A stretch of DNA of 64,000 nt from Macrostomum hystrix (Eukaryota > Animalia > Platyhelminthes), in the NCBI GenBank assembly GCA_950097015.1, contig CATNEN010000026.1, positions 1,240,001-1,304,000 on the forward strand, written 5' to 3'. The translations under genes and the position numbers were made by a program. Shown here piece by piece: positions 1 to 64,000 of this stretch. Under the pieces are notes generated by a model. It worked only from the letters and a program-made list of their open reading frames with translations, ran no database searches and was not told the DNA's origin. The number at the start of each line of letters is the position of its first letter. The stretch's first letter is position 1.

Positions 1-3000
1 ACATCAAGCCTACAATTAGCATCATTCAAAAATTTGGTTGGAGAAAAGTAGGCATCGTGTCGAATGATGTAGCTGCGAACTATGCGGTATGGAATTAAAA
101 TTCACCAAATTTTTTAAACTAATGAATGCGAAGTTGTCGTGGATTATTTGCTAAGGTAAAAGAAAGACAAAAGAACGACAAATTTTTATTTCAGATTGCG
201 TCTAAATTTGTAGCTGCTCTCGAAGCGATTAATATGACGTTTTACCAGAAAGTGACATTTTCCGATGATCCAACCGATGCTATAGTATCATTGTTGGTTA
301 GTAAATGTAACCTAGTGATCAGGATGTCATTGAAAATTTGCAACATAAGAAGTATATTTACACTGAAAACTGAAACAAAAATTTTAGAAGGATGACTTCC
401 GCATTTTCGTTGTATTCCGACAAGCAAGTCTCGAGAAGCCTGGAAAGCGCTTCGATTGCGTGGTGAGTTGTGAGTTGAGCAGTCACGATTCTTGACTAGA
501 TCCTAAGTCTTAAAACAACAGCCCGACAAGCGTGCGGAAATTTTCAAAATAAAACACGAATTTATCTTCTTCCTCTTGATTGAGCAGGAATTCTTTGATC
601 AAAACTGTAGGTAATTATAGTGTGCTCCCATTCAGTGTTAAATTTTTCGCTCTGTCTGTCATCTGTCTATTCAAATTTTAACGTTGGATCATCTTACTAA
701 AATTGGCAAGCGTCATAAACCAAGCGCATGCTTTAAATCAATGATACATCGAAGAGGGGATTAAGTATCACTGAATTTGTTGTCAGCACGCACGCTCGGC
801 TAAGAACGTGAAGTTCTTTCTCTGGTCGAAAAGTAGTCATGCTAAACCTAGAGCGTGACTACTCGGGGGGAACTGAGCTCGTCCTTGTGTAACTTTGCAG
901 TTGATGTGAGCCGAACGCTGTGCTCCTGTAACTTTTTCGTTGCCTTGCCTGACAGCTTCGCTTGATACAAACAATCTTAGACTACTCTGAAGACTTGTTC
1001 AGAGCAAAATATACTTCCTAACTCTGTTTTTCTCTGCTCACATAATTTAATGACCTTCTTTCTTATTTTAGCTGAAGAGCCTCGGAGCCTACGGACCAAA
1101 GTACATGTGGTTTCAAATCGGACTGCCTCAGACCAACGCAGCCATTGTCGGCTCGTGTCCAGACTCGGACAGAGCCGAAAGTCTGGAAGGCTCCATCGAA
1201 TTCGACGACTATGTGTCGGATCCCACTATACTCGAGTCAGAGATTGGTCCTGCCGGGAAGGTATTCGAGAATTCCGAAAATTAATCAAGCATTTTTAGTA
1301 ATTTCTGGAACAGTGTAAACACAAGCGCAAGACCTCGACTATGTCACTCGCAGAAAAATCTGTCTAACATGCAAATGTTTTTATCTTTTATGTTTTCTTT
1401 TAGCTACGCATGAAATGTCTAAATCCATGGCGCTTTGTGCAATTTTTTCCCGCTTGCGGGTTTGAATCGAGGGCTGGAGGGACAAGCAGTAGAGTGATTG
1501 TGGCGCAAGCAAAAGTATGTGAATAAAAGTACTTGTCTGAGTGGCTTGAAAGCATGTTAAATTCAACATAGTGACTTCCAGTATCACACGGTTGTGTGGT
1601 TCAACATGATTCTGATTATTCTTACATTTTACTTTCAGAATGTATCGGAAATCTTTGATGACTATCTCACAAAATATCCGACAAGCAGTGCGTGGGCATT
1701 GCCGAACACTCTCCTCGGATTTGGTCTCCGTTTTGATTCCGTACTGGCTGCCGCAATCGCTTTAAATACTACCTTGAGTCAGTTTAACTATACAGAGACT
1801 TCAGTTCAGCTTCAAAATTCATCCTTCAAGATGGCACTGCTGAATAACTTCGGTCTTTTAGATTTCGTCGGACTGTCAGTGAGTCCCGTTCGCTGCAAAT
1901 TTGAAGCTCGACAAACCACTAACTGGTGCTAGCTTATTTACTCGTAACTTTGTAACCTTTGCAGGGAAAAGTTTCCTTTAATGAAAATGGAGACAGGTTC
2001 CCACGCGTTCTGGTCTACCAGATAAGAAGTTGGTTGATCAGTTCTAAGAATTTCAAAAAAAATATTTTGGACTCGCTAAGCTTGCAGAGGTTAAACTTTG
2101 CTTATTTATCTTTCAGACTTGAAGCGCACTCTAGTGGCCACGTTTAATTTGGCGCAGAGGATCACAACGTGGCACAGGGACATCTGGTTCGCCGGTGAGT
2201 TTTGCTCGTCGATAATACGAGACCAAATTGAGTTCAAATAGATCTAATCCAGCTTTGAGATCAAAATCTTTATATCCCTCGTGGCGTAGCTATCTACCAA
2301 CATTCTCTATGTCTTCGCCCGCTCTTCAGCCAACACAGAATTGAACTATGTGATGCTCAACTTAATATTCATCATAAACTAACTAGGAACCAACCAAACT
2401 GCAAACCGAATTATTTAGGAGGACAACCGCCAGCAGATGCACCGCAAGTGCTGACTCGAGTTTTGACAATTAGCAGAGCTCATCTAATCATCATCGTGAC
2501 GCTGTCAGTCGCTGGAATCGTTCTTGCAGTAACATCTGCGTCAGTGAATCTCTACTATCAGAATCTGCCCTTCATCAAAATGAGCAGTCCTCGGGTAAAC
2601 TCAGTAATTGGCATTGGCTGCATCTTGTGCTACGCCTCATGTATTGTGATGGCCAGCAATACCTATTGGAAAAGCAGTGTGAGCATGTGCTGGCTTCAAG
2701 TTGGCCTACTGTCTGTTGGCTACTCGCTAGCCTACGGAGCCATGTTTGCAAAGACCTGGCGAGTACACAGGATCTTCACACAGAAGGGGATGCGAGTGGT
2801 TGAGTATTTACTTCTGTTTGTTTTCGCTTTGGTGACCTTCAATCCCGAAAGTTCCAGAAGCACCGAGAACAATAGACTCAACCATCAATATTTCTAGGTC
2901 GTAAAGGACTGGCACCTCTTTCTAATCATTCTGGCCGTCACTTCTGTTGATGTAATTATATTGTCAGTTCGTGGAATCGTGGATTCCTTAGTTTTAGTCA

Positions 3001-4166
3001 GCAAATCTCTGCCATCAGAGGTATATACGAGTTGATTTGTCTTCTGATGCACTGAAAATGAGCGCCAAACACGCATTGTGTAAAATTTGCACACACTCAC
3101 TCCAGGAAGCTCCCGATGGAACTATTCTACAAACCGACGTGGTTTTCTGCAGCTCGCGCAACCATATTCTGTGGACCAGTATGATAATTGGTGTAAAAGG
3201 TCGGTTTTGCAAAACATTACTCTATACAAGGACTACTAAACAACACTTAGTAGACCAGTTGTTTAGTTGTACTTGACTCTATAATGCACAAGCTTTATCC
3301 AATTCTTCAAGCCTGAATTATAGACTTTTTCGATACAAAGCCAACGCTTGCTAATTTGAAGGCGTTCTTCTGATCCTCGGCATTTTCTTCGCCTGGGAGA
3401 CCCAGTCGGTCCAGGTTGAGGCGTTGAACGATTCAAAGAAAATCGGCATCTGTATCTACAACACGACTATGTTCGGATTGATCGGCGTGGTCATGGCGTT
3501 TGTCCTGCCGGATTCCAGCCTCAGCTTGAAAATCCTCCTAGTTGCCTGTTGCGTCATTGTCTGCACTACCACCACGCTAATCCTGGTGTTTGGATCCAAG
3601 GTGAGACCATTGAGAATGAGAAAGAAGGGAAACCATCAAATTTCTGATAAATAGTTTAGAAGGCTGCCTTTCGCCAATTATACATTACGTAGAAAAAAAC
3701 ATTCCCTTTTTTCGATTGGAGGCCGATCAAAAGCAAATCTCCTGAAATTAGTCTCCCTATTTATCGATTTCTGTTAAGCTTTGTTTGTGAAAGCGTCAAT
3801 TTCATATTTTTCATATTTTTCTTTCTCTACATGCCCTCCCCTGTGCTTAAAAAATGCTTTAAGCTCGCAAAACCACTTGGAAACAGGCTTTTTGTTGTCT
3901 CCTTTCTCTGATTATAAGTAACTTTTTCAAAGAAACGTAGTTTCCCGTCCTTCTTTTCCTAGATGCCTGGGATGAATTTTAGATTTTAGAAATTCGCAAA
4001 CTGCTTTCAAAAGGCTAGATTGTAACTTTTAGTAGTAAACTGGCATAAAATATATAACAAACGATTGCAGATTTTTGCTTTGATTAAGTACGGACCATCT
4101 CGAGTAGACGATATTGTGCTGGCCTCCATGCAGCCGTCGCTCGAGAATCGACCAAGTGCACCATAA
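1..4166 (+). CDS. Class C GPCR, GABA-B-receptor-like (Venus flytrap + 7TM), 5' end outside window
   Basis: Exons with GT-AG borders and consistent phases: <1-86, 195-296, 388-462, 1072-1260, 1639-1878, 1965-2028, 2117-2194, 2419-2795 (or 2798), 2898-3020, 3106-3199, 3362-3600, 4071-4166 (TAA). GABA-B-type motifs: QKFGWRKVG, DFRIFV, YGPKYMWFQIG, GKVSFNENGDR, IKMSSPRVN, GAMFAKTWRVHRIF, FAWET..V.VEALNDSKKIGICIYN. Confidence 0.87.
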
Positions 4167-7100
4167 GCCCGCAGTGTGCGAGAGAATAAATTTGATACGC
4201 TAGTAGTATGCCGACATCTCGTACATTTATGTCGACCACCAACTTCGAACAACCATTATTAGCTACCGACTCACGGATATCAATAAACTGGCTTGCGAGA
4301 CGTTTAGAGCTGCCACAAGGTACTCGTCCGTTGAACTGTCCTGATTTTCCGATCCTTTGTTTTCTGTGTTCGAAGAACAACTATTTAGTTTGATAAAATG
4401 CTTAATTATTGTCCCTTGCATATTGTTTGTCTTAATTATTATTCTTACGTATATTTTTCTATCGATGTGTTTTAACCGCTAGATTAAAGTTAATAAGCAA
4501 AGACAATTTGTTTTAAATATGCTTTTGCTGGAAGACAGCTACACATATGGTAAATTTGAGTCAACTAATATCGCCTTGTCCTTGCCTGTTAATATTCCGT
4601 AGCTCAGTTTTTCGTGAGAATCATATGATTAATTATAAATGTAAGCATTAACAAACGCTCAGTTTTTCAATTTTTCAAAACGGTTTAAGATTTACCAATA
4701 CTACCTTAAGGTATGATTATAAGTTGACGGTAAACGAATGTAATTGTCGAGCTATTTGCATACCTCTGGTAGGCAGTTTGTGTTATAGGGCAACGTTTCT
4801 TGCCAATAACAAGGACTACTCGATCAGTAGTTCCTCAGAGAACTACGCGTGTATTTAAAGGACGGAAGTTTGAAACAACTTAATTTACGATTGAGCCAAC
4901 CAAAAAGATCCGAACGCGACAGGACCAAAGTAAGGTTAATATATATTGTTTAACGAAGTGAAATACAGCGAACCAATAACGATCGATATAGCGAAGGAAT
5001 AAAATGATATCGTTTACATTGAAGCATGTACATGCACATGTACATTTAAAAAGTATTGTACGCAGAGAACAGAATACACAGTGCGCGAACACATAAGGAA
5101 AATAAAACTTTGACGCAGCCACCCCAAAACGTCACGCAGCGTGAAGCCAAAGCCTCACGCCACCAAAAGTTTAATTTTGTTATAAGTTTTTTCGGTTATT
5201 TAACTAAAGCTCGATTCAAATGCTCGTAATGCAAGCTGAATACAGTTATTTATAAGGGTTCTATTTATAGAAGTCCTTGGGCTGGGCGTTCGTAAACTGG
5301 AAATGAAGTCTGAGACAATATGTTGACAGACAAGTTAAATGAAGAGATTGGAATCTCAATCACGGATAAGTGGAATTAGATTGCGCACCAAATGACTTTG
5401 TATGAAATTTTAAAATGCTACATTTTAAAATGCCATTCATTACTATTGATGTTAGTAGAGTGTTAAGCCGACTTAATGCGTTACCATAGTTACTGGAACA
5501 CGTAGTATATGCAGGTCCAATAAGTGTAATACATTTTTTTAAAGCTGCGTATGCCGGTTTATTTACTGATTTGCCTTTTATTTGTTAAATGCCTTTGAAC
5601 ATAAGAAAAAAGTCTTAATATTCTTTGTTTGACTATTTTTCCTGTTGCTAAGTACGCTTCAACAATGTGTTGTGAGCTGCGTCTCACGTACAATGACCTT
5701 GCTCCGACCCCCGCGCCTCCCGAGTACTATTGTGAGAACGCTGCCCTGAGTTAGAAGCGAACAATCCATACAATAATAAACTACGCAGCCTGAGCTACAC
5801 TAATTGCCATGAGTGCAACGTTCGATCCCTCCCGGTAAGAAAAGCATTAACGAGTTATTTATTTATCCGTGCTCAAACCTTGTTCCTCTGCCCGACCTCT
5901 GCTGCTGTCAAAAGCTCATCATCATCATCCTTCTCCTCCAGAGTCTTCCCTCGAGTCTGCGAAGCGTCGGTACGCCTCCAGACCGTCATCCACCTCTCTC
6001 TGGGGCTGTCGAGTGGCTACCCGCTCTCTACCCGCTCTATCCCTCCTCTCCCGGCAAGCTTTGGGCGGTCCGTACCCGAACCCCTACTACCGCGTCGGCG
6101 AACTGCCGACGGTACCGATAAACTACAACAATTGATGCGCTGGGACACTGGGATTAAAAGCTCAAAATAAAGTGTAGATTTTTCCGAATTCTAAGTATCA
6201 ACTGCTAGGGGTGAGGTTTGCTTTAGAGATGAAGTTCAATTGTGTTTTGCGCCTACCATATTAGCGTTGCTCTCTCTTTTAGTTTTTTCTCTCCTTTCCC
6301 TCCAACTCCACCTAGTTAGCTCGTAGGCGCTTACTGGGTGGTGATTGGCTAGCCAGGGTTTTTTCCGACCTTGTGCGCTTGTGATTGGCTACGGCCAATT
6401 GGTAAGGCTGCTCTTCCTTCTCCCCATGTGTATTTATGCACAGGCCACGAGAAACTGGTTCTACAAGCGCACTTAAAAAACTAAACGGTTGTTCGAACAC
6501 TGTAAGAGCACTTGCTTCTACTAAATATATCTTACGAGTATAAGCTCATGCAAGCCAGGATTAGCTAATGTTAATGAAAACGTTTTAATATTCAGAATTT
6601 CCACATTTTTCCTACGGGTCTGGGTCTACTGTAGCTCTGTCATTGATAGCGCACTGCTAAAAATTATCTTAAAAATCTCAATAGAGACATTGTGGGTGGC
6701 ATTTTGCTTAGTACAAGTATTAAAGAATGCGAAATTTTGCAAGCGAAGTCACAAAACTTAAGGAGTTTAGCATGCTGGCTAACATTACTGTGCTTTTCAG
6801 TGTTCCTGTGGACTTTATTGCTTGCTTATAGCTGCGTACATTTTATATATTACTAGCTTTTTTTGCCCGTTGTTTTTGGGGCAGAAATTTAAAGCAAAGC
6901 AGTAAGCAATTCACGTCTCTGTATTAACTTTATAGTGAAGGTCACCATTTATTTATTTACTGCATGAATGAAAAGTGAAGAGTTTGTTTAAGGGCGTTTT
7001 AAGTAAAAAATAAGTGAAAAGTTTGTCCAAACAGCCCCCTCTTGATTACTTCTTTAGAAACATGTCTCTTAGCCACTCCTCTATACAGTCAGTGGCAGAT

Positions 7101-7208
7101 CCAGGAATTTTGTTTTGGGGCGGTCTGTCAGGGGTTTGTTTGTCGTTTGTCATTCTTTGTCGCCGATGGGTTTCCAGTGCGAATGTCAATTTGCCTGATG
7201 TTGATGTG

Positions 7209-9236
7209 CTACCCATCCTCTCCGTCCCAGAAAATAAGCGGATACTGCAATGTATCATAGGCTTTGTGCAGCTCAGAAATCCTTTGCAATTGATTGCTTC
7301 GCAGCTGCAGAACAATGTCTCGCTTCTCAAATTCCTGCCCAACAATTTGAATTGCGACATCGTTAACAACTGGTGCGTTATATCTCCTCTCATGCTGGCC
7401 TGCAGGCCGTTTATCAGCACGAATGACTACTCTGTGCTCCTCTGTGTCCCGTGGCAACCTCTCCATGGCAGTTTTAAATTGACGAACATAATTATTTTTC
7501 TCGTGCAGGACTTCCTGTAACTCAAATACAATGTTGGCACGCACTCCTGGAGCGATTCTACATCGGCGCTCAACCTGCTCTTGATGATCTCCCATGAAGT
7601 AGATCTGCAGGAACTTTGGCTCCTCTCCAGGCAGTGGTAGCAATGATCCTATGTCATGGTACACCTGACCTTGGACTTTAAATGCAGGCATGAACCCTGG
7701 CTCACGGACAATACTTTTAGCTCCAAAAGAAGTCATTTGAAAGCAGCTGTTGTAGCACCGGATATTAGACAGAAAGTGCTCAGATTCTTCTGTCTCACCC
7801 AGCAACAGATGCCGAAGGCATGGTGGCAGGTTCTCGTTCAAAGGTTCAAGTATGACCTTTCCGTTGGAACAGCATATGCCTGGAGTTTCGTTGGCCCATC
7901 TTAATGCATGGCAGCGTGCGCATTTGACCGACATTCTCGCCATCGCAAGTTTAGGATGGACACCATAGACAACAGTGGGATCATAACTCAGAGCCGCATT
8001 CAGTGCCCAAGGACGTGGGCCAGCTGGCTGATCAGGTTCGTCAACGTTGGGGTTTGTTGGAGCCGGGGGTGGTCCAACAAATTGGAAGGTCTCAGCGCGT
8101 TCCCTATGTCGCTCTCGATCATCCTGCCGACGCACTTCAGCCTGGTTGGCTGTTTCATTGCGACGGGCCTCGGCAGTCCGGTCTCTGTTCTGTTCTTGGC
8201 GCTGCTGTGTTTGGACTGCAGTCTCATTGCGACGGGCCTCGGCAGTCCGGTCTCTGTCCAGTTCTTGGCGCTGCTGTGTCTGGACTGCAGTCTCATTGCG
8301 ATGGGCCTCGGCAGTCCGGTCTCTGTTCTGTTCTTGGCGCTGCTGTGTCTGGACTGCAGTCTCATTGCGACGGGCCTCGGCAGTCCGGTCTCTGTTCTGT
8401 TCTTGGCGCTGCTGTGTCTGGACTGCAGTCTCATTGCGACGGGCCTCGGCAGTCCGGTCTCTGTCCAGTTCTTGGCGCTGCTGTGTCTGGACTGCAGTCT
8501 CATTGCGACGGGCCTCGGCAGTCCGGTCTCTGTCCAGTTCTTGGCGCTGCTGTGTCTGGACTGCAGTCTCATTGCGATGGGCCTCGGCAGTCGGGTCTCT
8601 GTTCTGTTCTTGGCGCTGCTGTGTCTGGACTGCAGTCTCATTGCGACGGGCCTCGGCAGTCCGGTCTCTGTTCTGTTCTTGGCGCTGCTGTGTCTGGACT
8701 GCAGTCTCATTGCGACGGGCCTCGGCAGTCCGGTCTCTGTCCAGTTCTTGGCGCTGCTGTGTCTGGACTGCAGTCTCATTGCGATGGGCCTCGGCAGTCC
8801 GGTCTCTGTTCTGTTCTTGGCGCTGCTGTGTCTGGACTGCAGTCTCATTGCGACGGGCCTCGGCAGTCCGGTCTCTGTTCTGTTCTTGGCGCTGCTGTGT
8901 CTGGACTGCAGTCTCATTGCGACGGGCCTCGGCAGTTCGCTCTCTGTTAAGCTCTCGTCGCCTATCTACGTCTCTGCCGTGACTGGCTGTAGAACTTATT
9001 GCAGCTCCAGCACTGCTTCCACTGGTGCCTGATGTCTGTGCTCTTGTCCGAGGTCGAAGGTTATAAGGCTGGACTGGCTCAGCTTCATTTTCACTTGAAG
9101 CTGCTTGTGGCTGTGCTGAGGTGCTTGGTCTAGGTACTGCTGTTGTTGCGCCGTCTTCTACTGCATCGTTTGGCCTTGCTGTTGCTCGTCGAGCTGCTTT
9201 AGTCAAGCGACTTAAAAAACTTTTCTTAGGTGGCAT
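7209..9236 (-). pseudogene. Helitron RepHel protein, N-terminal half; truncated
   Basis: Contains CARCHALRWANETPGICCSNGKV, NIRCYNSCFQMTSFGA, FKVQGQVYHDIGSLLP, FLQIYF and YDTLQYPLIFWDGEDG. A TAG then falls where the family has Tyr, and the frame continues HINIRQID before a deletion junction at ~7134. ATG directly follows a TTTCAG acceptor-like site. Confidence 0.88.
8155..8935 (-). repeat. 69-bp coding tandem repeat (~11 copies; RRNETAVQTQQRQEQNRDRTAEA) in the Helitron ORF
   Basis: CGACGGGCC recurs at 8161 and 8230, giving a 69-bp period. The unit encodes 23 aa in frame. Confidence 0.95.
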
Positions 9237-9518
9237 CTGAAAGTTAGAAGTAGTCCGAATGACAGGGGACCTGTGTTGAAAAATCTTTCTCTTATCTTCA
9301 GTGGGAAAGGCTAAGCCTCTATTTTAGCAAAGCACTGTACGCCAGCCTCTCTCTTTCTTCTATCCCAGGCTGGCTGGAGAGAAATATCGACTGGAGAGAC
9401 AGTCTAGGGGTTTGGGCTGTGTACATTCACGGCTTGAAATACAATGTACAGTCTGGGGCTTCGGCGCCCGGGGAAGGGAGGGGGTGGCTGTAATAAAATT
9501 TGGCCCGCAGAGTGGCGG

Positions 9519-9628
9519 CAGTCTATGGCCGCGGGCTAGCCGGCCCCAGCTCATGCGTTTATTATGCGCCTAGCCAGGGTGCCCTCATGGTGAGGTGAGC
9601 TGGGCTAGCCGATCGCAGCTCATGAGCC
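9519..9628 (+). repeat. Left terminal inverted repeat of the giant element
   Basis: CTAG cores at 9536, 9570 and 9605 (offsets 17/51/86 from the end) and the palindrome GCTCATGAGC at 9618-9627, mirrored at the right end. Confidence 0.8.
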
Positions 9629-9723
9629 CAGCCCATGGGCCCAGGGTGCGCTCCTGGTGTGGGCCTCGGATATGGGATAGGAAGGTGACGGGGGGGAGGA
9701 GGAGGGGGAGAGGTTGCCCATGA

Positions 9724-9965
9724 GGGCGGATAGCTCAGTCAGTAAGGTGTCGGACTCTGGATCAGATGGTCCTGGGTTCGACTCCCGACCTAGTCTAGAA
9801 CTATTCGTGCAGCCCTTGGCAAGCTGCTTTGCCCTGATGTGCACACAGTCTACTCAGCTGCAGATGAGTACCGACATTTCGTCGGGTAATAATAATTCTG
9901 GCTGGCGTGGAATAAAGCAGTTCTGTGCGGCAATTCTGTGGGGTTCGGATGCTGCCGATATGTTT
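9724..9965 (+). mobile_element. tRNA-derived SINE
   Basis: tRNA-like head GGGCGGATAGCTCAGTCAGTAAGG...CCTGGGTTCGACTCCCGACC with A and B boxes. It is followed by CCCTTGGCAAG...GTCTACTCAGCTGCAGATGAGTACC, resembling conserved central domains of metazoan SINEs. The 3' end is approximate. Confidence 0.72.
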
Positions 9966-10000
9966 GGAAAAATAAATTCTTTAAGAGTTTTCTTAATTTA

Positions 10001-10960
10001 AGAGTTTTTCAAAACATATAGGCTATCCTACTGTATGTGATTCCTTTGGTGCTTCGAATGTACTGTATAGTGCTGATATTGATGTAAATCAGCGTAAAAC
10101 CGCTTTTTTCTTACTCAGCCGGATTAAGAAATGAGTAGGCTTATATGATGTTCTTGTTGTTCTGCAAAACATATAATCATTAATTTAAATAAAAAATGAG
10201 TCGAACCAACGACCCGCAGTTATCAGGCTGACGTGCTACCAGTTTCACCACTTGACATTGCCCATATACAACGAAGAATTACTATTTATTAGTATATTCT
10301 TTCGTTCGAATACTTTTTCAGAGTTTTTCAAAACATATAGGCTATTCTACTGTATGTGATTCCTTTGGTGCTTCGAGTGTACTGTATAGTGCTGATATTG
10401 ATGTAAATCAGCGTAAAACCGCTTTTTTTCTTACTCAGCCGGATTAAGAAATGAGTAGGCTTATATGATGTTCTTGTTGTTCTGCAAAACATATAATCAT
10501 TAATTTAAATAAAAAATGAGTCGAACCAACGACCCGCAGTTGTCAGGCTGACGTGCTACCAGTTAAACCACTTGACATTGCCAGTTTACAACGAAGAATT
10601 ACTATTTATAAGTATATTCTTTCGTTCGAATACTTTTTCAGAGTTTTTCAAAACATATAGGCTATCCTACTGTATGTGATTCCTTTGGTGCTTCGAGTGT
10701 ACTGTATAGTGCTGATATTTATGTAAATCAGCGTAAAACCGCTTTTTTTCTTACTCAGCCAGATTAAGAAATGAGTAGGCTTATATGATGTTCTTGTTGT
10801 TCTGCAAAACATATAATCATTAATTTAAATAAAAAATGAGTCGAACCAACGACCCGCAGTTATCAGGCTGACGTGCTACCAGTTTCACCACATGACATTG
10901 GCCAAATACAACGAAGAATTACTATTTATTAGTATATATTCTTTCGTTCGAATACTTTTT
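10001..10960. repeat. ~320-bp tandem repeat x3, each unit with a truncated tRNA-like segment on the minus strand
   Basis: AGAGTTTTTCAAAACATATAGG starts at 10001, 10320 and 10640. Minus-strand TGGTGAAACTGGTAGCAC...GGTTCGACTC lies at ~10198-10258, ~10518-10578 and ~10838-10898. Confidence 0.93.
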
Positions 10961-12936
10961 TGGCTGCAGGCTGCAGCTTGTGCTTTCTTATTTTAAGCAA
11001 TGGCCATCGTAGCGATCAAATTCGCAACGCAATATTAGCAACGCAAGCAAATATATCGCGAGCTAGCGAATCGCTCCATTATCTAACGACGGGTCCAGCA
11101 GGTCCCCAAATTTTATCTGCAAAGCTTCAAAAACCAAAAGGGTGAACGTCAATATTACAAATTTATTACAAACTCAGCAAAAGTCAAAATTATTAGCACC
11201 CGTAACGAAAGTCATCGATTTATCGTTGCACCAAACATTCTACTTATTTTTGTCATTGCATGTAATCCATAAAGTTTTAAATAAAGACCAGCAAGGCAAA
11301 AATCATTATTTTTAAAGCATAAAAGTAACTTAAAAGAAAGGTTGAAGCGAAAATAGTTCGCTAAAAGATTTTTTTAAACACATACTGCATAAAAACGGCA
11401 AAACAGCGTTTAAATTTTGTAGGGTACGAAGTGCAATGCCTCACACCAGTATCTAAATGTTTTACTTTGTTTAGAGTTACATAAAGTTTCCGGAACATTT
11501 AACCTTTTCGACAGAAATCAACATGATAAATAATCGACCAATTTATAAATCTAATTGATGCAAAGTCATTGCATTCTGTTGCAAAAGCAGTATAATCGCA
11601 CGAGTTCAACCTACTGAAACATCGATTTAGTTAATTCATCTACAAATATTATATATTTTTAATAAAAGTGTCTGAGCTTTCGTGTTCTGCTACAAAGTAG
11701 GGAAACCGTAAGAATTTCTGGTATATTAGGTCTTAATTTAATAATTCTCGAAAAACCAAGGTATTCCAAATAATTAGCTACGAAACACATTATTTTCCTT
11801 TCTTGAAGATCGGCTCGATATTACCCGCAACTTACGTATGTAAACCGTAACGTACTCGTAGCGTTTGAGTTTAAAAAAACAAAATCGTAATAAAGGTATA
11901 GGCTACTTAATACTGCTTTGAAAAAACAAATAATTATGTTCTTAGACATATACATAAAGAAGGCTCTGCAGATTTTTTTGGCGCGGTTTAAATAATTTCA
12001 GATGCATGTTCGTCGGAGTTGTCCGCCATGTTGTTTTTAGCTTTTTCAAATTTTTATTTTGAACTGAATTTTAATTAATTTAGTAATTTAATTTTCTCTT
12101 TGAATTCAACTGAAAGTGAAAGACAGGTAAATCGGGACAAAAAAGTACAAGATTGTACCAATTGCAATCATTCCACATTACTGTTACTTTTTCTAGATTA
12201 TTGCCACTTTGGTAGCTAATTTCGTTCTTCGTAAATCGTAATTAAGGTTAAAAACAAAAATATTTGTATTGTTTACTTCACTCTTCACTTAGTTTTGGAC
12301 AAATCAGAGTCATTTGCACAAGGTAATTAAAAACTCGATAAATGTCTAAACAATGTCAGTTGGAAAATAACATATGTCGCTATATGGCAAAATTACATGG
12401 TTAATATGATGTAATATAACACTCTAGATAGCTAGTATTGAATAGGAAATATTATCTGACTATCTTTGGCAGGTTAGAAACTAGTTAACTCGGCAGTAAA
12501 CCAGTACTATAGCTAGTGCCTATAAGCATTTACTCATATTTAGTTAACATTGAAGATGGGTTAATCCAAAATTTTGTTAGAGGTTGTGCCAGTGTGTATT
12601 AAATTAGAAACAGTTGTCCGACTATAATATTCACTTTTATTTATTAAGTTCTGCTGCTAGTTTCTTTGCATTTCTTGCTTAACAGTGTACCAAGCTCTGC
12701 AACTTTTTATGAAGCAACAGTCACTAATTTCATTTGGTCTTTAGACCTAGCCTCCTAGCCTACTTCCAGAGTCAAAAAGGTGGCTCTGTGTGCCAGAAAG
12801 AAATTATAAACAATGTAATAAGTGACATGCACCACCAATATAAGTAACTTTAACATTGAGTCAAGTAGGCTTTGGTAAATAGTAAATAAAGTAAATAGTT
12901 AATAGGGCAAGATCTCAAAAAAACTAATGCATACTC

Positions 12937-13370
12937 GGCAATGTTTTACTTCCGTTCGTTATATTATTTTTTCGTTTGAATTGACATGGCTTTGCCGTGA
13001 CTTGACACTTGGATCTATGTCTATGGCAAAATCTGGCAAATATGGGGGAACAGGAAGCTTAGGCACAGAAATTCTGCAGCTGAAGATTTTGTGAAGGCCA
13101 AGCTGCGTCAAATGCATGGCACGAATGCTGCTCTATTCGAAAGCCACCTCAAAGAATTCTTATGGCACTGTCTATACCCCAAGAATAGCTTCGGTGCCCT
13201 CCTCTACTGGATTAGGCACTTACCCGGTTTGAAAGAAGAAAGACTGACCAAGACTTTTCAGAACTGTCTGATCAAACTACAGACTTATTGTTACCGTTAA
13301 ACTTGTTTTTGTCGTTATCTGTCATTTGCAAATGAAAAAATAATATAACGAACGGAAGTAGAACATTGCC
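12937..13370 (+). mobile_element. Non-autonomous Merlin (IS1016/IS1595-related) DNA transposon
   Basis: ~37-bp TIRs GGCAATGTT(T/C)TACTTCCGTTCGTTATATTATTTTTT and a perfect 8-bp TSD GCATACTC (12929-12936, 13371-13378). The internal fragment KAKLRQMHGTNAALFESHLKEFLW resembles the ISXO2/Merlin transposase C-terminus. Confidence 0.85.
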
Positions 13371-13976
13371 GCATACTCTTTGCACATAAAGGCTTCTTTC
13401 CAGTGGACCTTGAACTTAAGATCAATATTTATATCGTAAATAGTGAAATTGAAATCTTGAAATCAATCACTTGAGAAGGTATTCGACTGAGATTAGTGGC
13501 AATCCATTGGAGGATTAGAGAAGTCCATGCTGGTATCAGTATCAGACAGGCTGATCATCTAGGCAGAATAGCTGCAGCTGGACACTGCAGCATGACAGTC
13601 TGGCCCTGGCAAAGCTGAGCAAACTGCCACCCCAAGTCTGCCAATCTTTGTCACATTCCATGGAGTCCATGGGTGGCAGTAATGTGTTAATTTGTGAGAG
13701 TGAGAAAAAGGGATTTGTGTGCAAATTTTTAAGTAAATGTTCAATTCTTTATATTCAAGCAAGTGTATAGAAATGACGCCCAAGTGCAGGTCAGCAATCT
13801 CCACAGACTGTAGTTACATGGCCACAATACTTGTGGGAATATATGTTGAATATAAGTGCTATGATTTCATTATAGAATATATAAAACTTTATAGTATTAA
13901 ATAGAAAACAGTTGTCTGTCTACAATATTAAATACTGTAAACCAATGATTATAAATTACTTTCTCATTTCCAGACA

Positions 13977-16424
13977 ATGTATCGCGGCATCGAACTGAAG
14001 CGTGTTGTCAAAGCTACACTGCAAACTGGCTGTCGTGGGCGACCCAGAAAGATTAAGACAATCATTAGCGGCCGAAATCGAGGCTCAACATCTCGGCGTC
14101 CTGTGTCTGAAACTACTCCTGTTCCAGTGGAAGCTAGCACCGAGAATGATGTCGGTATGCCTGAGTCTTTTGCTCCTACAGTAGAAGATGTTGAATGGGT
14201 AGATTTTGACAGCTTTGCTGAGAAATACAGAGGTAGTTACGAGAAGCATTTTCTCTTAAATCTGTGTTCCTCTTGCTATGAGCACGAAGGTGTATATCGA
14301 TGTGTTACTTGTCGACTTAGCTTATGTGCCAGCTGTAAGAATGAGACGCATAAAAAGTTTTCAGCCCACAAGTTTCTCATATGGAATAAGGAGAGTCTAA
14401 TGTTTCAGGAACTGGATGCTACTCACGATGCTTTTGAAATGTTTTGCTGCGCTTCTAGTAAATTGAATCTGAATGTCTGTGCGGCTACAAAAGTTGACCT
14501 TATAGATCTGGCTGGAAGCGTAAAGGTCATTTTTATTACCTGCGACTCCTGTGATCTTATTGGTGCACTCCTTTCTCAAGGGTTCTTCCCTTGTTGCGAA
14601 GGGTCAAAGCCTGATTCAGATGGGTATGCATTCTTTTCTTTTACCTTTTTGTCCCTGCTAGACAGTTTGTGTATGACTGGGCAGTTGCCTGTTCACAGAG
14701 CGGTCAGTACACTGCTCATTGGGCCAACTCTGGGACAAGGTACATATAATTTGGCTCTTGTAAAAAGCACTTATCAACGCATTCAACGACATGATGTTTT
14801 GCTGCGGTTTCGCCACCTGCAAATGGCCTCAGCAAAATGGCCAAATAATTGTCTTCTCTGTCCAGATAATCACGCTGTGCGCAAAACTGTTGTCTGTGCA
14901 GATGCTCTATTTGGTTGGCAGCGCTTTAAAGCCAGGGGGCGTACACAACTGGAAATACCATCAGATGGTCGTCCATTACCTACGCCGCTTGTCTATGTAG
15001 ATATTAAAGCGGATGTGCCAAAAAATCGAGCAGAGGAACAGAATTGTCCTAATTGGAAGGCCGGTGCTCATGAACCATTAAGCCGTGAGCAGAGACATGA
15101 TGTCACGGGTTTCTTTGGATTATTCTGTCGTCACAATCGCCTTTTGTGTGGCTCAAATATCACAACTGGTGGAGAAAAGTTTTGCTACCTGGAACAGTGC
15201 CTTGAACACTTTCTGCGAAACGTCAAAGTGTCTAAGGAATTACTTGTCGTATATGACGTGGGTAAGTTTATTATTATTTTATAAAATGCATACAATCTAT
15301 GAAATACTGTTGCTTGTGTACAGTTATATGACAACATGACTTACTCTTTATCCCAATTCACAGGCTGTCGCGTATCCAGCCGGGTTAAATCCGCTATTGC
15401 GAAGTCTGGTGCCAACATTCAAGCGAGTAGCTGTGCAATAAACGCTTTTCATGCTCTTGGTCACCTGCCCAGTTGTCAAAAAAAGTTTTCTGTTCGCGTT
15501 ACTCCAGGCGCAGGTCTATGCGATGGAGAGAATACTGAGCGAGCCTGGTCTCAACTCAGGCCGTTCGGTAAGTTTTTAAAGTACATGCGGAAAGACCGAC
15601 GAGCACAATACATGGCGCATATTCTATACTTCTTTAATGCACAACAGCTTCTTAGCGCTTCTGGGTGGTTTACACAACGTATTAAGCTTATGGTAGGTGC
15701 GGGAAAAAGCATTCTAAGTGAACTAAAAGAGCTACAAAGCCAGTCTGCGATTTTGCAGCACTCGGGGGTCCGAAATGACAGTCTGGTCATCTCTGAGGAT
15801 GAAATTTTGGATTTAGGCTCCCAATGGTATGAAGATTCCCTCCGAGTAGCTGTACACAACTCGGAAGATGATATCCTATGTGAGCTACGCGCTCTTGCAG
15901 TGCACAGAGATCATTGGAGTAAACAGGTTGGTAAGTCAGTTGGCCAAAGTCAAACCAGAATGTGCTTGCGAAAGGTTAAAAGTTATGCATCCGACATGAA
16001 AAAACTCTACGCTCGTCTTCCAATTGAAGACAGAGCTTCTTTCGATGAATATAAAAAACCGCGTAGTGCGAAATATGAACATTTGTCTGGAACCGACCTT
16101 TCCATCCGATTTCGTCAGCGGGCTATAGACGTCAGTAACAAATATAAACGCCTAAAAGAAGAAGCGCATATTATTTCAGATGAGTGGGTTGACCTTCAGG
16201 TTAATTTGCAGAGCCTCTGTGATGACTTAGCGAATCAGCCGGGCTTAGCCGCTCAATTTCGGGAATTGTTTAGAAGACTGCTTGAAGATGTTGCAAGTAA
16301 AAGCGTGACTGATGCTGTAAAATATCTTCTTGCGAATAAATTCTCCCTCAGCACACTGAGTCAGAGCGCTAATGAAGCGGTTGCTTCAGAAGATTCGGAG
16401 TCTTCTGATAGCGACTCCGATTAA
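13977..16424 (+). CDS. CxC-domain KDZ (Kyakuja-Dileera-Zisupton) transposase, 781 aa, join(13977..15261,15364..16424)
   Basis: Cys cluster CSSC..YRCVTC...LCASC...H..FSAH and GFFP. KDZ motifs: CLLCP, VCADALF..QRF, DVTGFFGLFCRH, GEKFCY, VVYDVG|CR, FHALGHLPSCQ, GAGLCDGENTERAWSQL. A phase-1 intron (GTAAG...CACAG) joins the two ORFs in frame (1285+1061 nt = 782 codons). Confidence 0.9.
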
Positions 16425-16495
16425 GTATCCAACCAGTGTACTGATGATTCCACCGTTACTTGTGTTTTTAATTGAAGTCAAGCGCTGCCTTGTAA

Positions 16496-17174
16496 AGTCA
16501 CTCTGCACCTACTTTTGTGTGGGTGCTGTGAAGCGTTAAGTTTAAGATCGCTAAAATTAATACCATTAAGCCCAAAATTTGGACACATTTCTTTCAACTA
16601 GCAAATTTTTTGCAGGTCACTTTGCACATGCAATACAATGTGCTGTGAAGCGTTAAGTTTAAGAACGCTAAAATTAATACCAGTAAGCCCAAAGTTTGGA
16701 CACATATTTCTTTCAACTAGCAAAATATTTACAGGTCACTTTGCACATGCAATTCAATGTGCTGTGAAGCGCTACATTTTAAAGCGCTATGAGCCCATGT
16801 GTCAGCCTTCTCGCGGCGGACTCGTTGAGCGCGAATAAAATCTGCTAATTACCGTGCGCTGCCAATCTTACCGTGCATGTTTGCACTATCCAGCGGACTG
16901 GCAGTGTACTTACGTTAGCTGTTTTTATTCGTGGGACTAATGACACTATTAAATTCGTTCATTTATCAGCTTTTCCGTTCAATTCCGTTTTATTATTATT
17001 ATATAGCTCACAGTTTCATTGTCTGTCAAATAAATGGAGGGGCTCCTAAACAGTGTTTCTCGTTCTTATTTTTTCATTGCTTGCCGTGCCTGATAAACAT
17101 GTTTTCCTTTTTTAGCATTTACATACTTGCGCCTATATACGTCACCGATTTCAGCGAAACGCAGGCAACTTAAA
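16496..17174 (+). repeat. Leader cassette copy 1 (with an internal ~140-bp duplication), upstream of the finger-SET gene
   Basis: Nearly identical to 18341-18902 and 19758-20200. Starts GTCACTCTGCACCTACTTTTGTGTGGG and ends TTTCAGCGAAACGCAGGCAACTTAAA. Confidence 0.9.
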
Positions 17175-17222
17175 TAAACTCTTTAAAAAATCAAAATTCA
17201 GATTTCAAATTCAAAAGACAGC

Positions 17223-18235
17223 ATGCCCACTGATAAGCTCGATTGTCCGTTATGTCTTCCTGGTTTATCTGCCTATTCGGCCAGACCTGACAGGCTCGCT
17301 CTGCATATTGAAACGCATCATCCAAACGCGAAAGGGAAGACGGAATGCATCATTCAATATCTACGTTGGTCGAAGAAGGCCGATGCAAAATTGTGCCAGC
17401 TATGCGATACATTCTATGTACATTTGCGGCAGCACTATAAGCTGATTCACACCATCGAATTCCGGCGACTTAACACTTTGCTGACAGGTCAACCAGCCAT
17501 GCGACTCGCGCGAAAGCGTGGTGTTAAACGTTTTGGTGAAATATTCTGGTGGTTTACTTCCAATCAGCCGTTGCCAAACTATCCGTCCTCAGATGGCGAC
17601 TGTGTTGGAAAGCTGGAAGAACAAAGGTAATTAATTTGTGAAGGGCATGTCACGATCTCATTTAAAGCTTAGTTACGTAAAATGCAAACTGCCTGTGCCA
17701 TCTGTATTTTCTAAGTCTTGTCAACACTTCCCACAGGCACTGCGAATCTTCTGCTGGCCAACGATCATGCATAGATGTCTACAGGAAAAGTTCAAATTTC
17801 GTCCCAGCCAAGGTTTTAGTGAAGCCTTCTGGTGAGAAGGGTCTCGGTATTTTTGCTGGTGAACTAATTAGAGCTGATTCATTCGTGTGCTTCTATGGTG
17901 GCACCGTAATATCTAGAAAACAAGGACTCGCCAGAGAGCAGGAGAGGGCATCTAAAGGCGAGTCACCTTGTTTTGCGTTTTTCTTTTTTTATGGCTCCCA
18001 ATCGCTTTGCGAAGATGCTACTGATAGTTTTTCCCTTGGTCGGTTTATTAATCACAGTCGGTTGACTCCAAATCTAATGCCAAGGGCGATACCACCATGT
18101 AAAGAAATCGGACGGAACGTCTGCAGGATCGCTTTTTTTGCTATTCGGGACATTCTAGAAGGGCAAGAATTGCTCTTCGATTATTCTGAAACTGACGAAG
18201 AGTGTCTAAAGAGGTTTCCCTGGCTGCAATCTTAA
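17223..18235 (+). CDS. C2H2-like zinc-finger + SET-domain (PR-Set7/SETD8-like) protein, 284 aa, join(17223..17626,17785..18235)
   Basis: Fingers CPLC..H.ETHH and CQLC..HLRQHYKLIH. A phase-2 intron (AG|GTAATT...CTACAG|G) gives an in-frame join. SET motifs: KGLGIFA, FYGG, CEDAT, LGRFINHS, GQELLFDY and the terminal FPWL typical of SETD8/PR-Set7. Confidence 0.8.
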
Positions 18236-18340
18236 AAGTTCAAAAAATTGTACCAACTAGTCACTGCTAATCATTTTGAATTTGTTGCACATGCGTCAGA
18301 CAAATTTCTTCAAAACTTGTCGCATAAAACATTACAGCAG

Positions 18341-18902
18341 GTCACTCTGCACCTACTTTTGTGTGGGTGCTGTGAAGCGTTAAGTTTAAGAACGCTAAAA
18401 TTAATACCAGTAAGCCCAAAGTTTGGACACATATTTCTTTCAACTAGCAAAATATTTACAGGTCACTTTGCACATGCAATTCAATGTGCTGTGAAGCGCT
18501 ACATTTTAAAGCGCTATGAGCCCATGTGTCAGCCTTCTCGCGGCGGACTCGTTGAGCGCGAATAAAATCTGCTAATTACCGTGCTCTGCCAATCTTACCG
18601 TGCATGTTTGCACTATCCAGCGGACTGGCAGTGTACTTACGTTAGCTGTTTTTATTCGTGGGACTAATGACACTATTAAATTCGTTCATTTATCAGCTTT
18701 TCCGTTCAATTCCGTTTTATTATTATTATATAGCTCACAGTTTCATTGTCTGTCAAATAAATGGAGGGGCTCCTAAACAGTGTTTCTCGTTCTTATTTTT
18801 TCATTGCTTGCCGTGCTTGATAAACATGTTTTCCTTTTTTAGCATTTACATACTTGTGCCTATATACGTCACCGATTTCAGCGAAACGCAGGCAACTTAA
18901 AA
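18341..18902 (+). repeat. Leader cassette copy 2
   Basis: Near-identical to copy 1; ends ~40 bp before the ATG at 18943. Confidence 0.9.
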
Positions 18903-18942
18903 AAAACTTTAAACTTCAAACTGTAAACACACAAAACTCATC

Positions 18943-19677
18943 ATGCCCAACAAACACGCGAAAGTGTCCTGTCTTGTCTGTTCCAATTGGACTGGTAGAT
19001 CCTACATGCTTTGGAGGCATTGCGAGAAAAGGCACCCCGCTCTGGAGGATGACAGGATTCAGGCGATGATTGACTTCGCGAAGGCGACTTCAAAAGCGAA
19101 GCCGGTGTGTCTCTGTCCGATATGCGGGGCTCTGATTTCTCACCAAAGAGCGCATTTTAAGAGATGCCACGTACCTGAATATGGCTCTACATACCGCCGC
19201 AAAGCCCTCTCGGGTCGTGCGGCTGTCCTGAAATTACGCGAATCAGGTTCGCGGCGTGTAGCAGAACTTCACAAACTTGCTACAGAAGAAAAGCATCCAC
19301 TCCAATACATGGAACTTGAGTTCGCTGCTAGTCAGCTATCTATTCTGGTTGAGATGTACAAGGATATCGGCGAGGTACAAATTACATCAGCAACTAGCCA
19401 AGAGACGAGTGCGTCAACAAAACTTCCCGCAGAACAGCAGCAGCAGGAAGAGCGCTGCAACTCTTCTGAAGGTGCTCCTAAAAGTCCTAAACCTACGCCA
19501 GAAACTCATCGAGTTCCAGCTAAAATCTGTCGAAACCCATTACCATTTGTGATTCCTCCAAGAGTCCCTTATTGCGTCAAACCCTTACCGCCTATTGTCT
19601 TGCGTAAATCTGCTACCAACTTGACCCGATATAACCCGAAAATTCCCACCTCGTCTCCCATAAAAATTGCTACCTGA
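18943..19677 (+). CDS. Zinc-finger protein paralogous to the N-terminus of the 17223 gene, with a Pro/Lys-rich tail and no SET domain
   Basis: MP..., CLVC..H.EKRHP, CPICG..SHQRAHFKRCH and EY...LSG.AA..LR..G.RR.AE align motif for motif with 17223-17626. Confidence 0.65.
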   Translation: MPNKHAKVSCLVCSNWTGRSYMLWRHCEKRHPALEDDRIQAMIDFAKATSKAKPVCLCPICGALISHQRAHFKRCHVPEYGSTYRRKALSGRAAVLKLRESGSRRVAELHKLATEEKHPLQYMELEFAASQLSILVEMYKDIGEVQITSATSQETSASTKLPAEQQQQEERCNSSEGAPKSPKPTPETHRVPAKICRNPLPFVIPPRVPYCVKPLPPIVLRKSATNLTRYNPKIPTSSPIKIAT

Positions 19678-19757
19678 GGTCTTCCTGTTGGAACAAAATA
19701 CCATACCACCCCTATCCCATGGAAAAATTGGTATATCGACAGAGCCAATTACAGCAA

Positions 19758-20200
19758 GTCACTCTGCACCTACTTTTGTGTGGGTGCTGTGAAGCGTTAA
19801 GTTTAAGAGCGCTAAAATGAATACCAGTGAGGCCAAATTTTGGATACAATTCATTCAACTAGCAAAATATTTACAGGTCACTTTGCACATGCAATTCAAT
19901 GTGCTGTGAAGCGCTACGTTTTAAAGCGCTATGAGCCCATGTGTCAGCCTTCTCGCGGCGGACTCGTTGAGCGCGAATAAAATCTGCTAATTACCGTGCG
20001 CTGCCAATCTTACCGTGCATGTTTGCACTATCCAGCGGACTGGCAGTGTACTTACGTTAGCTGTTTTTATTCGTGGGACTAATGACACTATTAAATTCGT
20101 TCATTTATCAGCTTTTCCGTTCAATTCCGTTTTATTATTATTATATAGCTCACAGTTTCATTGTCTGTCAAATAAATGGAGGGGCTCCTAAACAGTGTTT
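19758..20200 (+). repeat. Leader cassette copy 3 (3'-truncated, no downstream ORF recognised)
   Basis: Same sequence as copies 1 and 2 up to CCTAAACAGTGTTT, then diverges. Confidence 0.88.
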
Positions 20201-20470
20201 CGCGTTTTCGTTTTTTAATTGCTTGTTTTTTAGATGCGCTTTCTTTCTGCTCATTAGTTGGCTGTGCAGGGAACAACTAGGACAAATGGAGATAGATGTG
20301 CATTTGAGAATAGACTGCCTGCTTTATACAATTATATGCATGGCAGATCAATGTCCTTATTAGCGTTTATATATTAGCGTTCACGCCTTCATTTAGGGTC
20401 TAGCTTTAATTGTCAACGTTTCAAACTTCAATCTCGAATAAATTTCAGGCCAGCATCACTTCCATTGAAA

Positions 20471-20515
20471 GTTGATGACACCTCCCAACATTGGGAGTTG
20501 GGAGGTGTCATCAAC
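20471..20515. other. Perfect 19-bp inverted repeat with a 7-nt loop
   Basis: GTTGATGACACCTCCCAAC-ATTGGGA-GTTGGGAGGTGTCATCAAC. Confidence 0.9.
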
Positions 20516-20964
20516 ATTGGGATGACGTGCGCGATGTCAACATGATGACGTGCGCGAGCATTCAACACAATGGAAATGACGATCCATACAATTTTTTAGG
20601 CGGTGTTTCTGGTCTTTCAACCGTTGTGACCAATATTTGAAGAAGCATCTTGCTAACGATATTTTAGCTTTTATAACTATTTGCACAATTAAAGGTACGT
20701 GGCTACGCACTTCTACGCCTTTAGCCTTGTCTAATGTCATTTTTCAATTCCCTCCAGTCGTCCAAGGCGTTTTGTTGTTATGCGAACTCGGCCAATCTGA
20801 CTTCATAATTGCTTCATATGCGTTCATATGCATACAAGTGTGAATGCTCATATGCGTGTGTACACCTTTCGTGTCTGCTTGCCTGCAATCCTACTTGTGC
20901 ATGTATTTGACTTACCTATAGTCATTACACTTAGCTAGAGTAATTTAGCCCAGGTGTGGCAACA

Positions 20965-21880
20965 ATGGTCAGAGGAGAGCTAGAGTCAAACTGTTCAGAA
21001 TATGTTCCGATGACTAAATTATTCAGTTTTCCCTGGTAGTCATGCAATTTCTTGGATGGTCAGAGGAGAGCTAGAGTCAAACTGTTCAGAATATGTTCCG
21101 ATGACTAAATTATTCAGTTTTCCCTGGTAGTCATGCAATTTCTTCAATGGTCAGAGGAGGGCTAGAGTCAAACTGTTCAGAATATGTTCCGATGACTAAA
21201 TTATTCAGTTTTCCCTGGTAGTCATGCAATTTCTTGGATGGTCAGAGGAGAGCTAGAGTCAAACTGTTCAGAATATGTTCCGATGACTAAATTATTCAGT
21301 TTTCCCTGGTAGTCATGCAATTTCTTGGATGGTCAGAGGAGAGCTAGAGTCAAACTGTTCAGAATATGTTCCGATGACTAAATTATTCAGTTTTCCCTGG
21401 TAGTCATGCAATTTCTTCAATGGTCAGAGGAGAGCTAGAGTCAAACTGTTCAGAATATGTTCCGATGACTAAATTATTCAGTTTTCCCTGGTAGTCATGC
21501 AATTTCTTGGATGGTCAGAGGAGAGCTAGAGTCAAACTGTTCAGAATATGTTCCGATGACTAAATTATTCAGTTTTCCCTGGTAGTCATGCAATTTCTTC
21601 AATGGTCAGAGGAGGGCTAGAGTCAAACTGTTCAGAATATGTTCCGATGACTAAATTATTCAGTTTTCCCTGGTAGTCATGCAATTTCTTGGATGGTCAG
21701 AGGAGAGCTAGAGTCAAACTGTTCAGAATATGTTCCGATGACTAAATTATTCAGTTTTCCCTGGTAGTCATGCAATTTCTTGGATGGTCAGAGGAGAGCT
21801 AGAGTCAAACTGTTCAGAATATGTTCCGATGACTAAATTATTCAGTTTTCCCTGGTAGTCATGCAATTTCTTCAATGGTC
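20965..21880. repeat. 91-bp tandem repeat x10
   Basis: ATGGTCAGAGGAGAGCTAGAG recurs at 20965 and 21056; units are nearly identical. Confidence 0.97.
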
Positions 21881-22249
21881 GTGCTCCCTTGCAAACGAGC
21901 AGCGGAGTGAGAGGAGAGAGTTCTGAAGTTCTGAACGCGTTTGACAATGATAAAATATCAAACTCTAATACCTGCTTTCTTTATGCTCACTGTGCATGCA
22001 CTGTATGTGTTTTTACGTGAGGGTCTGTACTTTGTTCAATTAATGTTTCTGTCTAACTAGGACTTTTCACCAATTCTTTTCCGTGTCAATCTTCAGGGAA
22101 AATACATAAGCTAATTTATCAAAACATATCAGCGCATCTCATTGGCAAAAATTGTGCCGCACAGGCACGGCATAGGTGACCTGCTGCAAGGTATACTGAC
22201 TAAAATTATTATTATGTTATTATTATTACTTCTTTCTTGGAATCACAGG

Positions 22250-22516
22250 GTGAGGTGACAGAGAAGAGGGTGAGGTGACAGAGGAGAGAGTGGGGTGACA
22301 GAGAGGAGAGAGTGAGGGCACAGAGGAGAAAGTGAGGGCACAGAGGAGAAAGTGAGGGCACAGAGGAGAAAGTGAGGGCACAGAGGAGAAAGTGAGGGCA
22401 CAGAGGAGAAAGTGAGGGCACAGAGGAGAAAGTGAGGGCACAGAGTGGAGAAAGTGAGGGCACAAAGGAGAAAGTGAGGGCACAGAGTGGAGAAAGTGAG
22501 GGCACAGAGAGGAGAA
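22250..22516. repeat. ~20-bp purine-rich minisatellite (GAGAAAGTGAGGGCACAGAG)n
   Basis: Direct tandem copies are visible. Confidence 0.95.
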
Positions 22517-22632
22517 AGTTAACTTTGATGAATTTCGATGGGATTTGATTCCCCGTATTCTGGGATAGACGTAGAAGCGATCCCTGTCGAAATCCGGGGT
22601 CAATAAGTAAGCCTGCGGCGTCGCATCACACA

Positions 22633-25600
22633 GACTATACTTAATTATTACTATTGTAGCCAGATTTATAAACTTGAACTGGAGCTTGTGGGCACCTATT
22701 GCCGTTTAGGAAAATTCAAGAAACCAACAATTGCAGTGCCACGCTTGGCCTCAACTACATGATTTTCGCACTACAAAGACTATACTTAATTACTATTGTA
22801 GCCCGATTTATAAACTTGAACTGGAGCTTGTGGGCACCTATTGCCGTTTAGGAAAATTCAAGAAACCAACAATTGCAGTGCCACGCTTGGCCTCAACTAC
22901 ATGATTTTCGCACTACAAAGACTATACTTAATTACTATTGTAGCCAGATTTATAAACTTGAACTGGAGCTTGTGGGCACCTATTGCCGTTTAGGAAAATT
23001 CAAGAAACCAACAATTGCAGTGCCACGCTTGGCCTCAACTACATGATTTTCGCACTACAAAGACTATACTTAATTACTATTGTAGCCAGATTTATAAACT
23101 TGAACTGGAGCTTGTGGGCACCTATTGCCGTTTAGGAAAATTCAAGAAACCAACAATTGCAGTGCCACGCTTGGCCTCAACTACATGATTTTCGCACTAC
23201 AAAGACTATACTTAATTACTATTGTAGCCAGATTTATAAACTTGAACTGGAGCTTGTGGGCACCTATTGCCGTTTAGGAAAATTCAAGAAACCAACAATT
23301 GCAGTGCCACGCTTGGCCTCAACTACATGATTTTCGCACTACAAAGACTATACTTAATTACTATTGTAGCCAGATTTATAAACTTGAACTGGAGCTTGTG
23401 GGCACCTATTGCCGTTTAGGAAAATTCAAGAAACCAACAATTGCAGTGCCACGCTTGGCCTCAACTACATGATTTTCGCACTACAAAGACTATACTTAAT
23501 TACTATTGTAGCCAGATTTATAAACTTGAACTGGAGCTTGTGGGCACCTATTGCCGTTTAGGAAAATTCAAGAAACCAACAATTGCAGTGCCACGCTTGG
23601 CCTCAACTACATGATTTTCGCACTACAAAGACTATACTTAATTACTATTGTAGCCAGATTTATAAACTTGAACTGGAGCTTGTGGGCACCTATTGCCGTT
23701 TAGGAAAATTCAAGAAACCAACAATTGCAGTGCCACGCTTGGCCTCAACTACATGATTTTCGCACTACAAAGACTATACTTAATTACTATTGTAGCCAGA
23801 TTTATAAACTTGAACTGGAGCTTGTGGGCACCTATTGCCGTTTAGGAAAATTCAAGAAACCAACAATTGCAGTGCCACGCTTGGCCTCAACTACATGATT
23901 TTCGCACTACAAAGACTATACTTAATTACTATTGTAGCCAGATTTATAAACTTGAACTGGAGCTTGTGGGCACCTATTGCCGTTTAGGAAAATTCAAGAA
24001 ACCAACAATTGGTGCCACGCTTGACCTCAACTACATGATTTTCGCACTTCAAAGACTATACTTAATTACTATTGTAGCCAGATTTATAAACTTGAACTGG
24101 AGCTTGTGGGCACCTATTGCCGTTTAGGAAAATTCAAGAAACCAACAATTGCAGTGCCACGCTTGGCCTCAACTACATGATTTTCGCACTACAAAGACTA
24201 TACTTAATTACTATTGTAGCCAGGTTTATAAACTTGAACTGGAGCTTGTGGGCACCTATTGCTGTTTAGGAAAATGCAAGAAACCAACAATTGGTGCCAC
24301 GCTTGACCTCAACTACATGATTTTCGCACTTCAAAGACTATACTTAATTACTATTGTAGCCAGATTTATAAACTTGAACTGGAGCTTGTGGGCACCTATT
24401 GCTGTTTAGGAAAATGCAAGAAACCAACAATTGGTGCCACGCTTGGCCTCAACTACATGATTTTCGCACTTCAAAGACTATACTTAATTACTATTGTAGC
24501 CAGATTTATAAACTTGAACTGGAGCTTGTGGGCACCTATTGCTGTTTAGGAAAATGCAAGAAACCAACAATTGGTGCCACGCTTGACCTCAACTACATGA
24601 TTTTCGCACTTCAAAGACTATACTTAATTACTATTGTAGCCAGATTTATAAACTTGAACTGGAGCTTGTGGGCACCTATTGCCGTTTAGGAAAATTCAAG
24701 AAACCAACAATTGCAGTGCCACGCTTGGCCTCAACTACATGATTTTCGCACTACAAAGACTATACTTAATTACTATTGTAGCCAGGTTTATAAACTTGAA
24801 CTGGAGCTTGTGGGCACCTATTGCTGTTTAGGAAAATGCAAGAAACCAACAATTGGTGCCACGCTTGACCTCAACTACATGATTTTCGCACTTCAAAGAC
24901 TATACTTAATTACTATTGTAGCCAGATTTATAAACTTGAACTGGAGCTTGTGGGCACCTATTGCCGTTTAGGAAAATTCAAGAAACCAACAATTGCAGTG
25001 CCACGCTTGGCCTCAACTACATGATTTTCGCACTTCAAAGACTATACTGAATTACTATTGTAGCCAGATTTATAAACTTGAACTGGAGCTTGTGGGCACC
25101 TATTGCTGTTTAGGAAAATGCAAGAAACCAACAATTGGTGCCACGCTTGACCTCAACTACATGATTTTCGCACTTCAAAGACTATACTTAATTACTATTG
25201 TAGCCAGATTTATAAACTTGAACTGGAGCTTGTGGGCACCTATTGCCGTTTAGGAAAATTCAAGAAACCAACAATTGCAGTGCCACGCTTGGCCTCAACT
25301 ACATGATTTTCGCACTACAAAGACTATACTTAATTACTATTGTAGCCAGGTTTATAAACTTGAACTGGAGCTTGTGGGCACCTATTGCTGTTTAGGAAAA
25401 TGCAAGAAACCAACAATTGGTGCCACGCTTGACCTCAACTACATGATTTTCGCACTTCAAAGACTATACTTAATTACTATTGTAGCCAGATTTATAAACT
25501 TGAACTGGAGCTTGTGGGCACCTATTGCCGTTTAGGAAAATTCAAGAAACCAACAATTGCAGTGCCACGCTTGGCCTCAACTACATGATTTTCGCACTTC

Positions 25601-26157
25601 AAAGACTATACTGAATTACTATTGTAGCCAGATTTATAAACTTGAACTGGAGCTTGTGGGCACCTATTGCTGTTTAGGAAAATGCAAGAAACCAACAATT
25701 GGTGCCACGCTTGACCTCAACTACATGATTTTCGCACTTCAAAGACTATACTTAATTACTATTGTAGCCAGATTTATAAACTTGAACTGGAGCTTGTGGG
25801 CACCTATTGCTGTTTAGGAAAATGCAAGAAACCAACAATTGGTGCCACGCTTGACCTCAACTACATGATTTTCGCACTTCAAAGACTATACTTAATTACT
25901 ATTGTAGCCAGATTTATAAACTTGAACTGGAGCTTGTGGGCACCTATTGCTGTTTAGGAAAATGCAAGAAACCAACAATTGGTGCCACGCTTGACCTCAA
26001 CTACATGATTTTCGCACTTCAAAGACTATACTTAATTACTATTGTAGCCAGATTTATAAACTTGAACTGGAGCTTGTGGGCACCTATTGCTGTTTAGGAA
26101 AATGCAAGAAACCAACAATTGGTGCCACGCTTGACCTCAACTACATGATTTTCGCAG
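22633..26157. repeat. 142/140-bp satellite, ~25 copies
   Basis: GACTATACTTAATTACTATTGTAGCC recurs at 22778 and 22920. The variants TTGCAGTGCC (142 bp) and TTGGTGCC (140 bp) give a 282-bp dimer period in the middle of the array. Confidence 0.97.
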
Positions 26158-26999
26158 CCAGTTTCCCAGTTTCCCCAGTTTCTCCAGTTTCCATGGAGAG
26201 ACCTGGCGTATATTGTTGTTGTTGTTGTTGTTGTTTCGCAGCACACAGACTACTTAATTATTACTATTGTAGCCAGAGTTATAAACTTTAACTGGGGCTC
26301 GAGCTTGTGGGCACCTATTGCCGTTTGCATGCACTTGTCACCACTGTCTGCTGTTGTTTGTGTCTCATGCTTGGTTTGCGTGCGACTGGGTTGGGCCGTC
26401 TGTCTGGGATCCCCCAAATCCCCAGCCCTGCAGGGTCTGGAAATTAGACTGCATGAACGCATATATAAGGAGCCGCGATATCAGACTGGTTCTTTACTGT
26501 GTGTTTCAATTCTGGCCTTACTTCTGCCTTTGAGTTATTACAACTTACTCAAGAAGCCGTTTACAAATTATCAGTAAGATATATACATGTAGCTTGTGGA
26601 TGCACAGCACGATTTTGTGAATGTCACACGATATGACATCCCTCAGAGAAACGGAAATTAAAGGGAAGCATTCTTCATGAACTTATACTCATCTATGAGC
26701 AAAATGAGGTGTGCAACGAAGCCAATAATGAGGTAAGTCAGAGTTTAACAAACACTAGCCCATATCAAAATAATAAATATATATGTGTGTGTATCTGGCT
26801 TAACCTAAAGTCAGTACAACTACTGTACCGTACTTTATGTTTGTCAGTAGATGAATCGGAGATAATCCGAGAATCCATCAATAAATTATTTTTATGAGGC
26901 CTATAAACCAATATCAAGAGCAATGTTTCAAAATACGGATATATGACTTAGTATTTATTTTTTAAGTTAGTAATCAGCACCAACAGCTTGGAACTTGAA

Positions 27000-27535
27000 A
27001 GTTCATTCAGTCCATTGTGCTAAGCTGTTTTCAAAAAGAAATGACGAAGCAAAACCAGCCTAGACAGTGTCTCGTCAGAAAGGATCGTGAACGAACTTTG
27101 GTCAGAAAAGTTCCACTGACCGAAAAGGCGCGCTCAGCTTCAACACTTGTCGGAGGGATGAGCATCACAGCTTCACGCTGCTGTGCAATGCGAAGAATCT
27201 CTCGACCAATGCGACTCTCCAGTGACATGCAGTGTGTTTTAGGCTTAGAGCTCTTCTCTAGGAATGACTTCACTTGATCAGCCAGACCGCTTTCATCTGC
27301 CACATCATCATTGTCGTCACCATAATGGGCATTTGTGGCTGAACTCAAATCAATGGAAGCTGAACTGGTGTCTTTATCAGTAGCAACTTGGGCAGCATCT
27401 TCAGCTGCATATAGGTTTAACTTACTAGCCAGTGTGATCAGTGAATACTTCACAGCATTTAACTCACTTTGTGAGTCAGTGATTCCATACCGAGATAAAA
27501 ATCAGGCGAATCGCGATTCGAGACTAGAAGCAATC
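27000..27535 (-). pseudogene. hAT transposase C-terminal remnant
   Basis: LIPPTSVEAERAFSVSGTFLTKVRSR is the hAT dimerisation motif. A frameshift follows, and SDETLSRLVLLRHFF continues in another frame. There is an in-frame TGA near 27505. No termini were identified. Confidence 0.8.
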
Positions 27536-28689
27536 TGAATTAAACAAAGCATCTCAAAATTTTCTCATTTACACGTTGCATGAGCAGTTGCTTAACTTTA
27601 TACTCGCAATCAGGCATGAGTCGCTTTCTGTTATTTTTGTAATTAAAAAACACAAAAACAATAAAAAGCACAGCTAAGCAAGAGTGAGAAGATAAGCAAA
27701 AAAGGCGTTCGACAGGGTGACGGAAAAAAATCTCGTTTATAAGGTGAGCGGCATGTTGAATCAAAGGCTCATAGGCTCATAGATTCGTAGCAAAAGCCGT
27801 AGCAGGAATCGTTGCCAGAATCGCAGCACAGCAGTACAAGATTGAGCACAGAGAAGCAATAATGAGCACATAAGCAATAATGAGCACAAATAAGCAATAA
27901 TGAGCACAGATTAAGCAGGAGCACATACAAAAGCGGGCGCAACAGGAGAAAGATTCAGTCTTTAAAATTTCATCAACTTTCGGCGGACAAACCGTTACTG
28001 TTGATTGCGACTGATTACATTTGACTACTGTGCATGGGTCTGTGCAAAGTCTGCAAAATACCTTATTTCTGTAAATGTATTAATTTTGGACTGCTCCTGC
28101 ACAGCCCTCTGTTATGTATATTTGTATTATTGCATCCCATGCTTGGCTTGGATCAGTGATGCATCCTACATGTGGAAGTCAGTCACGAATTTCCCCTCTC
28201 AATCGGCAAGTAATCGGCGAGACAGCTTGCCACCTGTCTCACTGAGGTCAGTCCAGGGTTTGCACTTTCTCAACACGCAAGTCAGGCGTCGGTGAGGCAG
28301 GTCTGCGGATCCAATATCGGCAGCACGGGTGTCACCTGGCCTTGCTTCCGTCTGCCGGTGGCGCCACCGCCGCTTCCGCCGCGACGCCGCCTCCGCCACC
28401 GAAGCCGCCAACCCAGGCAGCAGACGTCCAGGCCCATTCGCTTGACCTCCGGTTTCGAGCGCAGCTCCGTGATCAGGTTGGTCTGCAGCAGCTCCTGTAG
28501 AAGGTCCTGGCGGGACAAGCCTGGAGCTGATGGATTGTCCAAGTTGACAACCAAGTTTGAGAGCCCGTTGATGCGTCTGATGAAGACTATACGTGTCGGT
28601 AGGCCTGTTTGAGTAGTGCAGGTGAGTACGGGCTTGATGTCTAACAGGTACCATGCCAAGCAGAACAGGTGAACACTGTGTCTAACAGA

Positions 28690-28870
28690 ACAGGTGATCA
28701 CAGGCTCTGTCTAACAGGTGACGCTCTCTGTCTAACAGTTGACGCTGTCGGCCTAACAAATGACGCTCTTTGTCTAACAGGTGACGCTCTTTGTCTACCA
28801 GGTGGCGCTCTCTGTCTAACAATTGACGCTGTCGGCCTAACAAATGACGCTCTTGGTCTAACAGGTATTT
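28690..28870. repeat. 21-bp minisatellite (GTCTAACAGGTGACGCTCTCT-like)
   Basis: About 8 degenerate tandem copies. Confidence 0.85.
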
Positions 28871-29844
28871 CTAACAGAAATGAATTCCAGAATGACAGAT
28901 TTAGAATGACAAATGAATTCCAGAATGACTAGTGATGGACAGATTAAAACAGGACTTGATCTTCATTCATATTCACATTAGAAAATGTCAAGTAACTTAC
29001 TGGAAATGCAGGCGCATCACTGATCTAGACCACAGGTCGAAGAGAGGTAGCCACGTGGCTAGTGCACTAGGCAGAATCGCACATCAAGAGTCAGCAGCTG
29101 CCATCAGACACAAGTTAATCCTGGAATGGTGCAGGCTTTAGCACAACGTATTAATAATGTCAAATCAAAGTGAATGAAGTACTGCGATAAAATGACTCCG
29201 TGATGGCAAAGGAAAGAAGATTAAAGGCAACACAATTATCCAAAAATAGGCTTCAGGCCATCCACCATCCACCATTCACGCGAAGCATAAAAGACTTGGC
29301 CTTTGCAGAAATATTTAATAGTATTCAGCGGTACTTGTAACTGTCTAAATAGACACTTGTACAAGCCTTCCGCACAAGTAGGAGATGCAAGTTGGGCGAA
29401 TGTTTATGAGTTCGATTTTTCAGACACGGTTTACATATTCGAGAAACAGTAATTGACTTTTGTCTAAATTTATTCTTGTCAAAAGGTGTGTTTGAGATCG
29501 ACCCATTTTATTTTTAAATACAAGGCTGCTTTGCTGATCGGGCTATTTGTATTTAGCAGAATTTAATTTGTAAGAAATTCATAAAGTACACTTTTCCTAT
29601 TGTCTTAAATCATGTCATTCAATTACCATAGTGTTCGCTTTAATTATCTGTTTTTTGAGCCAAGAAAAGTTGAAAAAATTCTTTCTGAAGAAGAGAAGCT
29701 TTAGAAACAAATATTAGTTTTAAAAAATTTCACGATAAGTCGTTTATCTCTACGACTTAGAGACGAAAAACAATTATATAGGGTGCGTACGAAAACAATT
29801 ATAACTATCTAATTATAATTATAACTTCCACCAATAATTGGAGA

Positions 29845-30006
29845 GGCAATCTTCGGCTGAATATGCGGACTTTGACTATAACTATAAATCAACTATATAA
29901 TCAACTGTAAATAATCAACTAATAATCAACTAATAATCAACTATGAATATTCAACTATATATAATATTAAAATATCCTAAGTCCGCAGATTCAGCCGAAG
30001 ATTGCC
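29845..30006. mobile_element. Small MITE-like element / 28-bp inverted repeat pair
   Basis: GGCAATCTTCGGCTGAATATGCGGACTT pairs with AAGTCCGCAGATTCAGCCGAAGATTGCC (1 mismatch) around an AT-rich ACTATA(A)TCA core. No TSD was found. Confidence 0.55.
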
Positions 30007-30060
30007 CGATCTAAGGCGTCTTAGTCTTAGGCGTATTCTTCTTCTTTTTCTCTCCGCGAC

Positions 30061-30061
<1 letters not shown>

Positions 30062-30096
<35 letters not shown>
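30062..30096. repeat. (GGC)11 microsatellite
   Basis: Read directly from the sequence. Confidence 0.95.
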
Positions 30097-30099
<3 letters not shown>

Positions 30100-32289
30100 A
30101 TCCACCATATTCTGGAATTTTGCATTAAATGCAAATTTTTTTATAAATGAGCAATAACAATAATGTGTTGTAAGGCATGCTCTGTGGAAAAGTTAGCCCA
30201 TTTAAATGGGCATCAGAAAGTCAGAATTAAAATGAGATTTTTTATGACCGAGCAACAACAGTTATGAAACGACTTGCTTTCTAGGAAATATGGTTTCTAT
30301 TCTGCATGTTATGAGGGACCATTTAAATTAACGTTTCGCGGTCAATTTCTATGAAGACAAGGGTTACGTCAAGTTATAAATTGCTTGTTTCACAGTATAA
30401 AAGCGAGGCATTTTGTGAAAGCGGAGAATATTGAAATTTAGCAGAATACAATATGAAGTAATGTGCAGAGCTGGACAAGTGTTACTGCTAATCACAGGCT
30501 TGGGGAGGCAGTATGAGTCTGCTGTTTGTTTTATGTTTGACTTGCACAGTCGAAGTGTTTGACTCAAACAATATGAATCTACTGCTCTCAACCCAGTGCC
30601 GATGTCCTAACTTGTCAGCTTGGCTCATAGCTAATATGTGACCTGCTATGATCATCACTAAATGAATGCACCCTCATTCTATTCACGTATTAAAATGTAC
30701 ACCTCTAAGAGTATAAAGTTTCAGTGTATTATAAATAGTGAGCTATCCAAGCCTTTTTACATAGGCTACAGAGTTTATGCTTATCTTAATAAGTCTTAAT
30801 ATTAGGAAAAAAAACTGTATAGTGGGTCTATACGCATAGCTTATTGGCTGGCCACTCGTCATAATTGTATAGAAACAATGCATTATTCTAAATGAAATTA
30901 GGACCCAGGAATATAAATTCTTATTAAGATTTCCAAGCAACTACTGGGATATGGGATCTATGACCTGGGAGCCTAGGATCAAGGACTAGTATTGCCATTG
31001 CAGTTTGGCCTTTTTTCTGTAGCCCTAAAAAAATTCCGCAGGGCTTAATTCTATGATTGAATTGATAATTAGTGGAATATGTAATCCAAAGTAAACTAAT
31101 TGACTATTGTATATCCACTTCCAAAAATGGTATTATCAGTATGGTATACTTGCCAATTTGCACCCACTTCATAGGTCACATATTTAAAAGAATTGTGCTT
31201 TTAAATGAAAGATTGAATAAAATGAGGGGAAGAAATAAGAAAATTGGAACCAAAGTCTAACATCTGTCATCTATAGGGTAATGTATCATCAACCAAACAA
31301 GAATGTGTATTTTTTAACTTCGAACCTAAGCTACAGATTTTCTATTTAAGATATGATGATAAATCAAAAGCCAAGTTATAGAAAACAGTTACATCTTTCT
31401 AAAAAGTGTCTGCTTTTGCTATTTTGTCAAATAGAAAAAAGTTATTCCTGTAACTAGGTTTCATCTAAAACCTAACAATGATTTTCATGTATCTTCAAAC
31501 CAAATGGAGAAGTTGGTGTTTGGTTTTACAATTTGAGTGAGTGGTTTAATCTTATTTTGCCATATGAAGTGCTGTCAAAGTGTAGACTACAATTCTGTGT
31601 AAGCTAGAAGGATAGGAATGTGAGGGATGGGAATGTGAGTGAATAGGAATGGGAGGAAGGGAAAAGGATCCCTGTGGCCCCGTGGCACTTGGGTGCCGCA
31701 GCCCCTCATGCAGCAGCTACATGAGTTTAATACTCTGGCACCTTCTATTTGCTGCTGAGCATAGCTCACACAGGTAGGAAACATTGGCAACTATAAAAAT
31801 TTCTGCTACATATTTTTAATGCCATCCAAACAAAAATAACTGCCTATGTCCCATAGCTACTGAACTTGAGCTCTGAGTGAGCATGGACATGGTCAGGTTT
31901 ATTAAATGTTTTTAGTGGGATCACATTTTTCACATTGCTTGAATGGGGAGTAGGTTATCTAGGGAATATAAGATCTATGGACACTGACCTATTAGGACAG
32001 GGTTGGTAACCATTTTTATCTTGTAGGCCAGATAGAGATTTGAGCACATGGGTCATGGCTTATGAACACATGGAAGAAGTGGAAGTGTAAGTAGAAGAGT
32101 AGAAGCTTAGAGGGTGGAGTGGAGAGGAGGCTGCATTGGGTGGGGTTGGGTTTGGTAGATTTGGGCTAGATTTAGTAAGCCATGCAAGTAAAGTATGGGG
32201 TAGATATCTGCTCCTGTCCTGTCTGTCTACCTGTCTGTCTGCCTACCTGCCTGCCTGCCTGCTTGCCTGAGGGCACTGGTCCCCTCTAT

Positions 32290-32582
32290 AACAGGGGGGC
32301 ACTGACCCCTCTCTAGCAGGGAGGGCACTGATCACTCTAGCAGGGAGGGAACTGGCCCCTCTAGCAGGGAGGGCACTGACCCCTCTCTAGCAGGGAGGGC
32401 ACTGATCACTCTAGCAGGGAGGGAACTGGCCCCTCTAGCAGGGAGGGCACTGACCCCTCTCTAGCAGGGAGGGCACTGATCACTCTAGCAGGGAGGGAAC
32501 TGGCCCCTCTAGCAGGGAGGGCACTGACCCCTCTCTAGCAGGGAGGGCACTGACCCCTCTCTAGCAAGGAGGGCACTGACCA
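32290..32582. repeat. ~24-27-bp minisatellite (CTCTAGCAGGGAGGGCACTGACCC-like)
   Basis: About 11 tandem copies in three alternating variants. Confidence 0.9.
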
Positions 32583-33584
32583 CTTTCCAATCCCACGATC
32601 CCCTTTCCAATCCCATGATCTCAATTCTAATCCCATGATCTCAATTCTCTCCTCTCTGCCCCTTACTCCCTCCTGTCTGCCCGAATTAAACAATGAACAA
32701 TATAAACAATCCACAATACGAAAATAGTCAATAATATAGTCAACAAAATTAGCCATTTTTAATAAAAGAAACGAAATAATGATGTTTAGTTGTTCCTTGG
32801 TCTTTAATAAAGAGGAGAGTTAGGGAGAATGCGATGAGAATATGTTCTTCTCAGAGTTCTTCTGTTTTTCTCAATCTCAGATAGTCTTTGCAAAGCTCAA
32901 CGTTATAAAAATAAAGATGGACTAAAGTTTATTAGATTCGATAAACAATTTTCTTTCTTAGTGGAATCAACAAGTCCACTGTCTAATGACAAAATAGTTT
33001 GAGAGTCGAGACTGAACGAGCGTCTTTTTCTGGTCTTGTGTTAAATAGATGGTGTGATATGCAGGACACCATAATAGGCAAGCCAGGAGCCTCAAGACAG
33101 AGAGGACACGCGATTATGGGGTTTGGGAAATGGGGTGGGTGTCATTAAATGAATCACAGCGAATCGCACGCGAATATGGGGTTTTGGGAATGGGGTGGGT
33201 GTTAAATGACTGACAAATATTTTTGGTTTGGAAGGATCGATAAATTAAACGGCCGTTAGTTTGGCTCGGTGTGAGAAGGGTTTAGTCAAAGGACCCCTAT
33301 ATAGCAGCATCTGCACTGGAAGCTAAACGGAAAAGTTTAGTTTGTAGTTAAAATTAGTAGTTATTTGCAAGGACTACTAGAGTAGAAGGACGCGACACTT
33401 GAAGACTATGTAAATTTTATTAAAGGCCACTTTTCTAAGCGATGTCTTTTTTAAACGGATGCACATAGAAATTTACTTTTTTCGCTGGGACCTTCGAAAT
33501 TTATTGCCCTTGAAGATAAAATACATTTGCGTCTGGATAAACATATTTTTTAAACTCGCTAATCTGATGGCCCCTGCTACCCCT

Positions 33585-33810
33585 GATGTGGGATAACTGC
33601 TGAAGTGGGATAACTGCTGCACTGGGAAAACTGCAGAAGTTGAATTACTGGATGAAGTTAGATAACTGCTGAAGTAAGATAACAGGTTAAGTGGGATTAC
33701 TCCTGAAGTGGGCTATCTGATGAAATGGGATTTCTGCCGATATGGGATAACTGTAGATGGGGGATAACTGGTGAAAGGGGATAGCTGCTTAAGGGGATAT
33801 CTGATGAAGT
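33585..33810. repeat. Degenerate ~17-bp repeat GTGGGATAACTGCTGAA
   Basis: About 12 degenerate copies; related copies at ~34365-34450. Confidence 0.7.
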
Positions 33811-34607
33811 GACGAATTTAGTTAGTGACGAATTTTTTAATAACTGAATAATTCGGGGCGGCTTAATTGCTATTCACATTCTAAAATTAAAATTTGGACT
33901 GGAAGCGGAGCTGATATCTTCCTTTTTTCTAAGACTTGTGGCCAATAAAATTGCCCGATTTACACAGGGGCAGGGCAGATAGACAGGATCAGGCACACAT
34001 AGACAGAAAATAGCGTATATATTTTTTGGCTGGACCGACTTTTCCAAATTTTTGCTTCCCCAGAACTCACCAAAAAGCGATGCCGCCGCCTCCTGGCGGC
34101 CCGCCCGGGCCCCAATGCCAGGGCGGCATGAATCCAAAATTTCTGCAAAATACAAGGCCTTCTGGCAATTGAATTGATTTAGAGAATTCCATCATTAGCT
34201 GTGAATCAGACAAAAAATTAACTTACCCTCGGCAAAAGGCGGACAAGCTCCGGAGCTTTACCTGCTCCATCAGGAGCAGGTAAGCTCGCACGCTGTCTCT
34301 CTGCAAATTTATAAAACAAAAAATATAGAGCAAGGACGAAGGACGGTTGTTAGTACAATCCTGTATAACTGATAAACGGGGATAACTCATGAAATGGGAT
34401 AACTAATGAACGGGGATGATTGCATGATAAAGTCAATAACTGAAGAAGTGGGATTTTGGAGAAGGATTTGGGATCAGAGAAGGACTTTGGATCTGGGATT
34501 AAAGCTGTAAATCCCAAAACCCCGAATCAACGAATAAATGCATATTTCTGCTATTGACTGCACTGAAGAATTAATTTATAAAGTTAGGAGGGTCACTGTC
34601 AACAGCA

Positions 34608-35153
34608 CTATTTAAAGGCACAGAAACTCACATTCATCTTCCAATTTCGCCACTTGCGGCCTCCCCGATGATGAGGGCGGCCGCGGCGAATCTGCTGCTG
34701 GGGATGGGGGGGAGGGTGGGCTGGGCCTGGGTTGGGTTGGGGAGGGATGGGACGGGCTGGACGGGGGGGTTGGCCGACTGGGGCAGGGGTGGTAAGGGTG
34801 GGTTGTGGGCCTGGGTTGGGTTGAGGAGGGATGGGGCGGGCTGGACGGGGCGGTTGGCCGACTGGGGCAGGGGTGGTGAGGGTGGGTTGTGGGCCTGGGT
34901 TGGGTTGAGGAGGGATGGGGCGGGCTGGAAGGTTGGGTTGGGCGGGGAGAAGAGGGCGGACTGGGGCAGGGGCAGGCTGGGTCGGGATCGGGGGGGGAGC
35001 GCCGGCCACCCGGGCATATGAAGCCCTGGTGGCCGGCCTGGACGGTGGCGGCGAAGGCGGCGGCGTTGGCGGTGGCGGGGGGCGGGGCGGGGCCCGCAAG
35101 GGACGGGCGTCGGCCCGACCCTTTTTTCTGCCGGCCGATTTTTTCTTTGATGC
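34608..35153 (-). CDS. Putative terminal exon encoding a Pro-rich protein with basic ends (function unknown)
   Basis: Acceptor ATTTCAG is followed by an open frame ASKKKSAGRKKGRADARPLRAPPRPPPP...SYARVAG, a 28-aa repeat (x~2.5), and RRGRPHHRGGRKWRNWK...stop. GC-rich island in AT-rich flanks. The frame and upstream exons are uncertain. Confidence 0.4.
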   Translation of the reverse strand, partial: ASKKKSAGRKKGRADARPLRAPPRPPPPPTPPPSPPPSRPATRASYARVAGAPPPIPTQPAPAPVRPLLPAQPNLPARPIPPQPNPGPQPTLTTPAPVGQPPRPARPIPPQPNPGPQPTLTTPAPVGQPPRPARPIPPQPNPGPAHPPPHPQQQIRRGRPHHRGGRKWRNWKMNVSFCAFK

Positions 35154-37028
35154 CTGAAATTATGTATTGCAAAACTCGTTAATCACGCAAATTATGTTTC
35201 TTGGAAATTAACAAATATGATTCAAGGAAGTGTTGTACCAGTAAACTAACGGTGAGGTAGCTATAGCAGTATATGTAAGTTATAGGTGAGTTTGTCAGTT
35301 CAAATATTACCTGGCCTCTTTGGACACATGAAAGAGTTTTTCTTTTCTAAGAAAATACCAAAACTTTGCCACTTAATAGCTTTATTGTTTAAGATAATCA
35401 TACTTGATTTTCTTCATCAAATTCTTAAATTTTTTCTTTGACTTTACTAAGTTTAATTTTACTCTAAAAGTTGGGTAAAGTTTAGCACTTTAATATACCA
35501 ATGATCTAATATCATGCATAGAAGGACAAATAATTTGGTTTCTGCATTAAAAAATTCGAATTTTTATATAAAAAATTAGATAGAAAGTCAGATACAACAA
35601 ACAGTAGTACTAATGTAGGATCACATATATCATTTGTGTGAATTATCTATGTGAGTTTCTTGTAAACATTTGCTATAGCATAGCTATAGCTATGCCCTAT
35701 GCGAATCTTTAAAAAATTAAAGTCTCTTTTGAAGAGGACAGAACAGAAGTAGCTAGTCCTATATGAAGAAACTAATTTCTTAGCTTAAATTTAGCTATTA
35801 TATGTTTTTATTGGAATAAATGTTACAGTTACAACCCTATTTGGCTAGAGGAATTCCTTCAGTTTAAGGATGGAATAAATATTTATATTTAGACATAACT
35901 AGCTATGCCTATAATCAGTGCTGCTCTTATTTTCATAGACCAAATTTAATAATTTAATAACTAAAAATTTCCTCTCCTTGCTATCTAATTATATCTATGT
36001 TATCTATGTTATCTATCTAATTATATCTATGTTATAACTAGGCATAAATTCAAAATTATGGCTTTTTAGTCTAAAAATGAGAACTATACACTCAATATAG
36101 TTGCCCAGGGTTTGAAAAAGAATTGAATATTTTTTCAAAGTTTTGTATTCCTTGAATGAACTTATTTAGTCTCCAAAAAGACAAAGTCTTGAGTAGACCT
36201 TCTAGTCAAATAAAAACTTTTCAATTGTTTCAGAATTCAAGTAAATGTCTTGTAACCCTTTTATTATGCAAGATAATTTCATGAATTTTGTCCACATGAA
36301 GATAACATGAATGAAATTAGAAATATCAAATAAAAAGCAAGTAGAACATGATTCAAAAGGGAAAAATAATGGCTCTAGGAATATAGTCAGGCTATAACAT
36401 TGCTTTGTATCAATTTTTCTTATGTGTATATTGAACTAGCAAAGTGAAATAATAATTTAAGATCAAATAGTAGAGTAGACTATATAGCTACTTGTTTAGA
36501 AAGGGAAGCAAATAATTATTTTGTATATGTTGGTATATGTAAAACATAATATATATTGGTAATTTTTAACTGGAATTGGCTCTCTATTGTAAACATTTTT
36601 ATAATGCTAGAATACAAGGTTATCACCTTGTATAGTAGCAAAATAACTGTATACAAAAGATTATCAGGCACACCAGATGGCAAATATGGATCTCAGATTT
36701 AAATAGTGAGTTGACAGCTGACCCTACCTATATTTTTATCCATTTTTGCCAAGCGAGAAGGTTTCCAGAAGTGCCCATAGATTTAGAGTGCAAGGTATTC
36801 AGAGCTTTGGTCAATTTTTAAGACTTTAGCTTCACAGCACTATGTTAAATGCAAGTGGTTAAAATGAATACAGCACATAATAGCTATATCAATCTACATT
36901 AAAAAGCTTTCTACTGAGGCTTACAGCACTTCTAAAGAGTGCAATGTACATTATCCTCATTGATTTTAATAGCACATCTATAAAGTGCAATATACTGAAC
37001 TGTTTTATTTAACAATTTGCAGTCTAGT

Positions 37029-38165
37029 CTATCTAGGAAAAAGATGGACTGTCCTACTGTTTGGCTGTTGTGAGATAACATGTTCTTCAGCAGCACTTTG
37101 CTGTGTCATATGTGACAGGCTTGGTAATGAAAATTGTAAAGGTACCTGAGGAGGTACTTGAGACTCAGATATCTGTATTTCATCTGGCAATAACATACCT
37201 GGGTAATAATTCTGCGAAAACTGAGCAAGACGTAGGTGACTATGTATTACTTGATTTTGAGAACTTCTAAGTTGCTGCAAATGAATGTCTTCTAAATAAG
37301 CATCTGGATTTTGGAATAAATTGTCAATACTATTGATATTTGAAGTAGTATTGTTGAGACTGGTAATATCATTGACATTACTTTGTGATGCTTCTGCACT
37401 TTGACTACATTCTTCATTGAGGCTTATCTCAGCCTCAGCAGCATAGTCATTTTGCTGTGTAGCCACTATTGCAGAATCATTACCATTTGCACTAGTACCT
37501 TGCATGCCAACAAGCAATGCTTGATTTTGGTTTGCTAGAGTACCTTCAGTGCTAATTGTAGGTGCTACATTTCTCTCATTCCATTCTGAATGAGACCAAA
37601 ATTTTACTTCACCATGATCAGAAATTGCCTGAAATTGTGCAACACATTGCTGTTGGTTAAGATTATGGGGTGAAGAGAAGTTGGGAATAAAACGTCCTGG
37701 CCCTTTCTTCTGACCTGTAGCTAAATCAGAAGCTATAAGTGCCCATTGAATTGCACCAGAGTTGCCTGCCCTTTCATAAGCGTCCTTAGCTATTTTACTA
37801 AGCTCTTTGCGCATGTAGACAACACCCTTTTTAATAATTTCTTCAAACTTTCCTTCTGTTTGAGGAAGCTGCTGCAAATTTTGAAGCCTGTGTTGCGCTT
37901 GCTTATCTGCTCTTATAAAATCAACAATAGAACTACATGCTTCTTGGACCTGTCCACTCAAAGTGCCAGTGACATCTTTAGAACAGTGATAAATGGCTCT
38001 GTCATGTTCAGTAATTCTAATAACAATGTAAGTTTCTTTATGTTTGTCCAAGTCCTGAATGATTCTTTTAATTGGGCGAGGTCGATTTTTAGCAGCTTTT
38101 CTTAGTCGTTCTTTTTTTGCTATACTTAGACCCCTATACTTCTCTAGCAATGCTGAAGTCCAAGC
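37029..38165 (-). CDS. Orphan ~375-aa coding exon (basic helical N-part, Q/S/N-rich C-part)
   Basis: Long non-repetitive ORF (37029-38150) in AT-rich DNA, preceded by CTTCATTTCAG as a likely acceptor. No family recognised. Confidence 0.55.
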   Translation of the reverse strand, partial: AWTSALLEKYRGLSIAKKERLRKAAKNRPRPIKRIIQDLDKHKETYIVIRITEHDRAIYHCSKDVTGTLSGQVQEACSSIVDFIRADKQAQHRLQNLQQLPQTEGKFEEIIKKGVVYMRKELSKIAKDAYERAGNSGAIQWALIASDLATGQKKGPGRFIPNFSSPHNLNQQQCVAQFQAISDHGEVKFWSHSEWNERNVAPTISTEGTLANQNQALLVGMQGTSANGNDSAIVATQQNDYAAEAEISLNEECSQSAEASQSNVNDITSLNNTTSNINSIDNLFQNPDAYLEDIHLQQLRSSQNQVIHSHLRLAQFSQNYYPGMLLPDEIQISESQVPPQVPLQFSLPSLSHMTQQSAAEEHVISQQPNSRTVHLFPR

Positions 38166-40298
38166 TGAAATGAAGAAGTATATGATATTAAAAATATTTA
38201 AACGAGATTTCCACTAAACTAGGCTTTTGTCCAGAACTGCAAGAATTAAAAGTGAGGCCATGCTTAAGGTAATCTCCCCTTGACCTCAGGGGAGAGAACA
38301 ACACCATCACTGAATTAACTGTTTAAATATAAAATGAAAAATTAACACCCAAACCAGCATTATGCATGAAAGCATATTTACCAAGTTTTTAAGGCAGTCA
38401 CCCATTTTTTAGAAACTAAGAAAGCTGCCCTTTTCCTTTTTCCAGTCAGCTGTACAATTCTGAACAAAAACCAAGTTCGTAGGTGCAGAAATGCCCAATT
38501 CCTTTAAATCTTACTGTATATAAAACACTTACTAGCACAGCCCTTCTTTCGAAGAAATTCATTGCCGCTAGTAGGTCCCATCTAAAATTAAGTTTTTAGC
38601 AATATGTAAATCAAATGTCTGTCACATGAACTATTTACCTACACTTCATTGGCAAACTATATATTTTTGGAGTCTATAGGCATGTCAAGTAATACCATAT
38701 TATAGGGCCACAAAATGGTCAAGTTAGAAAATCCAAAACTGTAACATGTCACCATTGCTATTAATAGGAAAAAGCATAAAAAATTCATGAAATACAATTT
38801 CGAATTCTTAACTTGAAAATTAGTTCTACTTTGAAACTTTTTCTTCAGGAATTATTTAGCATGGGCATGGTGAATTTTTTGGTCTTGGAACAGCTATTTA
38901 AGTATTCTATAGCTACCAGTGGGACTGATATATTCATTTCCTTGAAGGTACTCTTAACAGGCCCTAGTCAAAACACATGCTGCACACATTTCACAAGCTT
39001 TGAGTTTTTTCAACTTTTAAAGAGGTAATCACAGTTTAATCATGGTTTTCTGTTTTTGCACTAAATATTGATACTAATACATTTTCCTCAAACATTTCCA
39101 GCCTGCCTTGCTTGCTGCCTGACTGTTCGCTTGTCAACATTATGGACTCTAATGGACGACTAGGTCTATGCTGTCAAACTGCCATTGTCTGGTTCTAGGC
39201 AAGCCTCAAGTTACTGCAATACTTTTGCTCTCAGAGCTAGCTACTATCAGCCTGCAGCTCGACTCTTTGGACGAGCGTGAGTTAATATTGATTGCTTTTG
39301 TGAAAGTTACAGTTCAATGTGAATTCAAATGCAATGGCCCTCATTTTTTATAAACAGGTGTTTTGGCCCTATATGGTCCCATTCTATTAATGCTACATGC
39401 TAATACCAATAATTAAACGAGGACTCGATTCCATGTGATTCTCAGATTCTCCTCTCTACATCAGCCTCGAGGAGACATGCCCGCTATGGTCAGGCATTTT
39501 CCTTATATTTAACACACTGACTTTGACAAATAGAGGCTGTTCCTGTTTCTAACTTTCAATTACATTCAAATTCTGCCGCTTTCCACAGTGCTTTTTTCAT
39601 CTGCTCTCTCTCCCGATCTCTCCGTCATTCCCCTTTTCTCCTGCGCCAGATGCAGAGTAAGAACGGCTAACAGTTGATACTACTCCTCATCTAGTAGTCT
39701 GTGTCGCAACTTTTCTGTATTGGTTTGACTGAAATATTCACTTCCTTGAAGGCACTCTTAACAGGTCATAGTCACAGGCCACAGGGCATGTTACATATTT
39801 CTCCGGGCTGCAGGTGTGGGTGCACTGATTAAGAGTTGGACTATCTAAGATTTGACACCTTGATCTGAATGGCGTAGGCGAGGGGGTCATACTAGCTACT
39901 AGTAGCCGAACACTAGTAGTATGGGTTACCAGAAATCTGCCTAACACAGGGGAAATAGGAGAGCGTGCATTTGAATGGGAGAGGGTGGCCTATACTCTGC
40001 ATATAGGATAGGTGACGCTGTGACGATCTATGTGGCTGAGGGGTTGGAGCCCCATTACAATTACTCAACAGAATTCTGAGCACCAAAAATTAGCGAAAAT
40101 TATCAGCATGAGCTTGCCGTGACACCCGAGACAGTAATGACCCCTGGAATGGATTTCTAGGCTATGTATGCCACTGTTTAGATCTGCATGAAAAGCTTGT
40201 TTAGCAGGCAGCATTAATGAGCTATTACTACTATAAATATTGATAGTAATATTTATAATACCAGCAATTTCCAACTATGTAGATTATTATACAGCAGT

Positions 40299-40458
40299 AA
40301 CAAATATGGATTGATTTTGACATGCCACAAACTCTTACAATACATTATTACAAATACGAAAATATTAAACTGACATGGGTCAAATAACAAATATGGATTG
40401 ATTTTGACATGCCACAAACTCTTACAATACATTATTACAAATAGGAAAATATTAAACC
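40299..40458. repeat. 87-bp direct duplication
   Basis: AACAAATATGGATTGATTTTGACATGCCACAAAC occurs at 40299 and 40386. Confidence 0.85.
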
Positions 40459-40757
40459 GACATGGGCACCTAAACTTGGCTTACCTGTCAGTTCTTATTT
40501 GAGCTAATAAAAAAGGTTTCTATTTAACAATTCTAGCTAGTATAGGATATAGAATTAGATTTAAAGTTTTGACTCGACGAGCTCTTTACTATTCGAGTTT
40601 TGGTGGGAAGAGGAAAAACAGCTCGTTCCCCTTTGTCCCCCGCTCAAATAGGGATGTATGGCACCATCGTCTAGTTCGTTCCCAAGTTCGCGTAAACAAC
40701 CCCTCCCAGCCAACCACGCTTCATCATGGGGTTCCCACGCTTCACGTTCCCACAGGG

Positions 40758-40868
40758 AGCTCATGAGCTGCACTCGTCTAGCCGGACTCATGGCACGGTG
40801 AGGTGACCTGGGCTAGCCGTCTAATTTTTACCGTGAGCTGAGGCCGGCTAGTCCACGGCCGTTAGGTG
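40758..40868 (-). repeat. Right terminal inverted repeat of the giant element
   Basis: CTAG cores at 40848, 40813 and 40778 (offsets 17/52/87 from the end) and GCTCATGAGC at 40759-40768. Confidence 0.8.
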
Positions 40869-41056
40869 GTGGCGGAGGGGAGTTGGGGTGGCTGTCCTCG
40901 GAAAACAAAAAGTGACTCACTTTGAGATGATGCAGCTTTGCTCTGGATTGAGTAGAGATGTTCAAAATTGACAGCATTATTTGAAAACATGTAAAGTGTA
41001 AGTGGATCAAATTTGGAGAAAATCTGACAAAGTGGGGCGACGATATGTCGAATTGA
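40869..41056 (-). mobile_element. Proximal fragment of the interrupted minus-strand Helitron
   Basis: Inverted copy of ~41359-41546. It continues across the insertion into 9518->6853. Confidence 0.85.
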
Positions 41057-41787
41057 TATGCATTCGTACATTTTGAAATATGTTCAAAGTATTTGAAGTA
41101 TGAAATATGTAGTATATACGAGTATATACGAGTATATACGAAATCTATATATATAAAAGTGAAAACTCTGTCTGTGTGTGTGTGTGTGTGCAACCTTTTG
41201 TCTTTATAGACGCCGAAACCGCTCAACCAAATCGCACCAAACTTTGCACATACCTAAAACCACCTACGCTGAGTGCAATAGGCTACTCAAATTCCCGAAA
41301 AATCATTTCCTTCCTGCTCAAAAAGGCAAAAAACTGCTCAAAAATCGTCAAAAAATCACTCAATTCGACATATCGTCGCCCCACTTTGTCAGATTTTCTC
41401 CAAATTTGATCCACTTACACTTTACATGTTTTCCAACAATGCTGTCAATTTTGAACATCTCTACTCAATCCAGAGCAAAGCTGCATCATCTCAAAGTGAG
41501 TCACTTTTTGTTTTCCGAGGACAGCCACCCCAACTCCCCTCCGCCACTCTGCGGGCCAAATTTTATTACAGCCACCCCCTCCCTTACCCGGGCGCCGAAG
41601 CCCCAGACTGTACATTGTATTTCAAGCGGTGAATGTACACAGCCCAAACCCCTAGACTGTCTACTGGCCCCCAAGCAGCACTGAGACTGAGTGCGGTGAG
41701 TGCGGTGGCGTCCCAGTGCGCAGGGCTCTCCGGTCGATATTTCTCTCCAGCCAGCCTGGGATAGAAGAAAGAGAGAGGCTGGCGTTG

Positions 41788-42387
41788 ACTGGCTGTCAGA
41801 GAGGGCAATTCTGTGTCCTAGAAATGATGCCGCCAACGAAATTAACTACCAACTGCTTCAGGAGTTGCCAGGTGCAGTTTTCACCTACAACGTTGACTGA
41901 TGACACCGCTGTGGAGTATCCTGTTGAGTTTCTGAACTCTCTAGATCCTCCTGGAACTCCATCGCACAACTTGCAGCTGAAAGTTGGGGCACCAATTATG
42001 CTCCTCCGCAACCTGAATGCGCCAAGGCTGTGTAACGGCACCAGACTGATAGTCAGGCGGCTCTTCCCACACGTGATTGAGGCCACGATAATGACTGGAT
42101 CTGGCAGAGGAGAGTCTGTGTTCGTTCCCCGGATTCCAATTATCCCCACGGACCTGCCATTTCAGTTCAAGCGACTGCAGTTCCCTGTGAGAGTGTGCTT
42201 TGCAATGACTATTAACAAGGCTCAGGGACAGTCGCTGAAGGTGGCTGGCATCAACCTGGAGACTCCTTGCTTCTCGCATGGGCAGCTTTATGTCGCCTGC
42301 TCCCGTGTTGGAACTCCAGCTGGCCTATTCATTTTCGCACCAAGGGGAAGAACGAAGAATGTGGTGTATCCCCAGGCCTTGAGGTGA
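41788..42387 (+). pseudogene. Helitron PIF1-like helicase C-terminal fragment (frameshift near 41895)
   Basis: [20 protein letters not shown], then a frameshift, then [78 protein letters not shown] and [10 protein letters not shown]. Confidence 0.92.
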
Positions 42388-42537
42388 CTCGCAAGCAATT
42401 AATAGAAAAGTAGTCACGAATTGACCTTGACCTGTCTAACTCTGAACTCTGAAACAGTTTAATTTTGTTTCTTTGACATTGTTATTGTTATGCCATGGCT
42501 ATTTTCCTTATGTACGCGTGTACATGCATATTGTATA

Positions 42538-42815
42538 CAGAGGCAGATTTAGGGGGGGGGGCGGGGGGGGCAGTCGCCCCCCCCCAAATTTTAATCATGG
42601 GAATAAGATGCCCCCACCAGGGGCGCCAGTCGCAGCACTGGCGCCCCTTTTCGGCCGCTGGCGCCCCTTTTTCAGCCGCTGGCTCCCGTTTTTCAGCCGC
42701 TGGCGCCCTTTCTTGGCTCCTGGCGCCCTTTTTCGGCCGCTGGCACCCCCTCTGTGATTCTCATGGCGCTCCCCTGACAGACCGCCCCAAAACAAAATTC
42801 CTGGATCTGCCACTG
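42538..42815. mobile_element. MITE-like insert in the Helitron 3' region
   Basis: Imperfect inverted ends CAGAGGCAGATTTAGG / CAGTGGCAGATCCAGG, poly-G/poly-C tracts and internal GGCGCCC repeats. No clear TSD. Confidence 0.45.
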
Positions 42816-43619
42816 ACTGTATAGAGGAGTGGCTAAGAGACATGTTTCTAAAGAAGTAATCAAGAGGGGGCTGTTTGGACAAACTTTTCACTTATTTTTT
42901 ACTTAAAACGCCCTTAAACAAACTCTTCACTTTTCATTAATACAGTAAATAAATAAATGGTGACCTTCACGATAAAGTTAATACAGAGACGTGAATTGCT
43001 TACTGCTTTGCTTTAAATTTCTGCCCCAAAAACAACGGGCAAAAAAAGCTAGTATATAGTACGAGTATATACGAGGCGCAGAAGTATGAAATATGAAATA
43101 TTTTCGATTCGATTTCTATTTAGATGCCCTTATGCTATAAACACTATTGCTTTGCTTTAAATTCAATATTTGCATTAGATACCAGCCTAGTTTAAATGAC
43201 ATGAAATCATGACCTACTCTATTCGGAAGCAGCGAAGGAAAACTCATATTTTAATGCATGCTTTAACAACTACATACCGATGAATGTTACAAATTAGCTT
43301 TAGTAATTACAGGGCATTCGTCACCTAAAAAATATCATCCAGGGTGGCTCACTTGTTGCCGTGGTCGAGTGACAGGAAAATCTGTAGGCATTTGCAGCAA
43401 CAGCATAGTTAGCCTCCATGCATGCACCTAACGCAATGAACGCAATACAGTAAATCGCTTCAAACATAAACATTGCACGCAAATTTCACTCCACGACTTT
43501 CAGAGGGCTTCAAATAAATTGCAAAAGGTTTCATTCGAAACTTAAATTATTCTATTTCGTGTTTTTGGCAGTTTTCTTGTTGCCAGCGGGCGTTGCAGCA
43601 CTTTATTGAGACGCGCGTA

Positions 43620-44716
43620 ATGGGCAACACGGTGGAAAAAATGCGCGAACGCGAGCTGGTCCGGCGACAGACGAAGCGAGACGAGCTTGTGGCTTTCCTT
43701 GAGGGCAGCAAACGGAGGCGCAGCCTGCTGGATGTTAGCGGGAATCCCATTGGTGACGAGGCGCAGAACTCTCAGCTGGTGGATGGCGATAGGTGAGCAC
43801 GGTAGTTACATTGCAGATCCACTAGATTGTTGCTTAACTCTCTGCGCCGTCGAATGATCGTCAGAATGTGTGTTATTTGTTGTTGGATATACTCGCATAT
43901 GACACTTGTGACAGGAAGAATAAGTCAAACGTAAAACGAGGTAACCTCTTGGAATTGTTTATGCGAGTGCGCAACACTTTTAACACTTAAACGACTGAGA
44001 CACAATAGGGTACAGTGCGTTTTTTAAACAATGAATTAAAATGTTAACATGCAACGCACCATACACGTCTCATGATTCTCCAGGCCCATGGCCTTTGCTC
44101 GCGGTGCGGCGGCCCTAGACACTGATGACGATCATCGGCTGACTGACAGAGAACGCGAGGCCTGGCTCTATCGCATGGAGAACGAGGCACTGGAAGTGAT
44201 GAATGACAACATGGAGCTGCAGGAAGAGCGTCGGCGGGAACGAGAGAGGCGAGAAGAACGACGGGAGGAGCTGGAGAACATGGGCGTCGATGGAATTGGC
44301 GATCCAGATCACATCGAAGATGCACAAAGAGGTATGGCGATGAGAATTAAAATTTTTTGGTTAAAGTTATTCAATGATTATTCCCATCCTATTCCCATAA
44401 GCCTTCAACCAACTAAACAAACAATAAACAAACTACGCTCGTAGATGAACCACTTCAAGAAGAGCGTTCCCCGGTCTCATCTAGACGGAGTAGCCTTGCT
44501 GCTTCCGACACGGATGATGATGACGACTTAATCAGTAACGATCCGATTGATGATATAAATGACGATATTGACGACGACTTGGGCGATGAAGACGCCGCGG
44601 AGGATTTGAACGATGCTGCATCGGTGGAAGCGCCGGAGTCGGATCGCGGTGAGCCGGAGCCGGTGGCTGAAGAAACTGGAGGCGGCGATGATGATGAGAT
44701 GAGGCGAGGCGAGTAA
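43620..44716 (+). CDS. Acidic, probably disordered 230-aa protein of unknown family, join(43620..43792,44084..44331,44445..44716)
   Basis: Canonical splice sites (AG|GTGAGC, CTCCAG|G, G|GTATGG, CGTAG|AT) with matching phases and a TAA at 44714-44716. E/R-rich middle and D/E-rich tail. Confidence 0.7.
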
Positions 44717-46005
44717 GCTTCAAACTTTTACAGCGGCAAGCACCCGAGTTAATGCTGTTGGCTGGATTAAAAAAATAATTAAGAATTAACGTTTGCCGGT
44801 AGCCCTTTCGCAAAGCTTACTACCACTTTTGTTTTTGGGCCGCAAAACACGAGACAGAATTTTGCATCAACCCTTTCACAAATATTTAGATTAGAGATCG
44901 CCATTACAAAATTCGTAGAAAGTCTTGTCTTCGGATTAATAATTTGCTCACAATGTAATTAACTTCGATTTACAAATAATACACATGTTCCTATACTATA
45001 CCTTATCGCTTCGGTCTTAATTCATGTTGCATCAGAGTCGGTTGTTTTTTCCGTCACAAAAATTGAGCTCATGTACACGATACTTTGAAGCACAAACCTA
45101 ACATGCATTACCTGAAATTATCCCACTTGACCATTTTTGCTGCGCCTGAACGCCGCCATCGACTTTTTATTAATTGATGCTTTAATATAATTAATTTTAA
45201 GTGTGTACTATGTATAAATTAAAATGAAGCATAAGGGAAAATGAGCGAGGCGGACAAAAATTAGCAACCTAATCGTGTCAATCAGCTGGTTCGCCTCGCG
45301 TGTTCTAATTAAGTGCTAAAGGCGTATATCATTAATCAGAATCGTTAAATTGTCTCGGTGGTATTGAATTGTAGCGACATTAATAATGTTTCCCGCGCGC
45401 AACAAAGCAAGCCCGTGTTCTTGAAAATCGTGTACCTGTACGGGTGCACTGGGTGATTCTCTGTTACTTCTCTTTGTTCTTTAAGCAAGAATAAAACCAC
45501 AGACCTGTATGACGACGAATTTAGGTCATGTCAGCGCCTTTGCATTATAACAAAGTTTCTAATATTTAGTTTTATAGATAATCATTTGAACTCAATATAT
45601 CAATTATTAGTTTCTGTATTAAACAGGCTTGCTTATATAAAGGCTACGAAAAAAGTATAACGTTAGTTTTAAATTACATTTTTTCTGCCGTATCAATAAT
45701 CATCTTTTATTTTCTCTTCAACTCGCCCGTCGTTTTTTTGAAGAAATTTTTAAGATTAAGCTGGTAGAAGATTGGATTTTTAGCTATCTTTTGAGAAAAA
45801 TTTGTCGTGCACCTGATGTACGCCTCTATTACTGACAAGAAATGGTTTATTAACTGGACATAGATATTCGAATGATAGACTAAATAAGCTTTTTGTTGTT
45901 AGCTATCAAAGCTGATTCAAGTTTATTTAGCTAAAAATTACTGTAACATGTTTTGTACAAACGATTCTTGCTGCAAATTAATATTTTTCAAATTTTCAAA
46001 TAATA

Positions 46006-49000
46006 ATGCTTGATGCTCTTCAGTTTGCATTAGCCCAAATAGAAAATTTGGTTAATTTGCTAAACAAAAAGTCACTCAAACAATATGCTGCTGAAATATC
46101 ACAGGTAAGACTGACAAGTGACAAGAACATTGAAATAGCTTTTTATATGTTAGAAAGCTACAGAAGTATCTAAAACTATACAATTTATAACTAGGCCTAT
46201 ACACAACATAAATATCATGTCTCAATGTATTTAGGTCAGATTAGGCTAGCCATGCCTAAGAACATTATATAAAGCTTACTGTTAGAAAGGTACTACCATA
46301 TATTTGTTAGCTAAATATAAAACATCTGCATCTATGATTAGCTAAATTTATTATTAATTATAATTATCATAGCTATTCTATCTGGTAGCAAGGTTTCTAT
46401 ATGTATAAAATGAGTATAGCAAAAATTATGACACTAATATATTTTATGTTTATTTAAGTTTTCCTGTTTATATAGAAATTTTTTAATATGTTTAATTTGA
46501 ACTTAGCATAAGTTCCTCTGGTAGGGTTATTGCTGCTTCCACAGAAGTCTGGTCTCTTGTTCTTGTAAACTTATGCTTGTGGGCCATTGAAAATATGAAG
46601 TTAATGATCTCTTCAAAACAAGGTGCTGAACAAATTCCAGCATTCCTGCAACTTGGGTGGGAAGACAAGAAAAAAGTTTAATTAGTTAAATCCTCAACAG
46701 GATAAAATACAAAGGGCAAACCAAAGTACCAAAATCAGAAGCCACTAGGGCAAAGATAAACAGAATAGGACTTTAGCCCAAACAGCAAAAAGCCACAATA
46801 GAAACAGGACTTAGCACAATGCAACACAACATGATACTGCAAAAAAGAAGGATGGAAAGGGTGGCAGAATACAGAAGAAAGTAACATTGAAACTAGGAAA
46901 GCTTGGGACCTCTCCATTTACACTAAAATCCCAGACAGGTAGGTAGTCATCTGGTAAACACTTGAGATTTAAAGTGCTTGCATAAATTGGCATAAACAAT
47001 GAGCAGACAAAGAGTAAAAGGCTAATTCTATGAGATGACAGTTGTTTAGTTGGTGTACATAATAATCATTATTTGTACCAAAGACAAACTAACTTGAGAC
47101 TTTGTATGTTCTACTTCTATATTGATGGGTGTGACCTCTAGATTAAGATAATATACATTTTAAATTAATTTTATTTAGGGCCTACTGTGTTAATGTAGCA
47201 GACAGAAACTTTCAATGATGGTCATTTTTTGTAAAAGTTGGCATATTCAAATTTTCAATATAAGTTCAAGTTTCCTGCAAATCAGGCAAGTTTTTGTCTA
47301 AATCCATCATTTGTTGTAGTAAACAATAGCTAGATAAACAGTTATAAACAAATTTCACATGTTAGTAGCCAGTTTTAAGTGTGTTGCACATTTTTTCTTA
47401 GATGATGGTTGTTAGACTGACAGTCATTTGTTTCAGAAAACGACTATCATTTTTTAAAACAGCATAAGGAATCCTCTATTTTGGATAATATCTGGGTTTT
47501 AAGATTGTTTATAACTAATATTAGTTCTAATAAAAATATTTAATGCTTTTCTAACCATAAAATTGATTACACTAATCTCACATTTCAGATCAAACCTACC
47601 ATGTACTTGTACCTTCAACAAATCATAAACTTCAAGATTGCCTGACTCAATAATCATAAATATGGCTAATCAGTTAATAGAGGGAATAGTGCATGAAACA
47701 ATTAAATAAACCAATGGCTTAGTATGACTTAACAAAAAAGATAATTTATTTTAAGGCATATAAAACAATATTAACAGTATCTCTTAAAGGCTTGAATTCC
47801 AAAACATGTATTGTCTTTAAAATTGATGCAAGAAACTTTTACAAGAGAAATTGATTAAAAATACACAACTTGAGAACAGTACTGATAGTTAATTGTATGA
47901 ATTTTATCTAATTTATGAAAAAATGATAGTAATAATGTTTTCTGAATATATACAGGTTTTAAGAATGCAGGAAATGATGGTCGTTGGGTAAATTTGCAGG
48001 GTTTTTTAAGCATATTAAACTTATCACATGCTAACAAAAAAACAATTTAACTTAGATCTTGGCTAAGAAAATATTTTAGCAAAAAAATCCCTTCACAAGC
48101 CTTTTGAACTTGGTATAACAACTTTTGATTAAAAAATGATGGTCATTTTTAACACTTAAAAAGCAAAGCCCAAACTTTTCAAAGCAAAAGTTATGATAAA
48201 AAGAAATATGTTAGGTCATAAAACTTTTATTTCAATTTTTAGATATAATAAAGTTAAGTTATTTTTATATTTACATTCTCTGAGGTAAATTTAAGACTAA
48301 TTAGTTCCTAATGAAAACTAGATTCACTTTTTATAATGTCCTGCAGAACATTGAAATGATTGTAGGGGTACATGATCAAAACAAAGAATATAAACCTTAA
48401 GGTAGATAAATATGTTTAAAACTACTTGAACATAAAACTATATATAATTATGTACAAAAAGAAATATAAAATTTGATAAATATAGCATAAAAAAGTATAT
48501 CCCATTGATGACCTTCTCATGGAATTACCCAAAATCACTTAAGTAGAAGATGATTGATGGGTGAAACAAAGAAGTCTGCACATATCTAAGGAATTGGGAT
48601 GACCACTAATGAAGCCTCTTTGTTTGACCTGAAACAGCTTGTTATCAAGCTTGTTATCACTTGCTAGCAGCTGGTCCATTTTGGAAATGACATTCAATCT
48701 ATGTATGTAATACTTAACAGATTAAGTCTCTACACAGTATTGGACCTCTGGAACAGAAATTCTGTACATAAAACAACTATGCTGCTTGGCAAACGTCACA
48801 AACTCAGGAGTAGAGACATCAGTCAAACTCTTGAACTATTGCTGCTGCAAAAAGGGTTTTAAAAGAGTGGCGCCACTCCATGCCAAGCAGCCCTGCACTC
48901 TTTACAAGTTTTGGCAGAGTGAAGAGAATTGGCCTTTGTATAGAAAAAATTAAAATTTTAGTTGCTATTATTAGTTGAGCACTGCACTGATCCATTGAGA

Positions 49001-52000
49001 TTTTGCCGCAAAATTCCTGCGGCTGCTTGTAATATAGTTGTCACACCTGTTACCACAACGCAATACAGAGCAACAGCGTTGGCATATGTGACGGGCTCCA
49101 CAGGTGGCAGGAGATCAGAGTTTTCTGAATGTGGACGCCCCAGTTGATGTGGGCAGTGCTATGTTATGCTGAGGCCTTTAGATCTTTAGCAGACTGCGGC
49201 GGACAAGAAATTTTTTAAGTTGTCAAGAAATGAATAGAAAAAAATACAGTCAGTATTTTTTGGCTGTCCTGCATGCAGCCAATAGAGAAGAGAAGCGAAA
49301 GTGAGAGGGCACTGTGTCCTTGGCTATATATTTATCCATCGTTTAGTTGGACAGACTGGAGGGAGGTAGGCGGGCCGATAACAAAAGGGTGCGCGAATTG
49401 AAAGGGTGTTAAAAAATTGAATCACAAAACAAAAAATAGGCACTTATTGATTATAAAGAGAAAGTCTCACCGAAAAAATTGCCATTCTCTATTTTTAAGA
49501 ACATAGAACATAGCTGATGTTTACTTAACACAATAACCCTGCATTTTACACAATATAATCCCATCTAGTTGGTCAATCAACATGGCTTCGAGGCGGAGCG
49601 GCATCTGTATCGCTGCCTGTTCTCCAGCATCGACTTCTCCGCTAGCGTCGCCGGTGGAGGCGGCGGTGGCGGCTCCTCATCGCAGTACGATCGTCACTCC
49701 GGCATTAAAGACTTCCTGCAGATTCAACTGCTGAGCCAGGAGATAAATAGCCTGTTTGCCAAGCCCAACTTTGTCACCCTAATCTGCTACGCCATCGATC
49801 ATCCGTTCTCGACTCAGAAGAGCCTACGGCCTGGCCCTAGCCTATTGCCGCAGATCAGTCGCACACTGAGACTGACTCGAGCCCAGGAGGTTACACTAGG
49901 CCTGGCTCTGCTGTTCTCCCTAAGGCAGGAAACGCGAGATTGCGCGCAAACTTGGCTACAAGCTAAACTGCCTGATCTGCTTGGCGCTTATGTGGAAGCT
50001 GACGCTGGTGGTCACGATATTGGCACCGGCGGCGCATCTGGTTTGGGACTTGGCGGAATTGGCAGCGGTGGCACCGCCGGCCTTCAGGAGATGAGCATCG
50101 AGATGGTCCATCTTATCCTTACTAAGCTGCGCGAGAGTCAACCGCGCCAGTTCGGAGCCAGTCCTGAGCTAGTTGAAGCTTTTCTGCGTGTACTACGCAA
50201 AGATTTTCCAAAGCAACGCGTTCCCGTGGTGCTGGCGCCATTGTTGTACTCCGACACGGAGGATCTGCCAGTTTCCAAAGCGTTTCGAGAGCCCAGCTCG
50301 CTACAACAGATGGTTCTTAGCTCTAATTCTGCTCTGCAGGTTTGTTATTGCGGTTTCTTGATGATGGGTTTCACTTGTCAATTGTTATGGCTGTAATATT
50401 TCACTTATGTCTATATTTTCGGCTGCTTGTAGAAAGAAAGAAGCCTACTGAAGGTTCCCAATGCAGGGAGGGAAGCAGCCTACTGTTGGTGTCAAATGCA
50501 GCGAGGGAAGCAGCCTACTGTTGGTGTCTAATGCAGGCAGGGAAGCAGCCTACTGTTGGTATCTAATGCAGGCAGGGAAGCAGCATACTGTTGGTATCTA
50601 ATGCAGGCAGGGAAGCAGCCTACTGTTGGTATCTAATGCAGGGAGGGAAGCAGCCTACTGTTGGTGTCTAATGCAGGGAGGGAAGCAGCCTACTGTTGGT
50701 GTCTAATGCAGGGAGGGAAGCAGCCTACTGTTGGTGTCTAATGCAGGGAGGGAAGCAGCCTACTGTTGGTGTCAAATGCAGGGAGGGAAGCAGCCTACTG
50801 TTGGTGTCTAATGCAGGGAGGGAAGCAGCCTACTGTTGGTGTCTAATGCAGTTAGGGAAGCAGCCTACTGTTGGTGTCTAATGCAGGGAGGGAAGCAGCC
50901 TACAGAAAGAAGGGATGCTACCTAACAACTATTGAAGAGGCTGCTTCCTGGTATAGTCCATGAAGAGCTCGAGTAGCAGTGATCAGAGTCTTTTTAACGA
51001 AGCCACAATCGGGCCATATATAATGTGTCATTAGTTTTCATTGCGAATATAAGTCCCAATCACTCGCATGAACATCAGAACGCAGGCCAAGGCGACTGGG
51101 CCCTAGCGGAACTGCTGGAGGAGCTGGGCTACGACTGCTTAGCAACCCCGGAATCTGCCCGCATAGTCCTAACTGAATTCGGAGTTCGAGATATTGGACC
51201 AGCCGCCGTGGCCCGCTGCTTGTCAATGTTTATGCGCACCTGCGATGGCCAACTTGTGGATCGCCAGATTGGTCTACATGGCCCCGGCATAGGCGGTGAT
51301 AATGAGTCCACTGGCTCTACTACCAGCTGGTGCGTTGAGAATTTCTTAGCCACTGTGCGCGAATTAATTCCCGGATTGCAGATTCGCAGCGTTGTGCCAG
51401 AGCTAGACCACGACGGCTTCGAAGTGAAATCTCTGCGAGGCTTTGAACTGCTGCAATTGTGCTTAGTCAAAGGAGGGCAGGTAATAGGATTTTAACATTG
51501 TTAGCCGCTACTGAATCACCCGATACCCGTGTCCTGAATCAATCCCAGAAATACCTGAAATCCCTGTGCTGCATCAATCCCAGAACTACTCGACATCTGT
51601 GATTTAAATGAATTCCAGAAATACCTGAAGTCCCTGTCCTTAATCAATCCCAGAACCACCTGAAATCCCTGTCCTGAATAAATCCCAGAACCACCTGAAA
51701 TCCCTGTCCTGAATAAATCCCAGAAATGCCCGAAATCCCTGTCCTGAATTAATCCCAGAACCACCTGAAATCCCTGTCCTGTATAAACCACAGAACCAAC
51801 TGATATCCCTGTCCTGAATAAATCCCAGAACCAACTGAAATCCCTGTCCTGAATAAATCCCAGAATTGCCTGAAATCCCTGTCCTGAATAAATCCCAGAA
51901 ATGCCCGAAATCCCTGTCCTGAATTAATCCCAGAACCACCTGAAATCCCTGTCCTGTATAAACCACAGAACCAACTGAAATCCCTGTCCTGAATAAATCC

Positions 52001-55000
52001 CAGAACCAGCTGAAATCCCTGTCCTGTATAAACCACAGAACCAACTGATATCCCTGTCCTGAATAAATCCCAGAACCAACTGAAATCCCTGTCCTGAATA
52101 AATCCCAGAATTGCCTGAAATCCCTGTCCTGAATAAATCCCAGAAATGCCCGAAATCCCTGTCCTGAATTAATCCCAGAACCACCTGAAATCCCTGTCCT
52201 GTATAAACCACAGAACCAACTGAAATCCCTGTCCTAAATAAATCCCAGAACCAGCTGAAATCCCTGTCCTGTATAAACCACAGAACCAACTGATATCCCT
52301 GTCCTGAATAAATCCCAGAACCAACTGAAATCCCTGTCCTGAATAAATCCCAGAATTGCCTGAAATCCCTGTCCTGAATAAATCCCAGAAATGCCCGAAA
52401 TCCCTGTCCTGAATTAATCCCAGAACCACCTGAAATCCCTGTCCTGTATAAACCACAGAACCAACTGAAATCCCTGTCCTGAATAAATCCCAGAACCAGC
52501 TGAAATCCCTGTCCTGTATAAACCACAGAACCAACTGAAATCCCTGTCCTGAATAAATCCCAGAAACAGCTGAAATCCCTGTCCTGTATAAACCACAGAA
52601 CCAACTGATATCCCTGTCCTGAATTAATCCCAGAACCACCTGAAATCCCTGTCCTGTATAAACCACAGAACCAACTGATATCCCTGTCCTGAATAAATCC
52701 CAGAACCAACTGAAATCCCTGTCCTGAATAAATCCCAGAACCAACTGAAATCCCTGTCCTGAATAAATCCCAGAACCAACTGAAATCCCTGTCCTGAATA
52801 AATCCCAGAAATGCCCGAAATCCCTGTCCTGAATAAATCCCAGAACCAACTGAAATCCCTGTCCTGAATAAATCCCAGAAATGCCTGAAATCCCTGTCCT
52901 GAATAAATCCCAGAACCAACTGATATCCCTGTCCTGAATAAATCCCAGAACCAACTGAAATCCCTGTCCTGAATAATTCCCAGAACCAACTGAAATCCCT
53001 GTCCTGAATAAATCCCAGAACCAACTGAAATCCCTGTCCTGAATAAATCCCAGAAATGCCCGAAATCCCTGTCCTGAATAAATCCCAGAACCAACTGAAA
53101 TCCCTGTCCTGAATAAATCCCAGAACCAACTGAAATCCCTGTCCTGAATAAATCCCAGAAATGCCCGAAATCCCTGTCCTGAATAAATCCCAGAAATGCC
53201 CGAAATCCCTGTCCTGAATTAATCCCAGAACCAGCTGAAATCCCTGTCCTGAATAAATCCCAGAACCACCTGAAATCCCTGTCCTGTATAAACCACAGAA
53301 CCAACTGAAATCCCTGTCCTGAATAAATCTCAGAACCAGCTGAAATCCCTGTCCTGAATAAATCCCAGAACCAGCTGAAATCCCTGTCCTGAATAAATCC
53401 CAGAACCAGCTGAAATCCCTGTCCTGAATAAATCCCAGAACCAACTGAAATCCCTGTCCTGTATAAACCACAGAACCAGCTGAAATCCCTGTCCTGTATA
53501 AACCACAGAACCAGCTGAAATCCCTGTCCTGTATAAACCACAGAACCAACTGAAATCCCTGTCCTGTATAAACCACAGAACCAGCTGAAATCCCTGTCCT
53601 GAATAAATCCCAGAACCAACTGAAATCCCTGTCCTGTATAAACCACAGAACCAACTGAAATCCCTGTCCTAAATAAATCCCAGAACCACCTGAAATCCCT
53701 GTCCTGAATGAATCCCAGAACCAACTGAAATCCCTGTCCTGTATAAACCACAGAACCAGCTGAAATCCCTGTCCTGAATAAATTCCAGAACCATCTGAAA
53801 TCCCTGTCCTGTATAAACCACAGAACCAACTGAAATCCCTGTCCTGAATAAATCCCAGAACCAGCTGAAATCCCTGTCCTGAATAAATCCCAGAACCAAC
53901 TGAAATCCCTGTCCTGTATAAACCACAGAACCAACTGAAATCCCTGTCCTGAATAAATCCCAGAATCAGCTGAAATCCCTGTCCTGAATAAATCCCAGAA
54001 CCAGCTGAAATCCCTGTCCTGAATAAATCCCAGAACCAACTGAAATCCCTGTCCTGTATAAACCACAGAACCAACTGAAATCCCTGTCCTGAATAAATCC
54101 CAGAATCAGCTGAAATCCCTGTCCTAAATAAATCCCAGAACCAGCTGAAATCCCTGTCCTGAATAAATCCCAGAACCAACTGAAATCCCTGTCCTGAATA
54201 AATCCCAGAACCAGCTGAAATCCCTGTCCTGAATAAATCCCAGAACCACCTGAAATCCCTGTCCTGTATAAACCACAGAACCAGCTGAAATCCCTGTCCT
54301 GAATAAATCCCAGAACCACCTGAAATCCCTGTCCTGTATAAACCACAGAACCAGCTGAAATCCCTGTCCTGAATAAATCCCAGAACCACCTGAAATCCCT
54401 GTCCTGTATAAACCACAGAACCAACTGAAATCCCTGTCCTGAATAAATCCCAGAACCAACTGAAATCCCTGTCCTGAATAAATATTTTATCTCTGAAGCA
54501 CATAAAATCTTTGTCCTGAATCATTCCCAGAAGCACCTGAAATCTTAGGTCAAGAAGAGCAATTGTTTACCGAGGCATAATAATTCATTCTTCGTTTTCC
54601 CAGGGCCCAAACAACGATCTGCCTATTGAAGTATTTTACCGGCCCTGGCGCAACGCCCAGGGTCAGCTGTCTTTCCTGCGTCACTGCCTGCTGCACCCGG
54701 ATGTTATCTGCCTGAGCTATTGGCGCTATCGTCAGTCTGAGCTAGCGCGCATTCCCCAAAATGCTTCCACCGAGGAAGATTCTAGGGCTACTCAGATTTG
54801 GCGCAATTTAGATCTCATCGATGCTCTGCTGTGTCTGGCCGAAAAGGTGTGTGATTTGCTAATTTATTGAATGTTTAAGGTGCCAATCAATTAGTCTCAA
54901 TTTAACACTCAGTCTTCTATTTGAAATTTAATCTATTACACAAGTCACTTGACCTCCTTAGAACAGTAAGAACATTTCTAGATTAAAGAGGTCAGTTGAC

Positions 55001-58000
55001 CTCTCTAATACAATTAAACAGGTTCTAGATTCAAGGGTCAGTTGACCTCTCTAATACAATTAAACAGGTTCTAGATTCAAGGGTCAGTTGACCTCTCTAA
55101 TACAATTAAACAGGTTATAGATTTAAGGGTCAGTTGACCTCCCTAATACAATTAAACAGGTTCTAGATTCAAGGGTCAGTTGACCTCTCTAATACAATTA
55201 AACAGGTTATAGATTTAAGGGTCAGTTGACCTCCCTAATACAATTAAACAGGTTCTAGATTCAAGGGTCAGTTGACCTCTCTAATACAATTAAACAGGTT
55301 CTAGATTCAAGGGGTCAGTTGACCTCTCTAATACAATTAAACAGGTTCTAGATTCAAGGGTCAGTTGACCTCTCTAATACAATTAAACAGGATCTAGAAT
55401 AAAGGGTCAGTTGACCTCTCTAATACAGTTAAACAGGTTCTAGATTAAAGACGTCGGTTGAACCCCACTATAGCACTAAGTGGATGATATAAAACAGTTA
55501 AAAAACATTTTGCTCGAGAAGCTAAAAGTGCATTTCATCCCCATACCTATTCTCCCAGGGATTCTACGCTGAAGTTCGGGAACTGCTCGACCAGCCAATC
55601 AAATCGTGCCCAGATTTGCTTACCCTTTCGCTGCTCCAATCGCACGATTCCACTCCGAACGGCATAGGCATACTCAAGCAAGAGCTGCTACATTTGTTAA
55701 CCTGCCTGTTGCTTAGCAACTATCAGAATGTGCACATTGTGCTCAAGCACGCCTGGAATTATCAGCCAGTGCGTCCTGTTCTAATTGGCGCCATCGCCGA
55801 TTGGACCGCCTGGTCGGGTGAGCACGACGACAAGGCCGAAGTGTTTCGAGTGGCGAAGATTCTCGAGCTGCTAGTTAACTACATACCCGGCAATGGCAGC
55901 ATGGAGAGTTTGGCCATGTCTCTGAAGTCGCCAAACTATATGTTCAGCCTGAGCTTGGCTTGCATCGCTTCTAAAAGAGATTATCTCAATTTAGAAGTCT
56001 GGTTCGGCGAGCGACTAGTTGAATGCGGAGACACTTTCGCTCAGGCGGCGATTAAATTTCTGGGCGCCAGGGCTGCCGCACTGGTGTCTGCCGAGGATGC
56101 CCCGCTGGAGCTGCAGCGCCCTGTTGCTCAGGTACGGGATGGCTGAAGTTCTCACTGAAGGACTTCTGGCATGGCTGAAGCTCTCACTGAGGGACTTCTG
56201 GGATGGCTGAAGCTCTCACTGAGGGACTTCTGGGATGGCTGAAGCTCTCACTGAGGGACTTCTGGGATGGCTGAAGCTCTCACTGAGGGACTTCTGGGAT
56301 GGCTGAAGCTCTCACCGAGGGACTTCTGGGATGGCTGAAGCACTCACTGAGGGACTTCTGGGATGGCTGAAGCTCTCACTGAGGGACTTCTGGGATGGCT
56401 GAAGCTCTCACTGAGGGACTTCTGGGATGCCTAAAGCTCTCACTGAGGGGTTATTAGGGATGGCTGAAGTTCTCACTGAGGGGTTATTAGGTATTGCTGA
56501 AGTTCTCACTGAGGGGTTATTAGGTATTGCTGAAGTTCTCACTGAGGGGTTATTAGGGATGGCTGAAGTTCTCACTGAGGGGTTATTAGGTATTGCTGAA
56601 GTTCTCACTGAGGGGTTATTAGGTATTGCTGAAGTTCTCACTGAGGGGTTATTAGGTATGGCTGAAGTTCTCACTGAGGGGTTATTAGGGATGGCTGAAG
56701 TTCTCACTGAGGGATTTTTTGGATGCCTGAATTTCTCATTGGGTAATTTATTGCGGAAGGATTTTTCATTGGTCTTCATTTCCGAATTCTTACTTGTTAC
56801 ATTTTCCCGGTCCCGTAGTACATGGACAAGATAGTCGTGCAGATTATTATCCGAGGCCTGGAGCGCCGACTTCAACAAGGCGCCCTACTGCCAGAAACCG
56901 CTTCGGATGCCAGCACCCTGATTCTTAACTACAGCCGCAATGTGATTGGGCGTCTGCCACCGCCGCCGCAGCTTCCACAGCCTCTGCAGCAGTCGCAACC
57001 TCCGTCGGTGCCGCCGCCTCCGCCTCCTCATCAAATGATGCGACAGTTAAGCGGAAGCTCAGGTAGCGATCCTGTGGGCTCGTCTATGTCCGTTCCTCCG
57101 CCGAATGTGGCTGCTAGCTTTCCATTCGGCAAGCCTCCGGGACCTCTGCCGCCGCCGCTGCCGCCATTCTCTACCATGAGCGGTGGGGCCAACTCTACTT
57201 TGCCCAGTGGAATGCAAGGATTTAGTTCGCAGATGGCCAGTGAGTATTTAACTTCGCAAATAAACTCAGTGATGCATAAGTGACAGTTGTGTGATAGTTT
57301 AGTAACAATAGAAGAATGAAAACATTGAATAACAAGTAAAACATACGTGACTATCGAGTGACTGATGAGTGACCATCGAGTGCTGATGAATGACCATCGA
57401 GTGACTGATGAGTGACCATCAATTGACTGATGAGTGACCATCTAGTGACTGATGAGTGACCATCTAGTGACTGATGAGTGACCATCTAGTGACTGAATTG
57501 AGTGACCATCGAGTGACTGATGAATGACCATCTAGTGACTGATGAGTGACCATCTAGTGACTGAATTGAGTGACCATCGAGTGACTGATGAATGACCATC
57601 TAGTGACTGATGAGTGACCATCGATTGACTGATGAGTGACCATCTAGTGACTGATGAGTGACCATCTAGTGACTGATGAGTGACCATCTAGTGACTGATG
57701 AGTGACCATCTAGTGACTGAATTGAGTGACCATCTAGTGACTGAATTGAGTGACCATCGAGTGACTGATGAGTGACCATCGAGTGACTGATGAGTGACCA
57801 TCTAGTGACTGATGAGTGACCATCTAGTGACTGATGAGTGACCATCTAGTGACTGAATTGAGTGACCATCGAGTGACTGATGAGTGACCATCGAGTGACT
57901 GATGAGTGACCATCGAGTGACTGATGAGTGACCATCTAGTGACTGATGAATGACCATCTAGTGACTGATGAATGACCATCGAGTCACTGATGAATGACCA

Positions 58001-61000
58001 TCGAGTGACTGATGAGTGACCATCGAGTGACTGAATTGAGTGACCATCGAGTGACTGATGAGTGACCATCGAGTGACTGATGAGTGACTATCAACTGACT
58101 GATGAGTGATAAGAGGGAAAAATGAGTGACTTCACGACTGTATTTGCGCGACCATCAATCCAACAGACATGTCTCTGTCGCCGCCGCCACCGCCTCCAAT
58201 GCTGAAGCCATCTGGCGGCCCTGGACTGCCAAATCCTCAGCTGGTTGGCCTGCTATCTCAGCAAATCACTCCTAAGCATGGCAAACTGCCGCCTATGCCG
58301 CCAATCATGCCGCCGCCCAGCATTAATTCAACATCCGCCGGTCCCATGGCAATGCCACCGCCGCCTCCGCTGCAGCCTCAGTCCGTTCTCTCTGGTGGAC
58401 TGCCAATGCGCGGTAACCCGATGCAGCAGCAGCAGCAGCATGGTGTGCCAATGCCAGCCGAACTGCTAGCCCAGCCATTGTCAAGCGATTTAGACGAGCG
58501 TGTGAATCAGATGATGAAGAACCTATTTAGCGGCACTTTGACATCCGAGGAAGTGTTCGCTATACTGCGCGAGCCGGCTGAGAAGGCATTGCGCAATCAT
58601 TTTCTACGCGTACTAGCCGACGAATTTGTTCACATACCGACCAGTTTTCCGCCCAAGCAGCGATCAATTATGGCTGAACTATTTGGCCAAGTCATTTCGC
58701 TGGGCTTTCAACTGGCATCTAACACTGTGCTGGCTTACTTTCTGCGTCTATTGAACTATTGCGTCACCCAGCCTGTGACTAGCGAGTCCGCAGAGACATT
58801 CTTTAGTTTCGGCGTCGATATCCTTAATAAGTGAGTCCATTAATATAAATGCTTCGTTTGAGTTTTCAGTCGATTCCAATCTACAAAAAAGCTTCGTCCG
58901 ATTCTTCAGTCGATTCCATTTCTACCAAAAACTTGGCTCTATTCTTCAGTCGATTCCATTCCTACCAGAAGCTTCGTACGATTCTTCAGCCGATTCCATT
59001 CCTACCAGATGCTTCGTTCGATTCTTCAGTCGATTCCATTCCAAACAGGAGCTTCGTTTGATTCTTAAGTCGATTCCATTCCTACCTGAAGCTTCATTCG
59101 ATTCTTCAGTCGATTCCATTCAACTAAAAGTTTCTTTCGATTCTTCAGTCGATTCCATTCCTACCAGAAGCTTCGTTCGATTCTTCAGTCGATTTCAATC
59201 TACAGAAAGCTTCGTTCGATTCTTCAGTCGATTTCATTCCTACCAGGAGCTTCGTACGATTCTTCAATCGATTCCATTCAACTAAAAGTTTCGTTCGATT
59301 CTTCAGTCGATTCCATTCCTACATAAAGCTTCGTTCGATTCTTCAGTCGATTCCAATCTACAAAAAGCTTCGTTCCATTCTTCAGTCGATTCCATTCAAC
59401 TAAAAGTTTCGTGCGATTCTTGAATCGATTCCATTCAACTAAAAGTTTCGTACGATTCTTCAATCGATTCCATTCAACTAAAAGTTTCGTTCGATTCTTC
59501 AGTCGATTCCATTCCTACATAAAGCTTCGTTCGATTCTTCAGTCGATTCCATTCAACTAAAAGCTTCGTTCGATTCTTCAGTCTAAATTTACCTAAATAC
59601 CTAAATTTACCTAAAACCAATCGCCAAACCTACAGGTGCAAATCGAGTCTGTCGAACTATCCGCAAATGGCTAGCCATCTTCTATCTATTGAGAATTTTG
59701 AAAAGTTTCCAAAAGATCTCCAGATTGGCATTAAAATAGCCGTCAGCGGATCAAAGTCGCATAGTTCACAAAGCGTTACGCCTGATGATCAGAATCTTGC
59801 CAGCATTAGCCAAGCTGCTGTCTCCTCAGCAGACGATCCACTACAGACTGTTGCTGCGCCGCCTGAATCTGTACAAGATTCAATATTCTTTATATTCAAC
59901 AATCTCAGCAAGATTAATGTAGTTCAGAAGGCTGAAGAACTGCGCAGAGCTGTGCCGGACCAATACATACCCTGGCTAGGCCAGTACTTAGTGATGAAGC
60001 GGGTCACTACAGAGCCTAACTTTCACCAGCTCTACATCGATCTAATGGAGGCTTTGAATGTTCCTAAACTGCGCGAGATTGTACTGCAGCAGACCTTTCG
60101 CAGTATTCGCGCCCTACTACAGAACATGCGACCGGATCTGAATGACTACAATGATAGGGCTCTGTTAAAGAATATTGGGAAATTTCTTGGCCTACTCACG
60201 CTAGGCAAGAACAGGCCGATCCTTTACGATGACATGAACCTGAAAGGTCTGCTATTGGAGGCCTACTGCAAGGGTCAAGTTGAGATGCACTACGCAGTAC
60301 CATTCGTTGCCAGAACACTAGAGGCCTGTTCAGTTAGCTCCGTGTTTCAACCGCCGAATCCTTGGACAATGGGCATACTGCGTGTTCTCAAAGAGTTGCA
60401 CATGGATAGCGCGGTGAAGAACTCCTTAAAATTTGAAGTAGAAATCTTGTGCAAGAATTTAAACATCAACTTCGCCGACATCGAGCCCGCATATTACTTG
60501 CGCGATAGCGAACGAGTCCGACAGTTCGACGTTGAGAATTGCCAGATTCGCGGCTGTCGGTCGAACAATCAGCAGCAGCTGCAGCAGGACATTCGAGTAG
60601 TCGGCCCAATGTCCGCCCCAGCTGAAGAGTTTGAGCCGCAGCAGCCGCCGCCAAGTGTCCCGCCGCCCATGGCGCCTATGGGATTTCACGATGCCAATAA
60701 CCAGATGCAGGGCTTGCACAGCATGATGATGCAGCAGGGCGGAGCTAATGCCAATTTTCTGCATCATCAGCAGCAGCAGGCACTTCAGGCTGCGTCTTCT
60801 GCTACAGGTATGTGCAAATTGATACTCTACTTATTAACTGTAGAACTACCAAGCCATTTTGCCGCCCGTTTTATACCCTGAATTTTTTTGGCAGCGCCCG
60901 AATGCTAACAGCGTTGGGTGGTGACTGGTTGACCGACTAGGCAATGGTGTGCTGTGGTTGAGCTGCGCCTAACATTTAGGCTTGATCAGTGAAATTTAAG

Positions 61001-63228
61001 AAATAGCTCTTGAAGGTCCAGCAAATCCGTCTAGATAATGGTAGGTGACAACCGAAGACGGAGATGATGCAGACACATTCAGGGTGACATGCTGATAAAG
61101 TTTGAAGGCCTGGCAAGGCTGCACTGAGGCCCAGTGCTAATACCTGTATAGGTGTATAAAGTACACTAGCGCTTATGGGAAAAATCTGACCTTTGGCCAG
61201 AACCATTGAATATCTCGACGATCTGAAGAGCTGGCGGCTTGATTCTTGTTTCAGAAGATAAGCAACAAAAAGTTGGCCCGTGTTCTTGAGTTTCGTGTGC
61301 TTGTGTTGCTCCGTTCGGATGCAGCACGAAAAATTGTCAGGGAGGATTCCCCCATTAGTAGTTCTACTGTTAAACTAAAATGCAGAAGACAAAAGCTAGA
61401 TAATATTAAACAATACTTATTGCTTTTTTATACTACTGTGTGTTAGCACTATTCTACTTGTAAGTAGTATTAGCTCGTTAGTAGACATTAAACCAAGCGC
61501 AGTAACGCCAGATGTACAGCTGTTCAGTCCGTGGACTGGAAAGTCCACAAAACCCACCCAAATTTCTACGCCCTTTGATGATCATAACGATCTTAGGGAA
61601 TCTTAGAACTTGGACACAAGTTGTTTCCTTTGGGTTGCGATTCGAACTCGCGACCTCCCAGTCAAAAGTTTGACACTAGGCCTAAGAATTTAAACTCTCT
61701 GCCATTCATTTTGCAGGCCTGCCACCAATCTCAATGCAGCATCCGCCGCCTTCAATGCTGCCGCCGTCAATGCAGCATCACCAGCTTCAGCAGCAATTGC
61801 AGCTGCATCTACCGCTGCCGACTTCGCAGCCTCCGCCAGCGTCAGCACCTGCCGCCGCTTTGACGCCTTCGTCGACAACATCTTCGATTAGCGGGCCGCC
61901 GCCGCCGCCGCCAGCCCCTGCCGCTGCCGCCGCTGCCCCCACCGCCGCCATTGTAGCTGCTCCACGCTTCAAATGGACAGACATAGATACTAACAGACCA
62001 TTGGCTGCCTATTTCAGCATTAACGCTGGCCTGCACCTGTTTCAGGCGCATCCGCAGCTGCCGCTGATTGGTCAAGCCAGGCAGACTCTTGAGCACACTG
62101 TTAACGAGCTATTGGAACCCGTAGCTCAGCGCTGCGTGCGGATTGTTCTAACTACAGTAGAGGGCATTGTTCGCAAAGATTTTGCATTGGACGATGATGA
62201 AGGCCGCCTGCGCACAGCCGCTCACAATATGGCCAGATTTCTCACTGCCGGCATGGTTCTCATCACCTGCCGCGAGGCTCTCAGCCTCAACATGGAGAAT
62301 AAGCTGAGGCAGCAGTTTCTAGCCGTGATTAGTTCGCCTACACCGCACCAGAAGGACATGATTGATGAGGCAGCCAAGACTATCGCTGTCGACAATCTGG
62401 AGTTCGGCACCGCCTTCATTCAGAAGGTTTGCATTTCTGGGCCATTTATGCCGTGTGCCATTTGAGATTTGTGCTCTGCATATAGTTGGTGTGATTTGAG
62501 CACACTGCATATTAGTGAGATTTGAGCACACTGCATATTAGTTAGATTTGAGTACACTGCATATTTGTGAGATTTGAGCACACTGCATTTTAGTGAGATT
62601 TGAGTACACTGCATATTTGTGAGATTTGAGCACACTGCATATTAGTGAGATTTGAGTACACTGCATATCTGTGAGATTTGAGCACACTGCATTTTAGTGA
62701 GATTTGAGCACACTGCATTTTAGTGAGATTTGAGTACACTGCATATTTGTGAGATTTGAGCACACTGCATATTTGTGAGATTTGAGCACACAGCATTTTA
62801 GTGAGATTGAGATTAACTTAAATTTCCTTTAGAATGGTTGATTTTAGACCTTGGAGCGATTTCATCATGTGAGATGTCTCATGTCTAATCCTATCCTTGT
62901 TACTCTAAGATGTAACCCCGAACGGTCCTTAAAAACTGCACTCCACTCAGGCCTGCGTACTCAAGGCTCTCGGCCAGGTGGACACCAACCTGGAGTCGGA
63001 CTATCGCGCCCGCATACTGGCTCGCCAGGAGGGCCGTCGCTACCATGACGCCCAGCAGTACGCTTATCACAGCGGCGAGTCCATGCCAGCCCAGCTGCGC
63101 AAATCTCTCGGCCAGCCATCTCTGTTCAGCTTGGCTGTGTACTCGGAGTATGCCGACAATGTACCCGGATTTGCGTCTCCTGCCCCGCCGGCTGCCACTG
63201 CCGTCTCGTCAGTTGCTGTTCAACCTCC

Positions 63229-63261
<33 letters not shown>

Positions 63262-64000
63262 GGTCATTCAGCAGCCGCAGCCGCCAAGAAACGAAGCCGC
63301 CCAACTATTTGACACCATCGCCTCAGAGGTTGAACGCCAGTCGCAGTACATCGCCAATTCGCCGTCGAATTCAACGGACAGCGTCCAGCTGGTTCAACGG
63401 CTTCGCGTCCTAGTAGAGCGCGCCCAGGTTGCTAAGCAGAACCCTGGCAACGATGCCTGCGTCAGCGAGATGGTCAAAGCTGCCGTTGTGTCGCTATTTC
63501 AAACATTCAAGCGCCAAGCCCTGCAGTCACTGTACCCCAGGGAAGTGCTGGAAAGGTACAAAGATGCTCACACTGTTGTGCTCAGGCTCATGTATCAGCC
63601 CAAGATTAGCGGCCTAGGCTACTCTAGCTGCATGAGTCACGTGGTTACTCAGATCTGGACAGAGATGAACGAAACTCACAAATGGAATAGCGATGCGTTT
63701 ATAGAATTATTGAAGATACACATAGTTAGCCTGCATTCGTTGGATTCACACCTGGCTAGACAGATTCGTGCTAACAATCTGCGAGCTGTACGCTTTGTAT
63801 TAGATCTATTTCACGCGCTTGTACTGTGCGACAATCGAGAACAGACTGTTCTCAATGAATGCGATCTAACTGGCACTATAGCTGTGCTCAGTCATTGGGT
63901 TGAGAAGTCTCCGGCTGGTCAGGCTCCAGACGATTGCGCCAGGGTTTGTCGCCGAATGCGCAGTCTGTTAGACTTTGGCCTACTGGAACAGCATCAGGTG
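46006..64000 (+). CDS. CNOT1: CCR4-NOT complex subunit 1, 5' portion (runs off window)
   Basis: Exons 46006-46104, 49569-50339, 51079-51480, 54604-54846, 55559-56131, 56819-57239, 58167-58830, 59636-60807, 61717-62426, 62951->64000, with consistent phases. Motifs: LVNQHGFEAERHLYRCLFSSIDFS, FYRPWRNAQGQLSF, KRDYLNLEVW, IFFIFNNLS, YLVMKRVTTEPNFHQLY, LKFEVEILCK, VRKDFALDDDE..LRTAAHNMAR.LTAGM..ITCRE, ARQEGRRY. Confidence 0.96.
50440..50903. repeat. 35-bp minisatellite in CNOT1 intron 2
   Basis: (CTAATGCAGGGAGGGAAGCAGCCTACTGTTGGTGT)n. Confidence 0.95.
51540..54545. repeat. 35-bp minisatellite (~85 copies) in CNOT1 intron 3
   Basis: TGAAATCCCTGTCCTGAATAAATCCCAGAACCAAC, with a 35-bp period (51661, 51696). 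Confidence 0.97.
54985..55450. repeat. 46-bp minisatellite in CNOT1 intron 4
   Basis: GGGTCAGTTGACC recurs at 55035 and 55081. Confidence 0.95.
56137..56715. repeat. 32/33-bp minisatellite in CNOT1 intron 5
   Basis: A block of GGATGGCTGAAGCTCTCACTGAGGGACTTCTG (32 bp) is followed by a block of a GGGGTTATTAG variant (33 bp). Confidence 0.95.
57345..58110. repeat. ~22-bp minisatellite in CNOT1 intron 6
   Basis: (GACTGATGAGTGACCATC(T/G)AGT)n. Confidence 0.95.
58850..59582. repeat. ~38-bp minisatellite in CNOT1 intron 7
   Basis: Degenerate (AAGCTTCGTTCGATTCTTCAGTCGATTCCATTCCTAC)n. Confidence 0.92.
62462..62810. repeat. ~26-27-bp minisatellite in CNOT1 intron 9
   Basis: (GAGATTTGAG(C/T)ACACTGCATATT(T/A)GT)n. 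Confidence 0.92.
63230..63259 (+). repeat. (CAG)10 coding poly-Gln tract in CNOT1
   Basis: In frame within exon 62951->64000. Confidence 0.9.

Follow-up and report, generated by a model that had tools for sequence, protein, structure and literature searches.

A 31-kb KDZ transposon with a SET-domain gene in a Macrostomum flatworm

Can a stretch of more than 31 kb that interrupts a repeat in a flatworm genome be a single DNA transposon, and does the KDZ transposase gene inside it belong with its ends? We addressed this question in a window of 64,000 nucleotides of a Macrostomum hystrix contig (CATNEN010000026.1, positions 1,240,001 to 1,304,000 of the forward strand; coordinates below are those of the window). 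An initial annotation based on the sequence alone had proposed that positions 9519-40868 are a giant terminal inverted repeat (TIR) transposon with a KDZ transposase and chromatin-modifier cargo, inserted into a Helitron. Our analyses support the main points of this reading: an insertion bounded by TIRs and a target-site duplication (TSD), an intact KDZ transposase, a SET chromatin-modifier gene, an invertebrate host, and a Helitron-like host repeat.

Boundaries of the insertion and the empty site

The insertion spans 31,350 bp and is flanked by an exact 7-bp duplication, GTGGCGG, at 9512-9518 and 40869-40875, which cannot be lengthened in either direction. The left junction reads ...GCAGAGTGGCGG followed by CAGTCTATGG, and the right junction reads ...CCGTTAGGTG followed by GTGGCGGAGGGGAG. 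The ends are imperfect inverted repeats of about 125 bp of the form 5'-CA..TG-3', the left terminus occupying 9519-9643 (plus strand) and the right terminus 40744-40868 (minus strand, on which it reads CACCTAACGG...). A blastn comparison aligns 9527-9627 with 40860-40759 at 73.8% over 103 bp, 89 of the first 125 positions are identical (about 71%), and the local alignment score of 48 is far above that of 500 shuffles (9.7 +/- 1.9, maximum 19). CTAG cores lie at offsets 18/52/87 on the left and 18/53/88 on the right, with TAGC-core motifs (GGCTAGCC, CCTAGCC, and GGCTAGCC) at 9534, 9568, and 9603 on the left. The palindrome GCTCATGAGC lies about 100 bp into each end, at 9618-9627 and 40759-40768, and occurs nowhere else in the window. 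The initial annotation could not exclude an 8-bp TSD with one mismatch; however, this reading requires AGTGGCGG to be paired with GGTGGCGG and removes the terminal G of ..TG, and we reject it because it breaks the invariant CA..TG ends.

Removal of the insertion restores the sequence of an uninterrupted, inverted paralog of the host repeat. The interrupted copy lies at 6846-9518 (plus strand), of which 9339-9518 is very high copy, and continues at 40869-41056, whereas the paralog lies at 41360-43058 (minus strand). Positions 9397-9518 match 41662-41541 (98%) and positions 40869-41056 match 41547-41360 (99%), and the two matches overlap by exactly the single GTGGCGG at 41541-41547. Contigs from other sequencing runs also continue past 9518 with AGGGGAGTTGG..., the uninterrupted form, although no public contig examined bridges either junction of the insertion, because the host repeat is high copy and short-read contigs break there. 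The assignment of the host repeat to Helitron rests only on a helicase remnant, a Pif1 2B domain (E = 1.9e-19) in an open reading frame (ORF) of the paralog at 41716-42384, and no Rep domain appeared in the ORFs scanned.

Gene content and expression

The element contains three genes in tandem on the plus strand. The first, whose mRNA spans 13973-16524, encodes an intact 781-aa KDZ transposase in two exons (13977-15261 and 15364-16424) separated by a 102-nt GT..AG intron (15262-15363). The two exon pieces score 38.6 and 59.9 bits against the KDZ model (Pfam: PF18758; gathering score 26.6) and cover model positions 3-125 and 125-214, and paralogs score 110-125 bits. The uninterrupted ORF keeps every near-invariant residue of 10 homologs, including D309, D375, E400, and D427, and has conserved cysteines at 189, 192, 292, and 295. 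A first word-based search with exon 1, limited to a length range that excluded full-length relatives, recovered one 45%-identical fragment. The second gene (mRNA 17154-18370) encodes a 300-aa zinc-finger-SET protein (17223-17626 and 17737-18235, with a 110-nt intron at 17627-17736). Its SET domain (Pfam SET, E = 6.6e-16) has SETD8/KMT5A as its best named relatives of solved structure (E about 1e-14), and the motifs FINHSRLTPN and ELLFDYS, corresponding to the NHS..PN and ELxFDY motifs of SET-domain lysine methyltransferases, are visible in the translation. The third gene (18943-19677) encodes a 244-aa protein whose N-terminal two-finger module is paralogous to that of the SET protein. Three cassettes of about 580 bp that are 96-97% identical, the first at 16495-17187 (plus strand) and the others at 18337-18913 and 19748-20225 (the last truncated), carry the spliced-leader acceptor and 5' UTR of the next gene.

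The transposase and SET genes are expressed. Their introns are removed in three RNA runs but not in the DNA run, and spliced-leader tails were found at 13973 (acceptor at 13972/13973), 17154, and 19015, although the contig for the third gene has an anomalous 5' joint. The leader is absent from the window and is identical to the published M. lignano leader.

In contrast to this gene-bearing region, about 20 kb of the element has no recognizable genes and is partly satellite-like. Between the left end and the transposase gene lie a nested high-copy short repeat (9723-9970), SINE-like with a tRNA-like start and with a depth about 60x that of its neighbors in the DNA run; a 320-bp tandem array of three units (9997-10960); and a nested MITE-like element (12936-13371) with 43-nt inverted ends (95%), the high copy depth of which was measured only from 13200. 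Neither ARAGORN nor Rfam at gathering thresholds on the whole window found anything, so the SINE-like repeat remains unclassified. A satellite-like block at 20965-26156 is composed of 91-bp x10 (20965-21880), 20-bp x13 (22250-22519), and 142-bp x25 (22621-26156) arrays. An orphan ORF of 373 aa near the right end (37029-38150, minus strand; 37032-38150 in the homology searches) matches no Pfam family, has no homolog among 5.8 billion proteins, and gave only noise in the ESM Atlas, and whether it is a gene is unclear. Pfam searches of 20 further ORFs or stop-to-stop segments of the element gave no family.

Relatives in M. lignano and the link between termini and transposase

The initial annotation inferred, but could not test, that the KDZ gene belongs with these termini, and this inference now has support from two diverged KDZ elements in the M. 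lignano assembly, here called L001 and L002, whose transposases are 54% and 45% identical to that of the window. In both, the KDZ gene is followed by ZnF-SET and ZnF genes, and the KDZ intron is at the same position. Both also keep the same left-end architecture, CA followed by three TAGC-core motifs about 35 bp apart, 5-9.5 kb upstream of the transposase. The L001 left end CAGTTTATGGCCGC matches the window at 13/14 positions, with 0 of 100 shuffles giving any match, and the two ends in the window and the left ends of L001 and L002 align at 68% mean identity with invariant CA and three TAGC cores. The triple-TAGC pattern marks all four of these termini; five other matches (window 40539 and 40779; L002 7456; L005, a more distant M. 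lignano KDZ locus, 1393 and 1426) are not termini, against a chance expectation of 0.14-0.38 per sequence. No other inverted-repeat pair brackets the KDZ gene within the element. L001 and L002 run at least 22 kb and at least 17.8 kb, respectively, from their left ends without reaching a right end within the 10-kb flanks examined, and paired ends and TSD length are therefore confirmed in one element only. The relatives have a different tandem array between the left end and the transposase gene, tblastx of the right and left arms against the relatives found no conserved coding sequence, and blastn and megablast of the window against the M. lignano loci found no shared repeats. The more distant KDZ loci L003-L008 have neither SET neighbors nor the terminal motif. 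The ZnF-SET gene and its ZnF paralog form a conserved module rather than captured host genes, and the SET gene is a conserved accessory gene rather than random cargo.

Based on these observations, we consider it likely that positions 9519-40868 are one autonomous cut-and-paste transposon of the KDZ superfamily that inserted as a unit into a copy of a high-copy Helitron-like repeat. We propose that the transposase, which has a B-box-like zinc finger, a putative Cys cluster, and a KDZ RNase-H-like core, recognizes the three spaced TAGC-core motifs at each end, cuts at the CA..TG termini, and integrates with a 7-bp stagger. That this transposase moved the whole 31 kb is an inference. Only one copy is visible, as the DNA depths of the left terminus (about 1100-1600), the KDZ gene (1120-1460), and the flank (1594) are alike in the one DNA run examined, the single-copy depth of which was not calibrated, and no second insertion with a different TSD could be shown.

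Alternative explanations and relation to known elements

The alternative that survives best, although we consider it unlikely, is that the transposon is real but was much smaller when it inserted, and that no 31-kb unit was ever mobilized. About 7 kb (22% of the element) is tandem arrays, at least two small high-copy repeats are nested inside, and the right arm has no conserved or recognizable coding sequence; part of the 31 kb may therefore have accrued after insertion. However, the lengths of L001 and L002 indicate that large size is a family trait, the TSD is still perfect, and the host-repeat copies differ by only 1-2%, which leaves little time for 20 kb of growth. Much less probable is that the termini belong to another family that makes 7-8-bp duplications (P-type, or hAT with a 7-bp TSD, as in hAT7 elements; PMC12730594), with the KDZ-SET genes as passengers mobilized in trans; only one insertion was seen, but the same terminal architecture lies upstream of KDZ genes in both relatives, and no other transposase domain was found in the element among the ORFs scanned. 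Least likely is a domesticated, immobile host gene cluster within a rearranged or misassembled region: although the genes are low copy, steadily expressed, and use host trans-splicing, the junctions are unconfirmed by independent reads, and the distant M. lignano loci L004 and L005 look like multi-exon host genes, a misjoin would not produce inverted termini, an exact 7-bp duplication, and perfect restoration of the uninterrupted repeat, the form that all other copies show.

The 7-bp TSD and CA..TG termini fit those reported for fungal Kyakuja elements such as Kyakuja-1_LB of Laccaria bicolor (Kojima 2025, PMC12730594), which also carry an epigenetic-modifier gene next to a KDZ transposase, rather than Zisupton of fish and other animals, which has TIRs but makes 8-bp TSDs (PMC12730594). 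We are cautious in assigning the element to Kyakuja, as the position of its transposase relative to Kyakuja, Dileera, and Zisupton (clade definitions of Iyer et al. 2014, PMC3918813) was not resolved. The fungal Kyakuja elements are described as lacking TIRs and their accessory gene is TET/JBP rather than SET, whereas the element described here is 31 kb, resides in an animal, has TIRs with three spaced motifs, and encodes a transposase with a B-box-like finger whose detectable relatives are all animal. The "gigantic" KDZ1-KDZ3 transposons of Cryptococcus (PMC11343200) likewise have TIRs, TSDs, and extra genes, and their experimentally shown mobility makes the mechanism credible; they differ in their size of 9-11 kb, 8-bp TSD, 236-bp TIRs, and absence of a SET gene, and they belong to the Dileera clade and have a CxC1 domain. 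The HarbingerS and MuDR transposons of Phytophthora (Kojima and Jurka 2014, as cited in PMC12730594) also encode a SET-domain lysine methyltransferase, but belong to different transposase superfamilies and live in oomycete hosts.

We infer that the SET protein modifies chromatin at the element or its targets, as proposed for the TET/JBP genes of fungal KDZ elements. More speculatively, and on evidence that leaves this doubtful, Macrostomum flatworms may harbor a still-active lineage of very large (more than 17 to 31 kb) KDZ transposons whose methyltransferase writes a histone mark at the element's own copies or target sites, to evade silencing or to guide integration; this would be the first animal transposon with a dedicated histone-modifying accessory enzyme, and a natural high-capacity vector in a genus where transgenesis already works (M. 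lignano). Given that the transposase is intact and transcribed and that M. lignano is a close relative, the element could be tested directly for mobility and for use as a large-cargo vector.

KDZ elements are well described only in fungi and, as Zisupton, in fish, and a complete animal element with defined ends, TSD, and terminal motifs fills that gap, bringing the 7-bp/CA..TG signature reported so far for fungal Kyakuja into an animal KDZ lineage. The SET gene is linked to the transposase in three elements whose transposases have diverged to about 50% identity, which argues that the methyltransferase serves the transposon, in parallel with TET/JBP in fungal KDZ elements and SET in Phytophthora transposons, and gives a testable case of a mobile element manipulating host chromatin in an animal.

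Insertion site and genomic setting

The left junction reads ...TTTGGCCCGCAGAGTGGCGG|CAGTCTATGGCCGCGGGCTAGCC and the right junction reads ...CCGTTAGGTG|GTGGCGGAGGGGAGTTGGGG. The 7-mer GTGGCGG is exact on both sides and cannot be extended, because the bases beyond it differ. The reverse complement of 41400-41700 reads ...TTTGGCCCGCAGAGTGGCGGAGGGGAGTTGGGG with a single 7-mer. Repeat finding and a self-BLAST give the same picture, in that 9397-9518 pairs with 41662-41541 (98%), 40869-41056 pairs with 41547-41360 (99%), and the two matches overlap by exactly 41541-41547. The insert thus interrupts one of two inverted copies of a repeat, and the other copy is the empty site. The two ends of the element are inverted repeats well beyond chance: blastn aligns 9527-9627 with 40860-40759 at 73.8% identity, 89 of the first 125 positions agree, and the local alignment score is 48, compared with 9.7 +/- 1.9 (maximum 19) in 500 shuffles. 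CTAG cores sit at offsets 18/52/87 and 18/53/88 of the two ends, and GCTCATGAGC, located about 100 bp in, occurs nowhere else in the window.

The interrupted repeat is very abundant, with a depth over 9359-9511 that is 45-80 times that of 8951-9307 in the DNA run. Contigs from three runs, including one from a second species, continue past 9518 with AGGGGAGTTGG..., which is the uninterrupted form. The paralogous copy carries a Pif1 helicase 2B domain (E = 1.9e-19), and the description "Helitron-like" is therefore reasonable. The two Helitron-like copies (6846-9518 + 40869-41056 and 41360-43058) lie tail to tail as an inverted pair only 303 bp apart once the insert is removed; their internal sequence differs between 7135-9338 and 41786-42770, and the first copy holds a GC-rich 69-bp tandem array (8149-8961) that creates long artefactual ORFs on both strands. 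Host genes flank the region, namely a class-C GPCR exon at 2448-2894 and CNOT1 at 49.5-62.5 kb. More than 80 copies of a 35-bp unit (81-88% alike) with strong negative GC skew are found at 51400-54500, inside the span of the CNOT1 gene (exons at 49.6-62.5 kb).

In the DNA run, depth is about 1100-1600 over the left terminus, 1120-1460 over the KDZ gene, about 900 over the upstream spacer, and about 490 over the SET gene, compared with 1594 over a unique-looking flank (8951-9307) and 14,000-127,000 over nested repeats. The element is therefore low copy, roughly one to three, although the single-copy depth of this run could not be calibrated. A contig of a second species covers 9163-9518 and runs on into the uninterrupted form, and that run has no depth on the terminus; however, given that its library type is only presumed, we treat this as a homologous empty copy and not as a proven orthologous empty site. 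The perfect TSD and the 1-2% divergence between the two host-repeat copies suggest a fairly recent insertion.

Gene content and expression

Three runs behave as RNA, in that they carry GT..AG joints that the DNA run lacks. Their contigs begin with ...TGCGAAGACTCAATTTATTGCAT at 13973, 17154, and 19015. This string is absent from the window and is the 3' part of the published spliced leader of Macrostomum lignano, CCGTAAAGACGGTCTCTTACTGCGAAGACTCAATTTATTGCATG (PMC5173321), which identifies the host as a Macrostomum flatworm. The transposase of the window is not among M. lignano proteins in the databases. The leader is found at all three genes of the transposon, at mapped acceptors for the transposase and SET genes. 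These tandem same-strand genes, about 630 bp apart, look operon-like.

Pfam searches identified a KDZ transposase domain split across ORFs 13977-15284 and 15336-16424, at model positions 3-125 and 125-214. RNA contigs from three samples skip 102 nt with GT..AG ends, whereas the DNA contigs do not, and the spliced coding sequence (13977-15261 + 15364-16424) is an uninterrupted 781 aa. An alignment with ten homologues shows that this protein keeps every near-invariant residue, including the eight Cys/His of a B-box-like finger, four further Cys, and D309, D375, E400, D427, H458/H462, and D482/E484/E487. The ATG of the leader itself is in frame, two codons upstream of the ATG of the transposase ORF (leader ..ATG + ACA ATG TAT). 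The mRNA of the second gene runs from 17154 to 18370 with a 110-nt intron and gives a 300-aa product with two C2H2-like fingers and a SET domain (Pfam E = 6.6e-16). Its best named solved relatives are SETD8/KMT5A (E about 1e-14), and the NHS..PN and ELLFDY motifs are present. RNA depth is similar for the transposase and SET genes, at about 9-11 in each of the three runs.

The third gene, referred to here as gene 3, is ORF 18943-19677 (244 aa), which has a paralogous two-finger N-terminus and no SET domain. The SET gene and gene 3 are each preceded by a nearly identical ~580-bp cassette, of which the first carries the mapped trans-splice acceptor (17154) and the second the equivalent sequence; a third, truncated cassette follows. 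Contigs for gene 3 read leader + GCGAAACGC and then continue at 19015, which skips about 126 nt within 18879-19015, including the ATG at 18943, without a GT donor. This joint may be an alignment or assembly effect of the repeated cassettes or a transcript of a paralogue; a joint that goes back 770 nt (19100 to 18331) belongs to the same puzzle.

From 20.3 to 40.8 kb we did not identify any recognisable gene. Twenty further ORFs or ORF segments gave no Pfam family, and no homologue was found for the 373-aa ORF at 37029-38150. About 7 kb of the element (22%) is composed of tandem arrays, including 142 bp x25 and 91 bp x10, and two small high-copy repeats are nested in the left arm.

Association of the termini with the KDZ transposase

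The initial annotation inferred, without a test, that the KDZ transposase mobilised the whole 31-kb insert, which requires that these termini belong to this transposase. Within the element, no other inverted pair brackets the KDZ gene. A full HMMER scan of 1.84 billion representative proteins found only 14 relatives of the exon-1 piece, the best four of which are from M. lignano. One of their loci (L001, with a 54% identical transposase) has KDZ, then a 300-aa SET gene, then a gene-3 homologue, and a second (L002, 45%) has KDZ, a ZnF gene, and a ZnF-SET gene. Both have the KDZ intron at the same codon. A UniRef model that fuses KDZ and SET turned out to be the L002 locus.

L002 has GGCTAGCC three times, at 5052, 5087, and 5121, and a CAG lies 15 nt before the first. 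This is the same offset and spacing as in the window, 5.0 kb upstream of the KDZ start. L001 has CAGTTTATGGCCGC at 487, which matches the window's first 14 bases at 13 positions, a match that none of 100 shuffles gave, and three TTAGC-core motifs follow at the same spacing, 9.5 kb upstream of KDZ. The four termini, that is, both window ends and the left ends of L001 and L002, align at 68% mean identity, with CA and the three TAGC cores invariant. A pattern of three TAGC cores 33-36 bp apart marks all four; however, five other matches (window 40539 and 40779, L002 7456, and L005 1393 and 1426, the last in a more distant KDZ locus of M. lignano) are not termini; the chance expectation is 0.14-0.38 per sequence. 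Of these, the triple at 40465-40539 lies at the terminal spacing about 330 bp inside the right end, beside an 87-bp tandem repeat (40298-40466), and may represent extra binding sites or chance.

Terminal architecture and gene module therefore travel together across elements whose transposases have diverged to about 50%, which is the association that the initial annotation called for, although it is shown for left ends only. Neither L001 nor L002 reaches a right end within the DNA examined, so they are at least 22.0 and at least 17.8 kb long, respectively, and large size is a family trait. Both carry a long array of a ~158-bp unit (GCGCCAATTTGAGC-rich; L001 749-7319 and L002 5347-7170), about 80% alike between the two loci, between the left end and the transposase, where the window element has an unrelated 320-bp array. 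A satellite in this position seems to be part of the layout of the family. More distant KDZ loci in M. lignano and a nemertean have neither a SET neighbour nor the motif. One such KDZ gene (29% identical) is spread over about 11 kb with many introns and is present at two near-identical M. lignano loci among ordinary host genes (L004 10001-21350 and L005 10001-21009), and it looks like a domesticated or duplicated host gene rather than a transposon.

Comparison with known KDZ elements

Fungal Kyakuja families are reported to make 7-bp TSDs and to have CA..TG termini without TIRs, and Zisupton and the Dileera family tested make 8-bp TSDs (Kojima 2025, PMC12730594). The present element matches Kyakuja on TSD and termini but has imperfect TIRs, and an 8-bp reading needs a mismatch and breaks the invariant ..TG. 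The Cryptococcus elements KDZ1-3, called gigantic at 9-11 kb, have 8-bp TSDs and 236-bp TIRs and have been caught transposing (PMC11343200); the element described here is three times longer. Transposon-borne SET genes are cited for Phytophthora HarbingerS and MuDR (PMC12730594), and we found none for KDZ elements or for animals in the limited literature searched. A review of giant eukaryotic transposons does not mention KDZ. The detectable relatives of the transposase are all animal (flatworm, priapulid, nemertean, and fishes) and its CxC1/CxC2 matches are below threshold, and its clade relative to Kyakuja, Dileera, and Zisupton is unresolved.

The structure is real, and the initial annotation is essentially right. 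Although paired ends and TSDs in other copies, junction-spanning reads, and the share of the length that moved at insertion remain unproven, as does any function of the SET protein, the best reading of these data is an autonomous, expressed, Kyakuja-like KDZ transposon of 31 kb with a conserved ZnF-SET/ZnF accessory module.

Follow-up and report, generated by a model that had tools for sequence, protein, structure and literature searches.

A finger-SET gene with a SET8-type domain is carried by a Kyakuja-like KDZ transposon in Macrostomum hystrix and is predicted to encode a methyltransferase

Some transposons of fungi and oomycetes are known to encode epigenetic enzymes of their own. The fungal KDZ transposons (Kyakuja, Dileera and Zisupton) carry TET/JBP dioxygenase genes; among them, Kyakuja elements generate a 7-bp target duplication, have 5′-CA..TG-3′ termini and are said to be without terminal inverted repeats (PMC12730594). 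In the oomycete Phytophthora, HarbingerS and MuDR transposons are described as encoding SET genes (Kojima and Jurka 2014, as cited in PMC12730594). Our literature search returned no paper describing a SET8-type enzyme in a DNA transposon of an animal, nor any on animal KDZ elements with SET genes.

Here we describe such a combination in a 64,000-nucleotide stretch of the flatworm Macrostomum hystrix, the whole of which we call the window. It contains a gene in which an exon with two putative zinc fingers is joined to an exon with a SET domain (the finger-SET gene), downstream of a KDZ transposase gene (Table 1). An earlier note, made from the letters of the window, had proposed that the gene is borne by a transposon and lies ~800 bp from the transposase on the same strand. 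Both points hold: the gene is multi-copy and lies inside ends defined by a 7-bp duplication and five empty sites, and the transposase ends at 16424, 798 nt 5′ of the ATG at 17223, on the same strand. The KDZ profile (PF18758) matches both coding blocks of the transposase, at 38.6 and 59.9 bits, and there are weak matches to the B-box and CxC1 profiles.

Table 1. Features of the finger-SET gene and of the KDZ element that contains it (positions in the window)
Feature	Position	Strand	Basis
Left 7-bp target-site duplication, GTGGCGG	9512-9518	.	sequence read and empty sites
Whole KDZ (Kyakuja-like) transposon, 31,350 bp, 5′-CA..TG-3′	9519-40868	+	end matches, inverted repeat, empty sites
Left imperfect subterminal inverted repeat	9519-9699	+	aligns with reverse complement of 40702-40868
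MITE-like insertion inside element, 43-nt inverted arms	12936-13371	.	in four copies, missing from two
KDZ transposase, two coding blocks (13977-~15258 and ~15324-16424) with candidate short intron between	13977-16424	+	Pfam
Leader cassette 1, contains trans-splice acceptor of SET gene	16495-17187	+	repeats and contigs
AG trans-splice acceptor of SET mRNA	17153-17154	+	SL prefix on contigs of three runs
Exon 1 ORF	17223-17630	+	program ORF list; ATG at 17223
Exon 1 coding part (two C2H2-like fingers and basic helical region)	17223-17626	+	ORF, paralogue alignment, model
Intron, 110 nt, GT..AG	17627-17736	+	joint in contigs of runs X3, X4, X5
Exon 2 coding part (SET8-like SET and flanking helices, ends FPWLQS-stop)	17737-18235	+	Pfam, PDB sequence matches, contigs, model
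Exon 2 ORF	17819-18235	+	program ORF list
Finger-only paralogue ZnF2, 244 aa, behind leader cassette 2	18943-19677	+	ORF and paralogue alignment
Tandem arrays inside element, units of 91 bp, 20 bp and 142 bp	20872-26156	.	self-repeats
Right imperfect subterminal inverted repeat	40702-40868	-	genome search and alignment
Right 7-bp target-site duplication, GTGGCGG	40869-40875	.	sequence read and empty sites

Six public sequencing runs were found to contain the finger-SET stretch. In four runs, all from one study, 87% of the words of the stretch are present, which is the value expected with the intron alone removed. Three of these runs were compared with the window, and each gave a single contig of 1113-1123 nt (depth 11-13) in which 17154-17624 is joined to 17735-18330, with a junction called as skipping 110 nt between GT..AG (cut +2); this places the joint at 17626/17737 and makes 17627-17736 the intron. 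The earlier note had predicted a junction at 17626/17785. Its donor was right (GT at 17627), while its acceptor, 17784/17785, has to be moved 48 nt upstream to 17736/17737 in the contigs of all three runs; the frame stays the same, 16 residues are added, and the finger-SET protein is 300 aa long. The zinc-finger/SET fusion that the note had proposed is also borne out, with exon 1 and its two putative fingers spliced to the SET exon 2.

Every contig is headed by 16 nt, ACTCAATTTATTGCAT, that are absent from the window and are attached at the AG at 17153-54 in all three runs. Followed by GGT, the same sequence occurs exactly 20 times in the genome, in arrays at ~11.6-kb spacing on contigs C15, C17 and C42, and the spliced leader (SL) RNA gene (L024:1380-1640) has CCGTAAAGACGGTCTCTTACTGCGAAGACTCAATTTATTGCATG immediately before GTAAG. 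The published trans-spliced leader of M. lignano is CCGTAAAGACGGTCTCTTACTGCGAAGACTCAATTTATTGCATG, letter for letter (PMC5173321). Intron removal and the SL prefix together identify the finger-SET transcript as a mature, cis- and trans-spliced mRNA; the RNA nature of the runs, whose record does not say RNA, is itself deduced from the missing intron and the SL. The gene is element-borne, transcribed, cis-spliced and SL-trans-spliced. One feature of the mRNA counts against the reading of the gene that we favour below: the AUG at the end of the SL starts an out-of-frame frame of 97 codons (17155-17445) that crosses the start codon of the SET gene.

The acceptor lies in a leader cassette that is repeated nearly identically at 18331-18913 (cassette 2) and 19748-20225 (cassette 3), so that cassettes 1, 2 and 3 stand before the finger-SET gene, a finger-only gene and an ORF-less stretch, respectively. 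Cassettes 1 and 2 have an identical trans-splice acceptor context, CACCGATTTCAG/CGAAAC, ~60-70 nt 5′ of the ATG. The stretch after cassette 3 is also covered by transcript contigs, at higher depth.

Exon 2 matches the Pfam SET profile (PF00856) at 58.7 bits against a cut-off of 22.4 (E 8.5e-16), and the SETD8 landmarks listed in the earlier note are all found in the sequence, as CEDAT, GRFINHS, ELLFDY and a C-terminal FPWLQS. The cofactor and catalytic motifs are complete (GLGIFA 170-175, FYGG 187-190, GRFINHS 236-242 and ELLFDY 279-284), and the invariant columns Y53, G55, H106, N112, E144 and Y149 of alignment A2 are retained. Pre-SET and post-SET Cys clusters are absent, and the C-terminus lies just past PWL. 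Among PDB sequences the top match is CpSET8 from Cryptosporidium (4LDG, 3e-19); 13 distinct human SETD8 sequences match at 1.7e-14 to 5e-13, and EZH2 comes behind them at 2.8e-11. An AlphaFold model of the SET part, built on 31 relatives, has a pLDDT of 86.6, and its best 18 Foldseek matches are all SET8 (18/18), with a TM of ~0.8 across 166 columns, the two flanking helices among them. Sequence matches to the PDB and a structural search with the predicted fold thus both place SET8 first, in agreement with the likeness to SET8/PR-Set7 that had been noted. A word-index protein search with the SET part gave zero matches; an exhaustive search gave 2640, of which the named ones are SETD8, set-1 and trematode KMT5A. 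Judged by its motifs and its predicted fold, the C-terminal half comprises an entire SET domain of the SET8/KMT5A type, and we infer that the finger-SET protein is an active lysine methyltransferase.

At the position of the Phe/Tyr switch, the window protein has Phe282 (codon 18176-18178), which aligns with Tyr334 of SETD8, giving ELLFDY where SETD8 has ELLYDY. ELLFDY is also the motif of the engineered SETD8 Y334F crystal forms 3F9W/X/Y, and 3F9X contains an H4 peptide with dimethyl-lysine. The earlier note was correct about the residue itself; the special status that it gave the Phe does not stand. The M. lignano orthologue has ELLYDY, and among 160 SET8-like relatives the switch residue is Tyr in 81 and Phe in 50, for which reason we do not read the Phe as an adaptation of the element. 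From this distribution it is a lineage-level variant and no hallmark of the element's enzyme. Since the switch residue varies between species, the product state is no fixed property.

To place the SET domain, we compared it with the host's own KMT5A. With trematode KMT5A as query, the genome (220 Mb in 42 contigs) has one strong match, at C1:7767641-7768375 (E 6e-52, residues 144-382), in a gene whose motif is ELLYDY; the element SET is matched by the same query at E 2e-20 and aligned only over residues 248-382, the SET part. The N-terminal region typical of KMT5A is missing from the finger-SET protein, which has the finger module there instead, and identity of the element SET to the host and trematode KMT5A proteins reaches only 36-40%. 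A tree built from 160 SET8-like domains joins the window protein to a M. lignano protein as its sister (support 98); the pair lies within a 27-row clade (SH-aLRT 90) that also holds further Macrostomum paralogues and unnamed proteins from environmental samples, whereas host and trematode KMT5A fall outside it. Constraining the element SET to group with the host KMT5A costs 40.9 lnL units, a borderline result (AU p 0.051) that neither cleanly rejects the grouping nor favours it. With a separate single-copy orthologue in the host and a different clade in the tree, the element SET does not behave as an orthologue of animal KMT5A. This disposes of one possibility that the earlier note had raised against its own reading, namely that the gene is the host's single-copy orthologue. 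The word 'captured' in the note, if taken as an origin from the host, finds no support in the tree, which separates the element SET from host KMT5A (AU p 0.05).

The genome also contains a second SET8-like family, of at least 15 copies, all on contig C1 (L040-L054; for example at 3999791-4000198, 14166285-14166692 and 18151899-18152306). Its members have frames of ~190 aa that are 29-34% identical to the window SET by tblastn (31-34% in another search), read TFDY, with Phe at the switch, and end in NPWLRD. Neither a KDZ gene nor a finger exon was detected within 1.5 kb of them.

The N-terminal half contains two putative fingers, with ligands C8, C11, H28 and H33 in finger 1 and C58, C61, H71 and H76 in finger 2. 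Across eight paralogues C8, C11, R21, H28, H33, C58, C61 and H71 are invariant, and a basic helical stretch follows. The same two-finger module is common to the finger-SET protein and the finger-only paralogue ZnF2. A model of the module (pLDDT 77) has two beta-beta-alpha units and long helices. Pfam and NCBIfam searches with the finger exon gave nothing useful, with no Pfam match in this protein, and the finger module of paralogue P0006 has C2H2 Pfam matches that are sub-threshold only. A Foldseek search with the finger model gave no match below E 3.6, and its weak list is rich in C2H2-DNA complexes. Because Pfam is silent and no Foldseek match is significant, DNA binding by the fingers is put forward as a prediction.

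These properties bear on what the enzyme may act upon. The main rival to H4K20 as substrate accepts the enzyme as real and element-borne and supposes that it may methylate something else: the transposase, the protein of the finger-only gene, or a host factor in repair or replication. The fingers would then contact protein or RNA instead of targeting DNA. Non-histone substrates exist for human SETD8. Such an account would fit the position of the SET domain in a clade separate from canonical KMT5A and its identity of only 36-40% to the host and trematode proteins. It fits less well with the SET8 fold, which is predicted with high confidence and is complete, including the two flanking helices by which the H4 groove is shaped, and is best matched by H4-peptide complexes. 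The fingers can be read both ways: they are without a significant structural neighbour among DNA-binding proteins, yet their C2H2 pattern is invariant across eight paralogues. Weighing these points, we regard a non-H4K20 substrate as unlikely.

The best relative of the finger-SET protein is the M. lignano protein BOX15_Mlig001681g4 (P0002; PAA66912.1 and three identical entries), which has 300 aa, is 61% identical and is annotated as a hypothetical or SET domain-containing protein. Its gene lies ~720 bp downstream of a gene for an 808-aa KDZ protein, on the same strand, and the M. lignano order is KDZ, finger-SET, finger-only paralogue, as in the window. Between the two species the KDZ transposase is 51-56% identical, the finger-SET protein 61-62% and the finger-only paralogue 39%; no further conservation was detected over the rest of the 31-kb element (21 kb compared). 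The M. lignano intron measures 96 nt against 110 nt in the window and interrupts the same codon position. For the finger-SET gene dN is 0.33 and pS is 0.77, with synonymous sites saturated, which indicates purifying selection.

At another M. lignano locus, a KDZ gene of greater divergence (38-44% identity) is followed by a finger-only gene and the finger-SET gene P0006, and the window genome has matching paralogues (L035 and L038) with a finger exon 5′ of a SET exon. The co-occurrence with KDZ genes that the earlier note had put forward as a check was found in M. lignano, in two element lineages. To judge by these comparisons, purifying selection has maintained the gene beside KDZ in no fewer than two element lineages and two species. 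A KDZ neighbour was also sought on the contigs of the clade members P0093, P0012 and P0007 and none was found, so the module is evidenced inside Macrostomum only.

Several relatives from elsewhere have different surroundings. The contigs of P0012 and P0007 are gene-dense and come from environmental samples. Gene-dense environmental contigs (L063 and L065) encode short stand-alone SET8-like proteins of the same weakly supported clade, and their neighbours (TBP, Evr1/Alr, ankyrin and RING) suggest giant viruses. We also examined and set aside the gene model 'set-1' of Holothuria leucospilota (P0001; L061, CM055961.1): it is a 62-kb array of at least 10 SET half-domains at ~3-kb spacing, with no KDZ or finger exon.

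Both ends of the element could be defined. Subterminal inverted repeats of ~110-170 bp, ~74% identical, stand at the two ends; a genome search with a right-end probe returned the inverted match of 40759-40860 to 9527-9627 at 74%, and in the alignment the ends are in register, with CAGTCTATGG... at the left, ...CCGTTAGGTG at the right and the termini CAGTC...AGGTG. The right-end probe matched 20 places in the genome, all of which (20/20) end at window position 40868/40869, and the left-end probe matched 18 places at full length. Because the element sits in a copy of another repeat, the other copies of that repeat serve as paralogous empty sites. In five of them (on C34, C38 twice, C39 and C31), the counterparts of 9397-9518 and 40869-41056 adjoin each other with an overlap of exactly 7 bp, which confirms 9519-40868 as the boundaries of the element.

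Eight copies of the 1013-bp finger-SET gene, all at least 98.5% identical, lie on contigs C26, C25, C7 and C1. The element copies are collinear with the window and 99.9% identical across 11-16 kb. The presence of identical copies on different contigs shows that the element is recently or currently active, and the gene moves with the transposase. A MITE-like insertion that is found in four copies and is missing from two marks a subfamily that moved after gaining it. Eight of the ~18-20 element copies retain the finger-SET gene; as about half are without it, the gene is dispensable in cis for mobilisation. In its coding sequence, four of the eight copies are identical, two differ by nothing but missense changes, one is interrupted by two nonsense codons and one has frameshifts, leaving six intact.

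Some other features of the element and its surroundings deserve mention. Three shorter copies of ~18-25 kb (C5:1432457-1457990, C1:12584830-12603237 and C1:14073179-14094259) have both ends and no match to the SET gene; they are probably internal-deletion derivatives. A ~257-bp repeat in the left part of the element (9723-9979) recurs, with 97-98% identity, at more than 200 candidate positions elsewhere in the genome, and ARAGORN found no tRNA in it. The element is inserted at the edge of a foldback, MITE-like repeat (40869-41547, arms of ~188 nt, more than 370 candidate genome copies), and another such repeat lies just beyond the left end of the C7 copy. To the left of the window element lies a high-copy repeat (6840-9518, ~800 candidates) with a minus-strand ORF of 675 aa (7209-9236) that has no Pfam match; an inverted piece of this repeat recurs at 41541-41785. 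Immediately outside the element, an ORF at 41716-42387 has a Pif1 helicase 2B domain (E 1.9e-19) and is probably a Helitron-type remnant. Farther away, the ORF at 59667-60881 encodes a CNOT1 CAF1-binding domain (E 2e-77) and is an ordinary host gene.

The state of the copies could also be taken to mean that the gene is a passenger in decay: a piece of host sequence, once captured, that hitch-hikes with the element and has no present function. The differences among genomic copies are mostly non-synonymous, two copies are broken and the gene is missing from many element copies; decay of this kind, however, is the neutral, post-insertion decay expected of any transposon copy. A passenger would hardly have retained the three-gene order and the intron position in M. 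lignano at ~60% protein identity, nor would it be expected to have a dN of 0.33 against saturated synonymous sites, catalytic motifs that are all intact, and an expressed, correctly processed transcript. We therefore consider a decaying passenger very improbable. It is just as hard to believe that segmental duplication spread a family of host genes which came to lie near KDZ by chance, for although most copies are on contig C1, with C1a and C1b 111 kb apart, the C26, C25 and C7 copies are 99.9% identical with different flanks, all copies have a common end base, and the 7-bp duplication and five empty sites contradict it for the window copy.

Taken together, the likely reading is that an active, Kyakuja-like KDZ transposon of the cut-and-paste kind carries the finger-SET gene as an accessory, and that this gene encodes a predicted finger-guided methyltransferase. 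We suggest that the finger module, which is common with the finger-only gene, would direct the enzyme either to particular DNA sites or to the transposition complex. The likeliest substrate would be H4K20, and Phe282 may permit dimethylation in the window species. The enzyme could then determine how chromatin is marked locally, either on the element's copies or where the element excises and inserts, and the purpose might be self-regulation or repair signalling.

A bolder and distinctly speculative version, which we think has some chance of being right and a better one of being wrong, would see in these KDZ elements an animal equivalent of the KDZ-TET/JBP elements of fungi. On that view, a sequence-targeted H4K20 methyltransferase would mark the element's own copies, perhaps at the internal tandem arrays or the element ends; the finger-only partner would compete with it or guide it; and the mark would control silencing, replication timing or break repair. 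If true, a giant DNA transposon would encode an epigenetic system for its own control.

These results have implications beyond this locus. They place an old association between a transposon and an epigenetic enzyme in an animal, in two species, and they make it possible to ask directly whether a mobile element writes histone marks for its own benefit. Because the sister species M. lignano has the same module and transgenesis has been reported for it, a bench test is possible. In addition, the window and M. lignano enzymes form a natural Phe/Tyr pair at the product-specificity switch for biochemistry.

Comparison with known systems shows both what is familiar and what is different about this gene. 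The nearest counterpart is the M. lignano protein P0002, with the same length of 300 aa, finger-SET architecture and intron position, which differs in its Tyr at the switch. Human SETD8/KMT5A/PR-Set7 (1ZKK, 5TEG) resembles the element enzyme in its fold and N- and C-flanking helices (TM 0.8, for the predicted model), in the GxG, Y-x-G, NHS and ELLxDY motifs, in having no Cys-rich post-SET region and in ending right after PWL; the element enzyme is nevertheless multi-copy and transposon-borne, has a two-finger N-terminus and a natural Phe in place of Tyr334, and is not an orthologue. CpSET8 (4LDG), the best sequence match among solved structures, also has ELLFDY; in contrast, it is the product of a protist host gene with another architecture and no transposon link. 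In SETMAR (3BO5), a SET domain and a transposase likewise share one locus. There the logic is reversed, a mariner transposase having been captured by a primate host SET gene, and SETMAR is single-copy and immobile and has a different SET subfamily.

Among transposons, the Phytophthora HarbingerS and MuDR elements are similar, as described in the citing source, in being DNA transposons with a SET histone methyltransferase; they belong to other transposase superfamilies and to an oomycete host. The parallel with fungal KDZ-TET/JBP elements that the earlier note had drawn proved apt, as the termini and the 7-bp duplication match those of Kyakuja (PMC12730594). With the fungal KDZ elements the element in the window has in common a KDZ transposase and, beside it, a passenger gene for an epigenetic enzyme, and with Kyakuja the 7-bp duplication (here GTGGCGG) and CA..TG termini; it differs in having imperfect subterminal inverted repeats, a length of 31 kb and long tandem arrays. 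Where the fungal elements carry a DNA-base dioxygenase, the passenger here is predicted to be a protein lysine methyltransferase, and the host is an animal.
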